Below, piece after piece: positions 1 through 64,000 of a stretch of 64,000 nucleotides of DNA. Source of the DNA: Bacteroidota bacterium. GTDB lineage: Bacteria > Bacteroidota > Bacteroidia > Palsa-948. The notes beneath the pieces are model-generated. The model saw only the letters and a list, made by a program, of their open reading frames with translations. It had not been told where the DNA came from and ran no database searches. The DNA is taken from positions 141 through 64,140 of the forward strand of contig JACRAL010000098.1 in the NCBI GenBank assembly GCA_016213435.1. Reading direction: 5' to 3'. A program made the position numbers and the translations under genes. How positions within the stretch are numbered: the first letter of the stretch is position 1; the number at the start of each line of letters is the position of its first letter.

Positions 1-281
1 TCTCTCCACAGGTGGAGACAATGATATTTGATAAGAGTGTAGTAAGATGGGTGGTAAAGAAACAGGTGAAATTAATTCAAAACACTCCATGAGGTTGGTA
101 GAAAGGTTGATAAAAACAACCCAAAAATGACCTGATTATCAAGGAAATAACTAATAGGGGTTGGTAGAAGGGTTGGTAGTAAAGTTTACTCTGACCACCT
201 TATAACTTTCGTCCTTAGTGGCGGTCGCACAAATCAAAAACACGTGCTCCAATAATTTTCTGCTCTATTTCACAGTAATTT

Positions 282-307
282 AATAGTTCGTATATTTGCG
301 AACTATT
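282..307. promoter_or_regulatory. 26-bp inverted repeat AATAGTTCG-N8-CGAACTATT overlapping a TAtaTTTG -7 box; candidate ArsR-family operator and promoter
   Basis: Arms 282-290 and 299-307 are exact reverse complements. The spacer tatatttg matches the Bacteroidetes -7 consensus TAnnTTTG. It lies 15 nt upstream of the ATG at 322. Confidence 0.45.
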
Positions 308-321
308 AAACTTACAGATTT

Positions 322-642
322 ATGACAGACAAAAATATTTACACACTTCACGCCAACATTTGCAAGGCACTAGGACATCCGACACGCATAGAAATCATTG
401 ACACTTTGCAAAACAAAGAAATGAACTTTGGTAAACTGCTTGAAAAAATTGGCGGAGCAAAATCAAACCTTTCACAGCACCTTTCCTCAATGACAAATAA
501 AGGAATTTTAATTCAGCGAAAAGAAGGATTGAATAATTATTATAAACTCTCCTCAAAAAAAGTATCCACCGCCTGCCGAATTATGCGGGAAGTATTGATT
601 GACAACTTAAAAAAACAACACGAAATCCTTAAACACATTTAA
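322..642 (+). CDS. ArsR/SmtB-family metalloregulatory HTH transcriptional repressor
   Basis: 106 aa. Winged-HTH region LGHPTRIEIIDTL...NFGKLLEKIGGAKSNLSQHLSSMTNKGIL is typical of ArsR/SmtB. Upstream palindromic operator. Confidence 0.7.
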   Translation: MTDKNIYTLHANICKALGHPTRIEIIDTLQNKEMNFGKLLEKIGGAKSNLSQHLSSMTNKGILIQRKEGLNNYYKLSSKKVSTACRIMREVLIDNLKKQHEILKHI

Positions 643-653
643 AAAACGACACA

Positions 654-1181
654 ATGGAACAACTCATTCACTCCTTATTATTAGCACTGCACAACATCGC
701 ATTAGTCGGATGTGCAGCAGCGCCATTTTACAACCGAAATCTTGTTATTAGCAGAAGCCAGTATGGTGCAAAACTTCTTTACGAATTAGATAAAGTAGTG
801 GAGGACACCTTACAGGGGAACGCACCTTACTGTATTTTTTTCATCGCCACATTATTCATCACAGGTTTCGGAATGCCGTTGAATCATTATTTCTTTCACG
901 GAGCATTTAAAGAAATATCCACCGTTGCCATGATAGCAGGAATCATAAAACTCCTTTTCATTTTCGGTATGGTTGTTATTATGACAATCATATTTCTGAA
1001 AATCAATCCCGAACTTAAAAAGATATTCAGCGGATTTACCAAAAATGTATTACCCGATGCAACTATTGAAGCTAAATTTTTCAAACTACGCAAGCGAAGA
1101 AAATATCTCTGTGAAATATGCCTTGTATTTGTAATTATTATTTTGGTGTCAAGTGCGTTTTTAGGTTTTAATATGAATTAA
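654..1181 (+). CDS. hypothetical polytopic membrane protein
   Basis: 175 aa with several hydrophobic segments, immediately downstream of arsR-like gene. Confidence 0.4.
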   Translation: MEQLIHSLLLALHNIALVGCAAAPFYNRNLVISRSQYGAKLLYELDKVVEDTLQGNAPYCIFFIATLFITGFGMPLNHYFFHGAFKEISTVAMIAGIIKLLFIFGMVVIMTIIFLKINPELKKIFSGFTKNVLPDATIEAKFFKLRKRRKYLCEICLVFVIIILVSSAFLGFNMN

Positions 1182-1196
1182 AAAGCAATTCAAAAA

Positions 1197-1646
1197 ATGA
1201 AAAATAAAAAAATCTCATTCGTCATTCTGTTTGCAATAACCATCATTGCTTTTGCATTTACCAAATTCCCTTTTCAAAATGGGAATGACCCTTGGGCAGA
1301 AAAGCAGTTGATGACCCCTGCCGACCTTGCAAAAATCCTGAACGATTCAAAAAGCAAACAGCCAATCATATTGAGCATAGGTTTTGGCGGTGGAATAAAA
1401 GGTTCTATTGAAATGGGAGCAGCCAAAGAAAAGGAAGGAATTAAAAATCTGAAAAAAGAATTAACAAAACTTCCTAAAGACGCAGACATTGTTATTTATT
1501 GCGGTTGCTGTCCGTTTGAACACTGCCCTAACATTCGACCTGCTTTTCAATTACTCAATGAAATGAAATTTACAAATCACAAACTTTTGAATCTTTCTCA
1601 TAATTTAAAAACTGATTGGATTGATAAAGGTTATCCCGATAAGTAA
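1197..1646 (+). CDS. hypothetical secreted protein, possible rhodanese-like domain (IVIYCGCCPFEHC)
   Basis: N-terminal signal/TM segment. Cys-rich IVIYCG motif resembles a rhodanese active-site loop. Weak. Confidence 0.3.
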   Translation: MKNKKISFVILFAITIIAFAFTKFPFQNGNDPWAEKQLMTPADLAKILNDSKSKQPIILSIGFGGGIKGSIEMGAAKEKEGIKNLKKELTKLPKDADIVIYCGCCPFEHCPNIRPAFQLLNEMKFTNHKLLNLSHNLKTDWIDKGYPDK

Positions 1647-2354
1647 ATGATTGCCGAAATAAATATATCAACATTTGACCAATACACATTGGAATATGAT
1701 AATTGGTTTGAACAACACGCAAGCCAATATCAATCTGAAATTCTTGCATTGAAAAAAGCTATTCCGAAAAATAAAATTGGAATTGAAATAGGAGTTGGCA
1801 CGGGTAGATTTGCACAACCATTAAACATAAAATTCGGAGTAGAATCATCTCAAAATATGCTCCAATTTTCAGAACAAAGGGGAATAAATGTTTTAAAAGC
1901 TGTTGCCGAAAAATTGCCGATAGAAAATGAAACCTATGATTTTGCTTTGATGGTAACAACCGTTTGTTTTCTCAATAACATTCCAAAAGCATTTTCAGAA
2001 GTTCACCGTATTTTAAAATCAAAAGGAGAAATCATTATCGGATTAATTGATAAGTACAGCGAATTGGGAAATAAATACGAGCAAGAAAAATCTACTAACA
2101 AATTTTACAAAGGCGCACACTTTCATTCCACCGAAGAAATAACATTGCTTCTTAAAAAAGCGGGTTTCAAAAATTTTCAATACTGGCAAACATTAACAAA
2201 TACCCAAAGTGAAAAAAATATCCCTTGCGCTTGCTGTACTCCATCATACTTCCCAATGTTGCCAATAGAAAATAAGGAACGACCTAAGTCGGGCTTTGGA
2301 GAAGGCAGTTTTGTGGTGATAAAAGCACAAAAGAAAAACCTTAAAAATAAATGA
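1647..2354 (+). CDS. class I SAM-dependent methyltransferase (Methyltransf_11-like)
   Basis: Motif I IEIGVGTGRF, acidic motif II, C-terminal CACC cysteine pair. Location next to ArsR could suggest a metalloid methyltransferase, but this is not proven. Confidence 0.55.
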   Translation: MIAEINISTFDQYTLEYDNWFEQHASQYQSEILALKKAIPKNKIGIEIGVGTGRFAQPLNIKFGVESSQNMLQFSEQRGINVLKAVAEKLPIENETYDFALMVTTVCFLNNIPKAFSEVHRILKSKGEIIIGLIDKYSELGNKYEQEKSTNKFYKGAHFHSTEEITLLLKKAGFKNFQYWQTLTNTQSEKNIPCACCTPSYFPMLPIENKERPKSGFGEGSFVVIKAQKKNLKNK

Positions 2355-2355
2355 T

Positions 2356-2709
2356 ATGAAAATCCTAATCTTAATCAATGAACCGCCCTACGGAAATGAA
2401 AAAGCATACAACGCTTTGCGTATAGCTAACCAATTAGGCAAAGATCATGAAACAGTTGAAGTCAGAATTTTTCTAATGGCAGACGCAGCTAATTGTGCAA
2501 TAGCAAATCAAACAACGCCAAACGGATATTACAACATTGAGCGAATGTTAAAACTTGCCATCACAAAAAAAGCCAAAGTAAAAATCTGCGGAAGTTGTGC
2601 AGATGCAAGGGGACTAAAAAATATTCCCTTAATTGAAGGAGCAGAAATCAGCACAATGGCAGAACTCACCAGCTGGGTAGTGGACAGCGACAAAATTCTA
2701 ATATTTTAA
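2356..2709 (+). CDS. DsrE/DsrF-like family protein
   Basis: 117 aa. N-terminus MKILILINEPPYGNEKAYNALR and overall size fit the DsrE/DsrF-like sulfur-relay fold. Confidence 0.5.
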   Translation: MKILILINEPPYGNEKAYNALRIANQLGKDHETVEVRIFLMADAANCAIANQTTPNGYYNIERMLKLAITKKAKVKICGSCADARGLKNIPLIEGAEISTMAELTSWVVDSDKILIF

Positions 2710-2721
2710 AACCTTAAATAA

Positions 2722-3162
2722 ATGAAAACAAAATTCTTTTTACTCATAATGCTATCCATGCTGTTTTTCTTTTCTAAAGACACTTCCGCACAATGCGGAA
2801 TGATGAATATGAATCACGGAATACAGACAACTGCAACGACCAAACAAGACACTGCACTTTCTAAGGACACCGGAAAGGTGGTTTATACCTGTCCTATGCA
2901 CCCGGAAGTAACATCTGATAAACCCGGCACTTATCCGAAATGCGGAATGAATCTCGTAAAGAAAGGTGGCAATACAAGTATGATGAAATGCCCGATGATG
3001 AACGGAATGGATAAAGAGCAAATGAACAATACACAGCAAAAAGACAGCACTAAAGATTCTTCTGCAAAAATTATTTACACCTGCACTATGCACCCCGATG
3101 TTCAATCCGGTAAACCGGGCAAATGTCCCAAATGCGGGATGATATTGGAAGAGAAAAAATAA
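2722..3162 (+). CDS. secreted Met-rich metal-binding protein with two TCPMHP-type heavy-metal-binding domains
   Basis: Signal peptide. Two copies of YTCPMHPEV...KCGM (heavy-metal-binding domain as found at the N-termini of CusB-like proteins). MMNMNHG and MMKCPMMNGM Met-rich tracts are typical of Cu(I) binding. Confidence 0.6.
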   Translation: MKTKFFLLIMLSMLFFFSKDTSAQCGMMNMNHGIQTTATTKQDTALSKDTGKVVYTCPMHPEVTSDKPGTYPKCGMNLVKKGGNTSMMKCPMMNGMDKEQMNNTQQKDSTKDSSAKIIYTCTMHPDVQSGKPGKCPKCGMILEEKK

Positions 3163-3179
3163 AACTAACCGATAGTAAC

Positions 3180-3265
3180 AACTTTAAACACTTTCATCTC
3201 CCCGCCCGATTAAACCTTTCATAGCTTTTAGCAATGCTTTTCAAAACGTGAATTGCTCGATTTAT
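3180..3265. repeat. degenerate copy (about 85-88% over ~60 bp, weaker to ~85 bp) of the 3' end, stop codon included, of the 522-aa ATPase gene
   Basis: aactttaaacactttcatctccccgcccgattaaacctttcatagcttttagcaatgc matches 3741-3800 aactttaaaacactttcatctcccctccctgattaaacctgccatagcttttagcaatgc. Confidence 0.6.
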
Positions 3266-3340
3266 TGACCAGTTACTGATAAAATCCTACCAGTTGCTAA
3301 ATTTCTAAAGTAATGATTGGAAATGAGATAATTTCGTCCG

Positions 3341-3727
3341 ATGGAAAAAATTGTTACCCGAACGGCTGAAATTTTCAAGGACGATGATGGCATTATACAC
3401 ATATGTATTCTTAATGGAGTATGTATTGACATGGAAGATGCTATTGATAATTTTTTGGTTGTTAGAAATCTTAGTCAGGAAGAAAAGTCAATAAAAAAAT
3501 TAATTGATGGTCGGGCGGATTGGTCAATAGATATAGCTGCAAAAAGGTTTATCGCAGGAAAAGATGTTCAAGGAAAAACCATAGCAAGGGCAGTTGTATT
3601 AAAATCACTGTTTAAAAGAGCTTTATGTAATTATTTTATTCGCCTTCACAAGATAAAATCTCCCACTAAGATTTTTACTGATTACGATGCTGCAATAAAA
3701 TGGCTAAAAGAATATAAACGTCAATAG
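3341..3727 (+). CDS. hypothetical protein (single-gene cassette between the two repeat copies)
   Basis: 128-aa ORF, no recognisable motif. Flanked by the 3180-3265 and 3741-3826 repeats. Confidence 0.4.
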   Translation: MEKIVTRTAEIFKDDDGIIHICILNGVCIDMEDAIDNFLVVRNLSQEEKSIKKLIDGRADWSIDIAAKRFIAGKDVQGKTIARAVVLKSLFKRALCNYFIRLHKIKSPTKIFTDYDAAIKWLKEYKRQ

Positions 3728-3740
3728 GAACTCAAAAGAA

Positions 3741-3826
3741 AACTTTAAAACACTTTCATCTCCCCTCCCTGATTAAACCTGCCATAGCTTTTAGCAATGC
3801 CATCCTGAACATGAATAACCACATCC
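3741..3826. repeat. authentic 3' end of the 522-aa ATPase gene; partner of repeat 3180-3265
   Basis: See 3180-3265. Confidence 0.6.
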
Positions 3827-5313
3827 ACCTCATGTTCTAAATCCCTGGATCCCTTATAACTTCCATCCTTAGTGGATTGAGCAATAACAATAATGCCGGT
3901 ACGAGGGTATTTTTCATGCAGCAAGTGAATATCATCCGCACTCATCCCGGCTTTGGTAATGGAATCAATGAAAACAAAATCATAGCCGGATAAATCCTCC
4001 TGAAGTGAATCGGTAAATGACAAATTCGGATGCGTTGCGCCCAGCCGGTTAATTTTTTCCTGCAAGGTGGCTCCAAAACCTTCCTCAATGGCTTCATAAA
4101 GGACTTTCCCGTGATGCTCGGCAAGATGTTTTGCAAATTCTATTGCCAGCGTGCTTTTTCCGCCTTTAGGATTGCCATATATCAGGATGCGGAAACCCAC
4201 CGCAGGATCACCGATAAGTTCTCTCCATTTTCCGTGCAGTGTCATGGTATCAAAATGAGCGTTGGCAAGTTCTTCTGAACCAAGTACCACTGTGCCGTTC
4301 AAACTGCCTCTGTGTTTAGAGCATCGTCCCGGCTTTCTGTGCGAATCGGAATACGTCCTATCAGTGCAACGGTCTAACTTTTTCCCTTTGGTATGGTAGA
4401 TAGCTCCGCAGGCAGCAAGCAATCCGTTGAGTTCTGCCTTTTCAATTTTCAATGCACCGGGTCTTGAGGTATGCAGGTAAGAAAATAGCCCTTTCTGTAC
4501 GAGCTGCAACTTGTCAAAATATTTATCATTCTCCGTTATTTTTTCTTTTTCAATAGAGGTTGTGATTTGGTCGTATAACTTTTTTACTTTTTCTTTTGTG
4601 GCTTTTCTGCCATCCATACCAACATAGCGTTTGATGTAGGCAATGGAAAGCATTGGCACTTCGCTTCCGGCAATTTCATGGAAGCGTTGCAGGGTGGACT
4701 GCTGAACGTCAAACTTTGCCTCATATTTTTTTTGCTGGATCATAGCGTTGTATGCCTTCACCAAGTTTTCCTGTATGCTCTCTATCTCCTGTGCGTAGGG
4801 AGAATCTTTTCGGATACGCCTTTCCAATATTGCTTTTTGCAGGGCATCAATGAAGCTCATAATCTGCTTATCGGTCTTCACTTTTCCGTCAAGGGCTGCA
4901 TAGCGTTTGATGAATTTAATTTCATCTTCTAACCGCTCCACAGGTTTTCCTGCCGGTGCAGTATCTTCCTCTGTGTGGGCAGGAATTTTACGAGATGCTT
5001 TAGCAGCTTGCTTTTCTCTTTTCACCGATTCTTTGGCTTCCCTTTTCGACTGAATGATTTCTTCCCTGCGCTGGGGACTTACCATTGGCTTTAAAGGTGT
5101 TTCTTTCTTGGGCTGTGTTTCAGCATACTCGTTGAGCTTTTGTAAATACAAATCAATCACTCGTTTTATCGTAGCGTTTGTATTGTATGTTTCCCAACTG
5201 CTACCATCCTGTGTAACCTTGCTGACAAGCTCATGGCTTTTCTTTAACGCTTCGGGTAAATTTTGTACACCGATGGTGTCAATGTTGCTGTAATAGTTCT
5301 GTGTGGTTATCAT
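3745..5313 (-). CDS. RecA-superfamily ATPase (RepA/DnaB-C-terminal-like, AAA_25-type) with Lys/Glu-rich N-terminal domain
   Basis: Walker A GNPKGGKSTLAIEF, Walker B DFVFIDSI, and RecA-fold layout in the C-terminal ~200 aa. Confidence 0.55.
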   Translation of the reverse strand: MITTQNYYSNIDTIGVQNLPEALKKSHELVSKVTQDGSSWETYNTNATIKRVIDLYLQKLNEYAETQPKKETPLKPMVSPQRREEIIQSKREAKESVKREKQAAKASRKIPAHTEEDTAPAGKPVERLEDEIKFIKRYAALDGKVKTDKQIMSFIDALQKAILERRIRKDSPYAQEIESIQENLVKAYNAMIQQKKYEAKFDVQQSTLQRFHEIAGSEVPMLSIAYIKRYVGMDGRKATKEKVKKLYDQITTSIEKEKITENDKYFDKLQLVQKGLFSYLHTSRPGALKIEKAELNGLLAACGAIYHTKGKKLDRCTDRTYSDSHRKPGRCSKHRGSLNGTVVLGSEELANAHFDTMTLHGKWRELIGDPAVGFRILIYGNPKGGKSTLAIEFAKHLAEHHGKVLYEAIEEGFGATLQEKINRLGATHPNLSFTDSLQEDLSGYDFVFIDSITKAGMSADDIHLLHEKYPRTGIIVIAQSTKDGSYKGSRDLEHEVDVVIHVQDGIAKSYGRFNQGGEMKVF

Positions 5314-5323
5314 TTTTTAAAGT

Positions 5324-6352
5324 TTAAAGGGTTAATAATTTCAGTTCTGTTTCAATAGCAAGAGCTTCTAATCGAAGTTCACTTTTGCTCATGGTTCCGC
5401 TTAATGAATGAGCAATTCGTTTGTTGGCAATTTTTATGTAAGCAGGTTTAAGTTCCAAACCGATAAAATTTCTGCCCAGCTTTTTAGCGACTACCGCAGT
5501 AGTGCCACTGCCCATGAACGGGTCCAACACGATTCCGTTTTTCGGGCAACCTGCTTTAATCGGTATGGTTATCAGTTCCTCCGGGAATACTGCAAAGTGA
5601 GCATCCTTAAATGGCTTGGTATTGATTTCCCAAACGGTGCGTTTGTTTCTGCCTTCAGCATTTCCGGCCACAAATGCGCTCTGCCTCGCACGAATCTTGT
5701 GTTCTCTTTTGTTGGCATTGCTTTTCCATTTACCATCGTATTCTTTTCGTCCTTTTCTCATCCGCTCCATATCATATTCGTTGCTCAAAAAATTCTCGTA
5801 TTGCTGCTCAAAGTGATACTGTTTTGACTTGGTGAAAAAAAATAAATATTCAAAGTCATTAGTAAATCTATCCCTCACACTTTCAGGCATGGCATTGGGC
5901 TTTTGCCATATAATCGTATTGCGTAATATCCAGCCCCGGTCTATCATGGCGAGAACAAAACGATATGGAATACCTATCAGGGACTTAGGGAATATCTTTG
6001 ATGCTAAAGGTTTTCCACTACTGGTAGGATAATATTTTTGTTTTACCACATTCTGAAAACCTGAACTGTTTTCGCTTTGTCCGTAACCGCAGTTGCTTCC
6101 ACCGTATGTATCACCCAAATTCACCCACACCGTTCCGGTAGTTTTCAGCACTCGTTTTACTTCATCAAAAATCAGCATGAGCTTATAGATGTACTGCTCA
6201 AATGTTTTTTCCAAACCGATTTGCCCTTTCACTCCATAATCACGCAAGCCCCAGTAAGGGGGAGAGGTTACAACACAATCTATGCTTTCGGCTTTCATGT
6301 TCTGCAATCCTTTTAAAGCATCCGTGTTATATATTTTGTTTACCTGTGTCAT
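5324..6352 (-). CDS. DNA methyltransferase, beta-class amino-MTase (N6-adenine or N4-cytosine), motif IV SPPY before motif I
   Basis: Motif IV VVTSPPYWGLRDYG near the N-terminus and motif I LDPFMGSGTTAVVA near the C-terminus. Its start codon overlaps the stop of the upstream 1715-aa gene (TAATG). Confidence 0.8.
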   Translation of the reverse strand: MTQVNKIYNTDALKGLQNMKAESIDCVVTSPPYWGLRDYGVKGQIGLEKTFEQYIYKLMLIFDEVKRVLKTTGTVWVNLGDTYGGSNCGYGQSENSSGFQNVVKQKYYPTSSGKPLASKIFPKSLIGIPYRFVLAMIDRGWILRNTIIWQKPNAMPESVRDRFTNDFEYLFFFTKSKQYHFEQQYENFLSNEYDMERMRKGRKEYDGKWKSNANKREHKIRARQSAFVAGNAEGRNKRTVWEINTKPFKDAHFAVFPEELITIPIKAGCPKNGIVLDPFMGSGTTAVVAKKLGRNFIGLELKPAYIKIANKRIAHSLSGTMSKSELRLEALAIETELKLLTL

Positions 6353-9300
6353 TATATTATTCCTTCGTCTGCAAATGAAAAATGTCCATCGGTTGTAATG
6401 ATTACATGATCTAAAACAGATATATCCATTACTTTCCCTGCCTCTTTTATTTGATGCGTAATTGCCTTGTCTTCTTCACTTGGTTTCAGGTTCCCGGAAG
6501 GGTGATTATGACAGAGGATAATAGAGCTTGCAAGCACATTGAGAGCTGCCGACATTATTAATCGCTTGTCCATAATGGTTGCATCAATGCCTCCCTCTGC
6601 TATCTTAAAATATCCCATCACATTGTTAGCTCTGTTGAGCAGCAGCATGAGCGCATGTTCCTTAACAGTTACTTGAGAACCGATTAACTGCCTGAAAATT
6701 TCAGCAGCATCTTTGGAATTAGTAATTTTTGTTTTATCACCTTTCTTTTTAGCATAGAGCATACGCACCTTTGGAGGGCGCCTTAAATTTTCAGGAACTC
6801 CATAAATTTGGTCGGCTTTCATCGGATAGGGCGTAAGCTCCCCGAATCCCGCTACCTGTGCATACTCGTTTAGGTCGAGCAGTTCAAGTTCGATTTCCAA
6901 TGCAGCAGCTTCCAATTCAAATTCGCTGACATGGGCAGACGGAGATTGTTTTATTATTTTAATTTTTGGCAGTTTTCGTATATTCTTTTTCTGAACTTCA
7001 TTTTTTATGATGTCAAACTGTGGCTGGGTAAGGGTAACGCTTGCGCTTAACTTTTCCTGAATCAGATTAACAATCTTATCAATCGTGCGAACATCAAAGG
7101 TGGCTACCATTTTATCGGCAGTTTTTTCAAAGAGGTTATTGTCCACTAAATCCAAAATATCTTCATCGAGGTAAACCTCTCCGCCCTTTTGCCTTGAAGC
7201 CGGTACAATGATTTTAAAATTGTCGCTCTGACGGATGAATGAAATACCATTGTTTGCATATATGGAGTTTCCGATAGCAATGGACTTGATGACCTTCAGG
7301 GCTTTGCCAATGGGTACAATAATTTTCCCTTTCAGGTTTTCATCGGGCTGCCAGTTGTCCGGCATGAGAATCCCCTTTTGGGTTTCTCCGGAGTTTGTTG
7401 TATAGCTTACGAGCTTGCCTTTAAAATCAGCAAACGCCTGTAAAAGATTTCCTGTGATGATGTGCCTGATTTTCCGGTCGGTAATATTTTCTTTGGTGAT
7501 AACATCCCATTGGCTTAGTAAATCTTCCCTATCAGGTTGTTCTATCGTAGTGCTGGCTCCTATGATAGCAGTGATGTCATTGGAATAGCTTGCAGGGATA
7601 GCTATGTATTTGTTGCTGCTTGCCAGTGCAAGGCGCAGCTTCATGGCGCTGGGAGCATAAGGGTTTTTCTTTTTCTTGTCAATCACAAACCCTAAGAAAA
7701 CAGACATGATTAATTCTTGTCCCCCTTCATAACTCTGTATCGGATAATTTACACGCCTTCCGCAGTAGAAAAATTTTAATACCCGAATGATATACTCTTT
7801 GCGGTTAGAAAATGTTTTTTCACTTTGGATATTTTGAGCTTCCTGTGCTGCCTTCAATTCTTTTTCACGTTCCCTTATTGTAAATTCATAAGTGGGAGAA
7901 CCTTGCAACTTTTGAATTTTCTTTTCGTTGGGAATGTTTTTTATCAGCTCTGCATATTTTTTATTGTTCTCCTGTATTTCCTGCTTCAGCTTACCGGCAA
8001 CAAATAGTTCGTATTCGGAGATAATTTCTGTTTGCTGTGTCAAATGGTCTTTGTTTTCCAATCCCTCCACAATCAGGTTTTCAAGCTCTGGTTTGGTAAA
8101 AGGTTTTTTCAGCACGTTTGCCCTGACTGTTTCCAATACGCTGTCATCCCCGAACTCGCTTTCTCCGCCCTTGCCCACTTTAATTATGTTCTGACTGATA
8201 GTTTCAGCTTCGAGGTTCATAGCTTCCACCTCCAGGTCATACTCACCGATTTGTTTCAGGTACTCTGTATAATCGGTATATCGCTCTGCTATTTCATTAT
8301 AGAAGTCCTGTTGCATCTTTGTTGAAAGAACTGCCACACGCCCGGAAACTTTGTGAGCTGCATCTTCGGTAGTATCTCCGTCCTCATTGCTTGTATCGGT
8401 TAATTTTAAAGGGTCATTCAGGATTAAATTGATTTCAGGATTTTCTTTCAGGTATTCCACGACCATTTTATCTCCGTACTTATTCAAAAAATCCGGCACG
8501 TCCAATATTTTGGTGCTTTGCTTTTGGTTAGAAGTAGTGTTAGCATCCAATGATTTCAGTTTCTTTTGTAACATCATCATTAATCGCTTCTCCGCAGGGA
8601 TAGCAGAGTTTACATAGTCATAAATTGGTTTCAGAATTTGTCCTGTGCGGTTAATCCTGCCACGTTTCTGTACTTCGGTATTGATATTCAGCTCTGCTTG
8701 CAATACAATCATTACTCTTTGCTTTACTTCACTTGCAGGAACTTTACTTGTAACAATAGCATGTGCCGATGCGCCTGTACTGCCCGATTGGTTTATCATC
8801 AGCACATCCACCTCGTTGTTGTTGAACTCACGAAACGCATCATTGGTATTGATTCTTTTCCGGGAGACGACCAATCCCTGACTATTTTTAGGATTAATCT
8901 GCACCTCAAATTTTCTTCCTGTTACTTCATTGACGGTATAACCTGCCTTCTGTATTTTATGAATGATAACATCAATCGGTGAAATAGTTATGCCACTGGA
9001 AACTGTTTTTATTTTTTCGCTTATCCGAAAGAATTCTGCCTGTGCTTCAGGAGCTAATTCAGACACTTCAAACTTTTTGTAAACCTTGCTTCCGTCCGGT
9101 GCCGTTTCAGTATATCGTAATATTCCATCTAATCCTTTCTGTAATACTTCGGTAAAATCTGTATTGATAACTGAACCGTTCTGCACAGGCAATCCGTTTG
9201 TATCTTCCATGTCCTCAATAAAACTTCCCATAGTGCTGGCAAAGGCAATGATTGGCTTTTTCCCTTCTTTCAATCTGCCAATAGCTCTCTGGGCAACCGC

Positions 9301-11499
9301 ATCCGCTTTGATGCTGAATAGCATTTGATTGATAACATTAAATACTTTGGAGAAATAAGGTTGATTGGAAACACCTGCTTCCGATGTTCCTTCACGTACA
9401 TCCACTCGTTTGCCTTCGGCAACTGCAATGCTGTCTAAATCTTCTATCTCCTCATCCACATGCTTTTTTTGAAAGCCGATAATATCCCGGAGTATATCGG
9501 TAATGTTATCGGCAATGGCTTTGTGTTCCTGCTCTTTATTGTCAAGGGTAATGTAATTGACTTCGATGCCTTCAAAAGAGCGTTCACGCCTTATCATTTG
9601 CCCTTCCTTCACTAACTGACTTGAAAGAACCTCCTGCAATGCAACGCCTCCTTTTGTAATAGCTTCCACTAATTCGTCTTTGGTCATGTTCGCATCGCTC
9701 ATAGCTGTTTTCATGGCATAGACAGGCATGTTATCGGGACGTTTGGCAAAAGTGGCGGAGAGGAATACAACGCCTTTTGTTACCGCTAATACGGACTGTA
9801 AAAATTCCCCTGTATTGCTTGAACCACTTGCATTATGGCTTTCATCCATGATAATTATGTTACCGTCTGCAATAGCTTTTAAGAAGCTCGGCTTTTCAGG
9901 TTTCCTTTCAGGGGAATTGAATTGTGAATAGGTAGCGAGTACAAATTGAAACTTAGCCGGAACTTTTTTGTCTTTGAAAATCCTGTTTTGTTCTGTGGTA
10001 GCCATCGCCTGATAAAGTATGTCGCCATTCTCATCTTTAATATCCGTTTTGCTATCTCTTGAATTGACGATAAAAGGAACAAAGTGGTTGGACCCGATTG
10101 CAGCTAAATCCCGGTAGATGTCGGAAAACAGGTTGGCTTTTTCAGTCAGAAAAATTGGTTTATGTCCCTGTAACACTCCGTAGCGGATGATGGAAGCTGC
10201 AATACGCCCTTTGCCGATACCCGTCTGATCGCCAATAATCATTCCCTGCCCTTTTGCTTCTATGTTATAGATAGCCATTGCCACCGCATCTATTTGTTCG
10301 GCAGAAAGGGATTTGCATAACTCCACGCTTGAACGGTAGCCCAAACGCTGCCTTACAAACTCATCTACATCACCGCCAACAGCTTCTTTTACCAAGCTCG
10401 TTGCTGTGTGTGTTTCAAAGTCCATCGAATCGGGAACTTGTGTATCGAGTACGACACAACTTTCGGAAGCAGGTTGATAAGGAGCATCCAAGCCACCGAG
10501 TAATTGCAGTTCTATCTCTAATGCTTCAGCTTCAATATCAACAGGTAATTTTTTCATGGTATTGTCATTTATATTTTCAATTACTCTTTCATATAAATCC
10601 TCAAAAGTTTTTACAACTACATCATGGTCTTGCTTTTTTGCAGGGGCAGCTCCCTGTGGTGTATTTTTTCTTCCCTCAATTAAAATCAGGCGTACATCAA
10701 AGGCAGTTCCTTGTCTTGAATAAAGTTTTTGTCCGTCAATATTGATAACGTCCGCCACCCAGTAGTGGCTGTACAGGTAATTGAAAAAGAGAATATTTTT
10801 TCCCGCTTGTATTCTGCCTTTCTCGTCCCAATTCGTATGACCGCCAATGATAATGGCTGCCCTGCCATCGTCTTTCATGGTGTCGAGTGTTCGTAAAGCC
10901 ATTAGATGATCCAATACTTTAATGGGATAGGTCTCGTACATCACCGGCTTATCCAATACTCCGAAAGGAGGATTGGTTATAACAGCATCGAATTTTTTCC
11001 GAAAAGAAATAAAGGGCTGTGTGGCATCCTGCTTTAATACTTTTGAAAAATTCTGTGTTTCCAAATTTCCCCTGCGGAAAGTATCTATTTCATTGACGAT
11101 TACATTTTCGGGATGAGCTGCAATGGTCAAAAGTCCGTTGCCGGCAGAGGGTTCAAATACCGAAACACCTTTATCGGCATTTACAAACACTCCTGCTAAA
11201 TATGCGATGGGCGCAGGGGTGCTGTATTGCTGCAAAAGAATACTTTGACTTGTACGATGAGAAAGATTGACTTGATTGGTGTATAAATCAACAATCTTTT
11301 TAAAACGGTCTCTGACCGTTTCAGGCAGGTGAGCGATTGCTCTTGCCCTGTGAACAATGGCAAGCTCGGTGAGTTCCTTTACTTCTGTTTTGCTCGTGAT
11401 TCCGTAGGTAGCCGCAATTTTTTCAATGGACGTTTTATTATGCTTTGTTTTAGCGAGCAATTCATTTTCTATCCTCTCTACAAACAGGAACTTGTCCAT
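6352..11499 (-). CDS. multidomain N6-adenine DNA methyltransferase (gamma-class) / SF2 helicase / RadC-like JAB domain protein; DarB-like anti-restriction candidate
   Basis: N-terminal motif I FEPSAGNGLL then motif IV ITNPPFGV. Helicase motifs IIGDQTGIGKGR (I), IIMDESH (II, DEAH-like) and QKRGRINRTGQ (VI). C-terminal ILCHNHPSGNLKPSEEDKAIT is the RadC/JAB signature. Confidence 0.8.
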   Translation of the reverse strand: MDKFLFVERIENELLAKTKHNKTSIEKIAATYGITSKTEVKELTELAIVHRARAIAHLPETVRDRFKKIVDLYTNQVNLSHRTSQSILLQQYSTPAPIAYLAGVFVNADKGVSVFEPSAGNGLLTIAAHPENVIVNEIDTFRRGNLETQNFSKVLKQDATQPFISFRKKFDAVITNPPFGVLDKPVMYETYPIKVLDHLMALRTLDTMKDDGRAAIIIGGHTNWDEKGRIQAGKNILFFNYLYSHYWVADVINIDGQKLYSRQGTAFDVRLILIEGRKNTPQGAAPAKKQDHDVVVKTFEDLYERVIENINDNTMKKLPVDIEAEALEIELQLLGGLDAPYQPASESCVVLDTQVPDSMDFETHTATSLVKEAVGGDVDEFVRQRLGYRSSVELCKSLSAEQIDAVAMAIYNIEAKGQGMIIGDQTGIGKGRIAASIIRYGVLQGHKPIFLTEKANLFSDIYRDLAAIGSNHFVPFIVNSRDSKTDIKDENGDILYQAMATTEQNRIFKDKKVPAKFQFVLATYSQFNSPERKPEKPSFLKAIADGNIIIMDESHNASGSSNTGEFLQSVLAVTKGVVFLSATFAKRPDNMPVYAMKTAMSDANMTKDELVEAITKGGVALQEVLSSQLVKEGQMIRRERSFEGIEVNYITLDNKEQEHKAIADNITDILRDIIGFQKKHVDEEIEDLDSIAVAEGKRVDVREGTSEAGVSNQPYFSKVFNVINQMLFSIKADAVAQRAIGRLKEGKKPIIAFASTMGSFIEDMEDTNGLPVQNGSVINTDFTEVLQKGLDGILRYTETAPDGSKVYKKFEVSELAPEAQAEFFRISEKIKTVSSGITISPIDVIIHKIQKAGYTVNEVTGRKFEVQINPKNSQGLVVSRKRINTNDAFREFNNNEVDVLMINQSGSTGASAHAIVTSKVPASEVKQRVMIVLQAELNINTEVQKRGRINRTGQILKPIYDYVNSAIPAEKRLMMMLQKKLKSLDANTTSNQKQSTKILDVPDFLNKYGDKMVVEYLKENPEINLILNDPLKLTDTSNEDGDTTEDAAHKVSGRVAVLSTKMQQDFYNEIAERYTDYTEYLKQIGEYDLEVEAMNLEAETISQNIIKVGKGGESEFGDDSVLETVRANVLKKPFTKPELENLIVEGLENKDHLTQQTEIISEYELFVAGKLKQEIQENNKKYAELIKNIPNEKKIQKLQGSPTYEFTIREREKELKAAQEAQNIQSEKTFSNRKEYIIRVLKFFYCGRRVNYPIQSYEGGQELIMSVFLGFVIDKKKKNPYAPSAMKLRLALASSNKYIAIPASYSNDITAIIGASTTIEQPDREDLLSQWDVITKENITDRKIRHIITGNLLQAFADFKGKLVSYTTNSGETQKGILMPDNWQPDENLKGKIIVPIGKALKVIKSIAIGNSIYANNGISFIRQSDNFKIIVPASRQKGGEVYLDEDILDLVDNNLFEKTADKMVATFDVRTIDKIVNLIQEKLSASVTLTQPQFDIIKNEVQKKNIRKLPKIKIIKQSPSAHVSEFELEAAALEIELELLDLNEYAQVAGFGELTPYPMKADQIYGVPENLRRPPKVRMLYAKKKGDKTKITNSKDAAEIFRQLIGSQVTVKEHALMLLLNRANNVMGYFKIAEGGIDATIMDKRLIMSAALNVLASSIILCHNHPSGNLKPSEEDKAITHQIKEAGKVMDISVLDHVIITTDGHFSFADEGII

Positions 11500-11514
11500 T
11501 GATTTTCATTTTTA

Positions 11515-12063
11515 TTAAATTGCAATACTGTCATTAAACAATAGGCTTATTTCCTCCTTATCCCTGTGCCTGATAAAATCCTGCGGAGTGATAAGCGGAA
11601 TGTCTTTGTAGCAATTCAGGTTCAGTGCGTTTGTATAAAACCTTGTAAATTCTGAACATATATCCCGCTTTTCGCTGCCAAGCCCGCTAAAATCAATTTT
11701 CAGTTTTTTGATAATTGCAATGCGAGGCAATAGAAAAAAATCGTACTTCGTTCCGTTGTCTCCACGTTCCAGTGCCTTGTCAATAGCTGTATTTATTTCA
11801 GCTTCGGTTTTTTGGGGAGAGAGTATGCAGAAATCCATATATCCGTTGATGCGATCACTTAAAAAATCGGGCTTCACTCCTTTACGGTTACTGTCAATTA
11901 TCATAAGTCGTTCACCAACTTTGAAAATTACTCCTGCATGATTGTAGTAAGCGGAATCAAAAAACTGTATGGCTTTTGCAAGCAGGTGTTTTCCCCTGAA
12001 CAATGCAATGTCTCCGCTATTTATATAAGGTCTTGCCTGATTGTATTTTTCTTTGATGGTCAT
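11515..12063 (-). CDS. permuted papain-fold (NlpC/P60-superfamily, YiiX/YaeF-like) hydrolase candidate
   Basis: 182 aa. INSGDIALFRG then YYNHAGVIF resembles the Cys-less-order GDIxF / H(V/A)G(I/V) layout of YiiX-type permuted papain amidases. Tentative. Confidence 0.35.
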   Translation of the reverse strand: MTIKEKYNQARPYINSGDIALFRGKHLLAKAIQFFDSAYYNHAGVIFKVGERLMIIDSNRKGVKPDFLSDRINGYMDFCILSPQKTEAEINTAIDKALERGDNGTKYDFFLLPRIAIIKKLKIDFSGLGSEKRDICSEFTRFYTNALNLNCYKDIPLITPQDFIRHRDKEEISLLFNDSIAI

Positions 12064-12080
12064 TGCTTTTATTTTATAGG

Positions 12081-13631
12081 TTATTGAACATTGGCATCTA
12101 CAAGCAGTACACCAACCAGTGTCGTTACGTTGGCATGTTTCGCCCTGTTTGCAAAACCTGTATAGACAATGGCATTGCGTAGAGCTGCTGCAAATAATGA
12201 ATTTGTACCTATGTTGGTTGTTACAATTATGGTTTGATTGAGTATCGGTGTACCTCCGTTAATGACAATGCCATGAGCATTGGCAGTGTTGCTCAGATTT
12301 TTCAACCTGCCTTTTACTTCCACAATACCACCCGACATGGTAACAACTCCTGCATCTTTTGTTATGACCACATCTCCGTTAATTCTTGCCTGTGCTGAAC
12401 TTCCGGTAACGCTGATATTTCCAACGCCTGAAATATTTCCGTAGTAATTCAGGATGCCTGAATTATTATTGATAAGCACCGCTATATCCGCATCATCCTG
12501 TAAGTCCCCATATACATTGACAATGGCAATGGAAGGAAAAATATTTTGCTGTACATGAATGGCTCCCTGCGTTAAATTACCAACGGTGCGTGTTAATTTG
12601 CCATGCACTTCCTGATAACCTCCTGCGCTCCATGTAACAATCCCACTGGCGGAATTGCTGATAATTTCTTTGGCATAGATGATATGCCTGTGCGTAGAAG
12701 ATGTGCCTGTGATAACGGTACACGCTCTGCCCTGTGCAATAATTTTATTCGCCACCACATATAAATTAGTGGTGGGGTCTGTGGACATCACGCCTTCTCC
12801 GGTTGTATTGATTATATCCCCTGCTACCTGCACATTCACTTTGCATCCACCCCCTGCAAAAATTACAGGTTGAGCAAAAGAACTGGAGGTCATAGACCTG
12901 CATTGAAAATTTATCGTACTGTTATTGAACGATACAATCAATACTGCGGAAGTAGATACCATATCCGCAAAACCTGTTACAGTATAGCTGTGTGTTCCTC
13001 CGGGGTCGTTCCAAAATCCATTTACGGTGCCGCCAAAAGGAAAATGATATGTCAATCCGTTTTTACCAAGTTGTCCGGGTTCATTATATGTTCCGGGAAA
13101 CATGACAAGGGCTTCCCCTGCCACTGCAACAACTTGTGCAGCAGTAATAGTTTTGTATTTGAACTCGGTACTGTTCTTTTTTGCGGTCAGGTCATCGCCA
13201 AAAACCGGGTCCACGTAAAGCGCATTGGTTTTTAACCGCAGGTTTACATTGGTAATTCCCCAACTGTTTCCTACCGCTACCTGATCGCCACCGGGATTAT
13301 CGGAGGTGGCATAGACAAAATCCCCGATTTCTACTTCAGCTCCATTTACCCCACCGATTTTCCCTGCCTGTATGATATAATACGCATCTCCTGTTTGTGC
13401 AGCAGGATAATTGGGATTAGCAGAAGCATCGATGCTGCCGATTATTTTCAATACTCCGGCAGGCAGAATCCCTTCGATACTGAGCGTAGAATAATCATAT
13501 TGTTTTTCATTGACCCTGATTATACGGTCAGGATTATTGAGAATCTGTGTGGACAGGGCAGCGAAGAACGCCTTGTTGTCTATGGCTTCCGGTAGGATGC
13601 CTCCTTTGGGTATCATTTGAATTGCTAACAT
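12081..13631 (-). CDS. beta-helix (pectate-lyase-like) fibre/tailspike-like protein
   Basis: 516 aa, extremely G/N/T/V/I-rich with periodic short beta-strand repeats (VNVQVAGDIINTTGEG, GNISVTGSSAQARINGDVVITKDAGVVTMSGG). Confidence 0.45.
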   Translation of the reverse strand: MLAIQMIPKGGILPEAIDNKAFFAALSTQILNNPDRIIRVNEKQYDYSTLSIEGILPAGVLKIIGSIDASANPNYPAAQTGDAYYIIQAGKIGGVNGAEVEIGDFVYATSDNPGGDQVAVGNSWGITNVNLRLKTNALYVDPVFGDDLTAKKNSTEFKYKTITAAQVVAVAGEALVMFPGTYNEPGQLGKNGLTYHFPFGGTVNGFWNDPGGTHSYTVTGFADMVSTSAVLIVSFNNSTINFQCRSMTSSSFAQPVIFAGGGCKVNVQVAGDIINTTGEGVMSTDPTTNLYVVANKIIAQGRACTVITGTSSTHRHIIYAKEIISNSASGIVTWSAGGYQEVHGKLTRTVGNLTQGAIHVQQNIFPSIAIVNVYGDLQDDADIAVLINNNSGILNYYGNISGVGNISVTGSSAQARINGDVVITKDAGVVTMSGGIVEVKGRLKNLSNTANAHGIVINGGTPILNQTIIVTTNIGTNSLFAAALRNAIVYTGFANRAKHANVTTLVGVLLVDANVQ

Positions 13632-13656
13632 GGTTGTATGTGTTTAGAATTAATAA

Positions 13657-14226
13657 TTAGAAAATGTTTTGGATTAAATACTTGATAATGAAAATGAAGG
13701 TGCCGTCTCCATTAGCCGGATTTGCTATTTGAGCGTAGAGTTCTACGCCCGCATTTTCAACAATAACTAAAGGGTTTGTGATGTTTGAGATTCCTGTACA
13801 AATCCTCGAATTAGGCGCTTGAAAAAAGAAGCTGTTGTTAAAAGCGCAAATCTGTTCTGCGGGGCTGGCTCCTGCATATTTTAAATAGGGTCCGAAGCCA
13901 CCTGTATATGGGATAGTGCCGAAGTTGTATTTCCCAATCACATCAGTTACCCTTGCATATTTCCCAACTCCAGGCGGGGGAACAACCAATTTGGGATTTG
14001 AAAACCAAGTTTGAGCATCTGCCGAAGAATGAGGGATGATAACCGTTTGGGGTGTATCGCTGCCTCCCGCAGTTTCAACATCAACGGTGCCGAGTTGAAA
14101 ATGAATGTCGTTAATGATAATCAGGTCATCTACAATGTTGGAGTGTTTTAAGGCGTGATAAAATTTATCCGTATTAACTGCTTCCATTGCAGCTCCGCCT
14201 TTTCGCTTTAGCTTAATTGTTTGCAT
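13657..14226 (-). CDS. hypothetical protein
   Basis: 189-aa ORF packed between the fibre-like and transglycosylase genes. Confidence 0.35.
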   Translation of the reverse strand: MQTIKLKRKGGAAMEAVNTDKFYHALKHSNIVDDLIIINDIHFQLGTVDVETAGGSDTPQTVIIPHSSADAQTWFSNPKLVVPPPGVGKYARVTDVIGKYNFGTIPYTGGFGPYLKYAGASPAEQICAFNNSFFFQAPNSRICTGISNITNPLVIVENAGVELYAQIANPANGDGTFIFIIKYLIQNIF

Positions 14227-14295
14227 AGGGTTAAAAATTATTCTTTAAAAATTTTATTATCTCTTTTCGTTTTGCATACGCAATTCCTGTGAGTG

Positions 14296-14964
14296 TTATG
14301 ATGAGCAATCCTCCGATGATGCCTCCTTTGTGTTGTTTGACGGTGGCAACGACTTTTTTTTTAAGGCAGCTAAAAACTCTTTCGGAATTTTCTTGTAAAC
14401 AAACTCCTTGAACTCGGCTACTGTCATGTGTCCGTCTTTATTCAGGTCAAGGGGATTTTGCTGCACAATCTTTTTAGCATAGTCCATTCCTTTCTCGCTT
14501 CCGATAATGTAATCGTCAGGTTTCCCTACCGATATGGGATAGAAGGTGTACAAATACAAATCCTCAAAACTTTTCAGCTTGCCCTTTGCGGACTGAAAAT
14601 ATTTGAACACATAGTCAAGCTGCTGCACATTGCTCATCTTGAAAAGTTCCTGTGTGGAAGTGCCAAGATTTTTAGCGGTCTTTGGCATGAACTGTATTAA
14701 GCCGGTTGCCCGGTACTTTGACCTTTCATAATCGTTGGTGCTGTCAGGTATTCCTGCGGATTTTACCTGCTTGCCATCACCATCATAACCCGGTGTACTT
14801 GCCTTTTGCTTATTGACTATCTGCGGATTGAATGTTCCCCCTGTTTCGGAGTTCATCACCGCCATAATCCAGTCGGGTTGCACACCCAGGTCGGCAGCAA
14901 TTTTTTTCAGCTTTGTGAAAAATGCCTCTGCATTGAATTTTATTTTGTCCTGAAAGAGTATCAT
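14296..14964 (-). CDS. lytic transglycosylase (SLT-domain) family protein
   Basis: Motif GLIQFMPKTAKNLG with downstream Tyr-rich segment typical of the SLT domain. Start overlaps the stop of the upstream gene. Confidence 0.6.
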   Translation of the reverse strand: MILFQDKIKFNAEAFFTKLKKIAADLGVQPDWIMAVMNSETGGTFNPQIVNKQKASTPGYDGDGKQVKSAGIPDSTNDYERSKYRATGLIQFMPKTAKNLGTSTQELFKMSNVQQLDYVFKYFQSAKGKLKSFEDLYLYTFYPISVGKPDDYIIGSEKGMDYAKKIVQQNPLDLNKDGHMTVAEFKEFVYKKIPKEFLAALKKKSLPPSNNTKEASSEDCSS

Positions 14965-15983
14965 TGGTTCACTGATTTAATAGTTACAAATTGTTTGTCC
15001 ACCCACCTTTTCGTATCGTCTATGGTTAAAAATTTCAGGAGCGTTTTATCTTTGGTTTTAAGTTCCATGATCGGAAAGCCAAGTATCATTTCACTTTCCG
15101 CCCTGCCCACTACATGAAACTTATCATCCATGATGTCTGCCGGTACATGGGTAATGATTTCCTGATGATAGTTCACATAATCCGTCCCGTTGAGGGAAGA
15201 ACTGGCATCGTCATATTGCGCTTTGGTGATGGAGAGAGCAGGATATTTCTTTTCCTTGTACTGGGCTCCGCTGATGGTCTCTACCTGCGAGGCAGCTACC
15301 CATGCGGTATAGCTGTCTTTAATAGTTCCTCCTTTTTTTAATACCTGCACTTCGATAAATAAAACTCCGCTTGGCTCTGCTTTTTCGTCAAAGGATGTTC
15401 TGCCGGTAGCTACACCTATGGCAATGCTTTTATCTACTGTGATGATAATATTGCTCCTGCCGAAAACAAGCAGCTTATCCTTTGTCGGTGAGCCGGTAGC
15501 TCTCGGGGTCTTGCGGATATTTACACTTGCTTTGGAAACTACAATCCGTCCTTTATTAGAATCAACCTTTGATTTACCCGGCTTGCCGGGAGATTTTTCA
15601 GTGAGATTGATGATGTTAAAAAACTTCTGATATTCTTCCGCAGATAAATCATCCTTTAAATCTTCCGTCAGATTGGTGTTGTATAGGTTTCTGTATGCTT
15701 TGGTAACAGCGTCCCAATCCGTGATTTCTTTTGCAGTTTCAAAAATTGTTTTCTCATCTGTTCCGGCTCCCTCCATTGCAGTTCTGAATTTTATTGCCTG
15801 TTGCGTTGAAGGATCGTCCCCTGCTTTCTTTTCCTGCTGGTTTGTCCTCCATTGGTTATAGAATTTCTTACCGCCCCATAAAAGCAATAACAAAAGTCCT
15901 CCCTTAACAGCATAATCAATGATGGTATCTTTCTTATGCTCCGGGATAAAAAACACATTGGGTTGTTTTTCTTTTACAGCCAT
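14961..15983 (-). CDS. membrane-anchored protein with annexin-like repeat (AMEGAGTDEKTIFE)
   Basis: N-terminal TM. IKFRTAMEGAGTDEKTIFETAKEIT...AVTKAYRNLYNTNLTEDLKDDLS fits the annexin endonexin fold signature GxGTDE. Confidence 0.35.
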   Translation of the reverse strand: MAVKEKQPNVFFIPEHKKDTIIDYAVKGGLLLLLLWGGKKFYNQWRTNQQEKKAGDDPSTQQAIKFRTAMEGAGTDEKTIFETAKEITDWDAVTKAYRNLYNTNLTEDLKDDLSAEEYQKFFNIINLTEKSPGKPGKSKVDSNKGRIVVSKASVNIRKTPRATGSPTKDKLLVFGRSNIIITVDKSIAIGVATGRTSFDEKAEPSGVLFIEVQVLKKGGTIKDSYTAWVAASQVETISGAQYKEKKYPALSITKAQYDDASSSLNGTDYVNYHQEIITHVPADIMDDKFHVVGRAESEMILGFPIMELKTKDKTLLKFLTIDDTKRWVDKQFVTIKSVNQ

Positions 15984-16147
15984 TTCTTAGCAGTTTGAAT
16001 GAGTCCCGGTTTTTCTTTCACCTTTTTAGCAAACAATAAAAGGTCTTCATGCGACATGGATTTTTTCAGATCAATCATTGCCTGTATTGCTTCCCTTGCT
16101 TTTTCACTCGTGGGAGCATCAATCTTTACATTGAATGTGAACTCCAT
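15974..16147 (-). CDS. small hypothetical protein (about 57 aa), not in the ORF track (below 60 aa)
   Basis: ORF MEFTFNVKIDAPTSEKAREAIQAMIDLKKSMSHEDLLLFAKKVKEKPGLIQTAKKWL fills the only gap in the gene array. Its stop overlaps the next start (ATGGCTGTAA). Confidence 0.3.
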   Translation of the reverse strand: MEFTFNVKIDAPTSEKAREAIQAMIDLKKSMSHEDLLLFAKKVKEKPGLIQTAKKWL

Positions 16148-16149
16148 TT

Positions 16150-17295
16150 TCAATTTTCTTTTTTGGTTTCTTCCGGTTTATTCTGATTGACAAATTGCAG
16201 GACTTTATCAGCCAGTTCATTGTTGAGCATCCCCGAAACAGGGTCTTGCATCATACAGTCAATCGTAAAGAGTTTTCGGAACTCATCCACTTTCACCTGC
16301 TTAAAAAATTGGATGAGGTCTTTTATCCCCTGTGCGTGTTTCGGGTCTAATCCTGCAAGATCACCGGCAGAACTACTTTCGCTGAAACTGCTATTGTCAG
16401 AAGATTTCCCATTTTCAATTTTCTTTTGCTCGCCTTCCCAAATCTTTTTTATTTCCTCATCGGTAAGCCCAAGTCCGATTTTCATTAGCTTGGGATTGTT
16501 CTTTAAAATATTTTCTCCTGCTTGCATCAGCACTCTGCCCAGTACCATTTCACCAAAGGGCTGTTCTTTTTCTTCGTTCAATCCTTCCAGATGTCCTTCG
16601 TACTCGTTTAACTCCCCTTCCATTTCCTCAATGATTTCATCCCTTTCTTTTATGGCAGCTTGCATTTCGTTGATTTCGTTTTGCTGCTGAAGTTTCAGCT
16701 CTTTGATTTCAGAGCTATGTTCCTGCGCTTTGAGCTTGGCATCAAAATCCCTTCGCATCAATTCCAGTTCATAGCTATTGGGATTGAGCGTGCTGCGTAT
16801 TTTTTCAATAGAGCTTTCAAAGTTTTCAGGGCTTCCCAGCTCGTCCAGGGTTTCCTTTGTCTCCGAAGGATTGGTAACGAGGTAAATGTCTTTGGAGTAA
16901 ACAGCACCCGATTTTTTCATTTTGCCTTTGTAGATTTCTACTTTAATGGCATCGGGGTCTCTCGATTCTAAAATCTTCGCAAGGTCTTTTATAAAAGGAT
17001 CACGCCCCGGTTTGGGGATGTAGGGTGTTTGTTCCCAACGTCCGTCTTTGCAGTAATGAGAAATTACCCCGCACTCCGGGCGGTAAACAAAAATCTTTTT
17101 CCCTTCCTTTGGGCTTTCTTCCGTAGAAACAGGTTCCGTTTTTTTCTTTTGTATTTCCTTGTTCTTCTGCTTTGCTTCCTTTTCGGATTCGTCCAGACGA
17201 ACTGCTATTTCCTCTACTTCGGGATGCTTCTTAAAAAAATCGTGTGGCTTGAATTTCATTTTTATAATTATTAGTTCGTATTTGTTGGCTGACAA
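16150..17295 (-). CDS. hypothetical Lys/Glu-rich coiled-coil protein
   Basis: 381 aa with long charged heptad-like stretches. No catalytic motif. Confidence 0.4.
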   Translation of the reverse strand: MSANKYELIIIKMKFKPHDFFKKHPEVEEIAVRLDESEKEAKQKNKEIQKKKTEPVSTEESPKEGKKIFVYRPECGVISHYCKDGRWEQTPYIPKPGRDPFIKDLAKILESRDPDAIKVEIYKGKMKKSGAVYSKDIYLVTNPSETKETLDELGSPENFESSIEKIRSTLNPNSYELELMRRDFDAKLKAQEHSSEIKELKLQQQNEINEMQAAIKERDEIIEEMEGELNEYEGHLEGLNEEKEQPFGEMVLGRVLMQAGENILKNNPKLMKIGLGLTDEEIKKIWEGEQKKIENGKSSDNSSFSESSSAGDLAGLDPKHAQGIKDLIQFFKQVKVDEFRKLFTIDCMMQDPVSGMLNNELADKVLQFVNQNKPEETKKEN

Positions 17296-17612
17296 AAAAG
17301 TTCCGGGACAACTTTCATAAACTGAATATCTATGGGTGCTGCCGGCTGACTTATTTCTATAAGCCCTGAAAATTCCTGTATGCTGTAATAAGTGAAGTCA
17401 GGAAAATTAGCTGCCTCGTTGAATATGTTGGTATCGGATGCTATCACTAAGCCCACAGGAACAGTTTTGCTTATCAGATAATAGTATTCGTTGTATGCTT
17501 CTACCATTGCTTTGCTCGCATTGATAAAAATTCTCACCGGCTCGAAATGAAATGTTTTATATCCCATTTCACTGAGGCGTTGAGTGATGTATGCTATTAA
17601 AAAGTCATCCAT
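17271..17612 (-). CDS. hypothetical protein
   Basis: 113-aa ORF. Confidence 0.35.
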   Translation of the reverse strand: MDDFLIAYITQRLSEMGYKTFHFEPVRIFINASKAMVEAYNEYYYLISKTVPVGLVIASDTNIFNEAANFPDFTYYSIQEFSGLIEISQPAAPIDIQFMKVVPELFCQPTNTN

Positions 17613-18114
17613 TGTTGATTTTGTTATCCGTTGTGTTTGTCGTGCAGTCCAAATAAATCCGAATTTTATAAGGAAATGATACTGCCGATGCTAAGTCCTC
17701 GTAATAGCCCTGTACGTATGAACCTGCTTCAATTTCTTCCTCCAGCTTCAGTGTTTCGTATTTCCTTCGGAGAAAATCCAATGGTTTTGATTCCACGATG
17801 TAATTAAGCGGTTGGGACTTTCGGTTATTGATAAACAAGCTCACTCTGCCCAGCACATAATTTTTTGCACTGCTGCCTTCCACGTTGCCGGAAAAAATAA
17901 ATCCTTTACAGCGTTTTATGTTGGCAGGGAGTTTGTATGTGATTTTCTTCACACTGCCTGAAGCAATGTTGTCAATCAGGATAAGCCCCCATTTTTTACG
18001 CTCATGCTTTTGCATCGTCCTGCCTGTTTTCAAGTCGTAAATAAATTCTCGCATTATAAGGATAGGCGGTAGCATTGCCCGCATCCTGAAAACTTCCTGA
18101 TACAGTTGAACCAT
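17605..18114 (-). CDS. hypothetical protein (true start probably the internal Met near 18015)
   Basis: 169-aa ORF. Overlaps the upstream ORF by 113 nt unless an internal start is used. Confidence 0.35.
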   Translation of the reverse strand: MVQLYQEVFRMRAMLPPILIMREFIYDLKTGRTMQKHERKKWGLILIDNIASGSVKKITYKLPANIKRCKGFIFSGNVEGSSAKNYVLGRVSLFINNRKSQPLNYIVESKPLDFLRRKYETLKLEEEIEAGSYVQGYYEDLASAVSFPYKIRIYLDCTTNTTDNKINNG

Positions 18115-18388
18115 CGGCTCGCTCCTCTATGTCATCATAGAAGCGTTTGTTAGGAGAAACTTCCTGCCCAGTTTGAATGAGTTTTACCTCAAATCCATCG
18201 GGGAATATTTCGTTGGAATCAATCTCGAATTTTGTAAAGACAGCATCTTTCAGGGCTGCTGTATCCGTGCCGGAATACTGTAACCCGGTAACTTTCTTGT
18301 ATGCTTTGTCTGTTTCCGCACTGATAGGAAAGTTTCCTGCCCCGGTTATGGTCAGCTTAATAATCTGATATTTAATTGGTCTCCGCAT
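18002..18388 (-). CDS. hypothetical protein
   Basis: 128-aa ORF. Confidence 0.35.
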   Translation of the reverse strand: MRRPIKYQIIKLTITGAGNFPISAETDKAYKKVTGLQYSGTDTAALKDAVFTKFEIDSNEIFPDGFEVKLIQTGQEVSPNKRFYDDIEERADGSTVSGSFQDAGNATAYPYNARIYLRLENRQDDAKA

Positions 18389-18463
18389 TGGCTTTATGTT
18401 AAAAGGTTAATGAACAAAACGTAGGGGCTTCTCATTTTGTGATCCACCCCTTCGTTTGTATTC

Positions 18464-19171
18464 TTAGTAAGGAGCCACTGAAGACCCTATCAAAATAGCT
18501 TTCAGCCATGTGTTCGCAGCCGGAGCTACTGCAAAGTCAAGGTTAAACTCAAGACCTTGTTCCGCTTCCACAAGTTTGGGATTCTCCAACCTGAAAAGTC
18601 CTTTGCGGATGTCTGTCCTGCCTCCGGTGTCAAATGCTTCGTTGGAAACACGGGCTGCCGGAGTGATGGCTTTTCCTCCGTTGATTTTGAGTTCAAAATC
18701 TCCGTTGCGGATTTCGTGAGGTATCACATCAAAGGTTACGTCCTCTTTGAGTGGTGCGATACCTGCCAAAAGAACTACCCCGCTTAACAGGAAGTGATTG
18801 TCTTTTTCGAGTTTCTGCTTGCTCACGTTGCCAAGTCCCGGAGCTTTGTTGTCGCTGTCGGTAATCATCTTCACGGTTTTGAAGCCACCGGCAGATTTCA
18901 CGAAATAAAATTCGCTGTCCACCATTTGCAGCCTCTTATCTAACAATCCTTTTTGGATGTCGGCAGGCAGCATGGCTGCTTTGCGTAAAAATTCCGTCCT
19001 GGAGTTTTGTTTCAACGCCACAGGAACACGCTTGTTCCACATTTTTTTCATTGCCATTGCTTTGCGGTCAGGAGGCAGTGCGTTGATAGCGCCAAGCAAT
19101 TCGTTGGTTGTTTCCACTGACAAGGCTCCGAGATCGAAGTCCTCACTGTCTAATACTTTGTTTAAGTCCAT
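18464..19171 (-). CDS. hypothetical protein
   Basis: 235-aa ORF. Confidence 0.4.
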   Translation of the reverse strand: MDLNKVLDSEDFDLGALSVETTNELLGAINALPPDRKAMAMKKMWNKRVPVALKQNSRTEFLRKAAMLPADIQKGLLDKRLQMVDSEFYFVKSAGGFKTVKMITDSDNKAPGLGNVSKQKLEKDNHFLLSGVVLLAGIAPLKEDVTFDVIPHEIRNGDFELKINGGKAITPAARVSNEAFDTGGRTDIRKGLFRLENPKLVEAEQGLEFNLDFAVAPAANTWLKAILIGSSVAPY

Positions 19172-19227
19172 TGTTTTTAGTTTTTAAGGGTTAATAATTG
19201 TTTTGGTTTTTTGATTTGATTTTTGGT

Positions 19228-19803
19228 TTATAATATTTCAGCATATTCCACATTCAGCCCTGAAATTTCTGATTCACTTTCTGTATCAACTGCTGAAATT
19301 GGTGTTGAAACAGGAGTGTTTATATTTTCAGGCAAGGCAGGTCGGAACGAATTGTCCTGCAATAGTTTCATAATTTCGTCTTTCGCTTCCCGGTAGTATT
19401 TGGCTTCCAAGGGTCGGTTTTCACTGTCTCCTGCCTCGCCAAGCCCTTCAAAGAGGTCTTTTTTCAGCAGCTTGGCACCGCTGATAACTCCTGAACCAGC
19501 AAAGCCATAGCCGAAACTTTTCACGAAATCATTTTTTCTTCCGAAGTAGATAATGGTGCCTCCGGCTCCGAGCTGCGCTAAGGGTTTGACGATTGTCTTC
19601 CACTGGAATTTGTCAGGGTTGGCAGCATCGGGGGTAACAGGAAGGAATTTATCTACGGCTTTGCCCGCCATGTTTCCTACCCATATTCCCGCTACAATCA
19701 AAAGAGGTTTGCTGCTTTCGCTTAATACTTTTTTTCCTGCCTCTTTTGCTTTTTCAATTCCGCTAAGTCCTTTGGACTTGCATTTTGTTTGTTTATTAGC
19801 CAT
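19228..19803 (-). CDS. hypothetical protein
   Basis: 191-aa ORF with a hydrophobic N-terminal segment. Confidence 0.4.
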   Translation of the reverse strand: MANKQTKCKSKGLSGIEKAKEAGKKVLSESSKPLLIVAGIWVGNMAGKAVDKFLPVTPDAANPDKFQWKTIVKPLAQLGAGGTIIYFGRKNDFVKSFGYGFAGSGVISGAKLLKKDLFEGLGEAGDSENRPLEAKYYREAKDEIMKLLQDNSFRPALPENINTPVSTPISAVDTESESEISGLNVEYAEIL

Positions 19804-19843
19804 TGTTATTTGATTTTTTTAGGTTAATAGATTTGTGATAGTT

Positions 19844-21664
19844 TTAGTTTAGATTCATTATTGGAATCGGGTTACGTTTTGGCTTTCTGTGTTTCCTTTT
19901 CGGAACAGCGCCTAATCCCACAGCTTTTCTTGCTTTTGGCGATACTGCCAGTGCGATAGCTGTTCCTATCACAGCAATACCGATAGCTGTTTTTCCCGGA
20001 TTCTCTTTCACGAATGAGCCAACCTTGCTTATAAATCCTTCGCCTTCGGGTTTATCATTTCCTTTATCATCACCGGATTCTGCATCACCGGATTCTGCCT
20101 TTTCATCAGGGGCTTTTTCCGCATCACTCACCGTTTCGGGAGCAAGCGCAGTTTCTTTTCCGAAAGATTTTTTCCACCATTCTTTGATTTTCTGAATGAA
20201 ACCTTTTTCATCGGCAGGAGTATCTTCGCCTTTTTCAGTCAGTCCTGCGCTCTTTATTTCTCCTGCTACTTTGATGAGTGGCGCTGCGGATGCTACAACC
20301 GTTGCAATGGTGGCTGGTTCTCCCAATTCTCCAAAACCTTTGAACTGCTTTGCAGCTCTGCCATTCATAATGGCTTTTTTCATGTTCTCGGCTTTGCCCT
20401 GAAGGGTACCCACAAAAAGTTTTTCAACTTTCGCCAATGCGTTTTTAGCCCTTTGCCATTTGTCGGTAGTGATTCCCCTTGTCTTCGCTTCGGATTCAGA
20501 GAGGTAAGCGGGATAGAGTTTTTTTGCGAAGCCCAGTAAGTTAATTTTCATGGCAAGCAGAAAACCGCCACGTACAGCAAGGGTCAAAGGATTGTATCTG
20601 ACTATTGCTTTAACTGCTTTTTTCGCAACTTCTCCTACTTTCTGCCCTACCTTTTTCACTCCCTGCCCGACTTTCTTCACCGCTTCCTTTATATTTTTAA
20701 AAAATTTCTTGCGGGCTTTGATAGCTCCAAGTCCGTTGATTTCACCATCATCGTCATCCTCTCCGTCAAGTCCACTCACGCCATTGTGCTGATTCCATCG
20801 TTCTTCTTCCTGCTCCAAAATTTCCAATGCCTTATCCCTGCCCGGAGTGTTCCAGTTGTCAATGGCATAGTTGAGCATCTGCAAATGAGCTGCTGCACCT
20901 CCTGACGTAAGGACTGATTTGGGATTTTCCATGATGTAATCCCTTGTCCGCACCAAGTGGTTGTAAATTGCTCTTAGCTCTTGTTCATCGGAAGGAATTT
21001 TGCCCATTCCTTCGAGGTAGTCAATCTCTGCGAAATCAACTCCTGTTAAAATGCCATACAGTTCTTCGTCCTGGATCGGATCCGGTCCGGACAGAACTGC
21101 TATCGGTAGTCCGTTTAGTGTTGTCATGTTGTATTCAAATTTTTCGGTGTATGGTTTTTCATAATTGAACTCGTCCACTACGCAATCCATGAGGTAATGA
21201 CTGCCCTGTGATTTGGGAACTGCCACGTACACATGCTGCCAGTCGCCTTCGTATTTGGTTATTCTGAACTTGTGAGGTATGCCGAGATTGGCAAGTATGG
21301 AACTGATAAAAATGGAATAGCAGTCGCAGTCCACGCCTGATATTCTATCGTACCATGACCTTGCAGGTCTGCGGAGTTGTTCTAATCCTTTCTGATCGAG
21401 CTTGTATTGAATGTGGTCGTAAACAAAATCCCAGATGTTCCGGCAGGTCTGCTCAAGATTTTTTCCTTTCAGTTTTGGTGCAATCAGTTTGGTATCGTCA
21501 ATGTATTTATTCACTACATCAGCCATGAGGTGAACGGTGTCTTTCACGTTACCATCCCGGATAACAACATCGTCCTGCATTTTGGCAACAGGAAACAGGT
21601 GATCGTATTCCAAACCACTTTGGATATTTCTTCTTTTGGTTGCTATGAGACCGAGTGTATTCAT
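19844..21664 (-). CDS. transglutaminase-like cysteine-protease-fold domain protein with Lys/Ala-rich repeat region and C-terminal TM segment
   Basis: GVDCDCYSIFISSILANLGIPHKFRITKYEGDWQHVYV...YLMDCV fits the Cys-His-Asp transglutaminase-like core. C-terminal KKVGQGVKKVGQKVGEVAKKAVKAI repeats, then a TM helix and a basic tail. Confidence 0.45.
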   Translation of the reverse strand: MNTLGLIATKRRNIQSGLEYDHLFPVAKMQDDVVIRDGNVKDTVHLMADVVNKYIDDTKLIAPKLKGKNLEQTCRNIWDFVYDHIQYKLDQKGLEQLRRPARSWYDRISGVDCDCYSIFISSILANLGIPHKFRITKYEGDWQHVYVAVPKSQGSHYLMDCVVDEFNYEKPYTEKFEYNMTTLNGLPIAVLSGPDPIQDEELYGILTGVDFAEIDYLEGMGKIPSDEQELRAIYNHLVRTRDYIMENPKSVLTSGGAAAHLQMLNYAIDNWNTPGRDKALEILEQEEERWNQHNGVSGLDGEDDDDGEINGLGAIKARKKFFKNIKEAVKKVGQGVKKVGQKVGEVAKKAVKAIVRYNPLTLAVRGGFLLAMKINLLGFAKKLYPAYLSESEAKTRGITTDKWQRAKNALAKVEKLFVGTLQGKAENMKKAIMNGRAAKQFKGFGELGEPATIATVVASAAPLIKVAGEIKSAGLTEKGEDTPADEKGFIQKIKEWWKKSFGKETALAPETVSDAEKAPDEKAESGDAESGDDKGNDKPEGEGFISKVGSFVKENPGKTAIGIAVIGTAIALAVSPKARKAVGLGAVPKRKHRKPKRNPIPIMNLN

Positions 21665-22212
21665 ATCATTACTTCCTCCGTAAAAGTTTTGTTGATGTCA
21701 TTCCCGCTGGTGATGACTTCTATTTTCAATTTTCTGCTTGGCTTCTTTCCTGCAAAGCGGGAAGCGAGGTATTTGATAAAGTCAGGCATGACCGGCAAAA
21801 CAGCATTGGCATAGAACACTACGTCCACATCGCTGATAAAAGAAGCGTCTTTCGCTTTGAGCGTAATTTTTTTATCGGAGGGCGTGGAGGTTCCTATGAG
21901 CTTGTTGTTATAGTAAACTTTCAGGTAGGGCTGTGAAACAATAAGGTCTTTGTCGGTAGGATTATCGGCTTTTATGTCTGCCTTGAAAACTACTTTCGGA
22001 ATAGCAAGCCCCAGCCCTTTTAATCCCTGTGATTTAAGGTCGAATCGGTCAATATGAAAATTGAGAGCATCGGCAGTAGCGGAAGTGCTTAAAAGCCGTG
22101 TAAGACCATAAATGCCTGCTGCGGATAAACCGCCAACTATTAATATGGTTCCTGCCTTACTCATCTTTTTTGTTCCTTTTACTTTTGATTTTATGCAGCA
22201 TCCAGTCTCCAA
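21661..22212 (-). CDS. hypothetical membrane-anchored protein
   Basis: 183 aa with N-terminal TM segment. Confidence 0.4.
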   Translation of the reverse strand: METGCCIKSKVKGTKKMSKAGTILIVGGLSAAGIYGLTRLLSTSATADALNFHIDRFDLKSQGLKGLGLAIPKVVFKADIKADNPTDKDLIVSQPYLKVYYNNKLIGTSTPSDKKITLKAKDASFISDVDVVFYANAVLPVMPDFIKYLASRFAGKKPSRKLKIEVITSGNDINKTFTEEVMI

Positions 22213-22381
22213 AAACCTTTACCGCCAGCATAATTGCACCGCCTATGAGCGAGTGAATTGTAAAATCAAACAGTTCACTTGTGCGGATATTCAGCAGAGC
22301 TTGTATGTTAGTTATGTAGTGGGTCATGGCTCCGATGAATCCACCGATAAATGCCAAAAAATTATTTGTACTTCCGTTCAT
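22157..22381 (-). CDS. small two-TM protein (holin-like candidate)
   Basis: 74 aa, two hydrophobic helices and a charged C-terminus KSKRNKKDE. Overlaps neighbouring ORFs, so gene status is uncertain. Confidence 0.25.
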   Translation of the reverse strand: MNGSTNNFLAFIGGFIGAMTHYITNIQALLNIRTSELFDFTIHSLIGGAIMLAVKVFGDWMLHKIKSKRNKKDE

Positions 22382-22405
22382 TTTTTTCTGAGATTAGAAA
22401 AATCG

Positions 22406-22648
22406 TTACAGAGGTTGAGTTTCGGAAGTTGGTTCATCAGGTGAAACAACAGGTTCAACAGGTTGTTCCAATACAACCGGAGCATCGAGGATTTCCCATT
22501 GAAGCGTATTTAAGTCGTATGGAGTACCTCTCTTTATAATGGTTTGTTTTACCGGGTCAATCGTGCCTTCGACAAGAAGTTCAGGCAGTGGGAAGGTCTT
22601 GCGCTCGTTTGAGCCGACTTCTTTGATACTTGCGTTTATGATTTTCAT
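22406..22648 (-). CDS. hypothetical protein
   Basis: 80-aa ORF. Confidence 0.35.
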   Translation of the reverse strand: MKIINASIKEVGSNERKTFPLPELLVEGTIDPVKQTIIKRGTPYDLNTLQWEILDAPVVLEQPVEPVVSPDEPTSETQPL

Positions 22649-22799
22649 GTTCCGAAATTTTTAATTGATGTTTAAAAATGTTTTCGGGACAAAGGTGAGC
22701 AGGGCTGATGAGTAGATTTTGAAAAGGGTGGAGGGTAATGGATACTTAATGACAGATGACGATAAAGGGAGATAAAAGAAGATTACAGTGGACAGCTAT

Positions 22800-23039
22800 T
22801 TATTTTTTCCTTGAGGGAGAAGTGTTGCGGATATAGGAGATAATTTCAGAAAAGTTTAATCCCTCGTAATCGCAGTATTCTTTTATCGTGAGCTTTCTTT
22901 TATCCGCAGCAAGACAATCACGAATAGCTTTATGCGACTTTGCAGTGCTTTTGTAGGAATCACTGCCGGTGAGCTGCATGAGGTCTTTTATTGTGAGATA
23001 TATTCCGCCTTCCATCTGGTAATCAAAAAAAGTTTGCAA
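22800..23039 (-). CDS. small HTH DNA-binding protein (AlpA/excisionase-like fold candidate)
   Basis: 79 aa. LTIKDLMQLTG and TIKEYCDYEGLNFSEIISYIR resemble a two-helix HTH_17-type unit. Divergent from the next gene. Confidence 0.4.
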   Translation of the reverse strand: MQTFFDYQMEGGIYLTIKDLMQLTGSDSYKSTAKSHKAIRDCLAADKRKLTIKEYCDYEGLNFSEIISYIRNTSPSRKK

Positions 23040-23082
23040 CTTTACAGTATTAATATTTTATCAATGGGAAGAAATTCCGTTT

Positions 23083-23298
23083 ATGCCAATTATGGCTAAA
23101 ATTGACATTAATAGAATATGTATCTACTCTAAAGACATTGAAAGAATTACAGGCAGGAAAGGGCGTACAGCAAGAAAGTTGCTAAATGAAATTCGGAAGA
23201 AATTGGGAAAAGCAAAAAACGATTTTGTTACTGTTACAGAGTTTTGCGACCATACCGGATTGAATGAAGAAGAAGTACGAATGTTTCTGATTGATTAA
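23083..23298 (+). CDS. HTH_17/AlpA-Xis-like DNA-binding protein
   Basis: 71 aa. ICIYSKDIERITGRKGRTARKLLNEIRK...FVTVTEFCDHTGLNEEEV is typical of phage excisionase/AlpA-like regulators. Confidence 0.5.
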   Translation: MPIMAKIDINRICIYSKDIERITGRKGRTARKLLNEIRKKLGKAKNDFVTVTEFCDHTGLNEEEVRMFLID

Positions 23299-23789
23299 CC
23301 ACCCCAAAATCTTTAGCCAACCAAATACTTTCCTTCCGGCATAAATTTTGATTTGTTTTGATTTTATTTGTATTGGTTTCAGAATATTTTTTACATTTGC
23401 ATAACGATATTTGTTCTTTTAAATAGAATGTCATTTACATAGTATTCGGTTACCAATTCGGTTACCAAAACTATTGCAAATAGGTAAAACTATTGATATT
23501 CAAACGATTATAAAAACGATCTCGCTCCCAGCGGGATCACAGGTTGCAAAACCAAACAACTATAAAACCGTTTGATTGTCTATGACATCAGGCGGTTTTT
23601 TGTTTTTATACTCTCCAAACAAAATCAAGAAATCGCATGGAATAGGTTGCCAATTGTATTGCATGGTGAAAATGTTCAACAAAGAACATTGATTTCAAAC
23701 CTCTGAAAATATTTTTTTGACTAATTATGTTTGTATCGTTTTTTTTTACATTTGAGTAGTTATTAGAGATGCCTGTAAGTAATGGAGGG

Positions 23790-23819
23790 TTGAACGCAAG
23801 TTAATACTAGTTACCTTTG
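23790..23819 (+). promoter_or_regulatory. Bacteroidetes sigmaA-type promoter for ruvX (TTG at about 23790-23792, 19-nt spacer, TAccTTTG at about 23812-23819)
   Basis: Matches the -33 TTG / -7 TAnnTTTG consensus with 19-bp spacing. Confidence 0.4.
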
Positions 23820-24233
23820 CACATGGGAAGAATAATGGCAATTGACTTCGGAACAAAAAGAATGGGTATTGCTGTTACGGATCCATTGAAACTGATTGCC
23901 AATGCGCTTACAACTGTTGATGCAAAAGGGATAATGTATTTTTTGGAAGAGTATTTTAAGAAAGAAGAAGTGGAATGTGTGGTGCTTGGAAATCCCAATT
24001 CTAAAGGTAGGGGAGGGGATATGACCCAAATGGCAAATGATTTTTTCGGAAAGTTGAAAGAAAAATTTCCCTCAGTGAAAATTGATCGAATAGATGAATT
24101 CTATACTTCAAAATTAGCACAGCGAACGATAATAAGCAGTGGAATAAATAAAACAGCAAGAAGAGATAAATCGTTGGTAGATAAAATTAGTGCAACTATA
24201 CTATTACAAAACTATTTGGAAACAAAACAATAG
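23817..24233 (+). CDS. ruvX: Holliday-junction resolvase-like protein RuvX/YqgF (true start probably the ATG near 23835, MAIDFG)
   Basis: MAIDFGTKRMGIAVTD is the canonical YqgF/RuvX N-terminus; 130-140 aa. Confidence 0.85.
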   Translation: MHMGRIMAIDFGTKRMGIAVTDPLKLIANALTTVDAKGIMYFLEEYFKKEEVECVVLGNPNSKGRGGDMTQMANDFFGKLKEKFPSVKIDRIDEFYTSKLAQRTIISSGINKTARRDKSLVDKISATILLQNYLETKQ

Positions 24234-24250
24234 CTCACCCCAAAAATCTT

Positions 24251-24264
24251 CCCCTTAGGAGGGG
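24251..24264. repeat. REP-like GC-rich hairpin CCCCT-TAGG-AGGGG between ruvX and def
   Basis: Perfect 5-bp stem with 4-nt loop in an AT-rich intergenic region. Core resembles other elements in the window. Confidence 0.4.
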
Positions 24265-24280
24265 CTTCAAATTTTTAATT

Positions 24281-24847
24281 ATGATTTTACCAATTGTAGC
24301 ATATGGTGACCCTGTACTTCGGAAAGTCGGAGTGGATATTGACAAGCAATATTCCGGCTTGGAAAAACTTATTGCCGATATGTTTGAGACGATGGCAAAG
24401 GCAAAAGGTGTTGGACTTGCCGCTCATCAGGTTGGAAAATCCATCCGTCTTTTTGTGGTTGATGCAAGCCCGCTTGCCGAAGAGGATGAGCATCCGGAAT
24501 TAAAAGAGTTTAGAAAGATTTTTATCAATGCAAAAATTGTGGAGGAGAGAGGGGATGAATGGACTTACAGTGAAGGGTGTCTGAGCATTCCTGATATTCG
24601 TGAAGAGGTAAAAAGATTGCCTACCATTAGGATGAAATATATGGATGAGAATTTTGTATCGCACGAAGAAATTTTTACCGGTATTGCTGCCCGTATTATT
24701 CAACATGAATATGACCACATTGAGGGGAAATTGTTTGTTGACAGAATAAATACGCTCAGGAGAACATTGCTGAAAAGTCGTTTGCTGGACATTGCAAAAG
24801 GGAATGTGGATGTATCATACAAAATGAAATTTCCATTGAAGAAATGA
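24281..24847 (+). CDS. def: peptide deformylase
   Basis: Three PDF motifs GVGLAAHQVG, EGCLSIPD, QHEYDHIEG. Confidence 0.9.
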   Translation: MILPIVAYGDPVLRKVGVDIDKQYSGLEKLIADMFETMAKAKGVGLAAHQVGKSIRLFVVDASPLAEEDEHPELKEFRKIFINAKIVEERGDEWTYSEGCLSIPDIREEVKRLPTIRMKYMDENFVSHEEIFTGIAARIIQHEYDHIEGKLFVDRINTLRRTLLKSRLLDIAKGNVDVSYKMKFPLKK

Positions 24848-24938
24848 TTTTGTATTGTGATTTTAATAGCCCTGTCCTTTCGGTCGGGTGATGGGTGAAA
24901 AAACAAATTGGGCTTCAGCCCTGATAAATGTTCCGAAT

Positions 24939-25490
24939 ATGAAAAATAAAATTTTCCTTTCAGTTTTAAGTATTACGGTTTTGTTTGCCTGTTCGAACGG
25001 AAACAAAGATAGTTCTGGCGAAAAGCAAAATATGATCTCTCAGATCGATTCCCTGCAGAAAAACATGTTTAATGCCAAGAGTATGGAACTGGATAAGAAC
25101 CTTGCTTTCAAAGGAATTGCTGCTTACCAGGATTTTGTGAAAAAGTTTCCTGAAGATTCAATTCACAGCGCGGAGTATTTGTTTCGCATGTCGGATTTGT
25201 TAAGAGCAATGGGAAATTACGGCAAAGCAATCGAAAACCTCGGGCAGATCACAAAAAACTATCCTTCCTTCAAAAAATTACCGGAATGTATTTTTCTTCA
25301 GGGATATTATTCTCAGGAGTTTTTTGGTGATACTATTCGTGCAAAAGAATTTTACTTGCAACTGATCTCAAAATATCCAACTCATGCTTTTGCGTATGAT
25401 GCAAAGGAGCTCATGAAAATGTTCGGCAAATCCGAACAGGATATAATCAAAGAATTTGAAAAGAAGGAGCAAGAAGGAAAGAAAAAATAA
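24939..25490 (+). CDS. TPR-repeat lipoprotein (ORF track starts at 24888; lipoprotein start MKNKIFLSVLSITVLFAC is more likely)
   Basis: Lipobox LFAC followed by TPR-like helical repeats. Confidence 0.5.
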   Translation: MKNKIFLSVLSITVLFACSNGNKDSSGEKQNMISQIDSLQKNMFNAKSMELDKNLAFKGIAAYQDFVKKFPEDSIHSAEYLFRMSDLLRAMGNYGKAIENLGQITKNYPSFKKLPECIFLQGYYSQEFFGDTIRAKEFYLQLISKYPTHAFAYDAKELMKMFGKSEQDIIKEFEKKEQEGKKK

Positions 25491-25519
25491 AGCTTTAATT
25501 TATTTGTTAAAATTTAATT

Positions 25520-27709
25520 ATGAAAAAAATATTTTTTTACTTCTGTCTTCTTCTTGTTTCGTGCACATCAACCATGAACCCTAATCCATCCGCCATTGAT
25601 CATTTGCCTTATCCACAAACAAAAAAGGTGGACACGACCGATGAGTACTTCGCTGCAAAAATAGCTGACCCTTATCGCTGGCTGGAAGACGATAACTCGG
25701 AAGAAACAAAACAGTGGGTGGAGGCTGAAAATAAAGTTACGTCTGATTACCTTTCTAAAATTCCTTTTCGCCAACAGATAAAGGACCGGCTCACACAGGT
25801 TTGGAACTACGAAAAGTTTACAGCGCCTTTTAAACGCGGCAACTATTATTTCTTCTATAAGAATAATGGTATGCAAAACCAAAGCGTATTGTATGTGCAG
25901 GAAGGGTTGAGCGGAACTCCAAAAGTTCTGATCGATCCTAACACACTTTCTGCCGATGGAACCACTTCGCTTGCCGGCATCAGCATTCGCGAAGATGGAA
26001 GATATATTGCTTACAACCTTTCTAAGTCAGGTTCTGATTGGAATGATATTGTGACGATGGAAATAAAAAATGTTGAGAGGCAAGATTTCCTTTCTCTTCC
26101 TGACACCATTCACTGGGTGAAATTTTCCCAAGCGTCATGGGAAGGCAATGGATTTTATTACAGCACTTATCCTGCTCCAACCAGTCATGCGTATTCGGGC
26201 AAGAATGAAAACAACAAAGCCTATTTTCATCAACTCGGAACAAGCCAGGCAAAAGATAAACTTGTTTACGAAGACAAAAAACATCCGAGTAGGGGATATT
26301 CCATCATCGTTACAGACGACCGGCATTTCATGGGGCTTTTTGGAACCGAATCTACGAGCGGAAGTTCTTTTGCAGTCAAAGACATATCGCAAAAACTAAA
26401 AGAGAATATAGATACGGAAAGTGCTAAATGGAAGGTTATTGATTCTACTTTCAAAAACGATTATAACTTAATTGACAATATTGGCGACATGCTCCTTGTA
26501 CACACAAATGCGAATGCGCCTAAGTGGCAGCTTGTGATGATTGATCCTGCAAAACCTCAGCCGGAGAACTGGAAAAAAATTCTTCCTGAAAGCAATGATT
26601 TGCTTGAAAGCATTTCTCTCTGCAACGGAAAATTTTTTGCAAAATATCTGCATGATGTAACCAATAAACTTTGTATCTATGATTTAGATGGTAAGCTGGA
26701 AAAAGAAATCCCTGTTCCTCCTCTTGGTGTTGTCGATTTCAGTTCGGATAAAAAAGACAGCATTGCGTTTTATTCTTTTACTAATTACACCACACCTAAA
26801 ACAATTTACAAATACAGCATGGGTTCAAATACTTCCGAAGTATTTTTTAAGCCGAAAGTTGATTTTAATTCTGATAATTACGAAAGCAAGCAGGTTTTTT
26901 ATTCAAGCAAGGATGGAACAAAAATTCCGATGATCATTACTTACAAGAAAGGAATTACTCTTGACGGGAACAACCCCTGCTTCCTGTACGGCTATGGAGG
27001 ATTTGACATCAGTGTAACACCAGCGTTCATTACAAACTCTGTTGCGTTTTTGGAAAATGGCGGAGTGTATGCGGTGGCGAACATGCGTGGAGGAGGGGAG
27101 TATGGAGAAGAGTGGCACAAAGCGGGTATTGTTTGCAACAAGCAAAATGTGTTTGATGATTTCATTGCAGCAGTAGAATATCTCATCAAAGAAAAATATA
27201 CTTCGTCAGAAAAACTGGCAGTGCATGGCCGTTCCAACGGAGGGCTTCTCATCGGTGCAGTCATGACTCAGCGCCCAGACCTGATGAAAGTCGCTTTGCC
27301 GGGTGTTGGGGTGTTGGATATGCTGCGCTATCATAAATTCACTATCGGACATGCATGGGCGAGCGATTACGGAACAAGCGACAACAAAGAGCAGTTTGAT
27401 TGCCTGGTAAAATATTCTCCTCTGCATAATGTGAAAGAAATACAATATCCTGCAACGATGATCATGACCGGAGATCACGATGATCGCGTTGTGCCTGCCC
27501 ACTCGTTTAAGTTTGCGGCAACAATGCAGGAAAAAAATAAAGGAGTAAATCCGATTCTCATCCGCATTGACCAAAAAGCAGGTCACGGAGCAGGTAAGCC
27601 GACTTCAAAACAAATTGACGAATGGTCAGATGTCTGGAGTTTTGTGTTTTATAATCTGGGAATGGAGGTAAAAATTCAGGAGGCAGATCTTCCTGAGGGA
27701 AAGAAATAG
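25520..27709 (+). CDS. prolyl oligopeptidase family (S9A) serine peptidase, lipoprotein
   Basis: 729 aa. N-terminal beta-propeller region, catalytic GRSNGGLL (GxSxGG) and C-terminal Asp/His region. Signal peptide with LVSC lipobox. Confidence 0.85.
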   Translation: MKKIFFYFCLLLVSCTSTMNPNPSAIDHLPYPQTKKVDTTDEYFAAKIADPYRWLEDDNSEETKQWVEAENKVTSDYLSKIPFRQQIKDRLTQVWNYEKFTAPFKRGNYYFFYKNNGMQNQSVLYVQEGLSGTPKVLIDPNTLSADGTTSLAGISIREDGRYIAYNLSKSGSDWNDIVTMEIKNVERQDFLSLPDTIHWVKFSQASWEGNGFYYSTYPAPTSHAYSGKNENNKAYFHQLGTSQAKDKLVYEDKKHPSRGYSIIVTDDRHFMGLFGTESTSGSSFAVKDISQKLKENIDTESAKWKVIDSTFKNDYNLIDNIGDMLLVHTNANAPKWQLVMIDPAKPQPENWKKILPESNDLLESISLCNGKFFAKYLHDVTNKLCIYDLDGKLEKEIPVPPLGVVDFSSDKKDSIAFYSFTNYTTPKTIYKYSMGSNTSEVFFKPKVDFNSDNYESKQVFYSSKDGTKIPMIITYKKGITLDGNNPCFLYGYGGFDISVTPAFITNSVAFLENGGVYAVANMRGGGEYGEEWHKAGIVCNKQNVFDDFIAAVEYLIKEKYTSSEKLAVHGRSNGGLLIGAVMTQRPDLMKVALPGVGVLDMLRYHKFTIGHAWASDYGTSDNKEQFDCLVKYSPLHNVKEIQYPATMIMTGDHDDRVVPAHSFKFAATMQEKNKGVNPILIRIDQKAGHGAGKPTSKQIDEWSDVWSFVFYNLGMEVKIQEADLPEGKK

Positions 27710-27716
27710 CGCATCA

Positions 27717-28133
27717 ATGAATTACAGCAAAGAAGCAATATTGCAGTTATCAGCACTTATTAAAGGAAATGATGAATCACGTCTTTGGCTGCTGAAAAAC
27801 AATTACCCCGAATTGGTTTTATTGCATTACTCCATTGAAGGACGTGAAGATGCATTGAAAGAGTTAATGAAGAAAAAATATGTAGAGGTTACAGCATTGG
27901 CACAATCTATTCGGGGAAATGCAAGGGCATTTAACTGGTTGGCGGAAAACAAAAAATTTATTTTTGCGGCAACCATTCAGGTTATGTATAAAAAAAAAGA
28001 GGCAGGAATATGGTTGAAAAAAAACAAGCTTGATCACTATCTAATACTTGCTGAAACAATCCGAAAGCGGTTAGAAGAAGATGAAAAAGGAGATATTTTT
28101 TCGATTTTTAACAAGATGTTAAAAAGAAAATGA
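27717..28133 (+). CDS. hypothetical protein
   Basis: 138-aa ORF. Confidence 0.4.
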   Translation: MNYSKEAILQLSALIKGNDESRLWLLKNNYPELVLLHYSIEGREDALKELMKKKYVEVTALAQSIRGNARAFNWLAENKKFIFAATIQVMYKKKEAGIWLKKNKLDHYLILAETIRKRLEEDEKGDIFSIFNKMLKRK

Positions 28134-28156
28134 CAAATAAACCAAAATCAACACCT

Positions 28157-28180
28157 GTCCTCTCCCTTTAGGGAAGGGAC
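28157..28180. repeat. REP-like hairpin TCCCTT-TAGGG-AAGGGA immediately upstream of cinA start
   Basis: 6-bp stem, core CCCTTTAGGGA shared with the element inside rarA. Confidence 0.4.
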
Positions 28181-28187
28181 ACCTCTA

Positions 28188-29519
28188 ATGTTCGCAGAAA
28201 TAATTTCCATAGGTGATGAGATTCTTATCGGGCAGATCACAAACTCCAATGCACAATGGATGGCTCAGCAGCTGAATCTTATCGGCATCTCGGTAAAGCA
28301 AATCAGCACTGTTGGCGACAATCGCGAAGATGTTATTAGAATATTTTCAGAAGCACTGCAGCGTGCAGATATCATTCTTATTACAGGAGGACTTGGACCC
28401 ACAAATGACGACATAACTAAACAATGTCTCTGTGATTTTTTTAAGACAAAACTTGTTTTCAACGAGCAGTGTTTTGAAGATGTAAAAAAAATGTTTTCTG
28501 ATCGAAATCTTGGAATGCCTGCCATCAACAAAGGTCAAGCAGAACTTCCGGAAAACTGTATTCCTATCAGAAATAAAAATGGAACTGCTCCGGGGATGTG
28601 GTTTGAAGCCCCACCCCAACCCTCCCCGTTAGGGAGGGAGAAAAATCAACAGCAAGTCCTCCCTAATGGGGAGGATATAGGAGGGGCTCTTTTTGTTTCC
28701 CTCCCGGGAGTTCCCTATGAAATGAAAGCAATGATGTCGGATTTTGTGATCCCTGAACTTCAAAAAAGATTTCAAAGAAATTTCATTGTTCACAAAACGG
28801 TTCATACGCAGGGAATCGGAGAATCAGCTCTTGCAGAAAAAATAAAAGAATGGGAGGACTCTCTTGCCAAACATGAAATCAAGCTAGCTTATCTTCCTTC
28901 ACCCGGGCAGGTAAAACTTCGGGTATCTCTAAACGGGAATGATCAGAAAAAAATTACTGACTTGGTCGATGAAAAAATCAACGAGTTAAGGCAATTAATC
29001 CCCGAATACATTTTTGCTACAGAAGAATTCGGAAAAGAGCCGGAGACGCTGGAAAAAGTTATAGGAGAAATTCTCCGAAAGAAAAAGAAAACACTTGCTG
29101 TCGCAGAAAGTTGTACGGGTGGTTATATTGCGCATCTCATTACAAGTATTGCCGGAAGCTCGGATTATTTCAATGGCGGAATTATCGCTTATGCAAATGA
29201 AATGAAAATTAATGTGTTGAAGGTGGATGTAAAAATTTTGGAAGAGAAAGGAGCTGTTTGTAAGGACGTGGCCGAGCAAATGTCAGACGGTGTTAGAAAA
29301 AGACTGAAGGCAGATTTTGGAATTTCAACTACAGGTATTGCAGGACCAACCGGTGGAAGCGCTGAAAAACCGGTTGGTACAGTTTGGATTTCGGTTACGT
29401 CTGACACTGAAATTATATCCGAAAAATTTAATTTCGGCAATAACAGGGAAAGAAATATTCGAAGAGCTTCTTTATCTGCCTTAAATATGTTGAGAACCCT
29501 GTTAGAAAAACATTCCTAA
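28188..29519 (+). CDS. cinA: competence/damage-inducible protein CinA (with about 24-aa in-frame insertion encoded by GC-rich hairpins)
   Basis: N-terminus AEIISIGDEILIGQITNSNAQW, GTAPGMWFE ... LPGVPYEMK motifs, C-terminal CinA domain. 443 aa versus about 415 typical. Confidence 0.85.
   Translation: MFAEIISIGDEILIGQITNSNAQWMAQQLNLIGISVKQISTVGDNREDVIRIFSEALQRADIILITGGLGPTNDDITKQCLCDFFKTKLVFNEQCFEDVKKMFSDRNLGMPAINKGQAELPENCIPIRNKNGTAPGMWFEAPPQPSPLGREKNQQQVLPNGEDIGGALFVSLPGVPYEMKAMMSDFVIPELQKRFQRNFIVHKTVHTQGIGESALAEKIKEWEDSLAKHEIKLAYLPSPGQVKLRVSLNGNDQKKITDLVDEKINELRQLIPEYIFATEEFGKEPETLEKVIGEILRKKKKTLAVAESCTGGYIAHLITSIAGSSDYFNGGIIAYANEMKINVLKVDVKILEEKGAVCKDVAEQMSDGVRKRLKADFGISTTGIAGPTGGSAEKPVGTVWISVTSDTEIISEKFNFGNNRERNIRRASLSALNMLRTLLEKHS
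28611..28711. repeat. cluster of three GC-rich REP-like hairpins embedded in-frame in cinA
   Basis: Hairpins CCCTCC(C)-CGTTA-GGGAGGG, CCTCCC-TAAT-GGGGAGG and palindrome CTCCCGGGAG. They encode PPQPSPLGREKNQQQVLPNGEDIGGALFVS between the conserved WFE and LPGVP motifs. Confidence 0.6.
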
Positions 29520-29552
29520 TTTTAGAAAAAATTGTAACTTTGAACAATAAAG

Positions 29553-29568
29553 TCTCGTTAGGACGAGA
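29553..29568. repeat. REP-like hairpin TCTCGT-TAGG-ACGAGA abutting the start codon of ORF 29571
   Basis: Perfect 6-bp stem 3 nt upstream of the ATG. Confidence 0.4.
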
Positions 29569-29570
29569 GT

Positions 29571-30020
29571 ATGAATACGACAAGATTTCTTCTTTCTTGG
29601 ATTCTGAGTGCATTGGTAATGTTTTCCCTTTCGTACTTATGGCATGGCGTTTTTTTGAATGATCTGCAACGCCTGTCCTATCCTAAAGGAATCTTCCTCA
29701 CCGGTTGCATCATCACTTATCTGATACTTGGGTTTCTTGTTACAAAAATTTATTTAATGAACTATCCGAAATCCATTGCGCGAAAACCGCTTGTCAGAGG
29801 ATTGATTGCAGGCTCGGTGCTTGGGGTATGCACGTATATTGTTTCACTTGTAGTTGGGGTTTCTTTTAATTATACACTTACTCTTGGCAACATCCTTTTT
29901 GACCTTTTATGGCAAACCGTAGAGCAAACCTTCGGAGGAGTTGTAGTTGCATTTGTCTATATCTGGATTTACGAAGGAAATCCTGTTGAGGTGATCGGCC
30001 GAAAAATGTTTGGTGATTAG
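29571..30020 (+). CDS. hypothetical membrane protein (4 TM)
   Basis: 149 aa, hydrophobic helices. Confidence 0.4.
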   Translation: MNTTRFLLSWILSALVMFSLSYLWHGVFLNDLQRLSYPKGIFLTGCIITYLILGFLVTKIYLMNYPKSIARKPLVRGLIAGSVLGVCTYIVSLVVGVSFNYTLTLGNILFDLLWQTVEQTFGGVVVAFVYIWIYEGNPVEVIGRKMFGD

Positions 30021-31339
30021 TATCCGTATTTCTCCTTCCAGTTCTTCTTCAAAAATTTCCGAAATCTTTTCTCTGCATCATTATCTCCCGGTTCATACCA
30101 TTTTGTGCCGCTTAATTCATCCGGAAGAAATTCTGCATTTATAAAATTTCCTTCATAGCTATGAGCATATTGATACTCTTTTCCATAGTTAAGATCTTTC
30201 ATCAGTTGAGTGGGAGCGTTGCGGATAGAAAGCGGAACGGATAGATCGCCAGTTTTTTTTACCGCTTCCTGCGCAGTTCCGATTGCTTTGTAAGAAGCAT
30301 TGCTTTTAGGAGAACAGGCAAGGTAAACAACCGCTTGTGAAAGAATAATTCTTGCTTCCGGCAGGCCAATTGCATTTACTGCCTGAAAACAATTATTAGC
30401 AAGAACAAGCGCCATCGGATTTGCATTGCCCACATCTTCCGAAGCGAGAATGAGCAATCTTCTGGCTATGAAAAGAGGATCTTCACCGCCTTCAATCATT
30501 CTTGCTAAGTAGTAAACTCCCGCATTTGGATCACTGCCACGTATTGATTTGATGAATGCGGAAATAATATCGTAATGCTGCTCGCCCGTTTTATCATACA
30601 AAGCCATTTTCTGCTGAACAACATTCAAAAGATTTTCATCAGTGATTACGATATCTTGCACCCCGCCCTGAAGGGAGCTATTGTCATCACTTTCCCCCTT
30701 TAGGGACGGGGTAATCGAACTCACATATAACTCCAATGCGTTATATAACTTCCTTACATCACCGCCTGAAAGACGAAGCAACGCATCACTTTCTTTCACA
30801 ATTATTTTTTTCTTTTTTAATATCTCATCTGCATGAATTGCATAATCAATGAGTGAGATCAAATCCTGTTTTTCCAGATGATTCAACAAATAAACCTGGC
30901 AGCGAGAAAGCAAAGCGGAAATTACTTCGAACGAAGGATTTTCTGTTGTGGCTCCGATCAGCGTAATGGTTCCTTTCTCCACTGCTCCAAGCAAAGAATC
31001 TTGTTGTGCCTTGCTGAAACGATGAATTTCATCTATGAAAAGTATAGGATAATTTGTTCCGAAAAATGAATCAGCGGATGCTTTGTCAATTACCTCGCGT
31101 ATGTCTTTGACTCCTGAATTGATTGCGCTCAGCTGGTAATAGGGGCGTTTTAGTTGAGTGGCAATGATCCTTGCCAGTGTTGTTTTTCCTACGCCCGGAG
31201 GTCCCCATAAGATCATGGAAGGAATAGTTCCGGCTTCAATGGCTCTTCTGAGAATAGCGCCTTCGCCCACAAGGTGTTTCTGACCGATAAATTCATTCAG
31301 CGTTTTAGGACGAAGCCGCTCTGCTAAAGGAATACTCAT
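30017..31339 (-). CDS. rarA: replication-associated recombination protein A (AAA ATPase RarA/MgsA)
   Basis: Walker A GPPGVGKTTLARIIA, Walker B LFIDEIHRF, and C-terminal MgsA helical/tetramerisation region with YDxxGEQHYDIISAFIKSIRGSD. Confidence 0.9.
   Translation of the reverse strand: MSIPLAERLRPKTLNEFIGQKHLVGEGAILRRAIEAGTIPSMILWGPPGVGKTTLARIIATQLKRPYYQLSAINSGVKDIREVIDKASADSFFGTNYPILFIDEIHRFSKAQQDSLLGAVEKGTITLIGATTENPSFEVISALLSRCQVYLLNHLEKQDLISLIDYAIHADEILKKKKIIVKESDALLRLSGGDVRKLYNALELYVSSITPSLKGESDDNSSLQGGVQDIVITDENLLNVVQQKMALYDKTGEQHYDIISAFIKSIRGSDPNAGVYYLARMIEGGEDPLFIARRLLILASEDVGNANPMALVLANNCFQAVNAIGLPEARIILSQAVVYLACSPKSNASYKAIGTAQEAVKKTGDLSVPLSIRNAPTQLMKDLNYGKEYQYAHSYEGNFINAEFLPDELSGTKWYEPGDNDAEKRFRKFLKKNWKEKYGY
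30664..30711. repeat. GC-rich REP-like element (CCCTGAAGGG ... CCCCCTTTAGGGACGGGG) in-frame in the rarA linker
   Basis: Encodes KGESDDNSSLQGG in a linker about 11 aa longer than in E. coli RarA (sequence recalled from memory). Confidence 0.45.
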
Positions 31340-31422
31340 GGATGCAAATATAGAAATAGAAAACTGTTCTTTTCCAGAAAGAACAAAAGGAAAGAGTAAT
31401 TTTTTACTTTTGCATCCCTTAC

Positions 31423-31497
31423 GGTGGTTGTAGCTCAGTTGGTTAGAGCACTAGATTGTGGTTCTAGGGGTCGCGGGTTCAAGTCCCGTCATCCACC
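31423..31497 (+). tRNA. tRNA-His (anticodon GTG) with genomically encoded G-1; no encoded CCA
   Basis: Cloverleaf read by hand: G-1, acceptor GTGGTTG/CATCCAC, D-arm GCTCAGTTGGTTAGAGC, anticodon stem CTAGA/TCTAG with loop TTGTGGT, T-arm GCGGGTTCAAGTCCCGT, discriminator C. Confidence 0.8.
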
Positions 31498-31694
31498 CTT
31501 CTTCAAATTACATTGCGACTCTGACGCACTAGTACTCCTGCGTCAGTAGTCAGAGTGCAGGTCAAAGCGTCAGCATTCAAGTCCCGTCATCCACCCTTCT
31601 TCAAATTACATTGCGGCTCTGACGCACTAGTACTCCTGCGTCAGTAGTCAGAGTGCAGGTCAAAGCGTCAGCATTCAAGTCCCGTCATCCACCC
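31478..31694 (+). repeat. 98-bp tandem repeat (2.2 copies) seeded in the tRNA-His 3' end; the 21-mer TTCAAGTCCCGTCATCCACCC occurs three times
   Basis: Copies at about 31478-31498, 31576-31596 and 31674-31694. The intervening 77-bp units differ by a single nt and contain the hairpin CTGACGCA-N10-TGCGTCAG. Confidence 0.8.
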
Positions 31695-31727
31695 AAATCC
31701 TGACTTATTGTAAGTCAGGATTTTTTA
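31695..31727 (+). terminator. rho-independent terminator AATCCTGACTTA-TTG-TAAGTCAGGATT followed by T6
   Basis: 12-bp perfect stem, 3-nt loop, T-run. Overlaps the stop codon of the convergent HK gene. Confidence 0.7.
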
Positions 31728-33104
31728 TATCGGCATTTCAATTTTATAGCTTGTTCCTTTGTTAATCACACTGTCTATTGTTAATGTGCCATTATAGGAT
31801 TCAACTTGTGATCGGATATATTTAATACCTAATCCTTTAGACTGATCCATGTTGCTGATTTTAAAACCAACTCCGTTATCTTCCAGCAGCAACATTACTT
31901 TATTGTCGTAGCTATTCAAGTTGATACTGATTTCGGTTGCTTTGCCATGCACAATGGAATTATCTATAAATTCTTGAATAATTCTGTAAATTAGAATTTG
32001 TAACGTTTTATCTAGATTGGGAAAAGAATCATTTATTGTGATTTTAAATTTCAGCCCATTACTTAGCATCCTGTTATTGCAAAGATCATGCATTGCGGCT
32101 ATTAAGCCAAACTCTATCAATGTTCTTGGCATCAGGTCGTAGCAGATCTGACGTAATTCAGTAAATACATTATCCATTGCATTTGTAGATTTGATAACTG
32201 TATTCCTGATCTTTTCTTTTGGAAAACTTCTGGTATTGCCATGTGTGATTGTTTGCAGATAAAACTTGATCCCTGCCAATTGTTGAGCCAAGCTGTCGTG
32301 TAAGGCACTGGCAAATTTATCCCTGTCAGTTTCCTGCTTATCTATAAGAGCACGAAGTAAACTGTTGTTGGCTTCCTTCTGTTTAGTAATGTCTTTTATC
32401 AAACCAAAATATCCTGACTCCTCGCTGTTTCCGTTGATAGGATTTACAGAAATTAATGCATCAATCCGCTTATTCTTCTTATCCTTTAACTTTATGTCCA
32501 TATTCTGAATGGCTCCATCTTTCTTTAATTTCTTTATTAATTCCTCCACATTAGTATCTACCAACAATTCATGGAAATCAATAGTGTAAAGCTGATTTCT
32601 CGAATATTTCAATATGACAGATGCTGCATTATTAAAATCTATCAGAAGTCCGTTTTTGTTTACTAGAAAAATAACATCTTTTGTTTCCTCAAAAATATTT
32701 TTATACTGGGTGAGTAATTTTTTGTTTCGTTCCTTAAAAGCATAAACTTCATACGCATTCTCAATGATAATTTTCAATTCATTTGCATTAAAAGGTTTTA
32801 AGATATAGCGGTAAACCTCCCCCAGATTAATCGCTTCTATTACTGTTTCTATATCTGAATAGGCGGTAAGAAGGATTCTGACAGGATCGGGATATTCCGG
32901 AATAATTGACTCTAGAAATTCTATGCCCGTGGTGTTGGGCATACGCTGATCGGTAATAATGATATTGATTTCTTTTTCCTTTAATATCTTTCTTCCTTGT
33001 TCTGCCGATTCTGCAGTATAAACTGCAAAATGTTCTCTGAAATTAGCTTTGAATGATGTTAAATTATTTACTTCATCATCTATGTAGAGTATTTGGATTT
33101 TCAT
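31725..33104 (-). CDS. hybrid signalling protein: N-terminal receiver (REC) - PAS - NarL-type histidine kinase (HisKA_3 + HATPase_c)
   Basis: REC with ITDQRMPNTTG (phospho-Asp), PAS-like middle, H-box ASALHDSLAQQLAG, ATPase box LEDNGVGF. Confidence 0.7.
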   Translation of the reverse strand: MKIQILYIDDEVNNLTSFKANFREHFAVYTAESAEQGRKILKEKEINIIITDQRMPNTTGIEFLESIIPEYPDPVRILLTAYSDIETVIEAINLGEVYRYILKPFNANELKIIIENAYEVYAFKERNKKLLTQYKNIFEETKDVIFLVNKNGLLIDFNNAASVILKYSRNQLYTIDFHELLVDTNVEELIKKLKKDGAIQNMDIKLKDKKNKRIDALISVNPINGNSEESGYFGLIKDITKQKEANNSLLRALIDKQETDRDKFASALHDSLAQQLAGIKFYLQTITHGNTRSFPKEKIRNTVIKSTNAMDNVFTELRQICYDLMPRTLIEFGLIAAMHDLCNNRMLSNGLKFKITINDSFPNLDKTLQILIYRIIQEFIDNSIVHGKATEISINLNSYDNKVMLLLEDNGVGFKISNMDQSKGLGIKYIRSQVESYNGTLTIDSVINKGTSYKIEMPI

Positions 33105-33184
33105 TTTTTTTATATTTAAAATATTGTCGTCTGATTATACTGATCACCAACTAACGCTACAAAGATAAGTTGCTTTGGTATATA

Positions 33185-33234
33185 CCCCTTTGTCTTTAAA
33201 TACCCTTAGTTAGGGTATAAATACTTATAAGGGG
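33185..33234. repeat. nested REP-like hairpin (outer CCCCTT/AAGGGG, inner TACCCT-TAGTT-AGGGTA) between the two kinase genes
   Basis: Read directly in the intergenic region 33105-33321. Confidence 0.4.
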
Positions 33235-33321
33235 AGCTAACAGCCAATATCCAAGCCAATTAAAATGTCCTACTTATCTGAACCACTAAACTGAACCCTT
33301 AATCTAAATAATGTCTATTTT

Positions 33322-35472
33322 TTATCCTTTTTTCTTGAAGTCTTTCTGTGTTATTGGTAAGGTTAAAATAAATGTAGTTCCCTTTCCTTCTTCTGATTCC
33401 ACCTGAATGTCTCCGTTGTGGCTCTTCATTATATTATATACGATGGATAATCCTAAGCCTGTTCCTTCTCCCACTTGTTTGGTGGTAAAAAACGGTTCAA
33501 AGATTTTATCTTTATTCTTTCCGGATATTCCAATGCCATTATCTTCGATGCTGATGATTACATGATTGTTATTGGTTCTTGTTTTTATAGTAATAACACC
33601 TTTTTTGCTTGAATCTTTTCTATCTATTATTGCATGAATGGCATTGTTTATCACGTTCATGAATACCTGATTCAATTTTCCGGGATAGCACTCTGTTTGA
33701 GGGAGTTGTTTGTCAAAGTCTTTTATGACATCTATTTCTGCTTTCTTAAGGTTGCTGTTCAGTAATATGAGGGTTGATTCTATGCCATCATGAATATTAA
33801 TCTGTTTTAAATCATTTTCATCTAAACGGGCAAACGTTTGAAGCCCTTTTACTATTTCAGCGGTTCGGTAGGCCCCCTCATCAATGCCCTTGAGTAAAAG
33901 ATCTATTTCTGTTATCAAATAACTTACATCCAGCTTTTCTTTTAAATCGTTTATCTCTTTTATTTTATCGTGTAGATCATGATCGCTTTTTATTTCGCTG
34001 TACTTATCCAATACACGCAGAATATTTCCAACATCTTTTTTTAAAGGAGCGACATTGGAAATTACAAAATTGATGGGATTATTTATTTCGTGTGCAATGC
34101 CGGCAGTGAGCTGACCCAAGGAAGCCATTTTCTCGGTATTGACAAGCTGGGCTTGTGTTTCTTTCAGGTCTTTATTGGATGCTTCTAATTGGGCTGTTCT
34201 TGCTTTTACATTGGCTTCTAAATAAATATTTTGTTCGGTAATAATTTTTTCGTTTTCTTTTAATGCGTTCAGTGCAATAATTCGCGATTCTTCTTTTTCT
34301 TCTTTAAGGATGTTAATTCTGTCGGCCAAAGCAAAGGAGAGTAACACGGTTTCGATGGCAGATCCTACAGGCATTGTATAAACAGTAAAATCATTGTAAG
34401 GAAGAATCCCCGCACTCTTCATGGCATGAATAAATACGCCCACTAAAAAACAAGACCATGCAATGGCAAAAAATTTTGCAGGTCTATATCCCATTCTTGC
34501 TATGCGAAAACTAATAAATAACATGTATAGCGACAAGGGGCTTACGATACCTAAAATTAATTGCCAGCTTATTTGATAGAATCCGGATACTACCAAAAGG
34601 GCAGCGATAGCATATAAACCATACGATAAAAGAAATATCTTATCCAGCTTTGGAACATATTGAGTTGTATGCAGAAATATGCGAAGAAATTGAACAGAGG
34701 CAACTCCAACGAAAATGCTTAAAAGCATAATACTTTGAACTTCAAATTGCGGACTGTCGGGCCAAAGGTATTTGAATGTATAACCTTGAAAAGCTGCTTG
34801 GGTAAGCATTACAGATACTATATATATTACATAGTACAAGTAACTTTTATCGCGTATGGAAAAATAAATGAAGAGATTGTAGCATATCATTATCAGCATT
34901 ATGCCGCAATATATTCCAAACATGAAATTGAGAGTAGTGCCTGATGAAAATGCAAGCACCGGAGTTGTGATTTTGAAGGGTAATTCAATCTGATCAAAAC
35001 TCTTTATTTTAATAAAGTATGTTCTTTCATTTTCTTTATTTATATGAAGATCAAATAAGTAAGCGGTGTGTTTGTATTTTCGTTCGAAGAATTTTTTATT
35101 CTGCCCTATGACCACCGAAGAATAAGTATCGTCTTCGTTTAAAGTAAACAGTTCCGCTTCATCAATTAAAGGCGCTTCTAATGCGAGTACCAGATTACTA
35201 TCGGTTGAATTATTTTTTATCTGAATTTTTACCCATATAGTTGCTGGTGTAAACTCTAAATTAGGTACCTCTTTTAAGCTTTTTTCAAAATTTGAATTTC
35301 TTTTCACTTCAGCTATTCCCATTTTACCGGATGTGTCTTTTAATATCCAGATATATTTTCCGATGTATTGATTTTGTTCTTTATCAGAAAAAACAAGCTG
35401 TGCATTGCAAATGGCTGATAAGTAAAATATAAACGTAAGAAGCAAGCCGAAGGAAAGTTTTATTTTATTCAT
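33322..35472 (-). CDS. 7TMR-DISM family sensor histidine kinase
   Basis: Signal peptide plus extracellular domain, seven predicted TM helices, coiled coil, HisKA H-box AGIAHEINNPINFV, HATPase_c G-boxes. Confidence 0.75.
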   Translation of the reverse strand: MNKIKLSFGLLLTFIFYLSAICNAQLVFSDKEQNQYIGKYIWILKDTSGKMGIAEVKRNSNFEKSLKEVPNLEFTPATIWVKIQIKNNSTDSNLVLALEAPLIDEAELFTLNEDDTYSSVVIGQNKKFFERKYKHTAYLFDLHINKENERTYFIKIKSFDQIELPFKITTPVLAFSSGTTLNFMFGIYCGIMLIMICYNLFIYFSIRDKSYLYYVIYIVSVMLTQAAFQGYTFKYLWPDSPQFEVQSIMLLSIFVGVASVQFLRIFLHTTQYVPKLDKIFLLSYGLYAIAALLVVSGFYQISWQLILGIVSPLSLYMLFISFRIARMGYRPAKFFAIAWSCFLVGVFIHAMKSAGILPYNDFTVYTMPVGSAIETVLLSFALADRINILKEEKEESRIIALNALKENEKIITEQNIYLEANVKARTAQLEASNKDLKETQAQLVNTEKMASLGQLTAGIAHEINNPINFVISNVAPLKKDVGNILRVLDKYSEIKSDHDLHDKIKEINDLKEKLDVSYLITEIDLLLKGIDEGAYRTAEIVKGLQTFARLDENDLKQINIHDGIESTLILLNSNLKKAEIDVIKDFDKQLPQTECYPGKLNQVFMNVINNAIHAIIDRKDSSKKGVITIKTRTNNNHVIISIEDNGIGISGKNKDKIFEPFFTTKQVGEGTGLGLSIVYNIMKSHNGDIQVESEEGKGTTFILTLPITQKDFKKKG

Positions 35473-35473
35473 G

Positions 35474-36211
35474 TTATATTTTATCCTTATTTGTTACATA
35501 TAATTCAGGTAATGTTATCTCAGTTACATTATTTACAATGAGGTTGTAGTTTACCATAAATTCTCCTTTAGGTCCCGTTTCTAACCGCTGCCGGATTGGA
35601 TTATCTCTCAAAGAAAGCATTCTTTCTTTATCATAAGGAGCGGCAGTATTTAATGCTATTCCATTCAGGATACCAACAGCACGGGCGATATTATTTTCAT
35701 TGGGATAAAGAAATGTTCCATTATTACCTAAAAATGTATTAACGACAAATCCTACATTTTGGAACATTTCTAAAGTATATTCACCACAAATACCAGTAAG
35801 AGTTTGAAATTTTAATTGATTAATGGCTGATATAGCAGCACGCACCAAAACTACGCTGATTCCTTTTCCTTTTACTTTATTTGAATTCCAAAGCCCGCAT
35901 AATTCTCCCGCACCTCCATCAATTGCATATTTCTTAACTACCTCATAAATTCTGGCATCCATTTTTCCAATGGCGCCTTCTATAGGAAGAGGAAATATTC
36001 CATTGGCTACTTGTATTCGAATTCCACCTACTAATTCATTTGATTCATCGGTTGCAATAAAACAGTAAACATTGGGATTATTTATCCAGTGGTTATTGTT
36101 AGAGGTAATATTCTCAATGCCATAATCTTTTAGTACTTGTACATGACCTTTTATATACTCTTTGCAAGTAGCAGATTCATCAATTGCCCGATATGCTCGT
36201 ATTAGGATCAT
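35474..36211 (-). CDS. GNAT-family N-acetyltransferase candidate
   Basis: 245 aa. VVLVRAAISAI...KGKGIS resembles the acetyl-CoA-binding motif A region. Start abuts the stop of the upstream kinase. Confidence 0.4.
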   Translation of the reverse strand: MILIRAYRAIDESATCKEYIKGHVQVLKDYGIENITSNNNHWINNPNVYCFIATDESNELVGGIRIQVANGIFPLPIEGAIGKMDARIYEVVKKYAIDGGAGELCGLWNSNKVKGKGISVVLVRAAISAINQLKFQTLTGICGEYTLEMFQNVGFVVNTFLGNNGTFLYPNENNIARAVGILNGIALNTAAPYDKERMLSLRDNPIRQRLETGPKGEFMVNYNLIVNNVTEITLPELYVTNKDKI

Positions 36212-36254
36212 ATTATATCGCTATTTGGATATATTGGCTTTTTGGTGAAAAATA

Positions 36255-36410
36255 TGAGCTTTCCGGCAGAGGATATGAGCTTTTCGGTGGACGATTTGAC
36301 ATTTCCTGTAGAGGATTTGAGCTTTCCGGTGGACGATTTGACATTTCCTGTAGAGGATTTGAGCTTTCCGGTATAGGATTTGAGCTTTCCGGTAGACGAT
36401 TTGACATTTA
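36255..36410. repeat. 21-bp tandem repeat, about 7.4 units (GAGCTTTCCGGTGGACGATTT / GACATTTCCTGTAGAGGATTT alternating; 42-bp higher-order period), filling the gap between the ThiF-nitroreductase gene stop and the GNAT gene start
   Basis: Units 2+3 and 4+5 are identical except for one nt. Both strands are open across the array (ORFs 36213-36407 minus and 36184-36441 plus). Confidence 0.8.
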
Positions 36411-38747
36411 TATTATAGAATTTGTGAATTTTAATACTTGATCAAGGGGATATCTTAATGATCTGAATTTCGGGGGATTATCAATTATAAATCGCATTAA
36501 TAGTACTTTTCCTTTTTGAGGATTGATGCCAAATAAATCTTCAAGTTCCTTCAACAAGGTTGTTGCTTCTTTTCGCATGTTATCTGGAAGGGCATCTTTT
36601 TTACCATATACTAAAGTATTAAATATTAAAATTGATAAAGAAGGAGGGTGGGTGGAGATGTTATCATGATTGGCAGCCAGCCATACTCTTTCTAAAGCCC
36701 GACCGCCTTGGTAAAAATTATTGGTTGTGAATGAAGGCACTGTTAACAGCCCGACAGCGGCTGAGCCGCGAATCCACTTGCGTTGAATTTTTCCAAATGC
36801 AGAACCTAATTCCCAATCGGCAAGATGTTTAACAACCGACCAATCTTTGCTTACAAAAAATCCGGCAAATTCTGTTGGAGTTAGATCCATTGTTTCCTGA
36901 AAGCTAATTCCGTTTCTTGTTCTTTCCGCTTCTTCAATAGTCCAACGAGCTTCTCCTCTAAAATCATTATGTCCTCCTTTGCTCAGATACCTGATTCGAT
37001 CCATCTTGGCGGTTATCTCACTTAGTTTAATGAGCTTATCTTCATCATCTATAATAATCATATCTGCTCCGGGAATGGTGCGGGCAATTTCTTGTAGTTT
37101 ATTTAACCTGTTTTTTTCAATTGTTTTTCTTTGTACAATTGTTCTGTTTGATACTCTGGAGTTGATTGTTTTAGATAAGTGGTCGCACACATGGGGTTCC
37201 AGTTTATCTTTTATTTCAGCATGTGCTGTATCAAAAAAACGAAAGGTGGTTATTAATTTTGTATCGTCATTAATTTCCACTGTTTGAGCTGCTACTTCCA
37301 GTCCGAGCTCATGGGCTTTTAATACCAAATTTTCGGCTGCTGCTCCAAGCCCCGTAATCATGGTTGTTCTTTGGCAATCCAATAAATCGGGACGGAACAC
37401 ATCATCAAAAAAGAAGTATAGATTTTTGTTGTGATACATCCATTTCCATGTCTGGCTGTTTGCTCCGGAGGGAGCTTTAGAGGCAGCTTCGGCTAATTGT
37501 TTAATTGTGTTTTCCGGCAGATCAATTTGTAAGTTCCAGGTTTCTTGATGGGCTGAATGGATTATATCTAACATTTCTTTATCACTCAAAGATGGTTTGA
37601 TATTCAAAGGCTGCTCGATATATTCTTTTGTGTTTTTATCTTTTATTACCTCTTCCAGATCCACAAAATATCTTCCCGAATCATGCAGTTGATTCAGCAA
37701 AACTCTTCGGCACACATCCGCACATATTCCCCCGCCCAAAACCACACCCGATGCCAATTGAGGCCAGGTTGTTATTGTTTGTTCAATTTCCAGCATAGAA
37801 GCCCTTAGCCGGGTGGATGAAGTTTCTACTCCTAACATGGGTAACAGATAAGGAACTTTTTCTTCATTGGTCTTGGCCTGTTTTACTAAACTCAAATCCA
37901 AGTGATCAATCAATCCGTGCAAGATTGGTAATTCAGGGTTTAGATCATAGCGCTCTATATCGGTTGTTCCTTTATCGCTTGAATTCATAACAACGGGAAT
38001 ACGCAGTGACTTTGCTTTTTGACGTGTAAATATCTTTGTATACAAACCATCGCATACCTCAATGCATACATCTAACTTGCCATCTTTTAGAAAAAAGTCA
38101 TCTGCATTTGCTTCGGTTAGTCCATCAGAATACCAGGTAACTTTTAAATAAGGATCAATTTCCGAGATTTCTCTGGCTACCACAATCGTTTTTTTAATTC
38201 CAAAGTTTTGAACTCCGGTTTGTATGCGGTTTAGGTTAGAGAGTTCAATAACATCAAAATCTGCAATCCGGAGCTCACTGCATATTCGTTCCATGGCTAT
38301 GGTTAAAGCAATGGCTTTTCCTACAGACAATCCTATTACTCCAATTTTTTTTGTTGCAAGTATTTTTTCCTCCTCAGGAGTTATCTTATAATGATTCCTA
38401 TTTGTTCTTACTTCCACAAATTCTTTTTCATCCAATATATGTATCAACTTTTTTGACCAAGGGTAGTAAACCCAAACACCGTATTCTTCACTCGGTATAG
38501 AGCCAATATGTTTTTTAGCTGCTTCGGTTAAAGCGCTTTTAGTAAATACTATTTTAGGATTTTGAGATTTTACGAGTTCTTCCAATTGCCCCTGAAGCTC
38601 ATCAAATACATTTATATCGGGGGTTTCTTTAAGTAATTGCGTCAGCTTGTTGTTGTCAGAGGCGTTATTTAAGCGAAAAAACAATGGGTAAGCAACTGTT
38701 TCGCTCGATTTAGTTTGTTTGCATAAAATGGCTAATTTATCCTTCAT
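36408..38747 (-). CDS. E1-like (ThiF/MoeB-fold) - nitroreductase-like (SagB-type dehydrogenase fold) fusion protein, Rv1355c/MoeY-like architecture
   Basis: Rossmann KKIGVIGLSVGKAIALTIAMERICSELRIADFDVIELSNLNRIQ (E1-like nucleotide-binding). C-terminal ASKAPSGANSQTWKW is the nitroreductase-family FMN-binding signature. Confidence 0.65.
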   Translation of the reverse strand: MKDKLAILCKQTKSSETVAYPLFFRLNNASDNNKLTQLLKETPDINVFDELQGQLEELVKSQNPKIVFTKSALTEAAKKHIGSIPSEEYGVWVYYPWSKKLIHILDEKEFVEVRTNRNHYKITPEEEKILATKKIGVIGLSVGKAIALTIAMERICSELRIADFDVIELSNLNRIQTGVQNFGIKKTIVVAREISEIDPYLKVTWYSDGLTEANADDFFLKDGKLDVCIEVCDGLYTKIFTRQKAKSLRIPVVMNSSDKGTTDIERYDLNPELPILHGLIDHLDLSLVKQAKTNEEKVPYLLPMLGVETSSTRLRASMLEIEQTITTWPQLASGVVLGGGICADVCRRVLLNQLHDSGRYFVDLEEVIKDKNTKEYIEQPLNIKPSLSDKEMLDIIHSAHQETWNLQIDLPENTIKQLAEAASKAPSGANSQTWKWMYHNKNLYFFFDDVFRPDLLDCQRTTMITGLGAAAENLVLKAHELGLEVAAQTVEINDDTKLITTFRFFDTAHAEIKDKLEPHVCDHLSKTINSRVSNRTIVQRKTIEKNRLNKLQEIARTIPGADMIIIDDEDKLIKLSEITAKMDRIRYLSKGGHNDFRGEARWTIEEAERTRNGISFQETMDLTPTEFAGFFVSKDWSVVKHLADWELGSAFGKIQRKWIRGSAAVGLLTVPSFTTNNFYQGGRALERVWLAANHDNISTHPPSLSILIFNTLVYGKKDALPDNMRKEATTLLKELEDLFGINPQKGKVLLMRFIIDNPPKFRSLRYPLDQVLKFTNSII

Positions 38748-38892
38748 GGTTAATTTTGGGGTGTATGAAATCTTCTAAAAATGTTATTGTTTATATCAAA
38801 TAAACGCATAAATTTATGCATTATAATCTATTGTCTTTAAATTTATTAAGAATAATAATAGATAAAGATAAAAATCAATCCTATTAGAAATC

Positions 38893-39378
38893 ATGAAAAA
38901 TAATAAAATCACTGTTCTTTATGTAGATGACGAGGCCAATAATTTATTGTCATTCAAAGCAAACTTCAGGGAATTGTATGAAGTTTATACAGCTGAATCT
39001 GCCGAAGAAGGCAAGCGCATATTAAAAGAGAAAAAAATACACGTTATCATTACGGATCAGCGCATGCCTAACACCACAGGCATAGAATTTTTAGAATCAA
39101 TTATCAAAGAATATCCGGAGCCAATCAGAATACTCTTTACAGGATATACAGATATAGGAGCTGTAATTGAAGCCATTAACAAAGGACAAGTATATCGTTA
39201 CATTACGAAACCTTCCAACATGGAAGAGTTAAAAGGTATTATTGAGAATGCGTATGAAGTGTATTCCCTCCGTGAAGAAAATAAGGAGTTAATGAAAAGT
39301 TTATTGCAAGTGAATCAGCAACTGGAGTTTATGTTGCGTCAGAGATTGATTGCCATGGATACCAATGCTGAAAATTAA
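38893..39378 (+). CDS. stand-alone response regulator receiver (REC) protein, paralogous to the REC of ORF 31725-33104
   Basis: About 70% identity to the N-terminal 120 aa of the 459-aa hybrid kinase (ITDQRMPNTTGIEFLESII, YRYI(T/L)KP, IENAYEVY). Confidence 0.75.
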   Translation: MKNNKITVLYVDDEANNLLSFKANFRELYEVYTAESAEEGKRILKEKKIHVIITDQRMPNTTGIEFLESIIKEYPEPIRILFTGYTDIGAVIEAINKGQVYRYITKPSNMEELKGIIENAYEVYSLREENKELMKSLLQVNQQLEFMLRQRLIAMDTNAEN

Positions 39379-39550
39379 ATTTGATTGTTACTGTTCAGTG
39401 CCACAGTTAAAATAATGCAAAAGATGCGAATGTATCGAATATCACGAATAAAACATTAGCATCATTCGCATTCGTCCCCGATAGCTATCGGGGTTGGCAT
39501 TATTCTATCAATTATACATACCCACTGAATAGTAATTAGGTTTTTATTAC

Positions 39551-39820
39551 TTACTTCTCTATTTCCAGTTCCAATCCACATTTGCGGCAGTTGCCGGCTT
39601 TGGATTCTCTCACTTCGGGGCAGCCGCCACAAGGACAAATATACACCAGAGATGCTTCTTCATGATGTGTGGAATCATGTGCCATTGCGGATACCCCTTT
39701 GGAAGTATCAACCGGCATTGTATCCTCTTGTTTTTTTTCTCCTGAACTTCCGCATCCGGAAAAGGTGAGTGACAATGCAACGGCTCCTGTTAATACAGGG
39801 AATAAAAAGTGTTTTTTCAT
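39551..39820 (-). CDS. small lipoprotein with C-terminal CPCGGCPEV...CRKCG metal-binding-like motif
   Basis: Lipobox FSGC. C-terminus YICPCGGCPEVRESKAGNCRKCGLEL parallels the TCPMHPEV...KCGM domains of ORF 2722-3162. Confidence 0.45.
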   Translation of the reverse strand: MKKHFLFPVLTGAVALSLTFSGCGSSGEKKQEDTMPVDTSKGVSAMAHDSTHHEEASLVYICPCGGCPEVRESKAGNCRKCGLELEIEK

Positions 39821-39824
39821 GCTG

Positions 39825-40238
39825 TTATTTGTTTTTTATTTTATTTGTATTTTTTCGTATTAGTTTTTCATTCTCCTTGATTGCTTGTTTCAATTTTTTA
39901 AGTTCTTTGTCCGATATATTTCCCTTGGCATCTCTCTTCAATTTTGTGCGAATCCTTATTCCATCCTTTCCCCAAATATCCACGTTGTAATATAATTCTT
40001 CGTCAGCAGTAACTTCATCTGCTTCCTTTCTGAAAAAACTGTAAAGAGGGATCCGTAGCGCTTTCGAGATCAGTTCAAGGGTGCGGATCTCGAGAGAATT
40101 ATTTTTAAACTGGCTGTCAAGTTCTTTTTCAGTGGTGCCGATATATTCAGCAAGCTGGCGGTACGTGTAATGATGAAAAGTAAGTACAGCCAATACTTTT
40201 TCTTTAAGATCAAATTCGGGTGGAGCGCTTTCGTTCAC
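39825..40238 (-). CDS. HTH DNA-binding protein (XRE-like N-terminus, Lys-rich C-terminus)
   Basis: LAVLTFHHYTYRQLAEYIGTTEKEL looks like an HTH. Weak. Confidence 0.35.
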   Translation of the reverse strand: MNESAPPEFDLKEKVLAVLTFHHYTYRQLAEYIGTTEKELDSQFKNNSLEIRTLELISKALRIPLYSFFRKEADEVTADEELYYNVDIWGKDGIRIRTKLKRDAKGNISDKELKKLKQAIKENEKLIRKNTNKIKNK

Positions 40239-40291
40239 TAAAAATAAATCCCGCCCTATGCGGAATTCCGGTATTTATTATTTTTTTGTAT

Positions 40292-40915
40292 TCAATGCAA
40301 AGGTGGAGTTACAGCAGGAGGAGGCGATGCGATCTCGCTCTTAAATGTTTTAGAATACTCTTCCCACTGAATGGTTTTATACACATTTTCTCCAAAATAT
40401 TTTACGATGGGTTCCAGTTGAGCCGGTTGAAGATATCCCGGAACCTGCGTAATAAGGTTAAAGTCTTCATCCAGATAAACCGTGGTGGGATAAGACAATT
40501 TATTGCCAAGAAGTGATTGTGCCAACTGGTGAGTGGATCGGGGCACATTCGGACTGGGATTAACGAAAGTATTGTTGTTGAACCTCACGGTGTCTTTCAT
40601 TTCTGCATCCAATTTAACGGCATAGAATTTTTCGTTTATATAGCTTGCTATTACGGGGTTGGTAAAGGTGTTTTTATCCATCACCTTGCACCATCCGCAC
40701 CAGCTGGTGTATACATCAATAAAAACTTTCTTCTTTTCTTTTTTGCCTAATTCCACTGCTTCCTGAAAAGTATGCCAATGAATGCCCTCGCCTGATTCTT
40801 GCGCAGCAGCAGGAGTAGAGTTGCTTTGGCTTTCGTTCTTCTGCGAAAAGAAAACAAATCCACTCAGAAGCAAACCCGAAGCAAGAAGTGCGGTTATGAT
40901 TTTAGTTGTTTTCAT
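40292..40915 (-). CDS. secreted thioredoxin-fold protein (WCGWC active site)
   Basis: Signal peptide and YTSWCGWCKVMD CxxC motif. Confidence 0.65.
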   Translation of the reverse strand: MKTTKIITALLASGLLLSGFVFFSQKNESQSNSTPAAAQESGEGIHWHTFQEAVELGKKEKKKVFIDVYTSWCGWCKVMDKNTFTNPVIASYINEKFYAVKLDAEMKDTVRFNNNTFVNPSPNVPRSTHQLAQSLLGNKLSYPTTVYLDEDFNLITQVPGYLQPAQLEPIVKYFGENVYKTIQWEEYSKTFKSEIASPPPAVTPPLH

Positions 40916-41127
40916 GTTAAGTGTAAAGTTAAGGATTTTTATTTTGAGTGAAACGAAAATTCATTCCTTACTTCCCGTTCCACAAACACTCTTCCTCATG
41001 TTGTTTGATAAGCACGCCCTGTTTTGCGGAACGGTGTAATAATTCAGGATAACCTGCATAGATTTTTGGATAGTATCTGACACAGATACGTGAACCTGCT
41101 CTTTAAAAGTTAATTCATCGGATGGTT

Positions 41128-41480
41128 CTACTTATTCCTCTGCTTTTTGAATCAACAAAGCGGATGATTTTATTCATTCCTCTGCGTTTTGAATTGCTTC
41201 CTCCGATCATGCTATTCATTCCTCCGCTTTTTGAATCAACAAAGCGGATGATTGTATTCATTCCTCCACCTTTTGAATTATTTCATCCGATAATGCTATT
41301 CATTCCTCGGATTTTTGAATTAACAAAGCGGATGATCCTATTCATTCCTCTTCTTTTTGAATTGCTTCCTCCGCTTTTTGAATAAACAAAGCGGATGATT
41401 GTATTCATTCCTCCACCTTTTGAATTATTTCATCCAATCATGCTATTCATTCATCCACTTTTTGAATCATATCCTCCTAT
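41128..41480. repeat. degenerate tandem array, about 42-bp subunits (TATTCATTCCTC-N5-TTTTGAAT-N17) alternating two variants, giving an 84-bp period with about 4 copies
   Basis: TATTCATTCCTC occurs about 9 times and CTTTTTGAATCAACAAAGCGGATGATT four times. The ORF 41122-41385 is a repeat artefact. Confidence 0.7.
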
Positions 41481-41631
41481 GGTGCTACCATGGTGCAAAA
41501 TAAGGCAAGTAAAATGAGATGGCTTAGGGCTTTAAAGCGTAAGCGTATGGGAGTAAAAAAATAAAAAGAGACAAATGAATGCATTTGACTCTTTTTATTT
41601 CTATCGGGTGAAAGATAGAACTTGCAATCAA

Positions 41632-41675
41632 TTAGGGCTTCTTAGGAAACTTAGCTAAAATCCTTGTTAAGCGTT
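41632..41675. repeat. degenerate copy of the last ~35 bp plus stop of the C1-peptidase gene (encodes ...ILAKFPKKP* versus genuine ...ILVKFPKKP* at 43287-43320)
   Basis: ttagggcttcttaggaaacttagctaaaatcc versus ttaaggtttcttgggaaacttaactaaaatct. Confidence 0.55.
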
Positions 41676-41752
41676 GAAACACTCTGAGAGATTTGTGTGG
41701 TATGTTTTTCCATTTCATACGAAAACATTCCTATTTATTCCTGCAATTTATA

Positions 41753-43024
41753 TTATTTATCCGGGTTTAATCTTTTAGGATGGCATGCTGATAATACTAT
41801 TATCATTAAGAAAGTACCAACAGTAATTGTTTTATAATGCTGAGAAATATAACTTAGATGCCGACCAATTATACCATCTGTAGTTAAGATTGCCAAAATA
41901 AAATACAGAACAATCAGCAGCCACATTAGTGTGTTTGTGTTTCTTGAAAATACGATCCTATTATAGGAAAAAATTAAAAAATATATAACGTATAAAATCG
42001 CAGGTGCGATAAAAAAGAAAGCATATTTCTGTTGATGAGGAAATATAAGGGGAGTAATACAGAAGATATAGCTCAATTCCCATAGTGTATGAAGTTTTGT
42101 TCTGGATTTAATAAAAGGAGGGAATTTTAAGAAATATAACGTCATACAAATGAAAAATAATCTTCCTCCGTTTAAAACAATAGGAAATATATCTTTTTGT
42201 AAAACAATAATAGTGCTTCTGTATAAAATGTCCCTCTTGCCTGCATCAGTAAAATATGTGGTAATAAATCCGGAAAGGCTATGAATACCTTCTCCATTAT
42301 CGTATACAAGCTCAGGATTATTAAAGTTGATAATATTCCACCAGTCTGTCAATAATAGTTTGTTGAATTCCCAGCCATAAATTATGACAGGTAGAAATAA
42401 AAATACTATCAGGCAAACAACTGCTATTATAACAGGTTTGATTTGTTTGCGATAAAGAAAGTAGGGAATCATAATGATGGGCATTATTTTTACTATAATC
42501 CCAACTGAGATTAAAATCCCGCTTAATATGTATTTATTATTTTTTAGTTGGTAGGTTGCTTCAAGGCAACAATAAAGAAGAAAAATAGTCATTTGAACCA
42601 TTTCAAAATTATTAAGAACAAATCTTGAGGTCAAAATCACGGATAATATTACCCATAATCGGTATTGCTTTGTAGTAAGAGAGGAAAGGGGCAAGTACCA
42701 ACGAATTATTTTAAAAAGGCGGTATAAGAAAAAGAGATTGGCGAACAACCATAGAACTTGTGCAGTTGGATATGGAAAAAATGTAAATGGTATTAGAAAT
42801 ATTGCAAAGAGAGGGCTATAGCTATAACCGCAATAATCGTCTACGCCAAGGTATATCCATACATTATAACAATTCTTTCCTTCTCTCAGTAATTCTGCAG
42901 CTCCCATGTAGATTTGAAAATCTCCTCCCGCGTATGCCTGAATGAAACAATAAGCTATAACCAGAATAGCTGCCAATACCCTCACACATGTAATCGCCAT
43001 ACGGCTGCAATAAAAATTTCTCAA
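41753..43024 (-). CDS. polytopic membrane protein, GT87/DUF2029-like glycosyltransferase candidate
   Basis: 423 aa with about 11 TM helices, Tyr/Phe-rich loops. Confidence 0.4.
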   Translation of the reverse strand: MRNFYCSRMAITCVRVLAAILVIAYCFIQAYAGGDFQIYMGAAELLREGKNCYNVWIYLGVDDYCGYSYSPLFAIFLIPFTFFPYPTAQVLWLFANLFFLYRLFKIIRWYLPLSSLTTKQYRLWVILSVILTSRFVLNNFEMVQMTIFLLYCCLEATYQLKNNKYILSGILISVGIIVKIMPIIMIPYFLYRKQIKPVIIAVVCLIVFLFLPVIIYGWEFNKLLLTDWWNIINFNNPELVYDNGEGIHSLSGFITTYFTDAGKRDILYRSTIIVLQKDIFPIVLNGGRLFFICMTLYFLKFPPFIKSRTKLHTLWELSYIFCITPLIFPHQQKYAFFFIAPAILYVIYFLIFSYNRIVFSRNTNTLMWLLIVLYFILAILTTDGIIGRHLSYISQHYKTITVGTFLMIIVLSACHPKRLNPDK

Positions 43025-43286
43025 TAGAATAAATTAAATCTTTTAGATATGGGTTAGTGTAATGAGTCGAAATAAAAAGTCCAATAACCGTTTTTATGAT
43101 TTTTAGAATTGAATTTGCTTAAAATATCGTTGAAGGTCTGCCCGAATGATATCAGACCGAAGAATAAAATTATCAATGTAAAGATAAACTCTTGTGAAGA
43201 AGAGAAAATCCAGCTGATTTAATCTACTGCGTCATCTGCATTTCATTTTTTATCACTACTGTGTTTTTAGAGGTTCCCATTATTGA

Positions 43287-44555
43287 TTAAGGTTTCTTGG
43301 GAAACTTAACTAAAATCTCTTTCACTGCATCTTTATGAATGGTATAAGTGGTCATTTTTAATTTGATAAAATCTTCGTGCATGAACCAATAACCCGGTGC
43401 GGAGCGGTTGTTGTGTCCGCTGCTGCCTGAGTCTTTGATCAAATACCAGGTTCCGTTTGTTTTTTCTTCATACCCAACCAAGTGCATGGCATGGTCATCG
43501 GTGGTAGAGCCATTTGAAAAACGCATCTGGCGTGCATACTCATCAATGTATGCCGATGGGATATCGTAAGTGGGCACCATGATGACTCCTGATTTGCTAT
43601 CCATGCCGCTTTCTGAAACATCGCCTCCAATGGACATGGAATATCCATTCTTTATGGCATTTTTTACGATACTCATGAAATCATTCAGCGGAACATTGTA
43701 ATAATCTGCCGAATGCCACCAATTATCGGCCACTTTATATTCTGCCTGAGTCCAATAAGGAGCTTCCATCAAACTCATAAAGTCAACATAGTCATCGGGA
43801 TTTAATTTAGCAACATTCTTCAAGTATTCAAGAGGGGTTATTTTCTTTCCCGCAAGTGTTACGGTTGTTGGCGGCTCGCCCAAATAAAAGTTCATAATTG
43901 ATTTTATGGTGGAGATAACTTCCTCGGTGTTCCATGCGTTGGAAGCTTTAACTCCTTGCAGATAATTTTTCATTTCCTGCACCATCTTTCTATGGTCATG
44001 ATAAGATTGTCCGATTTTCATTCCGGTGTATGCCTCAAGCGGAACGATGCCATATTTTTTCATCATGCCGGCAACTGCGTTTGTTTCAGATCCTTCGTCA
44101 AAAAGAGAGACACCGCGTGTGCGTACAAATTCTTTTGCTTTTTCCACATATTGCCAGTAAAAGGTAAATGCCTCTGATAGCTGAATGTCCTGATTGCTCA
44201 GGCGTTTAATTTCTGATTCGTAAAAAGAGGTGGTGGAAAAGCACCAGCATGTGCCGGTTGATCCCTGAGATACGGGCTGTTGAGCAAATACGGTTTTGAA
44301 TTCTGCAAAAGATTTAGGAACATCTATTCCTGTAAAATCCATGCGGAAGGACAATGGTTTCTCTGCTTTTGGTGCTTCAAATGCATCAATCCCTTTTTGG
44401 ATCTGTTCGTAAAACTCATTTGATCTCTGTTTAAATTCTGCTTTGTCTTTTCTGTCTTGAGCGAATGTGTTCATGCAGCTCAATACTGCAAACACCACTG
44501 CGCTTGTGGAGATGATTCGTTTTTTCATAATAAGTAGAATATTTTTTTTTGACAA
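43287..44555 (-). CDS. papain-family (C1) cysteine peptidase, aminopeptidase C/bleomycin-hydrolase-like, secreted
   Basis: Signal peptide. Active-site QGSTGTCWCFS, and a His region GHAMHLVGYEE. Confidence 0.7.
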   Translation of the reverse strand: MSKKNILLIMKKRIISTSAVVFAVLSCMNTFAQDRKDKAEFKQRSNEFYEQIQKGIDAFEAPKAEKPLSFRMDFTGIDVPKSFAEFKTVFAQQPVSQGSTGTCWCFSTTSFYESEIKRLSNQDIQLSEAFTFYWQYVEKAKEFVRTRGVSLFDEGSETNAVAGMMKKYGIVPLEAYTGMKIGQSYHDHRKMVQEMKNYLQGVKASNAWNTEEVISTIKSIMNFYLGEPPTTVTLAGKKITPLEYLKNVAKLNPDDYVDFMSLMEAPYWTQAEYKVADNWWHSADYYNVPLNDFMSIVKNAIKNGYSMSIGGDVSESGMDSKSGVIMVPTYDIPSAYIDEYARQMRFSNGSTTDDHAMHLVGYEEKTNGTWYLIKDSGSSGHNNRSAPGYWFMHEDFIKLKMTTYTIHKDAVKEILVKFPKKP

Positions 44556-44598
44556 AGATAAGAGAAATAAAATCCCTGATTTCGTGTCAGAAAAAAAA

Positions 44599-46197
44599 TC
44601 AAAAATCAGAATAGTGATTTGTAATTCCGGTTTTGATGCCTATAAAGAAGAAGTTGGAATTAAAAGATGAAGTTGAATTTCTTTCCTGTCTTACTGCTAC
44701 ACCGGCTTCTGCCATTAAATCAGATGAAGGAATCAGGCAATACGAGAGTTTTACCTGCATGTAATGCAAGTTGGTTTTTATTCCCTGCGCCAAATAATTT
44801 CCGTATTCCTTCTTTTGTGCTGTGTATGAAAGAAAAATATTGTTTCCCAGATTTCTTCCTCCAACAGAGTCTTTGCCGTAAACGGCATAAAGAAATTCTG
44901 TTTCAAATGTCCATCTTTTGTAGCGGTAATGAAGGAATGAAACCGATTCTGCAAAGTCTGCTCCAAGCGGATGTGCCAGAGGCTGGTTGTAGTTTGCATA
45001 GTTCTGCTGAACGCTTCCGTGTGTGTAAGTAAATGGGCGTGCATAATTTATTTCTGTCTGGAAGAAAAGATTTCTTAATGTAAACAGATCAAAACTCTTG
45101 AAGCCAAGCTGCAATCCGTATTTATTCCCCCACCATCCCCAATGGTGTTTTGTATTTGGGAATATGTCGTGAAAGATATCCGCTCCCATTTCTTTGAGTA
45201 AAAACTCATCTATCATAAATTGCCCGTAAAACTGTTGTTTCTTTGCAACTTTCTCTTTGAAAGAAATGCCCATCAGCACATTGTCGGATGAACCGAGAGA
45301 ATATTCTACCGGACGGTAAAAAATAATTGGATTGAGGTAGCTTACATCAAAGCTCCGGCTGCGGTTTTCATCAGCACCTTGCCAGATAACAGATTCAAAA
45401 AGTCCAAGGTTAAAACGCTTGGTTACATTCCAGCTCAGGTAATGAAAGCTTCCGAATTTATTTTTGAAATCATTTTTCATGCCGGAAGCTGCGGTAATGT
45501 CCTTGAATTCCGCAAATAAACAAACGTATTTTATCTTCCAGAGGGTAGTGGATATTTTTAAAAAAGGATAAGAATTAGATACATCCGATAAAAACATGGA
45601 TCGGTAGCCGTCTCCCAAAAAGTTTTTGTCTTTTCCGAACTGGAAATTGAATATTTTGTTTGGAGAGTAAGACAGATAGCCTGAATAATACTGGTAAGAA
45701 TAAGCATTATCTGTGCCATGCGCCTTTCCTAAACCGGGTATAACACCGGTTCGTTTAATGAACGTATCAATGTATGCCGGAAAGGAGGAAACAGCAGCCA
45801 GAAAATTTAATGAGTAATATAGTTTTGGAGTAAAAATATTTCCACCGCCCATGAAACCTATTGAAGATTGGAAACTTGTTTGATGATTCTTTAAATCATA
45901 TCCTGCTTCAAGATTCAAAAGAGGAGTGCCGCAAAAGTTCAGTTGTTTTTTGGAAGCAGGAATATTTGCCGTTTTTTCGGATGCAATTTTATTTGTGGAA
46001 TCAACTGCTGAAGGTGCTTTGCTTTGTTGTGCGGGTTCCCAAAGAAATGGTTTTATGGATGAATGAAATTTCGCATTAGAATCTTGCGATCTTTCTGCTA
46101 CATAATTCCTTTCCTTTTCAAGCACAAGATATTGTTGAGAGAAGGAGAGAGAGGGAAACAGGCAAGAGGCGGTAAGCAGCAGGCAATAAAGTCTCAT
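44599..46197 (-). CDS. outer-membrane beta-barrel protein (Wzi-like capsule-assembly family candidate), paralog of ORF 47536-49257
   Basis: Signal peptide, alternating beta-strand pattern, C-terminal aromatic residue. Shares GDGYRS(M/L)(F/L)LSD and YNQPLAHPLGA(D/N)F with the paralog. Confidence 0.4.
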   Translation of the reverse strand: MRLYCLLLTASCLFPSLSFSQQYLVLEKERNYVAERSQDSNAKFHSSIKPFLWEPAQQSKAPSAVDSTNKIASEKTANIPASKKQLNFCGTPLLNLEAGYDLKNHQTSFQSSIGFMGGGNIFTPKLYYSLNFLAAVSSFPAYIDTFIKRTGVIPGLGKAHGTDNAYSYQYYSGYLSYSPNKIFNFQFGKDKNFLGDGYRSMFLSDVSNSYPFLKISTTLWKIKYVCLFAEFKDITAASGMKNDFKNKFGSFHYLSWNVTKRFNLGLFESVIWQGADENRSRSFDVSYLNPIIFYRPVEYSLGSSDNVLMGISFKEKVAKKQQFYGQFMIDEFLLKEMGADIFHDIFPNTKHHWGWWGNKYGLQLGFKSFDLFTLRNLFFQTEINYARPFTYTHGSVQQNYANYNQPLAHPLGADFAESVSFLHYRYKRWTFETEFLYAVYGKDSVGGRNLGNNIFLSYTAQKKEYGNYLAQGIKTNLHYMQVKLSYCLIPSSDLMAEAGVAVRQERNSTSSFNSNFFFIGIKTGITNHYSDF

Positions 46198-46230
46198 TCG
46201 TAAATTCGTGCTGATTCGTTTTCCGTGGAT

Positions 46231-47448
46231 TTAAAAATCGTCTTCGTGGAATAGTTTTTTCTTTACCTCTTCGCTCACTTTGCCGTGTCCGTTACGACTT
46301 GTTCCGTTCTTTGAGTCATGGGCAAGTTTTGTTGTTTTTTTCTTTTTGAAAAAAAACGGAATCTGTGCTAAAGCAGCAGCAATAGTAAAAAGCAGAACGA
46401 AGGATGTCGTTGGACTCATTCCTCTGAATAATACAGCAAGTGCGATGAGGAGCAGATTGGCCCCATAAAGCGTGAGGGAAACGCCTCTATGCGTCATTCC
46501 GGTGTCGAGAAGGGTATGGTGAATGTGATTCCGGTCGGCTTCGAATGGAGAAACGCCTTTAACGGATCGGTAAACAAAAATCCGCAGTGTGTCAATGAGC
46601 GGGTAGGAGAGGATTGCCATCACAAAGATGGGGCGTTGTATCTCTGAAATAATGGTGTTGCTTACATCTGCACTTGGGGTTTCAATTGCTTTGATGGCGA
46701 GTATAGAGAGCATCAAACCGATAAGGGTTGAGCCAGAATCTCCCATGAAAATATGGGCAGGATAGAAATTAAAAAATAAGAATGCAAGCAGAGATCCTGC
46801 GAGTGAAAACGAAAGCAGCGACATCACAATGTCATTTGCCATGAAAAACCAAATTCCAAAAATCATGGAAGCAATAAAGCCGATCCCGGCAGCAAGTCCG
46901 TCAATTCCATCAATAAAGTTGAACGCGTTGATGATGACGATGATAGAGAAAAGTGAAATAAAGATACTCGACCAGAATGGAATTTCATCCACATTAAAAA
47001 TTCCATGCATATTTTCAATTCGGATGTCTGCCATCAGCACAATAATAAGTGCAACCAGGATGTGGGCAACCAATCTTTTTATCGGAGAAGTGCCCACAAT
47101 GTCATCTTTCGCACCGACAAAAAATAAAACTAATACAGTGGCAAGAATATATTTGAAATCATTTAAAGCTGATTTGGTGACTTCCAGCGCAAGTGCATTT
47201 TTCAGATAGCTTGAATTTGCAACATCAATGTCAAGAAGCGAATTGGATGGAAACCAAAGTACAAAAGAAAAAAATGTTCCGGCAAAAATAATAACACCAC
47301 CTATGGTAGGGATTATGCGTTTGTGGAGTTTCCTTTCTTCGGTGGGCTCGTCAAACAATCGCTTCAGTATAGCCACTTTGATGAGCGAAGGTGTTGAAAG
47401 CAAAACAACTCCGAAAGCAGTGATAAATGTGAGTAGAGGAAGATCCAT
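46231..47448 (-). CDS. MraY/WecA-family (GT4) undecaprenyl-phosphate sugar-1-phosphate transferase
   Basis: IPTIGGVIIF, NAFNFIDGIDGLAAG, multiple TM helices. Confidence 0.8.
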   Translation of the reverse strand: MDLPLLTFITAFGVVLLSTPSLIKVAILKRLFDEPTEERKLHKRIIPTIGGVIIFAGTFFSFVLWFPSNSLLDIDVANSSYLKNALALEVTKSALNDFKYILATVLVLFFVGAKDDIVGTSPIKRLVAHILVALIIVLMADIRIENMHGIFNVDEIPFWSSIFISLFSIIVIINAFNFIDGIDGLAAGIGFIASMIFGIWFFMANDIVMSLLSFSLAGSLLAFLFFNFYPAHIFMGDSGSTLIGLMLSILAIKAIETPSADVSNTIISEIQRPIFVMAILSYPLIDTLRIFVYRSVKGVSPFEADRNHIHHTLLDTGMTHRGVSLTLYGANLLLIALAVLFRGMSPTTSFVLLFTIAAALAQIPFFFKKKKTTKLAHDSKNGTSRNGHGKVSEEVKKKLFHEDDF

Positions 47449-47535
47449 TTGTTAAAATGTTGGTCAAACTTACGGAATTTTTTTTTAAAGGTTACAAAGA
47501 GAATTACAATAAGTGAAAATTAGTGCAATTCGCGA

Positions 47536-49257
47536 CTAAAAATCGTAATAAACATTGTTCAGAGAAGTGCGGATTCCAAAGTAAATGAAGTTGGTTTGAG
47601 AGTTTTCAATTGTGCTTGTGCTGCTTCGGTTTGAAATTCCAACCAAAATATTAAAGTTTGTTGCAGGATTTATAAGATAGCCGATATGAAAATCGAAAAT
47701 CCGTAGCGTTGTTTTTATGCCTTGTCCCATTTCATTGTGGGTAGAATTTACTCCATATAAAGCATTGTTATCTGAACTGAAAATGTTATTGCCGTAATTT
47801 CTTCCGAGAGAATCTTTGCCGATGATGGCATAATTCACTTTTACTTCAGTAAAGAGATTTCCGATGCGATAATTCAGGAAAGCAATTGCTTCTTTGAAAT
47901 TTGCTCCGAGCGGATGTGCCAGTGGCTGGTTGTAATGCGTGTAGCTCTGAGCAGATTTTTTTGAAGCATACGAATAAGGACGAACTTGGTTGTACTCGAC
48001 TTGCAAGTGCAGATTTCGTAATCCGAACAAGTCGAAATATTTTGCTCCTGCCTGAAACCCTTGTTTATTATGCAATGAATTTCTTGTAAAATCCTTTGAG
48101 ATGTCATCCAGCATGTATTGTCCGTAGAGGGAAATTGAATTAGTGATCTTGCATTTCAATGTCCATCCGAGCAACACGTTGTTTGTTCCCGCCAATCCTT
48201 CGGAGAGTGCAGCATTATAAATAAGCGGACTGAAATAATTAAAGTTCAAATCTTGCTTGTTCATCGAATCGCTTGCCTGCCAGACAATCCCTTGAAAAAA
48301 ACCTAATTGAATTCTCTTGTTGATATTCCAGCTCAGGAATTGAAAATTTCCTGCTTTCTTTTGGAATAATCTTTCTGTGCCGGGAGGAGTCTTTACTCCT
48401 CCATCCGTCAAATTCATGAACACAGTATAGAGATTTGTGTACTGAAATTTTCCAAAAGAAGAAGCGACACGCAGAAAAGGATAATTGAACGCATTGTCGC
48501 TCAGCAAAAGCGAGCGGTAGCCATCTCCAATAAAATGTTTTCCGATACCTGCTTGAAAATTAAAATACTTGCTTGGGGAATAGGAAACGTATCCTGAAGC
48601 CATCGCAAAGTCATAGCCGTTGGTTTTAAATCTTTTCCATCTGCCTTGGCCCGGCACAACCAAGGAAGCATTATTGAAGTCCTGTATGTAATTAACAAAG
48701 GTTGCTTGATTTTCAAGAAAAGAACTTTCAAAAGAAAAGTTTTTTCCTATATCTCCGCGCAGCAAAATTCCACGCATGTTCTTGTAAAATGATTTTGAAG
48801 AATCCGCACGATCTCTTCCATATTCAAAGTTAAAAAGGGGGTCAATGGTGAGGTGGAATTTGTCGGTGGTATCGTTGACGATGAAAAGATTTTCTTTTCT
48901 AAATTTAGTTCCAATTTTTTTCCAAAAGGTGTTTTGGTATATTTTTTCTGAATGCCAAGTGTTAGAAATAATTGGTTTGAAACAGGATGTAGAATCAACA
49001 TTATAATAAGCGACACCGTATCCTCCCCATGCACTTCCCCATGAATCAATTGCGTCACTTTTCCATTTGATTGTATCTGCATGTGAGTTAATTAGAGATC
49101 GATTTTTTTCTCTTCCCAAGCTCCATTCCCTATTCAAGGGCAAATTTTTTTGCTGAGAAAAGAGAAAGATTGGAAAAAAAATAAATAGTCCCGTTAGGGA
49201 CATAATATTTATAGAAAAAATGTCCGCAGATGTATTTGAGTTCTGTAGGAACGACAT
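47536..49257 (-). CDS. outer-membrane beta-barrel protein, paralog of 44599-46197 (true start probably the Met near 49203, MSLTGLFIFF)
   Basis: See paralog. A REP hairpin overlaps the probable start codon. Confidence 0.4.
   Translation of the reverse strand: MSFLQNSNTSADIFSINIMSLTGLFIFFPIFLFSQQKNLPLNREWSLGREKNRSLINSHADTIKWKSDAIDSWGSAWGGYGVAYYNVDSTSCFKPIISNTWHSEKIYQNTFWKKIGTKFRKENLFIVNDTTDKFHLTIDPLFNFEYGRDRADSSKSFYKNMRGILLRGDIGKNFSFESSFLENQATFVNYIQDFNNASLVVPGQGRWKRFKTNGYDFAMASGYVSYSPSKYFNFQAGIGKHFIGDGYRSLLLSDNAFNYPFLRVASSFGKFQYTNLYTVFMNLTDGGVKTPPGTERLFQKKAGNFQFLSWNINKRIQLGFFQGIVWQASDSMNKQDLNFNYFSPLIYNAALSEGLAGTNNVLLGWTLKCKITNSISLYGQYMLDDISKDFTRNSLHNKQGFQAGAKYFDLFGLRNLHLQVEYNQVRPYSYASKKSAQSYTHYNQPLAHPLGANFKEAIAFLNYRIGNLFTEVKVNYAIIGKDSLGRNYGNNIFSSDNNALYGVNSTHNEMGQGIKTTLRIFDFHIGYLINPATNFNILVGISNRSSTSTIENSQTNFIYFGIRTSLNNVYYDF
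49188..49201. repeat. REP element GTCCC-GTTA-GGGAC 3' of the RAYT gene
   Basis: Perfect 5-bp stem. Inverted orientation relative to the REPs at 49761-49824. Confidence 0.6.
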
Positions 49258-49258
49258 A

Positions 49259-49720
49259 TTATTGTATTTCTTTTAAAACATACCGTTCATCGTACTCAAC
49301 ATTAAATTTCTGTAACAATTTCGTGTATTTTTCTTTGAATGTCCTTTTCTGATGATGATGCTCCTGATTATTGATGTATTTAACAACCCTGTCAATATGA
49401 GAGTGAGAATAAGAAAATGCACCATAACCTTCCTGCCATTTGAATTTGCCTTTCACAAATCCTTTTTTATTAATCCAGCCGGAAGAATTTCCCTTAATGT
49501 CTTGCAGTAAATCCGGAATTAATTGGTGTGGCTTGTAGCCAATAAAAATATGAATGTGATCAGCCACGCCATTGATTGCAATCAATTTGTGTTTATTGTT
49601 TTGCACTATGCCTGTAATATATTTATACAACTCATCCTTCCATGAATTATTAATCAGGGAAATTCTATCTTGAACGGAAAATACAAATTGAATGTATAAT
49701 TGGGTGTATGTATTTGCCAT
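49259..49720 (-). CDS. IS200/IS605-family Y1 (HUH) transposase, REP-associated tyrosine transposase (RAYT)-like
   Basis: 153 aa. HUH motif DHIHIFI and GYGAFSYS...YINNQEHHH C-terminal Tyr helix, characteristic of Y1 transposases. Flanked by REP hairpins. Confidence 0.75.
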   Translation of the reverse strand: MANTYTQLYIQFVFSVQDRISLINNSWKDELYKYITGIVQNNKHKLIAINGVADHIHIFIGYKPHQLIPDLLQDIKGNSSGWINKKGFVKGKFKWQEGYGAFSYSHSHIDRVVKYINNQEHHHQKRTFKEKYTKLLQKFNVEYDERYVLKEIQ

Positions 49721-49736
49721 GTTTTGAATATTGTGT

Positions 49737-49824
49737 CCCTATGGGGCTATAAACATTTTGTCCCTAACGGGATTTGCATGGTTGGTTTCTTTTTCTATAA
49801 ATATCCTGTCCCTCACGGGACAGG
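49737..49824. repeat. three REP-like hairpins 5' of the RAYT gene (CCC-TAT-GGGG; TCCC-TAAC-GGGA; CCTGTCCC-TCAC-GGGACAGG), the last abutting the fcl stop codon
   Basis: Read directly. All share the GTCCC...GGGAC core. Confidence 0.6.
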
Positions 49825-49826
49825 GA

Positions 49827-50753
49827 TTAGAATTTTTCCTTCACTTCTTCATACACCAATCGAATTCCATCTTCCAAACCAATCTTATGTTTCCATCCGA
49901 TGGAATTAATTTTATTTACATCCATGAGTTTTCGGGGCGTGCCATCCGGTTTTGAAGAATCAAGTTTAAATTCTCCTTCATAACCAACAATCTTTTTTAT
50001 CAGAAGCGCAAGGTCCTTTATGGAGATGTCTGTTCCCATTCCCACATTAATCAATCCTTGTTCGTTGTATTTTTCCATTAGAAATAAACACGCTTCTGCG
50101 CAATCATCCACATGCAGAAATTCTCTTTTTGGTGTTCCGCTTCCCCAGATTTCTGTGAATGGTTTATTCTCTTTTTTCGTTTCGTGAAATTTTCTGAGCA
50201 GGGCGGGAAGCACGTGAGAATTATTTAAATCGTAATTATCGTTAGGTCCGAAAAGATTTGTCGGCATTACGGAAATAAAGTTGCATCCGTACTGTGCTCG
50301 GTAAGCATCGCACATTAATATCCCTGCGATCTTTGCGGCTGCGTAGGGCTCGTTGGTCTCTTCCAGTTTTCCGGTGAGTAAATATTCTTCCTTCAATGGC
50401 TGTGGAGCGAATTTCGGATAAATGCAGGAAGATCCGAGGAACAAAAGTTTCTTCACTTTATTATCGTAAGAACTGTGAATCACATTGTTCTGAATCATTA
50501 GATTTATATAAATGAACTCAGCCCTGAGCGTATTGTTTGCGTTAATGCCTCCCACTTTTGCCGCAGCAAGAAAAACATATTCGGGTTTTTCTTTTGCGAA
50601 AAAATCTTTTACTGCCTGTTGGTTGCAGAGATCAAGTTCTTTGGAAGTGCGTGTAACAATGTTGGAAAATCCTTCCTTCTGAAGTTTTCTCAGAATGGCA
50701 GAGCCCACCATTCCCTTGTGACCTGCGATGTATATCTTACTTTGTTTTTCCAT
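49827..50753 (-). CDS. fcl: GDP-L-fucose synthase (GDP-4-keto-6-deoxymannose 3,5-epimerase/4-reductase)
   Basis: N-terminal [19 protein letters not shown] Rossmann, catalytic YxxxK, 308 aa. Confidence 0.85.
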
Positions 50754-50760
50754 AATGTAT

Positions 50761-50833
50761 CGTCATTGCGAGCGTAGCGAAGCAATCTCACATATTAAAA
50801 AGATTGCTTCGTCATTTCATTCCTCGCAATGAC
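50761..50833. promoter_or_regulatory. nested double hairpin in the gmd-fcl intercistronic region (outer CGTCATTGCGAG/CTCGCAATGACG, inner CGAAGCAATCT/AGATTGCTTCG)
   Basis: 12-bp outer and 11-bp inner perfect stems. Candidate RNA processing/stability or attenuation element, or a dispersed repeat. Confidence 0.45.
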
Positions 50834-50839
50834 GTGAAG

Positions 50840-51928
50840 TTATTCATGTAGATTCAGTACGGTATGTCCTCCCTCCAAAAGGTATTTATCACGCTGAAAT
50901 AATTTAATATCGGATGTTACCATTTCTTTCACTAATTGCTCTACAGAAATCTTTGCCGACCAGCCAAGTTTCTTTTTTGCCTTGGATGCATCACCAATTA
51001 ACAGATCTACTTCTGTGGGACGGAAATATTTTTTATCAATTTCCATGATTGTTTTTCCTGTAGCGGAATTAATTCCTTTTTCGTTCTCATGTTTGCCTTT
51101 CCATTCGATCTTAGTCCCCGTTTCGGAAAAAGCGAGCTCCATAAATTTTCGTACAGATATTTTTTTTTCGGTAGCAAGTACAAAATCATCGGCTTCTTTT
51201 TGCTGAAGCATCAGCCACATTCCTTCCACATAATCTTTTGCATGCCCCCAATCGCGTTCTGCATCCAAGTTTCCAAGGAAAACTTTTTCCTGAAGTCCAA
51301 GATGGATTCTTGCAGCAGCGCGGGTAATTTTTCGTGTTACAAATGTTTCTCCTCTCACCGGACTTTCGTGGTTGAAAAGGATCCCGTTGCAGGCAAACAT
51401 GTTGTATGCTTCGCGGTAATTTTTTGTAATGTAAAATGCATACGCTTTGGCAGCACCATAAGGACTACGTGGATTAAATGGTGTGGATTCTTTCTGCGGG
51501 ATTTCCAGAACATCACCGTAAAGTTCCGAAGTAGAAGCCTGGTAGAATTTAGTTTTCTTTTCCAATTTCAGAATGCGGATGGCTTCGAGCAGGCGAAGCG
51601 CTCCGATTGCATCGGCATTGGCAGTGTATTCAGGAGTTTCAAATGAAACCTGTACGTGAGATTGTGCTGCGAGATTATAAATTTCATCGGGCTGAGTTTC
51701 CTGCACTACCCGGATGAGATTGGTGCTGTCGGTTAGATCACCGTAGTGAAGAAAAAACTTCACGTCTTTCTCGTGTAAATCATGATACAGATGGTCCACA
51801 CGCTGAGTATTGAACATAGAACTTCTGCGCTTGATGCCGTGCACGATATATCCTTTTTTGAGGAGAAGCTCGGCAAGATAGGATCCATCTTGTCCTGTAA
51901 TTCCGGTGATGAGTGCGGTTTTTGGCAT
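50840..51928 (-). CDS. gmd: GDP-mannose 4,6-dehydratase
   Basis: [23 protein letters not shown], catalytic STSELYG and YxxxK, 362 aa. Confidence 0.9.
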
Positions 51929-52012
51929 TAGTTAATTGGTTGATTGGTCCGAATGGTTAAAAAAGTCAGTGCGAATTTATGAATTAATATTCTTCGTAAA
52001 GGCGTTGAGTTT

Positions 52013-52780
52013 TCAAATATGAAGCATAGTAAAAATAGAATCCGCTAATCTGCTTGCTCCAAAACGAAACAATTCAGGTTTCAGCCACCCGCTGCCAAGA
52101 ATTTTTTCTGTCAGACGAAGATATTTTACCGCAGTTTCTCCATCCGTAATTCCACCGGAAGGTTTTATGCCGACTTTCTTTCCTGAATCTTTTATCGTCA
52201 GCAGCATGGCGCAAACAGATTCCAAGGTGGCATTGACTGAAGTTTTTCCTGTGGAAGTTTTGATGAAATCCGCACCTGCATCAATGGCGATTTCGCTTGC
52301 CTTGCGGATGTTTCCGATAGATTCAAGTTCTCCTGTTTCAAGAATCACTTTTAATATTTTTCCTTCGCATGTTTTTTTGAAAGCAGAAATTTCTTCAGAA
52401 ACTACATTGAAATTTTCTTCCAGAAACTTTCCGCGCGAGATCACCATGTCAATTTCATCCGCACCTTCGCTGATTGCATACTTCACTTCTTCTATGCGAA
52501 GATTTAAAGGTAATTGTCCCGATGGAAATGCTCCGGCCACGGATGCTATTTTAATTTTAGTTCCATTCAGATTTTTCTTTGCGGTTGCAACCAAAGTCGG
52601 ATAAACACAAACAGCTGCAGTTTCGAACTTTTTGGCTTTCTCGCAGAGAATAGAAATACTTTTCTCATTATCCTTACCTTCCAAAGAAGAGAGATCAATT
52701 AATGAGAGAATAAGACGAAGTTCTTCTTTTGTAGCCGTAGAAGAAGGAATTGCGCTTATGAGTTTTCGAATGTCGTTCAT
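52013..52780 (-). CDS. deoC: deoxyribose-phosphate aldolase (ORF track extends to 52888; start at MNDIRKL is more likely)
   Basis: Schiff-base Lys region FIKTSTGK, IDMVI, about 255 aa from the internal Met. Confidence 0.75.
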   Translation of the reverse strand: MNDIRKLISAIPSSTATKEELRLILSLIDLSSLEGKDNEKSISILCEKAKKFETAAVCVYPTLVATAKKNLNGTKIKIASVAGAFPSGQLPLNLRIEEVKYAISEGADEIDMVISRGKFLEENFNVVSEEISAFKKTCEGKILKVILETGELESIGNIRKASEIAIDAGADFIKTSTGKTSVNATLESVCAMLLTIKDSGKKVGIKPSGGITDGETAVKYLRLTEKILGSGWLKPELFRFGASRLADSIFTMLHI

Positions 52781-52908
52781 GATGAGATTCAAAGGTAGGT
52801 ATAAAAGCATTTTCAACACAGAGTGTGCAAGCACAAATGAAGTTTTACAGAGGAATGCAGGTAAAACATCTTTCGTATTTTCGTGCAAATTCGTTATTCG
52901 AAGATTTT

Positions 52909-53964
52909 ATGCTTGAAGATAAAAACCCCGCCCGCACTGAACTTTCCAAGCTTGGAGAGTTTGGATTGATCAAACACATTGCTGAACATATAAAACTCAG
53001 CAATCCTTCTTCTGTAAAAGGAATTGGTGATGACGCTGCTGTAATTAAATATGACGATGGCAAACAAACTGTTGTTACGACTGACATGCTTCTCGAAGGT
53101 GTGCATTTTGATCTGAGTTATTGCCCGCTGAAACATTTGGGTTATAAAGCGGTGTCTGTAAATGTTTCCGACATCTATGCGATGAACGCATCGCCAAAAC
53201 AAGTTCTGGTTTCCATTGCCATGTCGAATCGTTTTTCTCTTGAGGCGATTGAGGAATTATATGCTGGAATGCTGCTTGCCTGTGAAAGACATGGTGTTGA
53301 TCTGGTGGGCGGTGATACAAATTCTTCGCGCTCCGGATTAATAATCAGTATTACAGCGATTGGTCAAGCGGATAAAAACGAGATCGTTTGCCGCAGCGGT
53401 GCCAAGCCGACAAACTTGCTTTGTGTTTCGGGTGATCTGGGTTCAGCGTATTTGGGTTTGCAGATCCTTGAACGGGAGAAAAAAATATTCATGGAGAATC
53501 CGCAGATACAACCTGATATGGAAGGAAATGATTATTTGCTTGAGCGACAACTGAAACCCGAAGCGAGAAAAGACATTATTGCGCAACTGGGAGAGAATGG
53601 CGTGCAGCCCACTTCGATGATAGATATTTCTGACGGACTGGCATCGGAAACGCTTCACCTTTGTACCGAATCAAATGTGGGATGCCGTTTGTATGAAAAC
53701 AAAATCCCGATTGACGAAGTTGCAATGCTGCGTGCACAGGAATTTAATTTGAATCCAACCATGTGCGCGCTGAGCGGGGGAGAGGATTACGAATTGCTTT
53801 TTACAATTGACATTAAAGACCACGACAAAATAAAAAAGTGCAAGGATGTTACCGTGATCGGACACATCACTGAAAAAGCAGAAGGCGCAAACTTAGTTCT
53901 CACCGGAACAGAAATGCTTACACCGCTTACTGCTCAGGGCTGGGATGCGTTGTTGAAGAGGTAA
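52909..53964 (+). CDS. thiL: thiamine-monophosphate kinase (ORF track starts 52825; MLEDKN start is more likely)
   Basis: PurM-like fold with ThiL signature IGDDAAV and the DLVGGDT motif. Confidence 0.7.
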   Translation: MLEDKNPARTELSKLGEFGLIKHIAEHIKLSNPSSVKGIGDDAAVIKYDDGKQTVVTTDMLLEGVHFDLSYCPLKHLGYKAVSVNVSDIYAMNASPKQVLVSIAMSNRFSLEAIEELYAGMLLACERHGVDLVGGDTNSSRSGLIISITAIGQADKNEIVCRSGAKPTNLLCVSGDLGSAYLGLQILEREKKIFMENPQIQPDMEGNDYLLERQLKPEARKDIIAQLGENGVQPTSMIDISDGLASETLHLCTESNVGCRLYENKIPIDEVAMLRAQEFNLNPTMCALSGGEDYELLFTIDIKDHDKIKKCKDVTVIGHITEKAEGANLVLTGTEMLTPLTAQGWDALLKR

Positions 53965-53971
53965 TGTTGAT

Positions 53972-53996
53972 GGAAGTAAGCGCGAAGCTCTTACTT
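53972..53996 (+). terminator. stem-loop GAAGTAAG-cgcgaagct-CTTACTTC 8 nt after thiL stop (no T-run)
   Basis: 8-bp perfect stem. Could be a terminator or RNA-stability hairpin. Confidence 0.35.
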
Positions 53997-54000
53997 CGTG

Positions 54001-54585
54001 TTATTGGGATTCTGCCCTTAAAATATAATTTTTTCCTATGTCAAATCGCCTTTCCTTATTTCTTTTACCTATTAGCCAAGCTGTTCCTGTTAATAAAATA
54101 CCTGTTGAAAAAAAGATAGAAAAACCTTTTAAGTTAAATGGTTTTCCTTTTTCATGGGCAAGTCCTGCGGGTACTGAACCAAGTATTGTCATTATACCCA
54201 TAAAAGATAAAGCAAATGAATTATAAGCATTACTTGTTACTTTTTTAGCTCTTGTAATTTCTAAAGTCTTAATCTCATTAGTTGGTATTGCAACAATATT
54301 TCCTGGCCTACAAAAGTTTTCAAAGTATTCTGTAATTATTAATGTGTCCTTTCTCGTTTTATAAAGTCCATAGTTGTGTATTGAGAAGAAGGAATCATTT
54401 TTTAAAGTAAGGCCTATTGGTCTGCCTACAGAATATTTATTTGTTTTGTTGGATATGTTATTCACAATAACTATTGATTGAGAATATGAATTGTCAATTA
54501 AAAGAAGAAATGATATTAAGAATAGGGATCTCATAATTATGTATAAATTCGATATATATGTAAATCCGATTCTTTCGTGTTGCAA
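54001..54585 (-). CDS. hypothetical membrane protein
   Basis: 194 aa with N- and C-terminal TM helices. Confidence 0.35.
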   Translation of the reverse strand: MQHERIGFTYISNLYIIMRSLFLISFLLLIDNSYSQSIVIVNNISNKTNKYSVGRPIGLTLKNDSFFSIHNYGLYKTRKDTLIITEYFENFCRPGNIVAIPTNEIKTLEITRAKKVTSNAYNSFALSFMGIMTILGSVPAGLAHEKGKPFNLKGFSIFFSTGILLTGTAWLIGKRNKERRFDIGKNYILRAESQ

Positions 54586-54611
54586 ATATAAAGTATTCTC
54601 ATAAGATATTT

Positions 54612-54720
54612 TTTATTTATCCTTAATCTGAGCAATCTTCTTTAGCAAAACACTCACTGCTTTTCTTCCTTTTGTTCCCAGTGATATTGAATATTTATTC
54701 ACGTAAAGATGAATGTGCTA
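54612..54720. repeat. degenerate copy (about 93%, ~108 bp) of the 3' end of the mqnD-like gene, located on the far side of the carbonic anhydrase gene
   Basis: ttatttatccttaatctgagcaatcttctttagcaaaacactcactgcttttcttccttttgttcccagtgatattgaatatttattcacgtaaagatgaatgtgct matches 55514-55622. Confidence 0.8.
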
Positions 54721-54728
54721 TTTTAAAA

Positions 54729-55427
54729 TTATTCTATGAAACTTACACTTCCTGTTTCAATATCATAGAATGCTCCAATGATCTTCAGCTTTTTTTCGTT
54801 CACCATCTCGCTGATAATTTCGCTTCTGTTTAAAATATCTTTAATGGTATTTTTTACATTGTTTTGTGCGGTTTCGTCAATAATATTTGCGTTAGTAGAG
54901 TCAGAGGTAATTGCGGGTTTTATCTGATCTACTAATTGGGTTAAATTTCCGAGATGAATATTTTTTACAGCGCCTGTTACTGCGCCACAATGGCTGTGAC
55001 CCATCACCACAATAAGTTTTGCACCGGCATGTTCAGTGGCATATTCCATGCTTCCCAGCATGTTCTCGTCTTCAATATTTCCTGCAACGCGCACGGCAAA
55101 AATATTTCCGATTCCCTGATCAAAAATAATTTCAGGAGGCACTCTTGAATCCATGCAGGAAAGAATTACCGAATGGGGTTTTTGTCCTCCTTTGGTCAGC
55201 GCGATCTGTTCTTTGTAGTTGGTGTTTATCAGCTTGTTCTCGAGAAACCTTTTGTTTCCGTTTTTTAACTCCTGAACGGCATCGTCAGAAGAATTAACAG
55301 TCACCGCTGCGCTGGTGCTTACTGTGTCTTTTACTTGTGTTTGATTCGTTTCATTGCTTTTTTGATTGCATGAAACTGCAAAGCAAAAAAGAATGCTTGC
55401 GAGAAAAAATGTTTTTAGATTTTTCAT
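54729..55427 (-). CDS. beta-class carbonic anhydrase, secreted/lipoprotein (single-gene cassette between repeat copies)
   Basis: Zn ligand motifs SCMDSRV and HSHCGAV. Signal peptide with SC lipobox. Confidence 0.8.
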   Translation of the reverse strand: MKNLKTFFLASILFCFAVSCNQKSNETNQTQVKDTVSTSAAVTVNSSDDAVQELKNGNKRFLENKLINTNYKEQIALTKGGQKPHSVILSCMDSRVPPEIIFDQGIGNIFAVRVAGNIEDENMLGSMEYATEHAGAKLIVVMGHSHCGAVTGAVKNIHLGNLTQLVDQIKPAITSDSTNANIIDETAQNNVKNTIKDILNRSEIISEMVNEKKLKIIGAFYDIETGSVSFIE

Positions 55428-55513
55428 GATTAGGTTGTTTTAAGAATAGTAAATTGGTTTTATATTTATAGTTCTTTTAACGGTTGAGTTGAAATCATCG
55501 CAAAAATAATCCT

Positions 55514-55622
55514 TTTATTTGTCCTTAATTTGAGCAATCTTCCTCAGTAAAACACTCACTGCTTTTCTACCTTTTGTTCCCAGTGATATTGAATATTTAT
55601 TCACGTAAAGATGGATGTGCTG
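55514..55622. repeat. authentic 3' end of the mqnD-like gene; partner of 54612-54720
   Basis: See 54612-54720. Confidence 0.8.
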
Positions 55623-56372
55623 TTTGATCACTTCATCATCCATTTCCTGTGCGTTTTTTTTTATAAATGCTTTGCTTGAGTTGGGATTAGCAAAAGCAAA
55701 CTCCACGCTTCTGCGGATAATGCGTTCGACTTTTTTTTGAATTTCCTTTGGAAAACTTTTGTTGATGGCAATTCCTCCGAGGGGAATGGGTGATTTTGTT
55801 TTTTTCTCCCACCAGTTTCCAAGATCAATTACTTTCTTCAATCCCTTTTGTTTATAAGTGAAACGACTTTCATGAATGATCACTCCCAGATCAAACTTTC
55901 CTTTCAGCACCGCGTCTTCAATTTCAGAAAAAAGAACTTCGATTTTGTTTTTCAGTTTGGGATAAGCAAGTGAGAAGAGGAGATTGGCGGTGGTGTTTTT
56001 TCCGGGGATGGCAACACGTAAGTTAGAAGTTAGAAGTTTAAGGTTTAAAGTTGAAACAACCAAAGGTCCAACACCAAAGCCAAGTGCTGAACCTGAATCA
56101 AGTAAAGAATATTTATCTTGAACTTGTGAGAAAGCAAAAAAACTAATTTTTGTAATATCAAGTTGCTTTTTTGTCGCCTTCCCTTCGGGAAGGTCGGGAT
56201 GGGCTGCCCTTCTGTTCAATGCTTCTACATCTTCAATTATCGCTTTGAATTTTAATCCTTCGGTGTCTACTTTTCCATGAAGCATTGCATGGAAGATGAA
56301 GCAATCATTGGGGCAGGGAGAAAATCCGAGGGTTAATGGAAGATGGCTGATGGTTGATGGAATGCGTTTCAT
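55515..56372 (-). CDS. mqnD: MqnA/MqnD-family menaquinone (futalosine pathway) biosynthesis protein, most like 1,4-dihydroxy-6-naphthoate synthase MqnD
   Basis: N-terminus LTLGFSPCPNDCFIFHAMLHGKV...EDVEALN and GPLVV ... IPGKNTTANLL fit the MqnD periplasmic-binding-like fold. Ortholog comparison is from memory. Confidence 0.6.
   Translation of the reverse strand: MKRIPSTISHLPLTLGFSPCPNDCFIFHAMLHGKVDTEGLKFKAIIEDVEALNRRAAHPDLPEGKATKKQLDITKISFFAFSQVQDKYSLLDSGSALGFGVGPLVVSTLNLKLLTSNLRVAIPGKNTTANLLFSLAYPKLKNKIEVLFSEIEDAVLKGKFDLGVIIHESRFTYKQKGLKKVIDLGNWWEKKTKSPIPLGGIAINKSFPKEIQKKVERIIRRSVEFAFANPNSSKAFIKKNAQEMDDEVIKQHIHLYVNKYSISLGTKGRKAVSVLLRKIAQIKDK
56177..56193. repeat. perfect GC-rich palindrome CCTTCCC-TTC-GGGAAGG in-frame in mqnD-like gene (encodes DLPEGKA)
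   Basis: Read directly. 7-bp stem in an otherwise AT-rich gene. Confidence 0.5.
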
Positions 56373-56803
56373 TTTTCGAATGCCTCAATTTTTTCCTTCC
56401 ACTTATCGGGCATGAGAATGTTTTCTTTTTTTTCGTAATCAAAGCAAACATGTACGGTTGAGGCTTCTGCTAAAGTGATCTCTTTTCCGTTTTCAACCTT
56501 TGTAATCAAATAGGAAAGGTCAAAGCTTTTGTTCCCAATTTTCGAGCATTTTGTGTAAATAAAAACTTTATCGTAATAAAGGATAGGAATTTTGTAATCG
56601 CAAGTTGATTTTGCCAGTAAGAAACCTTCTTTTTGCCAATCTGCATCGTCACCGACAACATCGTCAAAATATTTTGCTCTTGCAATTTCTATATATGTAA
56701 AATGATTTGCGTTATTCACGTGTCCCATCATATCCAAATCCTTGAAACGAATTTGAATCGGAGTTTTGTGTTTGAATCCTTCCATGTATACTAGGGTGTC
56801 CAA
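56369..56803 (-). CDS. 4HBT-fold acyl-CoA thioesterase (YbgC-like)
   Basis: IRFKDLDMMGHVNNANHFTYIEIAR hot-dog fold signature. Overlaps neighbours by ATGA. Confidence 0.65.
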   Translation of the reverse strand: MDTLVYMEGFKHKTPIQIRFKDLDMMGHVNNANHFTYIEIARAKYFDDVVGDDADWQKEGFLLAKSTCDYKIPILYYDKVFIYTKCSKIGNKSFDLSYLITKVENGKEITLAEASTVHVCFDYEKKENILMPDKWKEKIEAFEK

Positions 56804-58479
56804 AGTCCTTTTTGCATTTTAATGTTATCTTGCTCAGTCATAACAGAAGTGTCAACAGAGGTGAAACGTGGGGATTTTCGGAATTTAAAATCGTGCGGTT
56901 TGTAAAAATGTAGCAGAAAATCAAGCGCATGTTTATCTATTTTAGGAAGGTAGAGTGCCCTATCCCAATGTCCATCAGGATGTTTTTTGTAAAGATATTT
57001 TACATACTCGGCACTGACGCTTTCCGCTGTAATCATCTCGGCAGCTTCTTCGCGATCGCGCTGCGACCATTTTTCAACAGGAGTAGTAATCAGATTTTCC
57101 AGAAAATTGTTCCCGAGAATAAATTCAGTATTGTCATTCTCCGGGATAAACAAAGCAAGGTCGCCATCACTCTCGAAATCAATTGTAAATTCAGGAGGAG
57201 TACTTTCTTTTTCTTCAGGTTCTTCTTTACCTCCATATTTCTTTTTCATTTCAGTTTGATGCCATCTCATAAAATTATTCATGTCTTTTTTTAGTTCTTG
57301 TTCATCCGAATAGGAAATGAGTTGTTTGCCAAAAAACTTTTGGGCGGAGCGACTGTATTCGGATGCCAAATCATTAAGATTTTTGAAGAAATCATTATCG
57401 AAACAATAAAACTTATTTTGCATCTTTAAGTTTTCAATTCGGATTTGGTCGGGTTTGTACACACAGGGAATACATGTTCCGGTTAATTCATATTCTCCTT
57501 TCCATGCTACAAGGTTGAATACCCACATATCCTGTTCGCGAGAGGGAAGAACATTATTAAAAGATTTTTTTATTACCTTGTAGTTCTTTTTTACGCCTGT
57601 ATGATAGAAATGATAATAACGGTTGTCTTCAGATTGCAAATGAAAAATCCCATAATGACGAACGACAAGGTTTGCGATTTGGGTTCGCATATTTTCTGAG
57701 CAACGGACTGTTTTAGCAAACAATTGAGAAGAAGTTAATGCGCCCAATGATAATGGGGTTTCGAAAATGCGAATATCTTGTGTGGAATAATTATAGATAC
57801 TCAGCAATTCAATATCTTTCTTGTCTTTAATTTTTTTATTACCCATGTACTCTTGCATATCTTGTTCATGTTTCCGCGTGAGTTCAAATCCGGTGAGATA
57901 ATTTTTTAATGCAAACCATAGTATTTTATTTTTAACTGGAATATATTCTTCCTCATCGGTTATGTGGAAATAATCATTATGTAAATCCGTAGTTGGGAAT
58001 TCAACAACAGCATCTAATTCGTCAAAAATATCTTTGCTTAATTTGATCAAGCCAGCGGAAGAAGGATTCAGCATGGGCTTATCTTCTCCTTTCGATACGC
58101 ATGTAATGTGAAAATACCATAGTAAAAAAAGAATATCTTCTGGTTGGATATCGTTTTCGTTATAATCAGGCGATAGGTTTTTTACAATGGGTAAAGGACT
58201 GCTGAATTTTAATTTAAAGTGTTGTCGCATTGTGTTGAAAATTCCAATATCATTAAATATATCTTCTGCATATCCGCCTATCATGTAGGAGAGTTCGCGG
58301 GTTTCTTCTGGAGTATATTTGAGAAGGGGCACATAGTATTTCTTAAGAAAATTATTTATCCGTGTAAAAATCTTTCGTGTCAATTCTAAATAAAACAAGT
58401 CATATTCGGTATGATGAAGAATGGAGTAAGGTTTTCGTTCAGAAAACCATTTCATGGAAATGAATTTCTCAGTATTCAT
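56791..58479 (-). CDS. hypothetical protein
   Basis: 562 aa, Tyr/Phe/Lys-rich, no recognised motif. Confidence 0.4.
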   Translation of the reverse strand: MNTEKFISMKWFSERKPYSILHHTEYDLFYLELTRKIFTRINNFLKKYYVPLLKYTPEETRELSYMIGGYAEDIFNDIGIFNTMRQHFKLKFSSPLPIVKNLSPDYNENDIQPEDILFLLWYFHITCVSKGEDKPMLNPSSAGLIKLSKDIFDELDAVVEFPTTDLHNDYFHITDEEEYIPVKNKILWFALKNYLTGFELTRKHEQDMQEYMGNKKIKDKKDIELLSIYNYSTQDIRIFETPLSLGALTSSQLFAKTVRCSENMRTQIANLVVRHYGIFHLQSEDNRYYHFYHTGVKKNYKVIKKSFNNVLPSREQDMWVFNLVAWKGEYELTGTCIPCVYKPDQIRIENLKMQNKFYCFDNDFFKNLNDLASEYSRSAQKFFGKQLISYSDEQELKKDMNNFMRWHQTEMKKKYGGKEEPEEKESTPPEFTIDFESDGDLALFIPENDNTEFILGNNFLENLITTPVEKWSQRDREEAAEMITAESVSAEYVKYLYKKHPDGHWDRALYLPKIDKHALDFLLHFYKPHDFKFRKSPRFTSVDTSVMTEQDNIKMQKGLWTP

Positions 58480-58495
58480 GCTGCAATAAATAATT

Positions 58496-60472
58496 TTATT
58501 CGGATTGGATACTTGGTTTTTGTTGTTTATCTAACTCTTCATACACTGAATTCTGACTTCTGAACTCAGGTACAATTTCTTTCATTCTTTTTACAATAGC
58601 AGTGCTGTCTTGATTTTGAAGAAGGGAAATCAGCGCACCCACTTTTTCTGAAACTTCCTCGTGTCCATATTCCCTCACCTTGCCAACCATAATCTGAGGA
58701 TTGTGAGTGGGAAGCGTATTTTCTTTTGTGGCAAGAAGTTCTTCGAAAAGTTTTTCCCCCGGACGCAATCCGGTGTAAACTATCTGTATGTCTTTCCCGA
58801 GTGTGAGTCCTGCAAGCTGGATCATCTTTTTGGCGAGGTCAGCAATCTTGACCGACTGTCCCATGTCGAACACAAAAATTTCTCCGCCTTTTCCCATCGC
58901 GCCTGCTTCTAAAACCAATTGGCATGCTTCGGGAATGGTCATAAAAAAACGTGTGATATCCGGATGAGTAACGGATATTGGTCCGCCTCTTTCAATTTGG
59001 TGTCTGAAAAGTTGAATCACCGAACCGTTAGATCCGAGCACATTTCCAAAGCGGGTGGTGATGAATTTGCAGCCCCCTCTAACTCCCCCTTCAGGGGAGG
59101 ATTTATTTTCGCCCTCCCTGAAGGGGAGGGAAGGGGTGGGGCTGAGCGATTGCACATACATCTCCGCAATTCTTTTTGAAGCGCCCATTACGTTGGTGGG
59201 ATTAACGGCTTTATCAGTAGACACCATCACGAATTTTTCTACTCCGTGTTTTACCGCGAGATCGGCCATGATCTTGGTGCCGAGCACATTGGTTTGAATG
59301 GCTTCAAGCGGATGGTGTTCCATCATCGGCACATGCTTGTATGCCGCTGCATGATACACAACTTGGGGAGAATATTTACTGAAAATACTTTCCATCCTTT
59401 CTTTATTTCTCACATCGGCAATCACAATTTCAAAAGAGCGCAGGTGGAAAATATTTTTCAGTTCCATCTCCATTTCATAGAGAGGAGATTCGGCAGTGTC
59501 GATCAGAACTATTTTTTTTGAATTGAATTTTGAAAGCTGTCTCACGATTTCGCTTCCGATAGAACCCGCAGCCCCGGTTACAAGAATCACTTTGTCGCGT
59601 GTCTGCCGTTTGATGTTTTCCATATCAAGTTTGATCGGATTGCGTTCGAGAAGATCTTCAATGCGAACTTTTTTTATCTGCTTGAAACTAAGCTCTCCGT
59701 TTATCCAGCTGCTCACCGGAGGCACATTCAGGATTTTGGTATTGTATTTTAAACATATTTCCACAATTTCTTCTTTTCGTTTCGCGGGAATATTTTGAAC
59801 AGAAATGATCATGTGTGCTACGTTTCCATCTCGTAGAAGTTCTTCCAGTTTGTTAAATCCGTAAATAGTAATTCCTTCCAGTTTGCTTTCCCATTTTTTT
59901 TCGTTGTCGTCAATAAAGGCAAGCACTTTGTATTTCATTCCTGCATCGCGGTCAAGTGTTCGCTTGGTGATGATGCCTGATTCGCCCGATCCGAAAATGA
60001 TGACGCTGGTTTTTGTGCGACTTGGATTTTTCCATTCGAGATAAATGGATTTAAAAATGAGCCGCAGGCTGATCATCAGGAAAGTGGTCGTCATGTATTC
60101 AATGACGAGGATGGAGAAGGGGATAATAAATGTATCTGTAATAAAGTAATATTTTATGATATTGGCAATAGCAAAAAAGATACTGCCAAGTGTGGTGACG
60201 ATAAAAATCCGTTGTGCATCTCTCGAACTGGTATAGCGAACAATGCCTTTATGTGTTTTTGAAATAAAAAAACTCAAAGCACGTACTCCGATTACAAAAG
60301 GGAAAATAAGAGGAAATGTGTCTAATTCCACCTGTGGAATTGCTGCGAAGTTGAAGCGGAGCAAATAGGCGATGATAAGAGCAAAAAAACAAATGAACAG
60401 ATCGATCAGGAAAATTATCCAGCGCGGAGCGGTGCGTTCAAAGAGAAGCATAATTTTTAAATTTGTGTTCAA
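58496..60472 (-). CDS. membrane-anchored polysaccharide biosynthesis protein CapD/PglF/WbpM-like (UDP-sugar 4,6-dehydratase)
   Basis: N-terminal 4 TM. Rossmann ILVTGAAGSIGSEIVRQL, GASKRIAEMYV and RFGNVLGSNGSV motifs. Confidence 0.8.
   Translation of the reverse strand: MNTNLKIMLLFERTAPRWIIFLIDLFICFFALIIAYLLRFNFAAIPQVELDTFPLIFPFVIGVRALSFFISKTHKGIVRYTSSRDAQRIFIVTTLGSIFFAIANIIKYYFITDTFIIPFSILVIEYMTTTFLMISLRLIFKSIYLEWKNPSRTKTSVIIFGSGESGIITKRTLDRDAGMKYKVLAFIDDNEKKWESKLEGITIYGFNKLEELLRDGNVAHMIISVQNIPAKRKEEIVEICLKYNTKILNVPPVSSWINGELSFKQIKKVRIEDLLERNPIKLDMENIKRQTRDKVILVTGAAGSIGSEIVRQLSKFNSKKIVLIDTAESPLYEMEMELKNIFHLRSFEIVIADVRNKERMESIFSKYSPQVVYHAAAYKHVPMMEHHPLEAIQTNVLGTKIMADLAVKHGVEKFVMVSTDKAVNPTNVMGASKRIAEMYVQSLSPTPSLPFREGENKSSPEGGVRGGCKFITTRFGNVLGSNGSVIQLFRHQIERGGPISVTHPDITRFFMTIPEACQLVLEAGAMGKGGEIFVFDMGQSVKIADLAKKMIQLAGLTLGKDIQIVYTGLRPGEKLFEELLATKENTLPTHNPQIMVGKVREYGHEEVSEKVGALISLLQNQDSTAIVKRMKEIVPEFRSQNSVYEELDKQQKPSIQSE
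59083..59130. repeat. two GC-rich REP-like hairpins (CTCCCC-CTTCA-GGGGAG; CCCTCCC-TGAAG-GGGAGGG) in-frame in the capD-like gene
   Basis: They encode about 20 extra residues (PTPSLPFREGENKSSPEGGVRGG) between the conserved YVQSL and TTRFGNV motifs. Confidence 0.55.
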
Positions 60473-60553
60473 AGATAAAACAAATAGATTAAGGATTTAG
60501 GAATAAGGATTTATGATTTTAACAGCAACATAATAGTATTTTTGTAAATCATT

Positions 60554-61636
60554 ATGCCCAGAATTCTTTTCATAGGTGCTCATCGGTTAAATCGCTCTCC
60601 AAGCCAGCGTTTTCGTTTTGAGCAATATCTTTCTTTTTTTCAAAAGAATGGTTTTGAATGCCATCTGTCTCCTTTACTGGATGAAAAGGATGACAGGAGG
60701 TTTTACAGCGAAGGGAATTTTTTTGGAAAAATTTCTGTTGTTGTAAAAAGCTTTTTTAGAAGATGGAAAGACATGGGTAAAGCAAAAAATTACGATATCA
60801 TTTTTATTCAGCGGGAAGCATTTATGACGGGATCTATTTTTTTTGAAAAAAAGTTAAAAGCAATAGGAAAGAAAGTAGTTTTTGATTTTGATGATGCTAT
60901 CTGGCTGCCGAATATTTCAGAAAGCAATAAAAAATATGAGTGGCTCAAAAATCCTTTAAAGACAGATCAGCTGATTTCGATTTCCGATTTAGTGATTGCG
61001 GGGAATGCTTTTCTTGCAGATTACGCGAAAAAGTTCAATGGCAATGTTCGGATGATCCCTACCACAATTGATACGGATTATCACATACGTAGAGTGCGTG
61101 TAAAAAAAGACGAATCCATTTGCATCGGATGGACGGGCAGCCACACTACTATACAGCACTTTGAACATGCAGTTCCGGTTTTGAAAAAACTGAAAAAGAA
61201 TTTTGGGAATAAAATTTATTTCAAAGTGATTGGCGATCCTGCGTATGAAAATAAAGAACTTGGACTTAAAGGAGTTTCATGGAAGCTGACAAGTGAAATT
61301 GAAGACCTCTCGGAGTTTGACATCGGCATTATGCCTTTGCCCGATGACGAATGGGCGAAAGGAAAATGCGGATTAAAAGGCTTGCAGTACATGGCACTCG
61401 AAATTCCAACCGTGATCTCTCCGGTTGGAGTGAACCGTGAAATCATTTCAGAAGGAGTAAATGGTTTTCTTGCACAGAATGAAGAGGAATGGATTGAGAA
61501 AATTTCTTTACTGATTGAAAATCCTGAACTAAGAAAGAAAATTGGAAGAGATGCCAGAAAAACCGTAGAAGAGAGATATTCCGTGAATTCTCAAAAAGAG
61601 AAATATCTCTCTTGTCTGAAGGATTTATTGGGGTGA
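60554..61636 (+). CDS. GT4-family (GT-B fold, glycos_transf_1) glycosyltransferase
   Basis: C-terminal half with E-x7-E-like region (ALEIPTVISPVGVNREII...GVNGFL). Confidence 0.6.
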   Translation: MPRILFIGAHRLNRSPSQRFRFEQYLSFFQKNGFECHLSPLLDEKDDRRFYSEGNFFGKISVVVKSFFRRWKDMGKAKNYDIIFIQREAFMTGSIFFEKKLKAIGKKVVFDFDDAIWLPNISESNKKYEWLKNPLKTDQLISISDLVIAGNAFLADYAKKFNGNVRMIPTTIDTDYHIRRVRVKKDESICIGWTGSHTTIQHFEHAVPVLKKLKKNFGNKIYFKVIGDPAYENKELGLKGVSWKLTSEIEDLSEFDIGIMPLPDDEWAKGKCGLKGLQYMALEIPTVISPVGVNREIISEGVNGFLAQNEEEWIEKISLLIENPELRKKIGRDARKTVEERYSVNSQKEKYLSCLKDLLG

Positions 61637-62131
61637 AGGCTTGCTTCTGTAAACCTTTATTGTCCATTCTCCTCTGAATTCAACATTCATATTCTTTAGA
61701 TTGAGTTGATAGGGAAGGCAGCCTGCCGTAAAAATAACTGCGCCAAGCAGGAAACTGCTTATTCCTACACCAGACTGAGGCTCTTTGAATATGGAAGCAG
61801 TACCATCTGCTATCATAATGGATCCTATCAGCATAATCGGCATTCCTATGATTTTTGTGAGCGTATGCAGTGTAGATTTTTTTTTGATTCCTGCAATGGA
61901 TGCAAGCATAACAGTGTCTTCTCCCAATACAACGGCTGAAGTATCAATCAGGTCGTTTAGTTTTTCGGTAGAATATCCCTCGTCACCTGATTTAATGTAC
62001 GTTACTATGGATCCCTTCTTATATGTCCAGGTTTTTCCGGTAGTGTTATTTCTTAGCAGCAGTCCTTCTTGTGCAGATGCAAAAAGACTGATAAAGCACG
62101 CTGTTGCTGCAAGGAAAAATGTTTTGTACAC
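61625..62131 (-). CDS. hypothetical secreted/membrane protein
   Basis: 168 aa with signal peptide and C-terminal hydrophobic stretch. Confidence 0.35.
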   Translation of the reverse strand: MYKTFFLAATACFISLFASAQEGLLLRNNTTGKTWTYKKGSIVTYIKSGDEGYSTEKLNDLIDTSAVVLGEDTVMLASIAGIKKKSTLHTLTKIIGMPIMLIGSIMIADGTASIFKEPQSGVGISSFLLGAVIFTAGCLPYQLNLKNMNVEFRGEWTIKVYRSKPSPQ

Positions 62132-62197
62132 GTGTGTGAATATTATTTCTCAAATATATCCAAGTTATCTTTAGCTAATAGTTGAATAATTTTACTT

Positions 62198-63301
62198 TTG
62201 CACAAGAAAATATCTATTATGAAAAATACAGCTATCACACACAAACACATTGCACTCGGTGCAAAAATGGTTCCCTTTGCGGGATTTAATATGCCTGTTT
62301 CCTATTCCGGATTGAACGATGAGCATTTGACGGTTCGGAATTCTGTCGGAATGTTTGACGTAAGCCACATGGGAGAATTCTTGCTGAAGGGAGAAAAAGC
62401 CCTTGATCTCATCCAGCGTGTTACTTCCAACGATGCCTCCAAACTTACAGATAAAAAAGTTCAGTACACCTGTTTGCCGAATGATAAAGGAGGAATTGTG
62501 GATGATTTACTTGTTTATCGATGGAAAGAAAATGAATATTATTTGGTGGTGAATGCTTCCAACATTGAAAAAGACTGGAGCTGGATTTCCAAGTCCAATA
62601 CCTTCGGAGTCGAGATGAAAAACATGAGCGATGATTTGAGTTTGTTTGCCGTGCAGGGTCCAAAAGCAATTACTGCTCTTCAGAAGCTAACGGACGTTGA
62701 TCTGTCGAAAATGGAATACTATACTTTCGATATGGGAAAAATGGCAGGTTGCGAGGGAGTAATCATTTCCAATACAGGCTATACCGGTGCCGGAGGTTTT
62801 GAAATTTATGTTTCGAACAAAGACGCAGAAAAAATGTGGGACGCCATCATGAATGCAGGAAAAGAATTCGGAATAAAGCCGATTGGACTTGGCGCACGCG
62901 ATACGCTGCGTTTGGAAATGGGCTTTTGTCTCTATGGAAATGATATTGATGACACCACTTCTCCCATCGAAGCGGGTCTCGGCTGGATCACAAAATTCAG
63001 CAAGGAATTCACGAATTCTAAAAATCTGAAAGAACAGAAAGAAAAAGGAGTTTCAAAAAAATTAGTTGGTTTTGAAATGATTGATCGCGGAATTCCGCGC
63101 CACGATTATGAAATCGCAGATGCTCAAGGAAATACAATCGGAAAAGTTACTTCTGGGACCCAATCTCCATCTCTTAACAAAGCGATAGGAATGGGATATG
63201 TGAAAACAGAATTTTCAAAACCGGATTCGGAAATATTTATCAAGATTAGAGATAAAGCATTGAAAGCAAAAGTTGTGACTACGCCTTTTCTGAAAAAATA
63301 A
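62198..63301 (+). CDS. gcvT: glycine cleavage system aminomethyltransferase T protein
   Basis: FDVSHMGEF, folate-binding region, 367 aa. Confidence 0.9.
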
Positions 63302-64000
63302 TGAAAGAGAAGAAGTTGAAAATTGACGCTTGCTTTTCCCCTCACCTATATCCTGTTTACAAGGACAATGACAGTATTGTAGTTATCATTGACGTGTTGC
63401 GCGCTACTTCCGCCATCTGTGTTGCATTTGAATACGGAGTTGAAAAAATGATTCCGGTTGCTACAGTTGAAGAAGCACGCGAATACAAACAGAAAGGATT
63501 TTTAGTGGGGGCAGAAAGAAACGGTTTGGCTATCGATGGTTTTGATTTCGGGAATTCTCCTTTTCATTATATGGGCGATCACGTGAAAGGAAAAACCATC
63601 GTGCTCACCACCACCAATGGCACGCAGGCAATTGAAGCGGCAAAGGGCGCGCATAAAGTGGTGATTGGTTCTTTCCTTAACATTGATGCCTTATGTTCCT
63701 GGCTTCTGAGTCAAAACAAAAATATTTTATTGCTTTGTTCCGGTTGGAAAAATAAATTTAATCTCGAAGATGCTGTTTTTGCAGGAGCTGTAACAGATAA
63801 AATTTCACATGGTAATGATAATTATAAATTAGGTGATGCCTGCCTTGCGCTGATGTATCTCTACCAGATGGCGAAGGAAAATCCGATTAAGTTTCTCAGT
63901 CATTCATCTCACAAGGAACGCCTTGCTGCTTTGAACCTGAAAGAAGATATTCGCTACTGTCTTACTCCCAACCAAACAAAGGTGATTCCGATATATAAGG
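63301..64000 (+). CDS. 2-phosphosulfolactate phosphatase (ComB) family protein, 3'-truncated by window end
   Basis: ATG overlaps gcvT stop (TAATG). VVIIDVLRATSAICVAFEYG is the ComB family N-terminal signature. Confidence 0.55.
   Translation, partial: MKEKKLKIDACFSPHLYPVYKDNDSIVVIIDVLRATSAICVAFEYGVEKMIPVATVEEAREYKQKGFLVGAERNGLAIDGFDFGNSPFHYMGDHVKGKTIVLTTTNGTQAIEAAKGAHKVVIGSFLNIDALCSWLLSQNKNILLLCSGWKNKFNLEDAVFAGAVTDKISHGNDNYKLGDACLALMYLYQMAKENPIKFLSHSSHKERLAALNLKEDIRYCLTPNQTKVIPIYK

Follow-up and report, generated by a model that had tools for sequence, protein, structure and literature searches.

The window analysed here, a stretch of 64,000 nucleotides, carries near its left end a minus-strand co-directional block (3745 to 22979) and a lone divergent plus-strand gene (23083-23298). 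We counted 20 genes in the block rather than the 24 of the original prediction, with 97.7% of the block coding, intergenic spacing of -14 to +151 nt and overlaps at 7 junctions; 20/20 ORFs were intact and tightly packed. The co-directional packing is genuine and well beyond chance. From right to left, the following genes were found.

23083-23298, plus strand: 71-aa basic protein, putative regulator, divergently transcribed
22800-23039, minus strand: 79-aa small basic protein, putative regulator, first gene of the long operon
22406-22648, minus strand: 80-aa acidic protein (pI 4.4), orthologs in L005, L001 and L015
22157-22381, minus strand: 74-aa membrane protein with a single evident hydrophobic segment and charged tail, kept in six relatives
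21661-22164, minus strand: 167-aa protein, membrane-anchored at the N-terminus (TM segment), kept in seven relatives; gene call adopted from L017
19844-21664, minus strand: 606-aa transglutaminase-like protein, homolog of gp34 of the Salisaeta phage SSIP-1
19228-19803, minus strand: 191-aa glycine-rich hydrophobic protein, kept in eight relatives (seven under a stricter coverage filter)
18464-19171, minus strand: 235-aa predicted jelly-roll protein, helical N-terminal region (1-77) and 8-stranded jelly-roll
18002-18388, minus strand: 128-aa predicted single jelly-roll protein (AlphaFold pLDDT 87.7, pTM 0.78)
17605-18015, minus strand: 136-aa predicted jelly-roll paralog of the adjacent 128-aa protein (BLASTP cross-hits)
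17271-17612, minus strand: 113-aa acidic conserved core protein, kept in seven relatives
16150-17259, minus strand: 369-aa acidic coiled-coil protein, kept in seven relatives and in L020
15974-16147, minus strand: 57-aa helical protein
14961-15983, minus strand: 340-aa annexin-repeat protein, its single repeat at 58-130 and its C-terminal region rich in beta structure
14296-14964, minus strand: 222-aa lytic transglycosylase (SLT), putatively for lysis or entry
13657-14226, minus strand: 189-aa variable protein, found only in L001 (78% identity)
12081-13631, minus strand: 516-aa variable protein, found only in L001 (53%), with a short match in L016
11515-12063, minus strand: 182-aa permuted-papain (C92, YiiX-like) hydrolase, ortholog in L015
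6352-11499, minus strand: 1715-aa polyvalent protein, N6-adenine methyltransferase, Strawberry-notch/SNF2 helicase and RadC (JAB)
5324-6352, minus strand: 342-aa N4/N6 DNA methyltransferase (N6_N4_Mtase 6.9e-55; phrog_67 7.2e-74)
3745-5313, minus strand: 522-aa ATPase protein closing the operon, with a RecA/RadA-like ATPase domain (residues ~345-510)

At the regulatory end, the divergent 71-aa and 79-aa proteins are paralogs. The ortholog of the former in the related locus L005 is 87% identical and occupies the equivalent position; the latter, which becomes 59 aa with a start at 22979, has orthologs in L005 and L015. The two had been called a divergent HTH pair; the divergent arrangement stands and is paralogous, but no HTH family match was obtained, and the 71-aa protein has no significant family match. 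Two non-coding features follow.

23445-23468, plus strand: tandem 12-bp repeat, TTCGGTTACCAA x2, read directly from the sequence and adjoining the putative att remnant
23527-23541, plus strand: right border, tRNA-Lys(UUU) 3' end where L005 homology stops, read as an att remnant

The borders had been placed at 3745 and 23300, and both were wrong. On the right, L005 homology runs up to 23541, exactly at a tRNA-Lys 3' fragment made of the T-stem 3' strand, the acceptor 3' strand and the discriminator (CCCAGCGGGATCA), then CA. The T-loop portion (23518-23526) is degenerated relative to L005, which retains an intact GATTCGAATCCCAGCGGGATCA; in 15/18 loci checked, ARAGORN identifies this 20-mer as the 3' terminus of tRNA-Lys(TTT), and in the other three it calls no tRNA overlapping it. 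The fragment occurs in a single copy within the window and is read as an att remnant, giving an att-type border. L005 has an equivalent tandem repeat (GCTAACCGAATT x2) at the position matching the TTCGGTTACCAA repeat, which is a candidate recombinase or repressor binding site. On the left, three further features were considered.

3341-3727, plus strand: DUF7793 gene (PF25056, 4.5e-19), convergent with the ATPase gene
183-3194, plus strand: variable cargo cassette (Pfam), GC 35.4%
33-182, plus strand: homology with L018 resumes (85% identity to L018 4333-4481)

Since homology with L018, a 90%-identical relative, continues past 3745 through DUF7793 to 3195 and is found again at 33-182, position 3745 is not an element edge, and the left end probably lies past the window start. 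DUF7793 has a 91%-identical ortholog at the matching position in L018 and can be read as the first gene of a second arm of the element. The cargo cassette encodes an ArsR regulator, two unknown genes, a SAM methyltransferase, DsrE and a heavy-metal-binding protein, and is swapped in L018 for two different genes flanked on both sides by homologous sequence. L018 4333-4481 sits just ahead of YhcG, primase-helicase, HTH_17 and RteC genes, which suggests that the shared synteny, if not the element itself, extends past the window's left end. The second, convergent arm of a close relative carries DUF7793, cargo, a primase-helicase (Toprim/AAA_25 in close relatives), HTH_17 and RteC. Searches across the whole window found neither an integrase nor an S24 repressor, and neither a replication gene nor a further att copy; the copy studied here is therefore possibly incomplete. 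The composition of the arm is shifted relative to the right-hand host DNA (GC 41.6% and GC3 0.43 versus 37.9% and 0.36).

A hidden capsid gene had been suspected at 18464-19171, and a jelly-roll fold is predicted there and for two neighbours that had not been singled out. The AlphaFold model of the 235-aa protein (pLDDT 75.8, pTM 0.65) gave as top Foldseek matches in the PDB a set of viral jelly-roll proteins, from the FLiP penton, BMV/CCMV coat, SPV1 (probability 0.99), P23-77 VP17 and SH1, all of them weak (E at least 1.2e-3, TM at most 0.46). This protein has 25 homologs, with E 3e-30 in the Persicobacter plasmid pPP10, and its model makes it a candidate vertex/penton or capsid protein. The model of the 128-aa protein matched the phage Pam1 cement protein, CCMV/CMV coat and SPV1 capsid proteins in the PDB (TM 0.4-0.54, E at least 3.7e-3; best E in BFVD 3.6e-5). 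We regard it as a candidate major capsid protein A and its 136-aa paralog (hhalign 99.9%, E 5e-35; 24% identity in the alignment) as a candidate major capsid protein B; two such units occur naturally fused in P0297, of 269 aa. The jelly-roll fold is itself generic, being shared by proteins outside the capsid class such as lectins and cement proteins. By eye, none of the three proteins starts with an obvious signal peptide, which favours a capsid role over one in a surface structure. Two other capsid candidates were rejected: 19844-21664 encodes the gp34-like transglutaminase-fold protein, and 16150-17295 the acidic coiled-coil protein, whose matches are of coiled-coil type only (CCDC22; the tape measure family phrog_4704, 1.6e-5) and which might be a scaffold, tape-measure or cementing protein.

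Several of the remaining proteins may be associated with a membrane. The 74-aa protein, previously described as holin-like, is just a small membrane protein and could be a virion-membrane protein or a holin. The 191-aa protein, for which no family match was found, is a candidate membrane-associated structural protein; the 113-aa protein likewise had no family match. The 57-aa protein has a counterpart of conserved size (57-60 aa) at the equivalent position in every relative compared (gene calls in L001, L005-L009, L012, L017 and L020). The annexin-like protein has one true annexin repeat (Annexin 6.3e-7; 2.3e-17 versus annexin VI) and is kept in six relatives and L020; a hydrophobic stretch was read by eye at its N-terminus and was not flagged by the TM scan. 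It might be a lipid-binding connector of membrane and shell.

The enzymatic calls of the original prediction were largely upheld. The SLT domain was found (7.3e-6), and phage baseplate-hub/tail-lysin PHROGs align with the same protein through their lysin domain, with E-values down to 2.3e-32. The permuted-papain hydrolase call is weak but corroborated (Peptidase_C92 1.3e-4, under the Pfam cut-off; phrog_1128 7.5e-10). The beta-helix proposed for 12081-13631 found no family or PDB sequence match; this variable protein is a candidate receptor-binding spike, and the 189-aa protein, with no family match, a candidate spike or adaptor. The transglutaminase-like assignment (DUF553 4.8e-4, just below the cut-off) is corroborated by homology to SSIP-1 gp34, which itself matches Transglut_core (BLASTP 27% over 128 aa, E 2e-12; hhalign 97.3%, E 1.6e-11). 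In this 606-aa protein, a Cys/His domain at the N-terminus is accompanied by amphipathic helices, a TM segment at the C-terminus and a basic tail. All eight relatives compared keep it, even L012 and L016, which are the most distant, and so does pPP10.

Both predicted methyltransferases were recovered, the solo enzyme and the one within the 1715-aa protein. The latter protein (RadC 5.2e-37, AAA_34 3.4e-23, Helicase_C_4 8.4e-20, phrog_14770 9.8e-73) is 49-54% identical to pPP10 genes, and its methyltransferase part matches SSIP-1 gp43, a giant methyltransferase (E 7e-5). Following the domain logic of PMC5512222, it is probably a co-delivered anti-restriction factor. In L015 the 342-aa methyltransferase is fused into the RadC-LPD1-ATPase protein. 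The RecA-fold call for the 522-aa protein also held (AAA_24 1.9e-8; phrog_6891 6.6e-31; RadA in the PDB 1.5e-3). Its ATPase domain was matched in L001, L006, L007, L009, L015 and L016, forming in all but the last the C-terminal part of a RadC-LPD1 protein, and was not matched in L005 and L012, both incomplete loci. A replication role had been proposed for this ATPase; a virion or packaging ATPase of the SSIP-1 gp40 type is more likely, with 31% identity to gp40 over 177 aa (E 5e-20) and AAA_25/KaiC/AAA_24 matches for gp40 itself. SSIP-1 gp40 is a virion protein and predicted packaging ATPase (PMC4124505). However, tailed-phage homologs, whose annotations read helicase, ATPase or 'ATP-dependent serine protease' of RadA type and one of which lies beside a MuB-like transposase, point to replication or recombination, not packaging, and the RadC-LPD1 fusion in most relatives would be odd for a packaging motor. 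The term ORFans applied to the block suits part of its genes, but not the ATPase protein, with >1000 full-length homologs (>1077 homologs), nor the small jelly-roll family, with 392 clusters at 50% identity in 1.84 billion representatives and none in GenBank phages.

Among relatives, the same gene order lies in differing flanks (PPDK/cation ATPase in L005, PAS kinase in L001, tRNA-Arg/DPPIV in L006, nrdD in L020). The L006 element spans 16.95 kb between 20-bp direct repeats located within tRNA-Arg(CCT), with a tyrosine integrase adjacent, and in a cultured Persicobacter the module sits beside ParA, ParB and Rep genes on the 53-kb plasmid pPP10. Because gene order is shared across such unrelated contexts, including a plasmid and att repeats beside an integrase, comparison of the loci shows that the module is mobile. 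Relatives encode temperate-type genes (a CI/LexA-type S24 repressor, a Lin1244_N or VapE replication protein), and the lysin is exchanged at a fixed position, SLT giving way to glucosaminidase in L001, L012 and L020. Virus-prediction collections barely represent the module, a single IMG/VR viral contig carrying it. The lineage is large and widespread in Bacteroidota, absent from phage databases and undescribed in the literature searched.

By Pfam and PHROGs, no block ORF matched an integrase, terminase, portal or HK97 capsid, as originally noted, nor were tail genes found, tube and sheath families included. The conserved core includes the three predicted jelly-roll proteins and several small membrane proteins, along with the annexin-repeat membrane protein and lysins that are exchangeable. 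Unrelated flanks, att repeats with an integrase, the ParAB/Rep plasmid and the jelly-roll models support the suggested prophage, phage-plasmid or novel non-tailed element. We consider it fairly probable that the locus represents a new lineage of tail-less viruses, temperate and here integrated, for which we infer virion formation. The block can be read as the late arm (virion, lysis, anti-defence) of a temperate element integrated at a tRNA-Lys gene, and the virus encoded would most likely be icosahedral with an internal membrane.

It is unlikely that the locus is instead a non-viral, IME/ICE-like integrative element or plasmid with unknown or helper-dependent transfer, whose polyvalent methyltransferase-helicase-RadC protein and RadA-like ATPase are co-transferred with the DNA in the manner of conjugative elements, and whose jelly-roll and membrane proteins make some other envelope or surface structure. 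The close relatives' second arm fits such an element, RteC, HTH_17 and primase being typical of Bacteroidota integrative elements, as do the ParAB/Rep plasmid and the near absence from virus-prediction collections; moreover, Bacteroidetes RadC and SMS/RadA polyvalent proteins come mainly from conjugative elements or plasmids according to Iyer et al. (PMC5512222). However, no relaxase, coupling protein, VirB4/TraG or Tra family was found in the window or the loci examined, homologs of the three shared proteins are physically present in SSIP-1 virions, and the relatives' CI-like S24 repressor, phage replisome-organiser domain and exchangeable lysins, like the three jelly-roll proteins without obvious signal peptides by eye, fit a virus better. 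We regard as rather improbable a defective or domesticated virus remnant, fixed in place after losing its integrase, repressor and replication genes and maybe kept for its methyltransferases and cargo. The absence of these genes and of a second att copy from the window, and the degenerated T-loop part, agree with decay, but all ORFs are intact, and relatives with 76-93% protein identity keep the organisation, with the missing functions on the convergent arm from DUF7793, which here would lie left of the window. The closest relatives also have no S24 repressor at the regulatory end, and its absence is thus a trait of the subgroup. A tailed-prophage fragment with head/tail genes elsewhere, suggested by the tail-lysin matches of the SLT protein and the likeness of the 128-aa model to tailed-phage cement proteins, or an ordinary chromosomal adhesin/polysaccharide locus is highly improbable and already contradicted by the present data, since L006 is complete without space for head/tail genes, the tailed-phage families above match no ORF, flanks differ among genomes, glycosyltransferase and export genes are absent, and profile searches gave no polysaccharide or adhesin assignment.

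In the favoured reading of a tail-less membrane virus, the 128-aa and 136-aa paralogs would pair into pseudo-hexameric capsomers, and the 235-aa protein would form vertices or anchor the shell. The small membrane, annexin-repeat and C-terminally anchored transglutaminase-like proteins may populate or organise an internal lipid vesicle, with the variable 189-aa and 516-aa proteins as putative host-recognition spikes and the SLT and C92 enzymes opening the cell wall on entry or exit. The gp40-like ATPase might package the genome or be packaged alongside it, and the 1715-aa protein and solo methyltransferase could shield incoming DNA against restriction. The second, convergent arm would house the replication and regulation genes of this subgroup (primase-helicase, HTH_17, RteC), presumably along with the integrase and intact tRNA-Lys, and would run off the window's left end.

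Three proteins link the block to SSIP-1, a phage that is tail-less and membrane-containing and whose gp34, gp40 and gp43, with homologs here, are annotated as structural proteins in its record (NC_017983) and were assigned experimentally as virion proteins. The ATPase encoded here is RecA/RadA-like, whereas that of known jelly-roll viruses is of the FtsK/HerA type, and the jelly-roll proteins have no sequence similarity to gp44-48 or other SSIP-1 proteins. SSIP-1 has two capsid protein types, and its gp45 and gp46 are adjacent paralogs; the proposed 128/136 pairing would have its parallel in SSIP-1 or P23-77, each with two capsid proteins.

Gene starts were refined from the calls on an identical public contig of 14.8 kb. 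We found that 20 minus-strand genes run without interruption from 3745 to 22979, with gaps of -14 to +151 nt, seven overlapping junctions and 97.7% coding DNA, and that a single divergent gene follows at 23083-23298.

Features of the block and of its right end (window positions, strand, description)
3745-5313, minus: 522-aa protein, C terminus a RecA/RadA-like ATPase
6352-11499, minus: 1715-aa protein with methyltransferase, Strawberry-notch helicase and RadC
12081-13631, minus: 516-aa protein, variable
13657-14226, minus: 189-aa protein, variable
14961-15983, minus: 340-aa core protein with one annexin repeat
16150-17259, minus: 369-aa coiled-coil protein
17605-18015, minus: 136-aa protein, a clear sequence paralog of the adjoining 128-aa protein
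18002-18388, minus: 128-aa protein, predicted jelly-roll
18464-19171, minus: 235-aa protein, predicted jelly-roll
19844-21664, minus: 606-aa protein with a transglutaminase-like domain (DUF553, borderline in Pfam)
22800-23039, minus: small basic protein
23083-23298, plus: small basic protein
23445-23468: perfect tandem repeat, two copies of TTCGGTTACCAA
23527-23541: remnant of the att site, retaining CCCAGCGGGATCA

Most of the domains named in the original prediction were recovered (ATPase, methyltransferases, SLT, C92, transglutaminase-like and annexin), whereas its beta-helix, holin-like gene and HTH pair were not confirmed. The block encodes an N4/N6 methyltransferase and an SLT transglycosylase, and a match to the permuted-papain C92 hydrolases lies below the Pfam cut-off. 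The 1715-aa product has the makeup of a polyvalent protein, combining an Eco57I-like methyltransferase (a weak match, 0.0085) with AAA_34/Helicase_C_4 and RadC; DarB of phage P1 is a comparable methyltransferase-helicase protein. The 522-aa ATPase, considered as an FtsK/HerA motor and rejected as RecA/RadA-like, is the sole Walker-A protein of the block and lies at the end of the operon; FtsK/HerA-type ATPases were absent from the block. The annexin repeat is genuine (E 2e-17 against annexin VI), and such repeats are rare in bacteria; the operon in which it lies is virus-like. In the same conserved core protein, a hydrophobic N-terminal stretch, seen by eye and not flagged by the TM scan, precedes the repeat. 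As predicted, PHROGs and Pfam searches of every ORF revealed no integrase, terminase, portal or capsid gene in the block, and no tail gene either. From 17271 to 22648, the borderline DUF553 match to the 606-aa protein was the one exception to an absence of PHROG and significant Pfam matches. NCBIfam matched none of ten small or unassigned proteins of the block, and a PDB sequence search with the profile of A1, an alignment of homologs, and with the 516-aa and 606-aa proteins returned nothing useful. At the regulatory end, the two divergent genes encode small basic proteins that are paralogous (31% over 54 aa) and match no known HTH family. The GC content of the arm is 41.6%, compared to 37.9% for the host DNA on its right (GC3, 0.43 versus 0.36). 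This host DNA encodes, beside sensor kinases, a protein of 779 aa that is ThiF plus nitroreductase-like (36408-38747) and unrelated to the element.

Two proteins of the block were modeled using AlphaFold with homolog alignments. The 235-aa protein was predicted to consist of a helical N-terminal region and an eight-stranded beta sandwich (pLDDT 75.8), and the 128-aa protein to form a compact jelly-roll (pLDDT 87.7). Foldseek searches of the PDB returned mostly viral jelly-rolls, among them the FLiP penton, coat proteins of bromoviruses and cucumoviruses, the two SPV1 capsid proteins, P23-77 VP17 and SH1, and also the cement proteins of phages Pam1 and KHP30, with best scores no better than E 1e-3 and TM 0.54. 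Matches in BFVD were to uncharacterised phage proteins only. These models support the jelly-roll fold class and make the proteins candidates for a capsid role. By eye, the jelly-roll proteins have no obvious signal peptide, and their genes are surrounded by several encoding proteins with one membrane segment. A distant homolog of 269 aa, P0297, joins two units of the small jelly-roll family head to tail (residues 1-130 and 142-262, each with a significant match to the family profile), which would fit the 128-aa and 136-aa paralogs acting as a pair. Two other proposed capsid genes were discarded: the product of 16150-17295 is the coiled-coil protein, and that of 19844-21664 is transglutaminase-like. 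A tblastn search with the 235-aa, 128-aa and 606-aa proteins gave no match in 50,697 GenBank phage records. IMG/VR scans with single proteins and with a second homolog alignment, A2, gave nothing, and the scan with A1 gave one contig, 38% identical.

Only one deposited tail-less phage, SSIP-1 (in full, Salisaeta icosahedral phage 1), showed any similarity to the block; the other matching phage records matched the ATPase domain alone. In a pairwise alignment spanning 177 aa, the ATPase domain was 31% identical to SSIP-1 gp40 (E 5e-20), and both proteins match the same Pfam families, AAA_24 and AAA_25. The transglutaminase-like domain aligned to gp34 with 27% identity over 128 aa (E 2e-12; hhalign, 97.3%), with the DCD and HVYV motifs kept, and gp34 likewise matches the same Pfam families as its counterpart in the window. 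Of the polyvalent protein, the methyltransferase segment alone aligned to the 2319-aa gp43, with 26% identity over 92 aa and an E-value of 7e-5 in a search of the SSIP-1 proteome. All three SSIP-1 proteins are annotated as structural proteins of the virion, and gp40 is its predicted packaging ATPase (PMC4124505). SSIP-1 is described as tail-less, with an internal membrane, an architecture like that of PRD1 and capsid proteins of two types (PMC6356626, PMC4958249, PMC6260650). We observed that its gp45 and gp46 (34635-35959 of locus L021, taken from NC_017983) lie side by side and are paralogous, with 26% identity over 175 aa (E 8e-11), a relation for which we found no statement in the accessible literature; judged by sequence, both make good candidates for the two types of capsid protein. 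Comparison of the 128/136-aa and 235-aa families with all SSIP-1 proteins using hhalign and hmmsearch gave nothing significant. Since the jelly-rolls share no sequence similarity, the relationship to SSIP-1 is distant and rests on virion proteins other than the capsid.

The right border of the block had been placed at 23300. Homology to L005, the locus of a relative (77% nucleotide identity), runs on through noncoding DNA and ends at 23541, where both the window and L005 carry a tRNA 3' end. In 15 of the 18 loci checked, the 20-mer that L005 retains intact forms the 3' end of tRNA-Lys(UUU); from the remnant in the window, the T-loop part is lost. Outward of 23541 follow a terminator-like hairpin and the genes for RuvX, def and prolyl-oligopeptidase. 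A displaced tRNA 3' fragment directed away from an element is a classic sign of integration into a tRNA gene, and a rebuilt tRNA is then expected at the other end of the element. The window holds no tRNA-Lys, no second copy of the att core and no integrase; Rfam found in the whole window only a tRNA-His, at 31424, which was rejected as the att partner, its sequence being unrelated. The tandem 12-mer at 23445-23468 lies about 60 nt inside the att remnant, and a different tandem 12-mer occupies the equivalent position in L005; the repeat in the window is possibly a recombinase arm site or an operator. No empty tRNA-Lys/RuvX site was found among 128 loci with the tRNA-Lys 3' end. On one metagenome contig (L061), two tRNA-Lys(UUU) genes (563-636 and 8579-8652) lie 8 kb apart and possibly flank a further island at that target.

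The left border fared no better. Comparing the two proposed borders, 3745 and 23300, for direct or inverted repeats gave chance 10-12-mers only, the earliest sign that the element does not stop at 3745. Indeed, the DNA of a close relative, L018, whose ATPase protein is 93% identical to that of the window, remains 90% identical through a convergent DUF7793 gene to 3195, and homology resumes at 33-182, past two unrelated genes. The window segment in between (183-3194), with flanks shared with L018, encodes an ArsR regulator, two unassigned proteins, a SAM methyltransferase, DsrE and a heavy-metal-binding protein. The same slot holds two other genes in L018, and in another relative, L019, a T9SS-sorted protein and a Schlafen/AlbA-type gene. 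On sequence grounds, 183-3194 appears to be exchangeable cargo between two arms. The second arm, seen in L018 and L019, carries a Toprim plus AAA_25 primase-helicase, HTH_17 and RteC (2e-85), with a YhcG nuclease in L018 only and the Schlafen/AlbA-type gene in L019. Upstream of RteC, both loci encode a very large protein (region 9671-12218 in L018, where the protein has 1746 aa, and 12618-14447 in L019, where the fragment has a weak, below-cut-off match to a T9SS sorting domain), and the intergenic DNA that separates RteC from this gene is conserved between the two loci; the large protein may be cargo of the element or may belong to a shared insertion neighborhood. L019 and L005 come from the same sample, and the tRNA-side flank of L005 is unlike that of the window. 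If L005 and L019 belong to one element, the second arm travels with the element and not with the host. We conclude that the block is one arm of a larger element, the far end of which probably lies to the left of the window and would carry the integrase and the intact tRNA-Lys. Neither L018 nor L019 contains an intact tRNA-Lys or a second att copy.

The distribution of the module was investigated in relatives. A word-indexed search found 25 homologs of the 235-aa protein and 58 of the 128-aa protein; the profile of the latter family hit 392 clusters (50% identity) among 1.84 billion representatives, and full-length homologs of the 522-aa ATPase protein number more than 1000, with identities of 40-47%. 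The conserved core consists of a small membrane protein, an anchored protein of ~167 aa, the transglutaminase-like protein of ~610 aa and proteins of ~200, ~235, ~125 and ~130 aa, followed by proteins of ~110, ~365, 57 and ~350 aa, a lysin, variable genes, the polyvalent protein and the ATPase. Among relatives, the flanks, replication genes and lifestyle differ; some have SLT in the lysin slot, others a glucosaminidase. In the complete relative L006, 20-bp direct repeats (3230-3249 and 20163-20182) bound an element of 16.95 kb with a tyrosine integrase and an S24 CI-like repressor. One of these repeats lies within the 5' half (D-arm) of tRNA-Arg(CCT), which is unusual, because most tRNA-targeting elements use the 3' end. 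The element brings a replacement tRNA 5' half with its own promoter-like sequence, directly behind the repressor gene, and the displaced 5' half, including the anticodon loop, persists beside the integrase. Features of tRNA targeting are represented by one tRNA-Lys 3' fragment in the window and by an integrase, a repeat pair and a tRNA in L006. Other relatives encode a repressor with a Lin1244_N replisome-organiser protein (L007 and L009), a VapE-like primase-helicase (L015) or ParB (ParB_N; L012). A cultured strain, Persicobacter psychrovividus NBRC 101262, has the module with unchanged gene order on a circular plasmid of 53 kb, pPP10 (NZ_AP025302.1), together with ParA, ParB and two Rep genes; the pPP10 homologs of the 235-aa and 128-aa proteins are 284 and 159 aa long. 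A second copy on the strain's 1.07-Mb replicon pPP1 (NZ_AP025293.1, about 417.8-432.3 kb) is disrupted, apparently by a large ORF on the opposite strand. Being chromosomal, the window copy is no phage-plasmid, while pPP10 fits that description if the module is viral. By gene content, variable flanks and replication genes with swapped lysins make up a modular pattern, as would be expected if these were temperate viruses or phage-plasmids. The relatives show neither synteny without mobility nor an assignment to a polysaccharide or adhesin locus, the two outcomes that the original prediction had set against itself.

What the data show is a mobile element, associated with tRNA genes, that has a conserved operon; its products comprise jelly-rolls, membrane proteins, wall hydrolases, the methyltransferase-helicase-RadC polyvalent protein, a methyltransferase and the gp40-like ATPase. 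The reading that we favor, with moderate confidence, is an integrated temperate tail-less virus. Its main rival, a non-viral integrative element or plasmid, would account for the RteC/HTH_17/primase arm, typical of Bacteroidota integrative elements, and for the RadC and SMS/RadA domains, which in Bacteroidetes were assigned mainly to conjugative elements (Iyer et al.), but it sits poorly with the virion proteins to which the block is homologous in SSIP-1, with the phage-type repressor and replication genes of relatives and with the complete absence of transfer genes (no Tra/T4SS, relaxase, coupling or mobilisation gene in the window or in the related loci examined). It is also possible that the window copy is defective, as no integrase, repressor or replication gene was seen in the window; however, the closest relatives carry these functions on the arm that leaves it. 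The data contradict both a fragment of a tailed prophage and an ordinary locus of the chromosome, with no Caudoviricetes hallmark (HK97 capsid, portal or large terminase) detected by Pfam or PHROGs and a complete relative, L006, of only 16.95 kb.

If the element is such a virus, the operon would build a tail-less particle in which the 128-aa and 136-aa paralogs form the shell and the 235-aa protein forms vertices or anchors. Annexin repeats are lipid-binding modules, and the annexin protein, the membrane proteins and the C-terminally anchored gp34-like protein might organise an internal vesicle. Host recognition could fall to the variable 189-aa and 516-aa proteins, SLT and C92 could act at entry or lysis, and the ATPase would package the DNA or accompany it. 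The divergent paralogous small proteins, together with the 12-bp tandem repeat by the att remnant, may constitute a switch region. Polyvalent proteins are thought to enter a new host with the DNA and to counter restriction (Iyer et al. 2017, PMC5512222); the polyvalent protein and the methyltransferase would likewise shield the incoming genome from restriction, as proposed for polyvalents generally (PMC5512222).

Our literature search found no description of SSIP-1 relatives or of the module in Bacteroidota. A tail-less membrane virus with small jelly-roll capsids would be known in kind, and the lineage would be new by sequence, gene set, ATPase type and host range. We put forward a broader reading more tentatively, considering it possible and on balance somewhat doubtful as a whole: a large lineage of temperate tail-less Bacteroidota viruses that has gone unrecognised, in which the shell would consist of two minimal (~125-135 aa) paralogous single jelly-rolls, the fused 269-aa form would exemplify, in living form, the passage from single to double jelly-roll capsid proteins, a RecA/RadA-fold ATPase would take the place of the FtsK/HerA motor, and the "conjugative-type" RadC and SMS/RadA polyvalents would be virion cargo. 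Tail-less membrane phages are under-sampled and largely invisible to marker-based virus detection. If this broader reading is true, a whole lineage in environmental Bacteroidota, as prophages and plasmids, has been mislabelled as "hypothetical" or as conjugative-element DNA, and SSIP-1, an orphan since 2012, gains relatives. The tiny paralogous jelly-roll candidates and the fused form would bear on the origin of double jelly-roll capsids, a non-canonical packaging ATPase would be suggested and the origin of one class of polyvalent anti-restriction proteins would be reassigned. The cultured carrier, P. psychrovividus with pPP10, offers an experimental handle that makes the reading directly testable.

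Among known systems, CTnDOT-type and mobilisable Bacteroidota elements resemble the element in insertion at a tRNA gene and, for the second arm of the closest relatives only, in RteC, HTH_17 and the Toprim plus AAA_25 primase-helicase; here, however, the other arm is a virion-like module, and distant relatives have a CI-like repressor with Lin1244_N or VapE in place of the RteC/HTH_17/primase backbone. The proteins of relatives that combine RadC, LPD1, in some cases a methyltransferase, and a RadA/Sms-type ATPase recall the polyvalent proteins of Iyer et al. (2017), of which the RadC and SMS/RadA versions of Bacteroidetes occur mainly in conjugative elements and plasmids (PMC5512222), whereas here they stand at the end of a virion-like operon and conjugation genes are missing.

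Like the element, FLiP and PhiCjT23 (Finnlakeviridae) and the PM2-like and autolykivirus prophages are linked to Bacteroidota or aquatic hosts; they are tail-less and lipid-containing, some are temperate, and standard tools detect them poorly. The FLiP penton is the top PDB match of the 235-aa model, at a poor TM of 0.2-0.3. These viruses differ in that their capsid protein is a double jelly-roll and their genomes span 7-10 kb, being ssDNA in FLiP and PhiCjT23; in the block, no Pfam or PHROG capsid match was found and the 128-aa and 235-aa models are both single jelly-rolls, although the fused two-unit homolog exists elsewhere in the family. The two-capsid-protein viruses with vertical single jelly-rolls (Thermus P23-77/IN93 and haloarchaeal SH1/HHIV-2; Sphaerolipoviridae and relatives) have two small capsid-type jelly-roll genes side by side, like the candidate pair here, a similar size (16-30 kb) and an internal membrane, which the many small membrane proteins would imply here; some, such as IN93 and SNJ1, have temperate or plasmid lifestyles. 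P23-77 VP17 and SH1 are among the fold matches of the 235-aa model, a weak likeness (E ~1e-2) that involves predicted models on our side. In contrast, those viruses encode an FtsK/HerA (A32-like) packaging ATPase beside the capsid genes, the ATPase here being RecA/RadA-like and at the far end of the operon, and the 128/136-aa pair here are clear sequence paralogs.

Compared to SSIP-1, the gene order is unlike, the capsid candidates are smaller (128/136 aa versus 210/211 aa), elements of the L006 type are shorter (17 kb versus 44 kb) and the hosts are non-halophilic; the ATPase has an N-terminal extension of ~340 aa relative to gp40, and relatives show a RadC-LPD1 fusion. The small membrane proteins and the annexin repeat would be indirect signs of an icosahedral particle with an internal membrane, and the giant gp43 of SSIP-1, to which the methyltransferase segment alone aligned, is analogous to the 1715-aa protein in its multidomain architecture. 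Besides the protein homologies, the likenesses to SSIP-1 are adjacent paralogous small structural genes (gp45/gp46 and the 128/136-aa pair), Bacteroidota-lineage hosts, and an integrase and a regulator, which SSIP-1 also has.

Follow-up and report, generated by a model that had tools for sequence, protein, structure and literature searches.

Virion-delivered anti-restriction proteins have their archetype in DarB of phage P1. In Type ISP enzymes (LlaGI/LlaBIII type) a Mrr/PD-(D/E)xK nuclease stands at the N-terminus and a TRD at the C-terminus, with the helicase and then the MTase between them. A class of "polyvalent proteins" was described by Iyer, Burroughs, Anand, de Souza and Aravind in 2017 (PMC5512222), whose relevant sections cover the MTase-SWI2/SNF2 dyad, Strawberry notch (Sno)-type versions of it, and RadC, MutS-I and Sms/RadA domains, the last two being noted in Bacteroidetes polyvalent proteins. 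As a trait of the dyad class these sections give an LPD36 domain at the N-terminus, made of four helices and bearing a GxG[GAS] motif; polyvalent proteins that are delivered with the virion are usually marked by a giant protein encoded beside the portal gene.

We analysed a window of 64,000 nt from a Bacteroidota bacterium (contig JACRAL010000098.1), in which an ORF on the minus strand (6352..11499; all features given below are on this strand) runs from ATG to TAA and encodes 1715 aa. Its product unites at least two unrelated effector domains (MTase, Sno ATPase and RadC) in a mobile-element protein, as polyvalent proteins do, and its gamma-class MTase, with a TP motif and NPPF, is fused C-terminally to a SWI2/SNF2-clade ATPase, as in the dyad. 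The gene is supported by the ORF, Pfam matches, homologues and strong purifying selection, with a dN/dS of 0.04 over 1545 codons against the closest relative, L004, and its catalytic motifs are invariant in 10 homologues (alignment A1). Domain and motif support for the ORF is far beyond chance, and the three catalytic modules that the initial annotation had read in it were borne out, with all of the motifs quoted there present. We favour, with a probability of about 60%, the reading that its product is a polyvalent protein with which an integrated mobile element counters host defence, and that this protein consists of a DarB-like methylase-translocase dyad and an added RadC module.

The protein begins with a helical region (aa 1-85, 11245..11499) that occupies the position of LPD36/HsdM-N and is conserved in A1; it has no HMM match, and the GxG[GAS] motif of LPD36 is not obvious by reading. 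A gamma-class (EcoKI/TaqI-like) N6-adenine MTase core follows (aa ~86-310, 10570..11244), delimited by motifs and by alignment with DarB. Its TP motif YSTPAPI (aa 92-98, 11206-11226), motif I FEPSAGNG (aa 115-122, 11134-11157) and NPPF (aa 176-179, 10963-10974) are invariant in A1. The Eco57I profile matches this MTase at E=0.0085, under the Pfam cut-off, and orthologue P0100 passes the cut-offs of both Eco57I and N6_Mtase. The motor is a Strawberry notch (Sno/SBNO) ATPase. Lobe 1 (AAA_34, PF13872; aa 396-659, 9523..10314; E=3.4e-23, 82.5 bits against a cut-off of 27) contains Walker A GDQTGIGKGR (aa 423-432, 10204-10233) and DESH (aa 552-555, within 9832-9849), and lobe 2 (Helicase_C_4, PF13871; aa 854-1092, 8224..8940; E=8.4e-20, 72.1 bits against 30.5) contains motif VI QKRGRINRTGQ (aa 944-954, 8638-8670). 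A1 shows no variation at Walker A, DExH or motif VI, and Pfam also reports a ResIII match (E=2.9e-9).

Downstream of the motor lies a Sno C-terminal region (aa 1093-1526, 6922..8223), conserved in A1 and without a match in Pfam, NCBIfam or PADLOC. An AlphaFold model (m4df5adfcb100) gives it a helical hairpin (~1152-1237) and an alpha/beta domain (~1392-1502). Between these, aa 1242-1390 form a conserved block with KKKKNPYAPS and RHIITGNLLQAF that has no resolved fold in the model, so a cryptic activity is possible there.

The C-terminal RadC/JAB domain claimed by the initial annotation (aa 1592-1713, 6361..6726) was confirmed by Pfam (PF04002, E=5.2e-37, 126.9 bits against a cut-off of 22.1), by comparison with PDB 2qlc (E=2.3e-20) and by a pLDDT of ~90. 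Its JAMM motif HNHPSGNLKPSEED (aa 1664-1677, 6469-6510) keeps the HxHx7Sx2D metal site intact (H1664, H1666, S1674, D1677), and the candidate conserved Glu is E1614 in VKEHALMLLLN (6634-6666). A full-length chromosomal RadC was rejected (NF000642, 118.3 bits against 180; TIGR00608, 96.9 against 133.85), as the NCBIfam RadC profiles matched over the JAB part alone, without the N-terminal HhH/UPF0758 part. The domain is carried by a cassette (6366..6841) in which 476 nt replace 9 nt of the 97%-identical L004/P0001, with an in-frame net gain of 468 nt (156 codons). The cassette junction, found in one other record only among 5.8 billion proteins, is common to the independent fragment P0121, and RadC is N-terminal in all RadC-bearing relatives among those compared. 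Furthermore, RadC is missing from 29 of 120 close homologues, from 54 of 83 species loci and from the 97%-identical sibling. Judged by sequence comparison, the C-terminal RadC is a rare permutation and RadC a dispensable cassette. Neither of these points figured in the initial annotation, nor did the repeated tail peptide and the conserved ~20-kb element described below.

The suggestion that the three-domain combination may be undescribed did not hold, as RadC, gamma-class MTase and Sno share one polypeptide in 91 of the 120 closest homologues (7 of these 91 also have a fused PF01555 MTase), NCBI names the homologues 'strawberry notch family protein' or 'JAB domain-containing protein', and the class is treated in PMC5512222. 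Polyvalent proteins of this kind, known from phages and plasmids as counters to host restriction, are common in Bacteroidota: at least 254 species genomes encode a relative, and RadC accompanies the polyvalent gene in 29 of the 83 loci sampled. Gain, loss, fusion and fission of RadC, beta-class MTase and MutS-I modules are evident, close relatives having RadC or not, the beta-class MTase fused or separate, and one or two MutS-I inserts, a pattern expected of arms-race proteins.

RadC is also central to the possibility that the protein is a single-chain restriction-modification-like or exclusion enzyme, a functional analogue of Type ISP or Type III systems in which RadC would act as nuclease, Sno as translocase and the MTase in self-protection, serving superinfection exclusion or attack on host DNA. 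In most homologues RadC holds the N-terminal place of the Type ISP nuclease, positional equivalence from which PMC5512222 infers that RadC may be a nuclease, and the union of an MTase with a helicase is the principle on which Type I and Type III systems are built. We consider this quite improbable, because RadC is dispensable, as its absences listed above indicate, its nuclease role is putative, and the domain order is unlike that of Type ISP. Searches against Pfam, NCBIfam, PADLOC and PDB found no nuclease domain (Mrr, PD-(D/E)xK, HNH) in the 1715-aa protein, and the confident parts of the model of aa 1093-1715, which do not include aa 1242-1390, contain none. The linker motif (aa 321-334) and the helicase region (from about aa 340-396) follow so closely on the MTase core, whose end is near aa 310, that a TRD would not fit. 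The protein matched 0 PADLOC families, and models of DISARM/BREX or other catalogued defence systems were unmatched. The HMM search proposed in the initial annotation supported RadC and gave domain boundaries, and detected neither nuclease nor TRD.

We observed that each module is closed by a conserved amphipathic tail peptide. The internal copy, ELE1 (DIEAEALEIELQLL, aa 321-334, 10498..10539), lies at the MTase/helicase boundary; in pPP10, the gene is split exactly at this site and the MTase there terminates in an ELE1-type motif. The charge of ELE1 co-varies with that of the C-terminal copy, ELE2 (FELEAAALEIELELLDL, aa 1527-1543, 6871..6921), which nearly all homologues have as their very C-terminus and which is internal in the window protein, where RadC stands after it. 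The presence of such a peptide on every module hints at a docking partner. The relevant sections of PMC5512222 make no mention of it.

The polyvalent gene belongs to a tight operon, with gaps of 17, 15, -1 and 10 nt. Its TAA stop (6354-6352) overlaps the ATG (6352-6350) of a beta-class DNA MTase gene, the junction reading ATAATATAATGACACAG (TAATG), in agreement with the coupling noted in the initial annotation. This second MTase (342 aa, 5324..6352; PF01555, E=6.9e-55, 186.8 bits against a cut-off of 26.7) has SPPY (aa 30-33, 6254-6265) N-terminal to motif I FMGSGTT, near aa 280, and ends in the tail ELRLEALAIETELKLLTL (5327-5380); its SPPY motif, the basis of the assignment, suggests N4-cytosine as target. 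It shares 41-44% identity with the MTase domain that P0007-P0014 and P0100 carry as a fusion, and in PADLOC it matches generic Type II or orphan MTase models only. Fifteen nt upstream of the polyvalent gene is a C92/YiiX-like permuted papain-fold protein (182 aa, 11515..12063; E=1.3e-4, 22.5 bits, under the Pfam cut-off of 27), and 10 nt downstream of the beta-class MTase is a RadA/Sms-like RecA-fold ATPase (522 aa, 3745..5313).

In 75 of 83 related loci the RadA/Sms-like ATPase comes next after the polyvalent gene. Such linkage would suit a protein that serves the element in replication, recombination or transcription and for which methylation is secondary; the Sno remodeller, the ATPase and RadC would then act in genome replication, circularisation or integration. 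The island has no other recognised replication protein, and PMC5512222 proposes that Sms/RadA handles incoming DNA. This role appears very doubtful, as the MTase catalytic motifs are invariant in A1 and a second MTase was recruited repeatedly, by fusion or overlap, a sign that selection acts on methylation. Moreover, the plasmid pPP10 carries the module together with dedicated Rep and ParAB genes.

The operon is part of a ~20-kb island (3745..23700, the right-hand limit being approximate) with all genes on one strand, a GC content of 0.41-0.44 against 0.35 in the flanks, and host genes at both sides. This element is conserved among related loci. Integrases occur in those loci; neither an integrase nor att repeats were found in the window copy, which may be immobile. 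The best-conserved small protein of the element (235 aa, 18464..19171), encoded 7 kb upstream of the polyvalent gene, has the predicted fold of a capsid-type jelly roll and is a candidate capsid protein, and the element may be a tailless virus. SPV1, Sphaerolipoviridae, P23-77 and the PRD1 lineage were the vertical jelly-roll capsid viruses with which it was compared. No FtsK/HerA-type genome-packaging ATPase was found, the RadA/Sms-like protein being the only ATPase reported for the element.

Structural and lysis-type genes share the single-strand operon that the polyvalent gene ends, an arrangement that would fit a protein made late with them that marks progeny genomes before exit, as phage orphan MTases do: a producer-cell enzyme with the same processive methylation that does not travel with the DNA. 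The island gave no matches to genes of conjugation or of tailed phages (portal, MuF, terminase or T4SS/Tra), and tblastn of P1 proteins against the window gave no match at E<=0.1 for the partners DarA, Hdf, DdrA, DdrB and Ulx. The island therefore has no recognised packaging or transfer partner, which leaves delivery into a recipient cell unsupported. In addition, L004 has the same gene, TAATG junction and beta-class MTase start, apart from its lack of RadC. We nevertheless judge action confined to the producer cell unlikely, since in a true phage, BS-TP4, homologous modules occur in a giant protein beside the portal gene, and the conserved C-terminal tail peptide of each module suggests partner docking. 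The choice between delivery with the DNA and action in the producer cell is one that we infer.

Protection of element DNA by methylation is the most likely function. In the counter-defence reading that we favour, the Sno ATPase would track on the element's own double-stranded DNA, while the tethered TRD-less gamma-class MTase would methylate adenines with little sequence specificity. The overlapping beta-class MTase would add a second, site-specific mark, and the methylated genome would be refractory to restriction in the next host. RadC would be an optional accessory JAB-fold metallohydrolase, with a nucleic acid or a peptide or conjugate as putative substrate; it would come and go as a cassette and, in the window lineage, was probably inserted past the normal C-terminal tail. 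This reading draws on the intact invariant motifs and low dN/dS, the MTase core homologous to that of P1 DarB, the BS-TP4 MTase-Sno module, the wide occurrence of the MTase-Sno core on plasmids, the framework of PMC5512222, module shuffling, the lack of nuclease, TRD or defence-system matches in the searches above, the tight operon and the GC-shifted island amid host genes. The defence-evasion module of the initial annotation is thus plausible as a predicted function. Counted against the favoured reading were the MTase Pfam match under cut-off, the possible cryptic activity of aa 1242-1390, and the lack of a packaging or transfer partner and of an integrase or att repeats in the window copy.

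Compared with Type ISP enzymes, the window protein likewise joins an SF2 motor and a gamma-class adenine MTase in a single polypeptide; however, the MTase precedes the helicase, and a Type ISP or IIG enzyme was rejected as neither nuclease domain nor TRD was detected. P1 DarB (YP_006479, 2255 aa) also has its MTase N-terminal to an SF2 ATPase, and the MTase cores are homologous (30% identity over 149 aa, E=3e-5 by BLASTP; E=2e-5 by hhalign), so that this part of the DarB-type layout proposed in the initial annotation stands. The helicase part does not, as DarB has SNF2-rel_dom and Helicase_C whereas the window protein has AAA_34 and Helicase_C_4. Similarity is confined to the MTase core (~150 aa; window aa 89-218), with none outside, DarB has no RadC, and the window lacks the DarA, Hdf, DdrA and DdrB partners. 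A P1 DarB orthologue was rejected given the other helicase family and the lack of full-length similarity and Dar partners.

The MTase-Sno module also occurs in gp3 of the cultured Bacteroides phage BS-TP4 (PQ571277, 5391 aa), which is encoded directly upstream of the portal gene and is 36% identical in this module over 81% of the query (aa 40-1457). In contrast to the window protein, gp3 is a giant multi-module tailed-phage protein with no ELE-type tail, and it has no match to the query's RadC region. Bacteroidota orthologues (such as P0120 of Flaviaesturariibacter aridisoli, P0010 and P0063; 60-73% identity) share the gamma-class MTase, Sno motor, C-terminal region and tail, and their genes have the same element context, with the same ATPase gene coming next. 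In these orthologues RadC, and the beta-class MTase if present, is N-terminal and the tail peptide is the end, whereas in the window RadC comes after the tail and the beta-class MTase is a separate overlapping gene. Finally, as in the class outlined in the relevant sections of PMC5512222, several effector domains share one polypeptide on a mobile element and are shuffled between relatives, a gamma-class MTase with TP...NPP(F/Y) is N-terminal to a SWI2/SNF2-clade motor, and RadC, MutS-I and Sms/RadA are found within the protein or adjoining it; the window differs from that class in having no conjugation genes, a C-terminal RadC and a tail peptide at the module ends.

The polyvalent gene of the window (6352-11499, minus strand) starts with ATG, ends with TAA and codes for a protein of 1715 aa. 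Every motif quoted in the initial annotation was found in it, namely YSTPAPI (aa 92-98), FEPSAGNG (aa 115-122), NPPF (aa 176-179), GDQTGIGKGR (aa 423-432), DESH (aa 552-555), QKRGRINRTGQ (aa 944-954) and, within the RadC domain, HNHPSGNLKPSEED (aa 1664-1677). The C-terminal RadC/JAB domain proposed there was confirmed by Pfam (aa 1592-1713, E = 5.2e-37) and by a match to a solved RadC homologue (PDB 2qlc, E = 2.3e-20); in a profile search of the whole protein against PDB sequences, RadC alone was matched, and the AlphaFold model gives this domain a pLDDT of about 90. The motor is of the Strawberry notch (Sno) type, with AAA_34 (aa 396-659, E = 3.4e-23) and Helicase_C_4 (aa 854-1092, E = 8.4e-20) domains, and ResIII also matched the protein (E = 2.9e-9). 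The Eco57I methyltransferase (MTase) match at aa 145-183 was under the Pfam cut-off. The MTase assignment stands because the motifs are canonical and invariant across homologues, because the orthologue P0100 clears both the Eco57I and the N6_Mtase cut-offs, and because this part of the protein can be aligned to the P1 DarB MTase. Furthermore, comparison with the closest relative yielded a dN/dS of 0.04 over 1545 codons, indicating that the gene is functional.

The overlap with a second, beta-class MTase gene, also claimed at the outset, was verified. The start codon of the downstream gene (5324-6352, minus strand, 342 aa) overlaps the polyvalent stop codon in a TAATG (ATAATATAATGACACAG). Its product is a PF01555 MTase (E = 6.9e-55) in which SPPY lies N-terminal to FxGxG, hence its beta class. 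The SPPY motif suggests N4-cytosine as the target, the usual meaning of this motif. A promoter and terminator scan returned nothing above chance. The large protein is not a canonical Type ISP or IIG enzyme, nor does it belong to a catalogued defence system: no nuclease or TRD was matched in it, PADLOC returned no match for it, and the MTase core ends near aa 310, which leaves no room for a TRD before the helicase region starts at about aa 340-396.

The suggestion that the three-domain combination might be undescribed did not survive comparison with relatives. We retrieved at least 1865 homologues from a large-database search and classified the best 120 (65-97% identity to the query; 'strawberry notch family protein' or 'JAB domain-containing protein' at NCBI) by motif order. 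Among these best 120, RadC was N-terminal in 91, with a PF01555 MTase between RadC and the gamma-MTase in 7 of the 91, was absent from 29 and was C-terminal in none. In the homologues P0010 and P0100, Pfam gave the order RadC (34-155), PF01555 (199-475), gamma-MTase, MutS_I (807-892) and Sno. When one genome per species was scanned, at least 254, essentially all of them from Bacteroidota and isolates included, proved to encode relatives. RadC was present within 10 kb in 29 of the 83 loci analysed, always directly upstream of the gamma-MTase or fused to its N-terminus; in the 83 loci it was never downstream. When the junction between the helicase C-terminus and RadC was used to query 5.8 billion proteins, a single other record had the same arrangement, P0121, a 337-aa fragment from another sample with 90% identity. 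The domain set is common, would be no surprise to a specialist, and belongs to a class already treated in PMC5512222; what is new is the uncommon, permuted order, found in a narrow lineage of two records.

The nearest relative among the best 120 of at least 1865 homologues, P0001 (97% amino-acid identity), stops 18 residues past the tail motif described below and lacks RadC, while in its locus, L004, the same beta-MTase again overlaps the stop in a TAATG. The DNA shows 476 nt of the window in place of 9 nt in L004, a net in-frame gain of 156 codons (468 nt). From this comparison we infer that the RadC fusion is real, recent and modular. A frameshift or assembly artefact was rejected as its origin, given the in-frame 468-nt cassette and the same junction in the independent fragment P0121. 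Relocation of RadC from an N-terminal position within this gene was not supported either, as the inserted domain shares a mean identity of 45% (maximum 52%) with the N-terminal RadCs of relatives and is closer to a stand-alone 179-aa RadC (54%), its best match. One alternative makes the protein an R-M-like enzyme with RadC as the nuclease; the dispensability of RadC weakens this proposal, which we consider improbable. The window and its 97% sibling provide a natural pair of alleles, with and without RadC and otherwise the same, from which the role of this widespread domain, whose function is disputed, could be approached cleanly.

LELEAEALALELELLAA is the C-terminal sequence of nearly all homologues, and a roughly 16-aa amphipathic peptide of the LELEAEALALELELL type is located at the end of each module or polypeptide. 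The window contains three copies, all on the minus strand: the first (aa 321-334, 10498-10539) follows the gamma-MTase, the second (aa 1527-1543, 6871-6921) precedes RadC and is the ancestral C-terminus, and the third, ELRLEALAIETELKLLTL, ends the beta-MTase (5327-5380) and is identical to the second at 10 of 17 positions without gaps. AlphaFold modelled the second copy as a low-confidence helix within a disordered linker. Beta-MTase domains fused inside relatives lack the peptide. On the Persicobacter plasmid pPP10 (locus L087), the gamma-MTase and Sno are separate genes (7980-9002 and 8999-12856) split exactly at the internal copy, and both products end in a basic tail (...RAKAIMILQKQLNL and ...RAKAILILQAQVL). 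In 80 complete ORFs, the tail was acidic in 72, basic in 5 and mixed in 3, the charge-swapped tails of some lineages, such as L040, L058, L074 and pPP10, carrying Lys/Arg; the hydrophobic skeleton was kept in 68 of the 80, and the internal copy tends to share its charge sign with the terminal tail. A general role as a tag on other element proteins was rejected, since no other ORF in the 83 loci bears a strict tail of this kind. The peptide may serve to dock module ends onto a shared binding partner, and its repetition offers a concrete, testable candidate for the recruitment of modules whether separate or fused.

The polyvalent gene resides in an island extending from 3745 to about 23700, with exclusively minus-strand genes from 3745 to about 22650 and a GC content of 0.41-0.44 vs about 0.35 in the flanks. 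Host genes lie on either side (ArsR, DsrE and HMBD on the left; a YqgF-like gene, def and a prolyl oligopeptidase on the right), and a search for att sites found no flanking direct repeats of at least 12 nt at the island ends. At the far end, divergent ORFs of 79 aa (22800-23039, minus strand) and 71 aa (23083-23298, plus strand) have similar helix-turn-helix-like sequences, and about 500 nt of non-coding DNA with a GC-rich hairpin follow the latter (23300-23810). Outside the island, a 779-aa protein (36408-38747, minus strand) combines a ThiF-family match with a nitroreductase-family match over 28 aa and may be a peptide-modification enzyme.

Next to the polyvalent gene, the island encodes a 182-aa C92-like protein (11515-12063, minus strand; under the Pfam cut-off) and a 516-aa protein (12081-13631, minus strand) without database matches, whose Gly/Asn/Thr/Val-rich repetitive sequence resembles, by eye, a right-handed beta-helix of the spike or tailspike kind. 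In L004, the closest relative of the island, an extra 347-aa gene (2864-3907 of L004) lies between these two; it is absent from the window. Other products are coiled-coil and small membrane proteins, an SLT-type lysozyme with matches to phage baseplate-hub and peptidase PHROGs in its C-terminal part, and a 606-aa protein with a weak transglutaminase-like match just under the Pfam cut-off. Immediately downstream of the beta-MTase is a 522-aa RadA/Sms-like ATPase (3745-5313, minus strand), whose C-terminal domain matches RadA (PDB 5lkm, E = 1e-6); 75 of 83 loci encode it along with the polyvalent gene, and its pPP10 counterpart is split into 309-aa and 174-aa genes. By eye, a cysteine/histidine-rich, possibly metal-binding stretch was seen at about aa 300-340 of this ATPase.

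Gene order and sizes are kept in Flaviaesturariibacter aridisoli and in a Bacteroidia MAG, and the ATPase and the proteins of 606, 235 and 128 aa were found again in 34-75 of the 83 loci. Related copies of the island are present in the genomes of at least 254 Bacteroidota species; besides F. aridisoli, isolates with the element include Lacibacter sp. MH-610, Chitinophaga eiseniae and Persicobacter psychrovividus, where it is episomal on pPP10. A tyrosine integrase lies 1-5 kb past the ATPase in 11 of the 83, and the same module is present on the circular 53-kb replicon pPP10 (NZ_AP025302.1), which bears Rep and ParAB. Past the ATPase gene of F. aridisoli (locus L001, 16861-21107) come genes for a KAP NTPase, a DUF4365 protein and a tyrosine integrase, which may represent cargo or defence genes beside the integration module.

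Searches of the island for terminase, portal, VirB4, relaxase and integrase genes found none. A conjugative element was rejected for want of VirB4, relaxase and Tra matches, as was a tailed prophage, with no terminase, portal or capsid PHROG matches and nothing beyond lysozyme-domain and weak tape-measure-like ones. A tentative reading, which we hold to be possible rather than probable, is that the polyvalent protein is tail-peptide-loaded cargo of undescribed, widespread, tailless jelly-roll-capsid viruses or proviruses of Bacteroidota, of about 20 kb. Such a virus would be built with a capsid protein of the SPV1/sphaerolipovirus type, a spike-like protein, peptidoglycan hydrolases and small membrane proteins, but without terminase, portal and FtsK-type ATPase; the charge-flippable tail would act as a docking signal on gamma-MTase, Sno and beta-MTase, through which the module enzymes would be loaded onto one shared partner inside the particle. 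The candidate capsid protein is the 235-aa product with a predicted jelly-roll fold (18464-19171, minus strand), for whose model a BFVD fold search gave weak matches only. It is followed by the 128-aa gene (18002-18388) and the adjoining 169-aa gene (17605-18114; 136 aa from a later start), both on the minus strand, and at least 32 loci preserve this synteny. Their products are paralogues of each other (hhalign probability 94%), show no sequence kinship with the 235-aa protein, and could be further capsid components. The 522-aa ATPase was rejected as an FtsK/HerA packaging ATPase, its C-terminal domain being RadA/Sms-like. If this reading were true, polyvalent counter-defence proteins would not be limited to tailed phages and conjugative elements, anti-restriction cargo of this kind would travel within a non-tailed virus, and a large group of Bacteroidota viruses would so far have been overlooked.

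For the protein itself, the best-supported reading, to which we assign a probability of roughly 60%, is that the Sno motor would carry a TRD-less adenine MTase along element DNA, the overlapping beta-MTase would add a second mark, and RadC would be an optional accessory. This anti-restriction role is drawn from homology and a layout common to DarB, from the occurrence of the same module in a giant protein encoded beside the portal gene of a cultured Bacteroides phage, from the wide carriage of the MTase-Sno core by plasmids, from the invariance of the catalytic motifs, and from domain shuffling between relatives, as expected for arms-race proteins. The same enzymes might instead mark the genome in the producer cell, which seems to us rather unlikely, and a replication or recombination factor is more doubtful still. 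The RadC allele pair, the module-end tail with its charge-swapped variants and the possible tailless-virus carrier are the features of moderate interest.

The layout had been annotated as DarB-type, which holds, and the MTase cores are homologous; the likeness does not extend to the motor family, to orthology or to Dar partners. P1 DarB (NC_005856) has an SNF2-rel_dom and Helicase_C motor with an N6_Mtase/Eco57I MTase, in contrast to the AAA_34 and Helicase_C_4 motor of the window protein; about 150 residues of the MTase core alone align (30% identity, E = 3e-5 by BLASTP and 2e-5 by hhalign), and no homologues of DarA, Hdf, DdrA, DdrB or Ulx were found in the window. Orthology with DarB was therefore rejected, while the layout is DarB-like and the function is probably so. 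A full-text literature search found no papers on bacterial Sno-MTase proteins beyond PMC5512222, and none giving RadC a function in this setting. That article, in which Iyer et al. (2017) defined the 'polyvalent proteins' of phages and conjugative elements, describes gamma-MTases (TP...NPP[YF]) joined to SWI2/SNF2 ATPases, DarB being the archetype, and notes Strawberry-notch versions 'in a few instances'; RadC is there reportedly confined to proteins of conjugative elements, and associated domains include MutS-I in Bacteroidetes and Firmicutes and Sms/RadA in Bacteroidetes. In its authors' proposal, restriction is pre-empted by a motor that carries the MTase along DNA entering the cell, and RadC processes nucleic acids. 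The window protein is one more member, in permuted order, of this class described by comparative genomics in 2017, and all the domains listed there were found in the window or in close relatives, including the downstream RadA/Sms-like gene.

Follow-up and report, generated by a model that had tools for sequence, protein, structure and literature searches.

The window analysed here, 64 kb of DNA from a metagenome-assembled genome (MAG) of a free-living Bacteroidota bacterium, contains an intact cinA gene with palindromic insertions in and near it (Table 1). The encoded protein carries the Pfam domains MoCF_biosynth, CinA_KH and CinA at full length and is 100% identical to protein P0001 of a Bacteroidetes MAG. 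Between its motifs GMWFE and LFVSLPGVPYEMK lie 27 residues, APPQPSPLGREKNQQQVLPNGEDIGGA, which are encoded by an imperfect palindrome with 31-nt arms (81% complementary). The ORF is uninterrupted on either side of the insert. Only one of the six reading frames of the element is free of stop codons, and cinA reads exactly that one.

Table 1. Positions of cinA and of the palindromic insertions in the window
Feature	Position	Strand	Description
cinA (nicotinamide-nucleotide amidohydrolase / competence-damage protein)	28188..29519	+	intact ORF, 443 aa; complete Pfam domains
Full-length element (REPIN-like doublet), in-frame in cinA	28607..28688	+	82 nt; recognized by inverted repeat, fold and gap relative to locus L001
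Intergenic insertion just upstream of cinA start codon	28134..28186	+	53 nt, half element
In-frame insertion in rarA/mgsA (ORF 30017..31339, -)	30663..30710	-	48 nt; about 16 aa added within TPSLKGESDDNSSLQGGVQ
Half element, in-frame in mqnD-like gene (55515..56372, -)	56166..56206	-	about 10 extra aa (HPDLP...KATKK)
Second full-length element, in-frame in capD/pglF-like polysaccharide biosynthesis gene (58496..60472, -)	59071..59143	-	encodes SPTPSLPFREGENKSSPEGGVRGG

A sequence-only reading of this DNA had proposed a cluster of REP-like hairpins, inserted in-frame into cinA at 28611-28711. The in-frame palindromic insertion is confirmed by a gap in syntenic DNA, by comparison of 120 homologues and by folding. 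Its limits were misplaced, the element spanning 28607-28688. The third of the proposed stem-loops, CTCCCGGGAG (28701-28710), simply encodes the conserved SLPGVP motif, and insert-free relatives have it too. From left to right, the element consists of the foot AGCCCCACCCC, hairpin 1 (CCCTCCC-CGTTA-GGGAGGG, 28620-28638), a spacer, hairpin 2 (TCCTCCC-TAATG-GGGAGGA, 28657-28675) and the end GGAGGGGCT. Its GC content is 57%, compared with 38.8% for the window. As single-stranded DNA the element folds into one long hairpin of -23.8 kcal/mol (shuffle mean -11.6, z = -6.2), and none of 200 shuffles folded as well. It is a REP/REPIN-like inverted doublet, able to form a single long hairpin. The core motif CCCKTTAGGGA occurs five times in the 64-kb window against 0.03 expected.

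The insertion is seen in comparison with the syntenic locus L001, which is 81.5% identical to the window over 3516 nt. Only three internal gaps of at least 3 nt interrupt this DNA alignment. One of them (28610-28672, 63 nt) lies within the cinA element and the other two correspond to the intergenic and rarA insertions. All three segments hold hairpins, and the two located in ORFs have lengths divisible by 3. At none of the three filled/empty sites could a target-site duplication be seen, a test weakened by the 19% divergence from L001. At the protein level, the insert occupies a beta-hairpin turn which comprises 4-5 residues in canonical CinA (120 homologues) and 6 residues in the closest CinA relatives (81-82% identity, 422 aa), which do without the insert. 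The ortholog alignment speaks for an insertion. The insert also coincides with alignment gaps relative to CinA structures 6mr3 and 4ct8. In an AlphaFold2 model of the protein (mean pLDDT 89.4), confidence drops below 50 in a single segment, residues 145-164, between strands 136-140 and 168-172. According to this model, the insert is a floppy loop of 21-27 residues, predicted to be disordered.

The closest relative carries a single weak copy of the element in 21 kb. Members of the same family do occur at the same cinA site in two independent assemblies (L005 and L004), and in related lineages the same CinA loop is occupied by other palindromic inserts, for example by a GTAG-type REP doublet in L213. 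Such inserts are patchily scattered on the CinA tree, their family, length and sequence differing between lineages.

Altogether, the window contains two full and three partial copies of the element, and four of these five lie inside genes. The full copy in the capD/pglF-like gene has the same sense orientation as the cinA copy and its reading frame is shifted by 1 nt. It accounts for about 20 extra residues relative to PglF (5bju), placed directly before the RFGNVLGS motif. We compared the two full copies by direct pairwise tests and set nhmmer E-values aside, because the profile was built from the same copies. They are 87% identical over 71 aligned nt, and none of 5000 shuffles scored as well. 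The element is read in one frame in cinA and in another in the capD/pglF-like gene, which leaves neither a fixed "element ORF" nor a single element-encoded peptide. With about 13% divergence between the two copies, neither insertion is recent.

The half element in the mqnD-like gene is composed of the foot AGCCCATCCCGA, the hairpin CCTTCCC-GAA-GGGAAGG and an A-rich spacer. Aligned with the left half of the cinA element, it scored better than all of 2000 shuffles; it also belongs to the few GC islands of the window. MqnD of T. thermophilus (2czl) and the A. fulgidus structure 1zbm show 10-residue gaps exactly at this position. The rarA insertion contains two short hairpins, GTCCC-TAAA-GGGGG and CTCCC-TTCA-GGGCG. 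RarA has 440 aa in the window and 424 aa in L001, and it exceeds E. coli MgsA (3pvs) by 13 residues at the insert. The insertion folds with z = -2.65 and resembles the full copies only weakly, being equalled by 5-12 of 2000 shuffles. It is probably a decayed related element. The hairpin noticed earlier just upstream of the cinA start codon proved real as well. It lies inside the 53-nt intergenic insertion as GTCC-TCTCCC-TTTA-GGGAAGGGAC, resembles the spacer and hairpin 2 of the cinA element, and shares AAAATCAACA with that spacer; 3 of 2000 shuffles match or beat its local alignment. The insertion is missing from L001, where the upstream gene stops 1 nt before cinA. A scan of GC islands revealed no further copies in the window, and Rfam at gathering threshold reported nothing but one tRNA.

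Copies of the element are not confined to the window. A copy in Mucilaginibacter (L008) is 86% identical to the cinA copy end to end, from AGCCCC to GGGGCT, with 0 of 5000 shuffles as good. These ends are common to the window and Mucilaginibacter copies, which gives the element the terminal inverted repeats and defined length characteristic of MITEs. The foot followed by a hairpin also occurs in-frame in genes of other Bacteroidota, namely those of MetH (L014), an FAD oxidoreductase (L045), RecF (L046), MurI (L106), Lhr (L118) and a helicase (L120, peptide APPQPSPIGREE). Among 43 matches in low-GC genomes, about 9 lie within long ORFs and about 34 are intergenic. The family is characterized by the C-rich foot AGCCCCACCCC, present as AGCCCCACCCC(AA) in all clear copies, and by CCCTCCCC/GGGGAGGG stems, while the loops vary freely (GGTA, AAAG, TTCA, TGAA, ACAA and others). 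The 5´ GTAG or CGTC tetranucleotide that stands beside the stem of REPs is absent from all clear copies. A BLASTN search with the element returned nothing from the PLSDB plasmids or the INPHARED phages, a weak negative given the short and low-complexity query.

We suggest that the cinA insert probably belongs to a small, non-autonomous family of palindromic repeats and has been retained in-frame at a permissive loop. The repeat unit is about 73-105 bp long and has the ends AGCCCC...GGGGCT. It combines the C-rich foot CCCCACCCC with a pair of inverted CCCTCCCC-loop-GGGGAGGG hairpins and can fold as one long hairpin, similarly to a REPIN or MITE. Copies would insert at many genomic sites. Those falling into genes would be kept only if their length is a multiple of three, the used frame is free of stops and the insertion falls in a surface loop that permits it. 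Runs of C and G would then be read as a disordered peptide rich in Pro, Gly, Ser and Glu, which surface loops may tolerate. In cinA, the element would have taken the place of the 4-6-residue beta-hairpin turn in the N-terminal MoCF-type domain, to be translated as the 27-residue loop. Dispersal of the copies points to mobility of the element, and no polymorphic site was seen in the comparisons made. The insert is presumably translated and neutral. Neither a transposase partner nor a parent insertion sequence was found among the loci examined.

An alternative is that the insert owes its retention to a benefit, conferred by the new protein loop or by the nucleic acid; in the latter case, a hairpin or a G-quadruplex on the template strand would slow transcription or translation or stabilize the mRNA. 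The foot-plus-hairpin unit can be written as CCCCACCCC-NN-CCCTCCCC-loop-GGGGAGGG, and its complement is a canonical G-quadruplex motif; the candidate sequence GGGGAGGGTTGGGGTGGGG may form either this structure or the hairpin. Just two canonical G-quadruplex motifs exist in the 64 kb: each is the foot of a full copy and lies on the template strand of its host gene. Further, the order of parts within the foot-plus-hairpin motif is preserved across many phyla and in viral contigs; in the viral contig L215 the motif appears as a long hairpin followed by a T-run, resembling a terminator. However, a benefit to the host is difficult to reconcile with the nearest CinA relatives that do without any insert and with the variation of CinA-loop inserts from lineage to lineage. 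The predicted disorder of the peptide, the unrelated functions of the host genes and the mixed orientation of intragenic copies elsewhere (five sense, three antisense) argue in the same direction, so we consider this explanation unlikely.

The sequence-only reading had connected the hairpins with a RAYT at 49 kb. Under such an explanation, they would be REPs of the gene at 49259-49720, moved into cinA by its transposase. The 11-mer CCCGTTAGGGA, a stem plus loop sequence, is common to cinA hairpin 1 and the hairpins flanking this Y1 gene; the gene stands in a REPtron-like arrangement, and arms similar to GTCC(C)...GGGAC are found within the rarA and intergenic inserts. The protein itself, however, matches the IS200/IS605 TnpA model of NCBIfam (NF033573, 66.3 bits, cut-off 55) and gives no match there to REP_Tyr_transpos, the model of REP-associated tyrosine transposases. 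Its motif YINNQEHHH fits Y---Q--HH, the signature of Y1 subclass 1.2 (PMC6006769), and not the YxxxNP of RAYT class 2; judged from its sequence, it is an IS200-like Y1 transposase of subclass 1.2. The flanking hairpins are of a different type too. The gene and 80 metagenomic homologues are accompanied by GTCCC-N3-4-GGGAC, with 311 such hairpins at most 300 nt away from the gene. In the window itself, where the flanking type is GTCCC-N4-GGGAC, GTCCC hairpins are confined to the neighbourhood of the Y1 gene. A CCCTCCC-type hairpin was detected neither in the flanks of this gene nor in any of the 80 homologous loci. The free variation of loops in the element family is likewise at odds with this origin. 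Of 120 element-bearing loci, a single one (L114) contains a Y1 gene, so that no REPtron association emerges. With its Y1 gene next to four foot-type units, L114 was considered as a possible REPtron and then rejected: the hairpins nearest to the gene are GCGTCC-N-GGACGC, present likewise around four homologues. A RAYT origin of the cinA hairpins is largely refuted, and we regard it as very improbable.

Finally, that the insert was never mobile, but is a lineage-specific low-complexity linker grown in place by slippage or local duplication, or an artefact of MAG assembly, would agree with its Pro/Gly-rich, low-complexity peptide and metagenomic source and is nonetheless barely credible in view of the 86-87% end-to-end identity with one copy that lies in an unrelated gene and another that comes from an isolate of a different order, the defined ends, the same family at the same site in independent assemblies and the ORF intact on both sides.

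How does the proposed repeat relate to known systems? Rickettsia palindromic elements (RPEs; Ogata et al. 2000/2002) are about 100-150 bp long and encode a conserved family peptide (PMC10969869). The likeness to RPEs suggested by the sequence-only reading is borne out: a dispersed palindrome is found in-frame in unrelated housekeeping genes at fold-compatible sites (cinA, capD/pglF, rarA and mqnD-like genes here, further genes in other Bacteroidota), with other copies being intergenic. This likeness is one of description. The element is shorter (73-82 bp), GC-rich within an AT-rich free-living Bacteroidota genome, and, unlike RPEs with their conserved peptide, it is read in differing frames to give a Pro/Gly-rich peptide predicted to be disordered. 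REP monomers and dimers inserted in-frame in known genes, often those of replication and repair, and coding for 20-30 aa were described by Di Nocera et al. 2013, whose survey of intragenic REPs names Opitutus, Rickettsia, Thauera and Thioalkalivibrio (PMC3733652). Our element resembles these GTAG/CGTC REPs in the length of peptide coded by dimers, in the affected genes (rarA here, RecF and helicases elsewhere) and in the coexistence of singlets, dimers and clusters. It differs in having the foot AGCCCCACCCC instead of a tetranucleotide tag, and no RAYT partner was found. With REPINs, which are extragenic, vertically inherited and tied to the single-copy RAYT they flank (Bertels & Rainey 2011, PMC3116915), it shares two inverted REPs and a spacer forming one long hairpin, with half elements (single REPs) as remnants; unlike in REPINs, no RAYT was identified, the two full copies of the window lie inside genes, and the motif reaches many phyla and viral contigs. 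In-frame fusions are also made by bacterial MITEs such as ERIC, BOX and Anabaena MITEs (reviewed in PMC10969869). The element is similarly short and non-autonomous, has terminal inverted ends AGCCCC/GGGGCT and can make translational fusions, but neither target-site duplication nor parent insertion sequence was detected.

The system had been thought undescribed in Bacteroidetes. This stands for true Bacteroidota: the literature searched contained nothing specific on intragenic REPs or MITEs of Bacteroidetes, the "Bacteroidetes" entries in the supplementary genome list of PMC3733652 are Chlorobi, and a full-text search found no bacterial repeat paper with CCCCTCCCC, GGGGAGGGG, GGGGTGGGG or CCCCACCCC. 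It does not stand for the phenomenon as such, as in-frame REPs coding 20-30 aa are already known from other phyla (PMC3733652). Because in-frame REP and RPE insertions are known there, the cinA element represents a new family of a known kind.

Taken together, in-frame palindromic insertions, best known in Rickettsia and usually tied to reductive, intracellular genomes, are found here in four genes of a 64-kb window from a free-living Bacteroidota MAG. The nearby transposase is reassigned, and Y1 genes of subclass 1.2 are found to possess their own flanking hairpin arrays. In practical terms, inserts of this type lengthen proteins, disrupt HMM alignments and give rise to spurious ORFs when MAGs are annotated. 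A single short CinA loop has been filled repeatedly by different palindromic families, which could reflect targeting in addition to selection. The findings provide a natural setting in which to ask how frequently protein loops arise from selfish repeats. More speculatively, and with considerable doubt on our side, the foot-plus-hairpin unit might represent one and the same mobile or phage-borne element of very wide distribution, moving independently of RAYTs and acting as a regular source of new protein loops in Bacteroidota, with hot spots such as the CinA turn that several palindromic families enter repeatedly. If this is true, then an RPE-like process would operate at large scale in free-living bacteria.

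The window CinA, 100% identical to GenBank protein P0001 of a "Bacteroidetes bacterium" MAG, carries 27 residues between the conserved motifs GTAPGMWFE and LFVSLPGVPYEMK. They are encoded by an imperfect palindrome in which hairpin 2 repeats hairpin 1 in inverse orientation, making the unit a doublet of inverted REP-like hairpins. Modelled as single-stranded DNA, it folds into one long hairpin of -23.8 kcal/mol (shuffles: mean -11.6, z = -6.2, 0/200 equally good), and its GC content is 57% against 38.8% for the window. Only one of its six frames is free of stop codons, namely the one used by cinA. A third stem-loop claimed by the sequence-only reading, CTCCCGGGAG at 28701-28710, lies outside the insert; it consists of codons of the conserved SLPGVP and is present in relatives lacking the insert.

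That these hairpins were inserted into cinA, as the same reading proposed, is borne out by alignment of orthologs: the loop is short in canonical CinA and a 63-nt gap appears in L001, the locus of a syntenic relative. Canonical CinA has 4-5 residues from GMWFE to (I/L)FVS in an alignment of 120 homologues, the nearest relatives (P0002-P0005; 81-82% identity, 422 aa) read ESNPNGIIFVS at the insert site, and the insert is an alignment gap against the solved structures 6mr3 and 4ct8. The L001 contig encodes P0005 and is syntenic with the window over a 138-aa gene, cinA, a 149-aa gene and rarA. Global DNA alignment with window positions 27717-31400 gave 81.5% identity over 3516 positions and only three internal gaps of at least 3 nt; GC-rich hairpins occur in 3/3 of them, and both genic gaps are divisible by three. 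In an AlphaFold2 model of window CinA (83 homologues as input, mean pLDDT 89.4), pLDDT falls below 50 only at residues 145-164, flanked by beta-strands 136-140 and 168-172. Because this sole low-confidence segment lies between two beta-strands, the model indicates that the element took the place of a beta-hairpin turn and forms a predicted disordered loop there.

Features of the window, and in-frame inserts at loci of other genomes (L-numbers)
Feature	Position or locus	Strand	Detail
cinA ORF	28188..29519	+	443 aa; MoCF_biosynth, CinA_KH and CinA domains all complete
Imperfect palindrome coding for the 27 CinA residues	28607-28688		82 nt; 31-nt arms, 81% complementary, 20 nt between
cinA element, hairpin 1	28620-28638		CCCTCCC-CGTTA-GGGAGGG
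cinA element, hairpin 2	28657-28675		TCCTCCC-TAATG-GGGAGGA
Gap against L001	28134-28186		53 nt, intergenic
Gap against L001	28610-28672		63 nt, in cinA
Gap against L001	30663-30710		48 nt, in rarA
Canonical G-quadruplex motif	28609-28627	-	foot of a full copy; one of only two in 64 kb
Canonical G-quadruplex motif	59123-59141	+	foot of a full copy; one of only two in 64 kb
Y1_Tnp protein ORF	49259..49720	-	NCBIfam IS200/IS605 TnpA, 66 bits, cut-off 55
Partial copy	~56166-56206	-	in mqnD-like gene (55515..56372); foot, hairpin 1, A-rich spacer
Second full copy	59071-59143	-	in capD/pglF-like gene 58496..60472
In-frame insert	L014		Prevotella MetH; by translation
In-frame insert, tandem unit cluster in one loop	L045 (ORF 584-2129)		Saprospiraceae FAD-dependent oxidoreductase; by translation
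In-frame insert, two sites	L046		Bacteroidales RecF; by translation
In-frame insert	L106		Bacteroidales MurI; by translation
In-frame insert	L118		Mucilaginibacter Lhr helicase; by translation
In-frame inserts, several	L120		Emticicia helicase; one peptide APPQPSPIGREE, nearly that of cinA

Over 71 aligned nt the capD copy shares 87% identity with the one in cinA (0/5000 shuffles equal the score). Compared with PglF 5bju it adds about 20 residues, placed directly ahead of RFGNVLGS, and like the cinA copy it is sense-oriented with the C-rich foot first. Four of its six frames are open. Since the reading frames of the two copies are offset by 1 nt, the element has no ORF of its own; the resemblance of the peptides PSPLGRE (cinA) and PSLPFREGE (capD) comes only from C- and G-runs, which yield Pro and Gly whatever the frame. 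The mqnD-like partial copy aligns with the left-hand half of the element in cinA (0/2000 shuffles equally good) and supplies 10 residues that the MqnD structures 2czl and 1zbm lack; the 53-nt intergenic partial copy matches the spacer and hairpin 2 (3/2000 shuffles score equally). The rarA insert (+16 aa against L001, +13 against E. coli MgsA 3pvs) also forms a double hairpin, but it is shorter and resembles the element less closely (5-12/2000 shuffles score equally). A tRNA gene (31424-31497; Rfam RF00005, 65 bits) lies directly upstream of the rarA 5' end. A GC-island scan of the 64-kb window found no additional copies. The complement of the foot and adjacent stem arm (GGGGAGGGTTGGGGTGGGG) reads as a canonical G-quadruplex motif; both such motifs sit on the host gene's template strand, and shuffles contained a mean of 0.07.

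At the cinA site in other species the element family is clear in one locus (L005) and partial in another (L004). When 185,579 species genomes were scanned for CCCACCC-N2-4-CCCTCCCC-N3-5-GGGAGGG, at least 120 loci matched. Among the matches listed, about 36, counted from record titles, are Bacteroidota (Prevotella, Mucilaginibacter, Runella, Emticicia, Saprospiraceae, Flavobacterium, Muribaculaceae, Cytophagales), and about 9 of the 43 low-GC ones are located in long ORFs. Mucilaginibacter copies agree with the element at both ends and in their full layout; from AGCCCC through GGGGCT, the copy at L008 has 86% identity to the one in cinA. The order of parts, CCCCACCCC-NN-CCC(C)TCCCC-loop-GGGGAGGG(G), is constant across many phyla (loci L006-L125, viral contigs from L214 onward). 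This foot-hairpin motif is near-invariant in many Sphingomonadaceae and sporadic in other phyla. Ignavibacteria, Oceanithermus, Planctomycetota and Methylococcales have it too, and more than 120 IMG/VR viral contigs carry it, mainly between genes. We treat this cross-phylum spread as an observation, not as proof of a single family. One viral contig of 14.8 kb (L215) has five motif matches; the foot and a complementary 3' arm make a long perfect hairpin there, followed by a T-run (CCCCACCCTATCCCTCCCC-GAAG-GGGAGGGATAGGGTGGGG-TATTTTTT), which looks like an intrinsic terminator.

Within the clade at ~65-82% CinA identity, loop content differs in almost every lineage, and some loops are empty. Foot-type inserts are found in P0001, P0010, P0032, P0008, P0022, P0059 and other homologues, and a second family, with the peptide VGNWQLA...LPTANCQL, in P0006, P0007, P0012, P0016, P0018 and P0034; the DNA of the latter (L213, cinA 931-2268) is a GTAG-tagged REP doublet richer in AT, consisting of GTAGGCAATTGGCAATTGGCA... 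and its inverse. The distribution of inserts on a neighbour-joining tree of CinA is patchy, which argues for repeated gain, replacement, decay and loss, and the CinA loop is a hot spot for palindromic inserts. Every insert in it starts at most ~10 nt past TGGTTTGAA and stops before TTT(T/C)GTTTC. Because the tolerant turn measures only 12-18 nt, selection alone could explain this recurrence. Alternatively, hairpins already present in the turn may be targeted by new inserts.

The sequence-only reading had also tied the hairpins to a RAYT at 49 kb, a link that is not supported. The protein encoded there is of IS200/IS605 type and does not match the NCBIfam model of REP-associated tyrosine transposase; its motifs DHIH and YINNQEHHH fit Y1 subclass 1.2, listed as not REP-associated by Quentin et al. 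2018 (PMC6006769). The gene flanks (49187-49824) carry GTCCC-N4-GGGAC hairpins, absent elsewhere in the window. At the loci of 80 metagenomic homologues (L126-L205), 311 GTCCC-N3-4-GGGAC hairpins, ~50 nt apart, were counted no more than 300 nt from the gene, with almost none farther out; loops are mostly GTA/GTTA upstream and their complements TAC/TAAC downstream. These flanks have a REPtron-like layout without dispersed copies, and the CCCTCCC-type hairpin occurs in 0/80 of the homologue loci. The shared 11-mer CCCGTTAGGGA, offered as the connection to a REP beside this gene, is only stem plus loop sequence, and members of the element family differ freely in their loops.

Another Y1 gene of the same subclass, at L114 (Bacteroidales/Muribaculaceae lineage), adjoins four foot-type units; the hairpins nearest to it are GCGTCC-N-GGACGC, likewise beside four homologues, and it was therefore dropped as partner of the element. 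Throughout this Y1 lineage (L114, 600-1650; L206, L207, L209-L212) arrays of GCGTCC-N3-5-GGACGC hairpins flank the gene, reaching up to ~1.3 kb downstream. The four 60-nt C-rich-foot hairpin units of L114 sit just outside these arrays.

The element is a discrete, repeated unit with defined ends, present at some sites and missing from orthologous ones, and it stands in-frame in unrelated genes. We suggest that it is, or once was, a spreading non-autonomous element. Selection would filter the copies inside genes for length modulo 3, freedom from stop codons and location in loops; the cinA insert would then be translated as a disordered Pro/Gly-rich loop, close to neutral.

Compared with REPs and REPINs, the element lacks two defining features, a GTAG/CGTC tag and a flanked RAYT, and it differs from MITEs in showing no visible target duplication and no parent insertion sequence. 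Its behaviour matches that of Rickettsia palindromic elements (PMC10969869), and this earlier comparison stands: a palindromic repeat is in-frame in several unrelated genes, in cinA at a surface turn. It behaves likewise to the intragenic REPs of Di Nocera et al. 2013 (PMC3733652), monomers or dimers encoding 20-30 aa in Opitutus, Rickettsia, Thauera and Thioalkalivibrio and often located in repair genes. In the part of the literature covered, neither this family nor any in-frame palindromic insertion in true Bacteroidota is described, which amounts to absence of evidence. Taken together, the cinA feature is real and represents a new family of a kind already known elsewhere; the many hits within a single window, the hot spot in CinA and the motif's breadth add somewhat to its interest.
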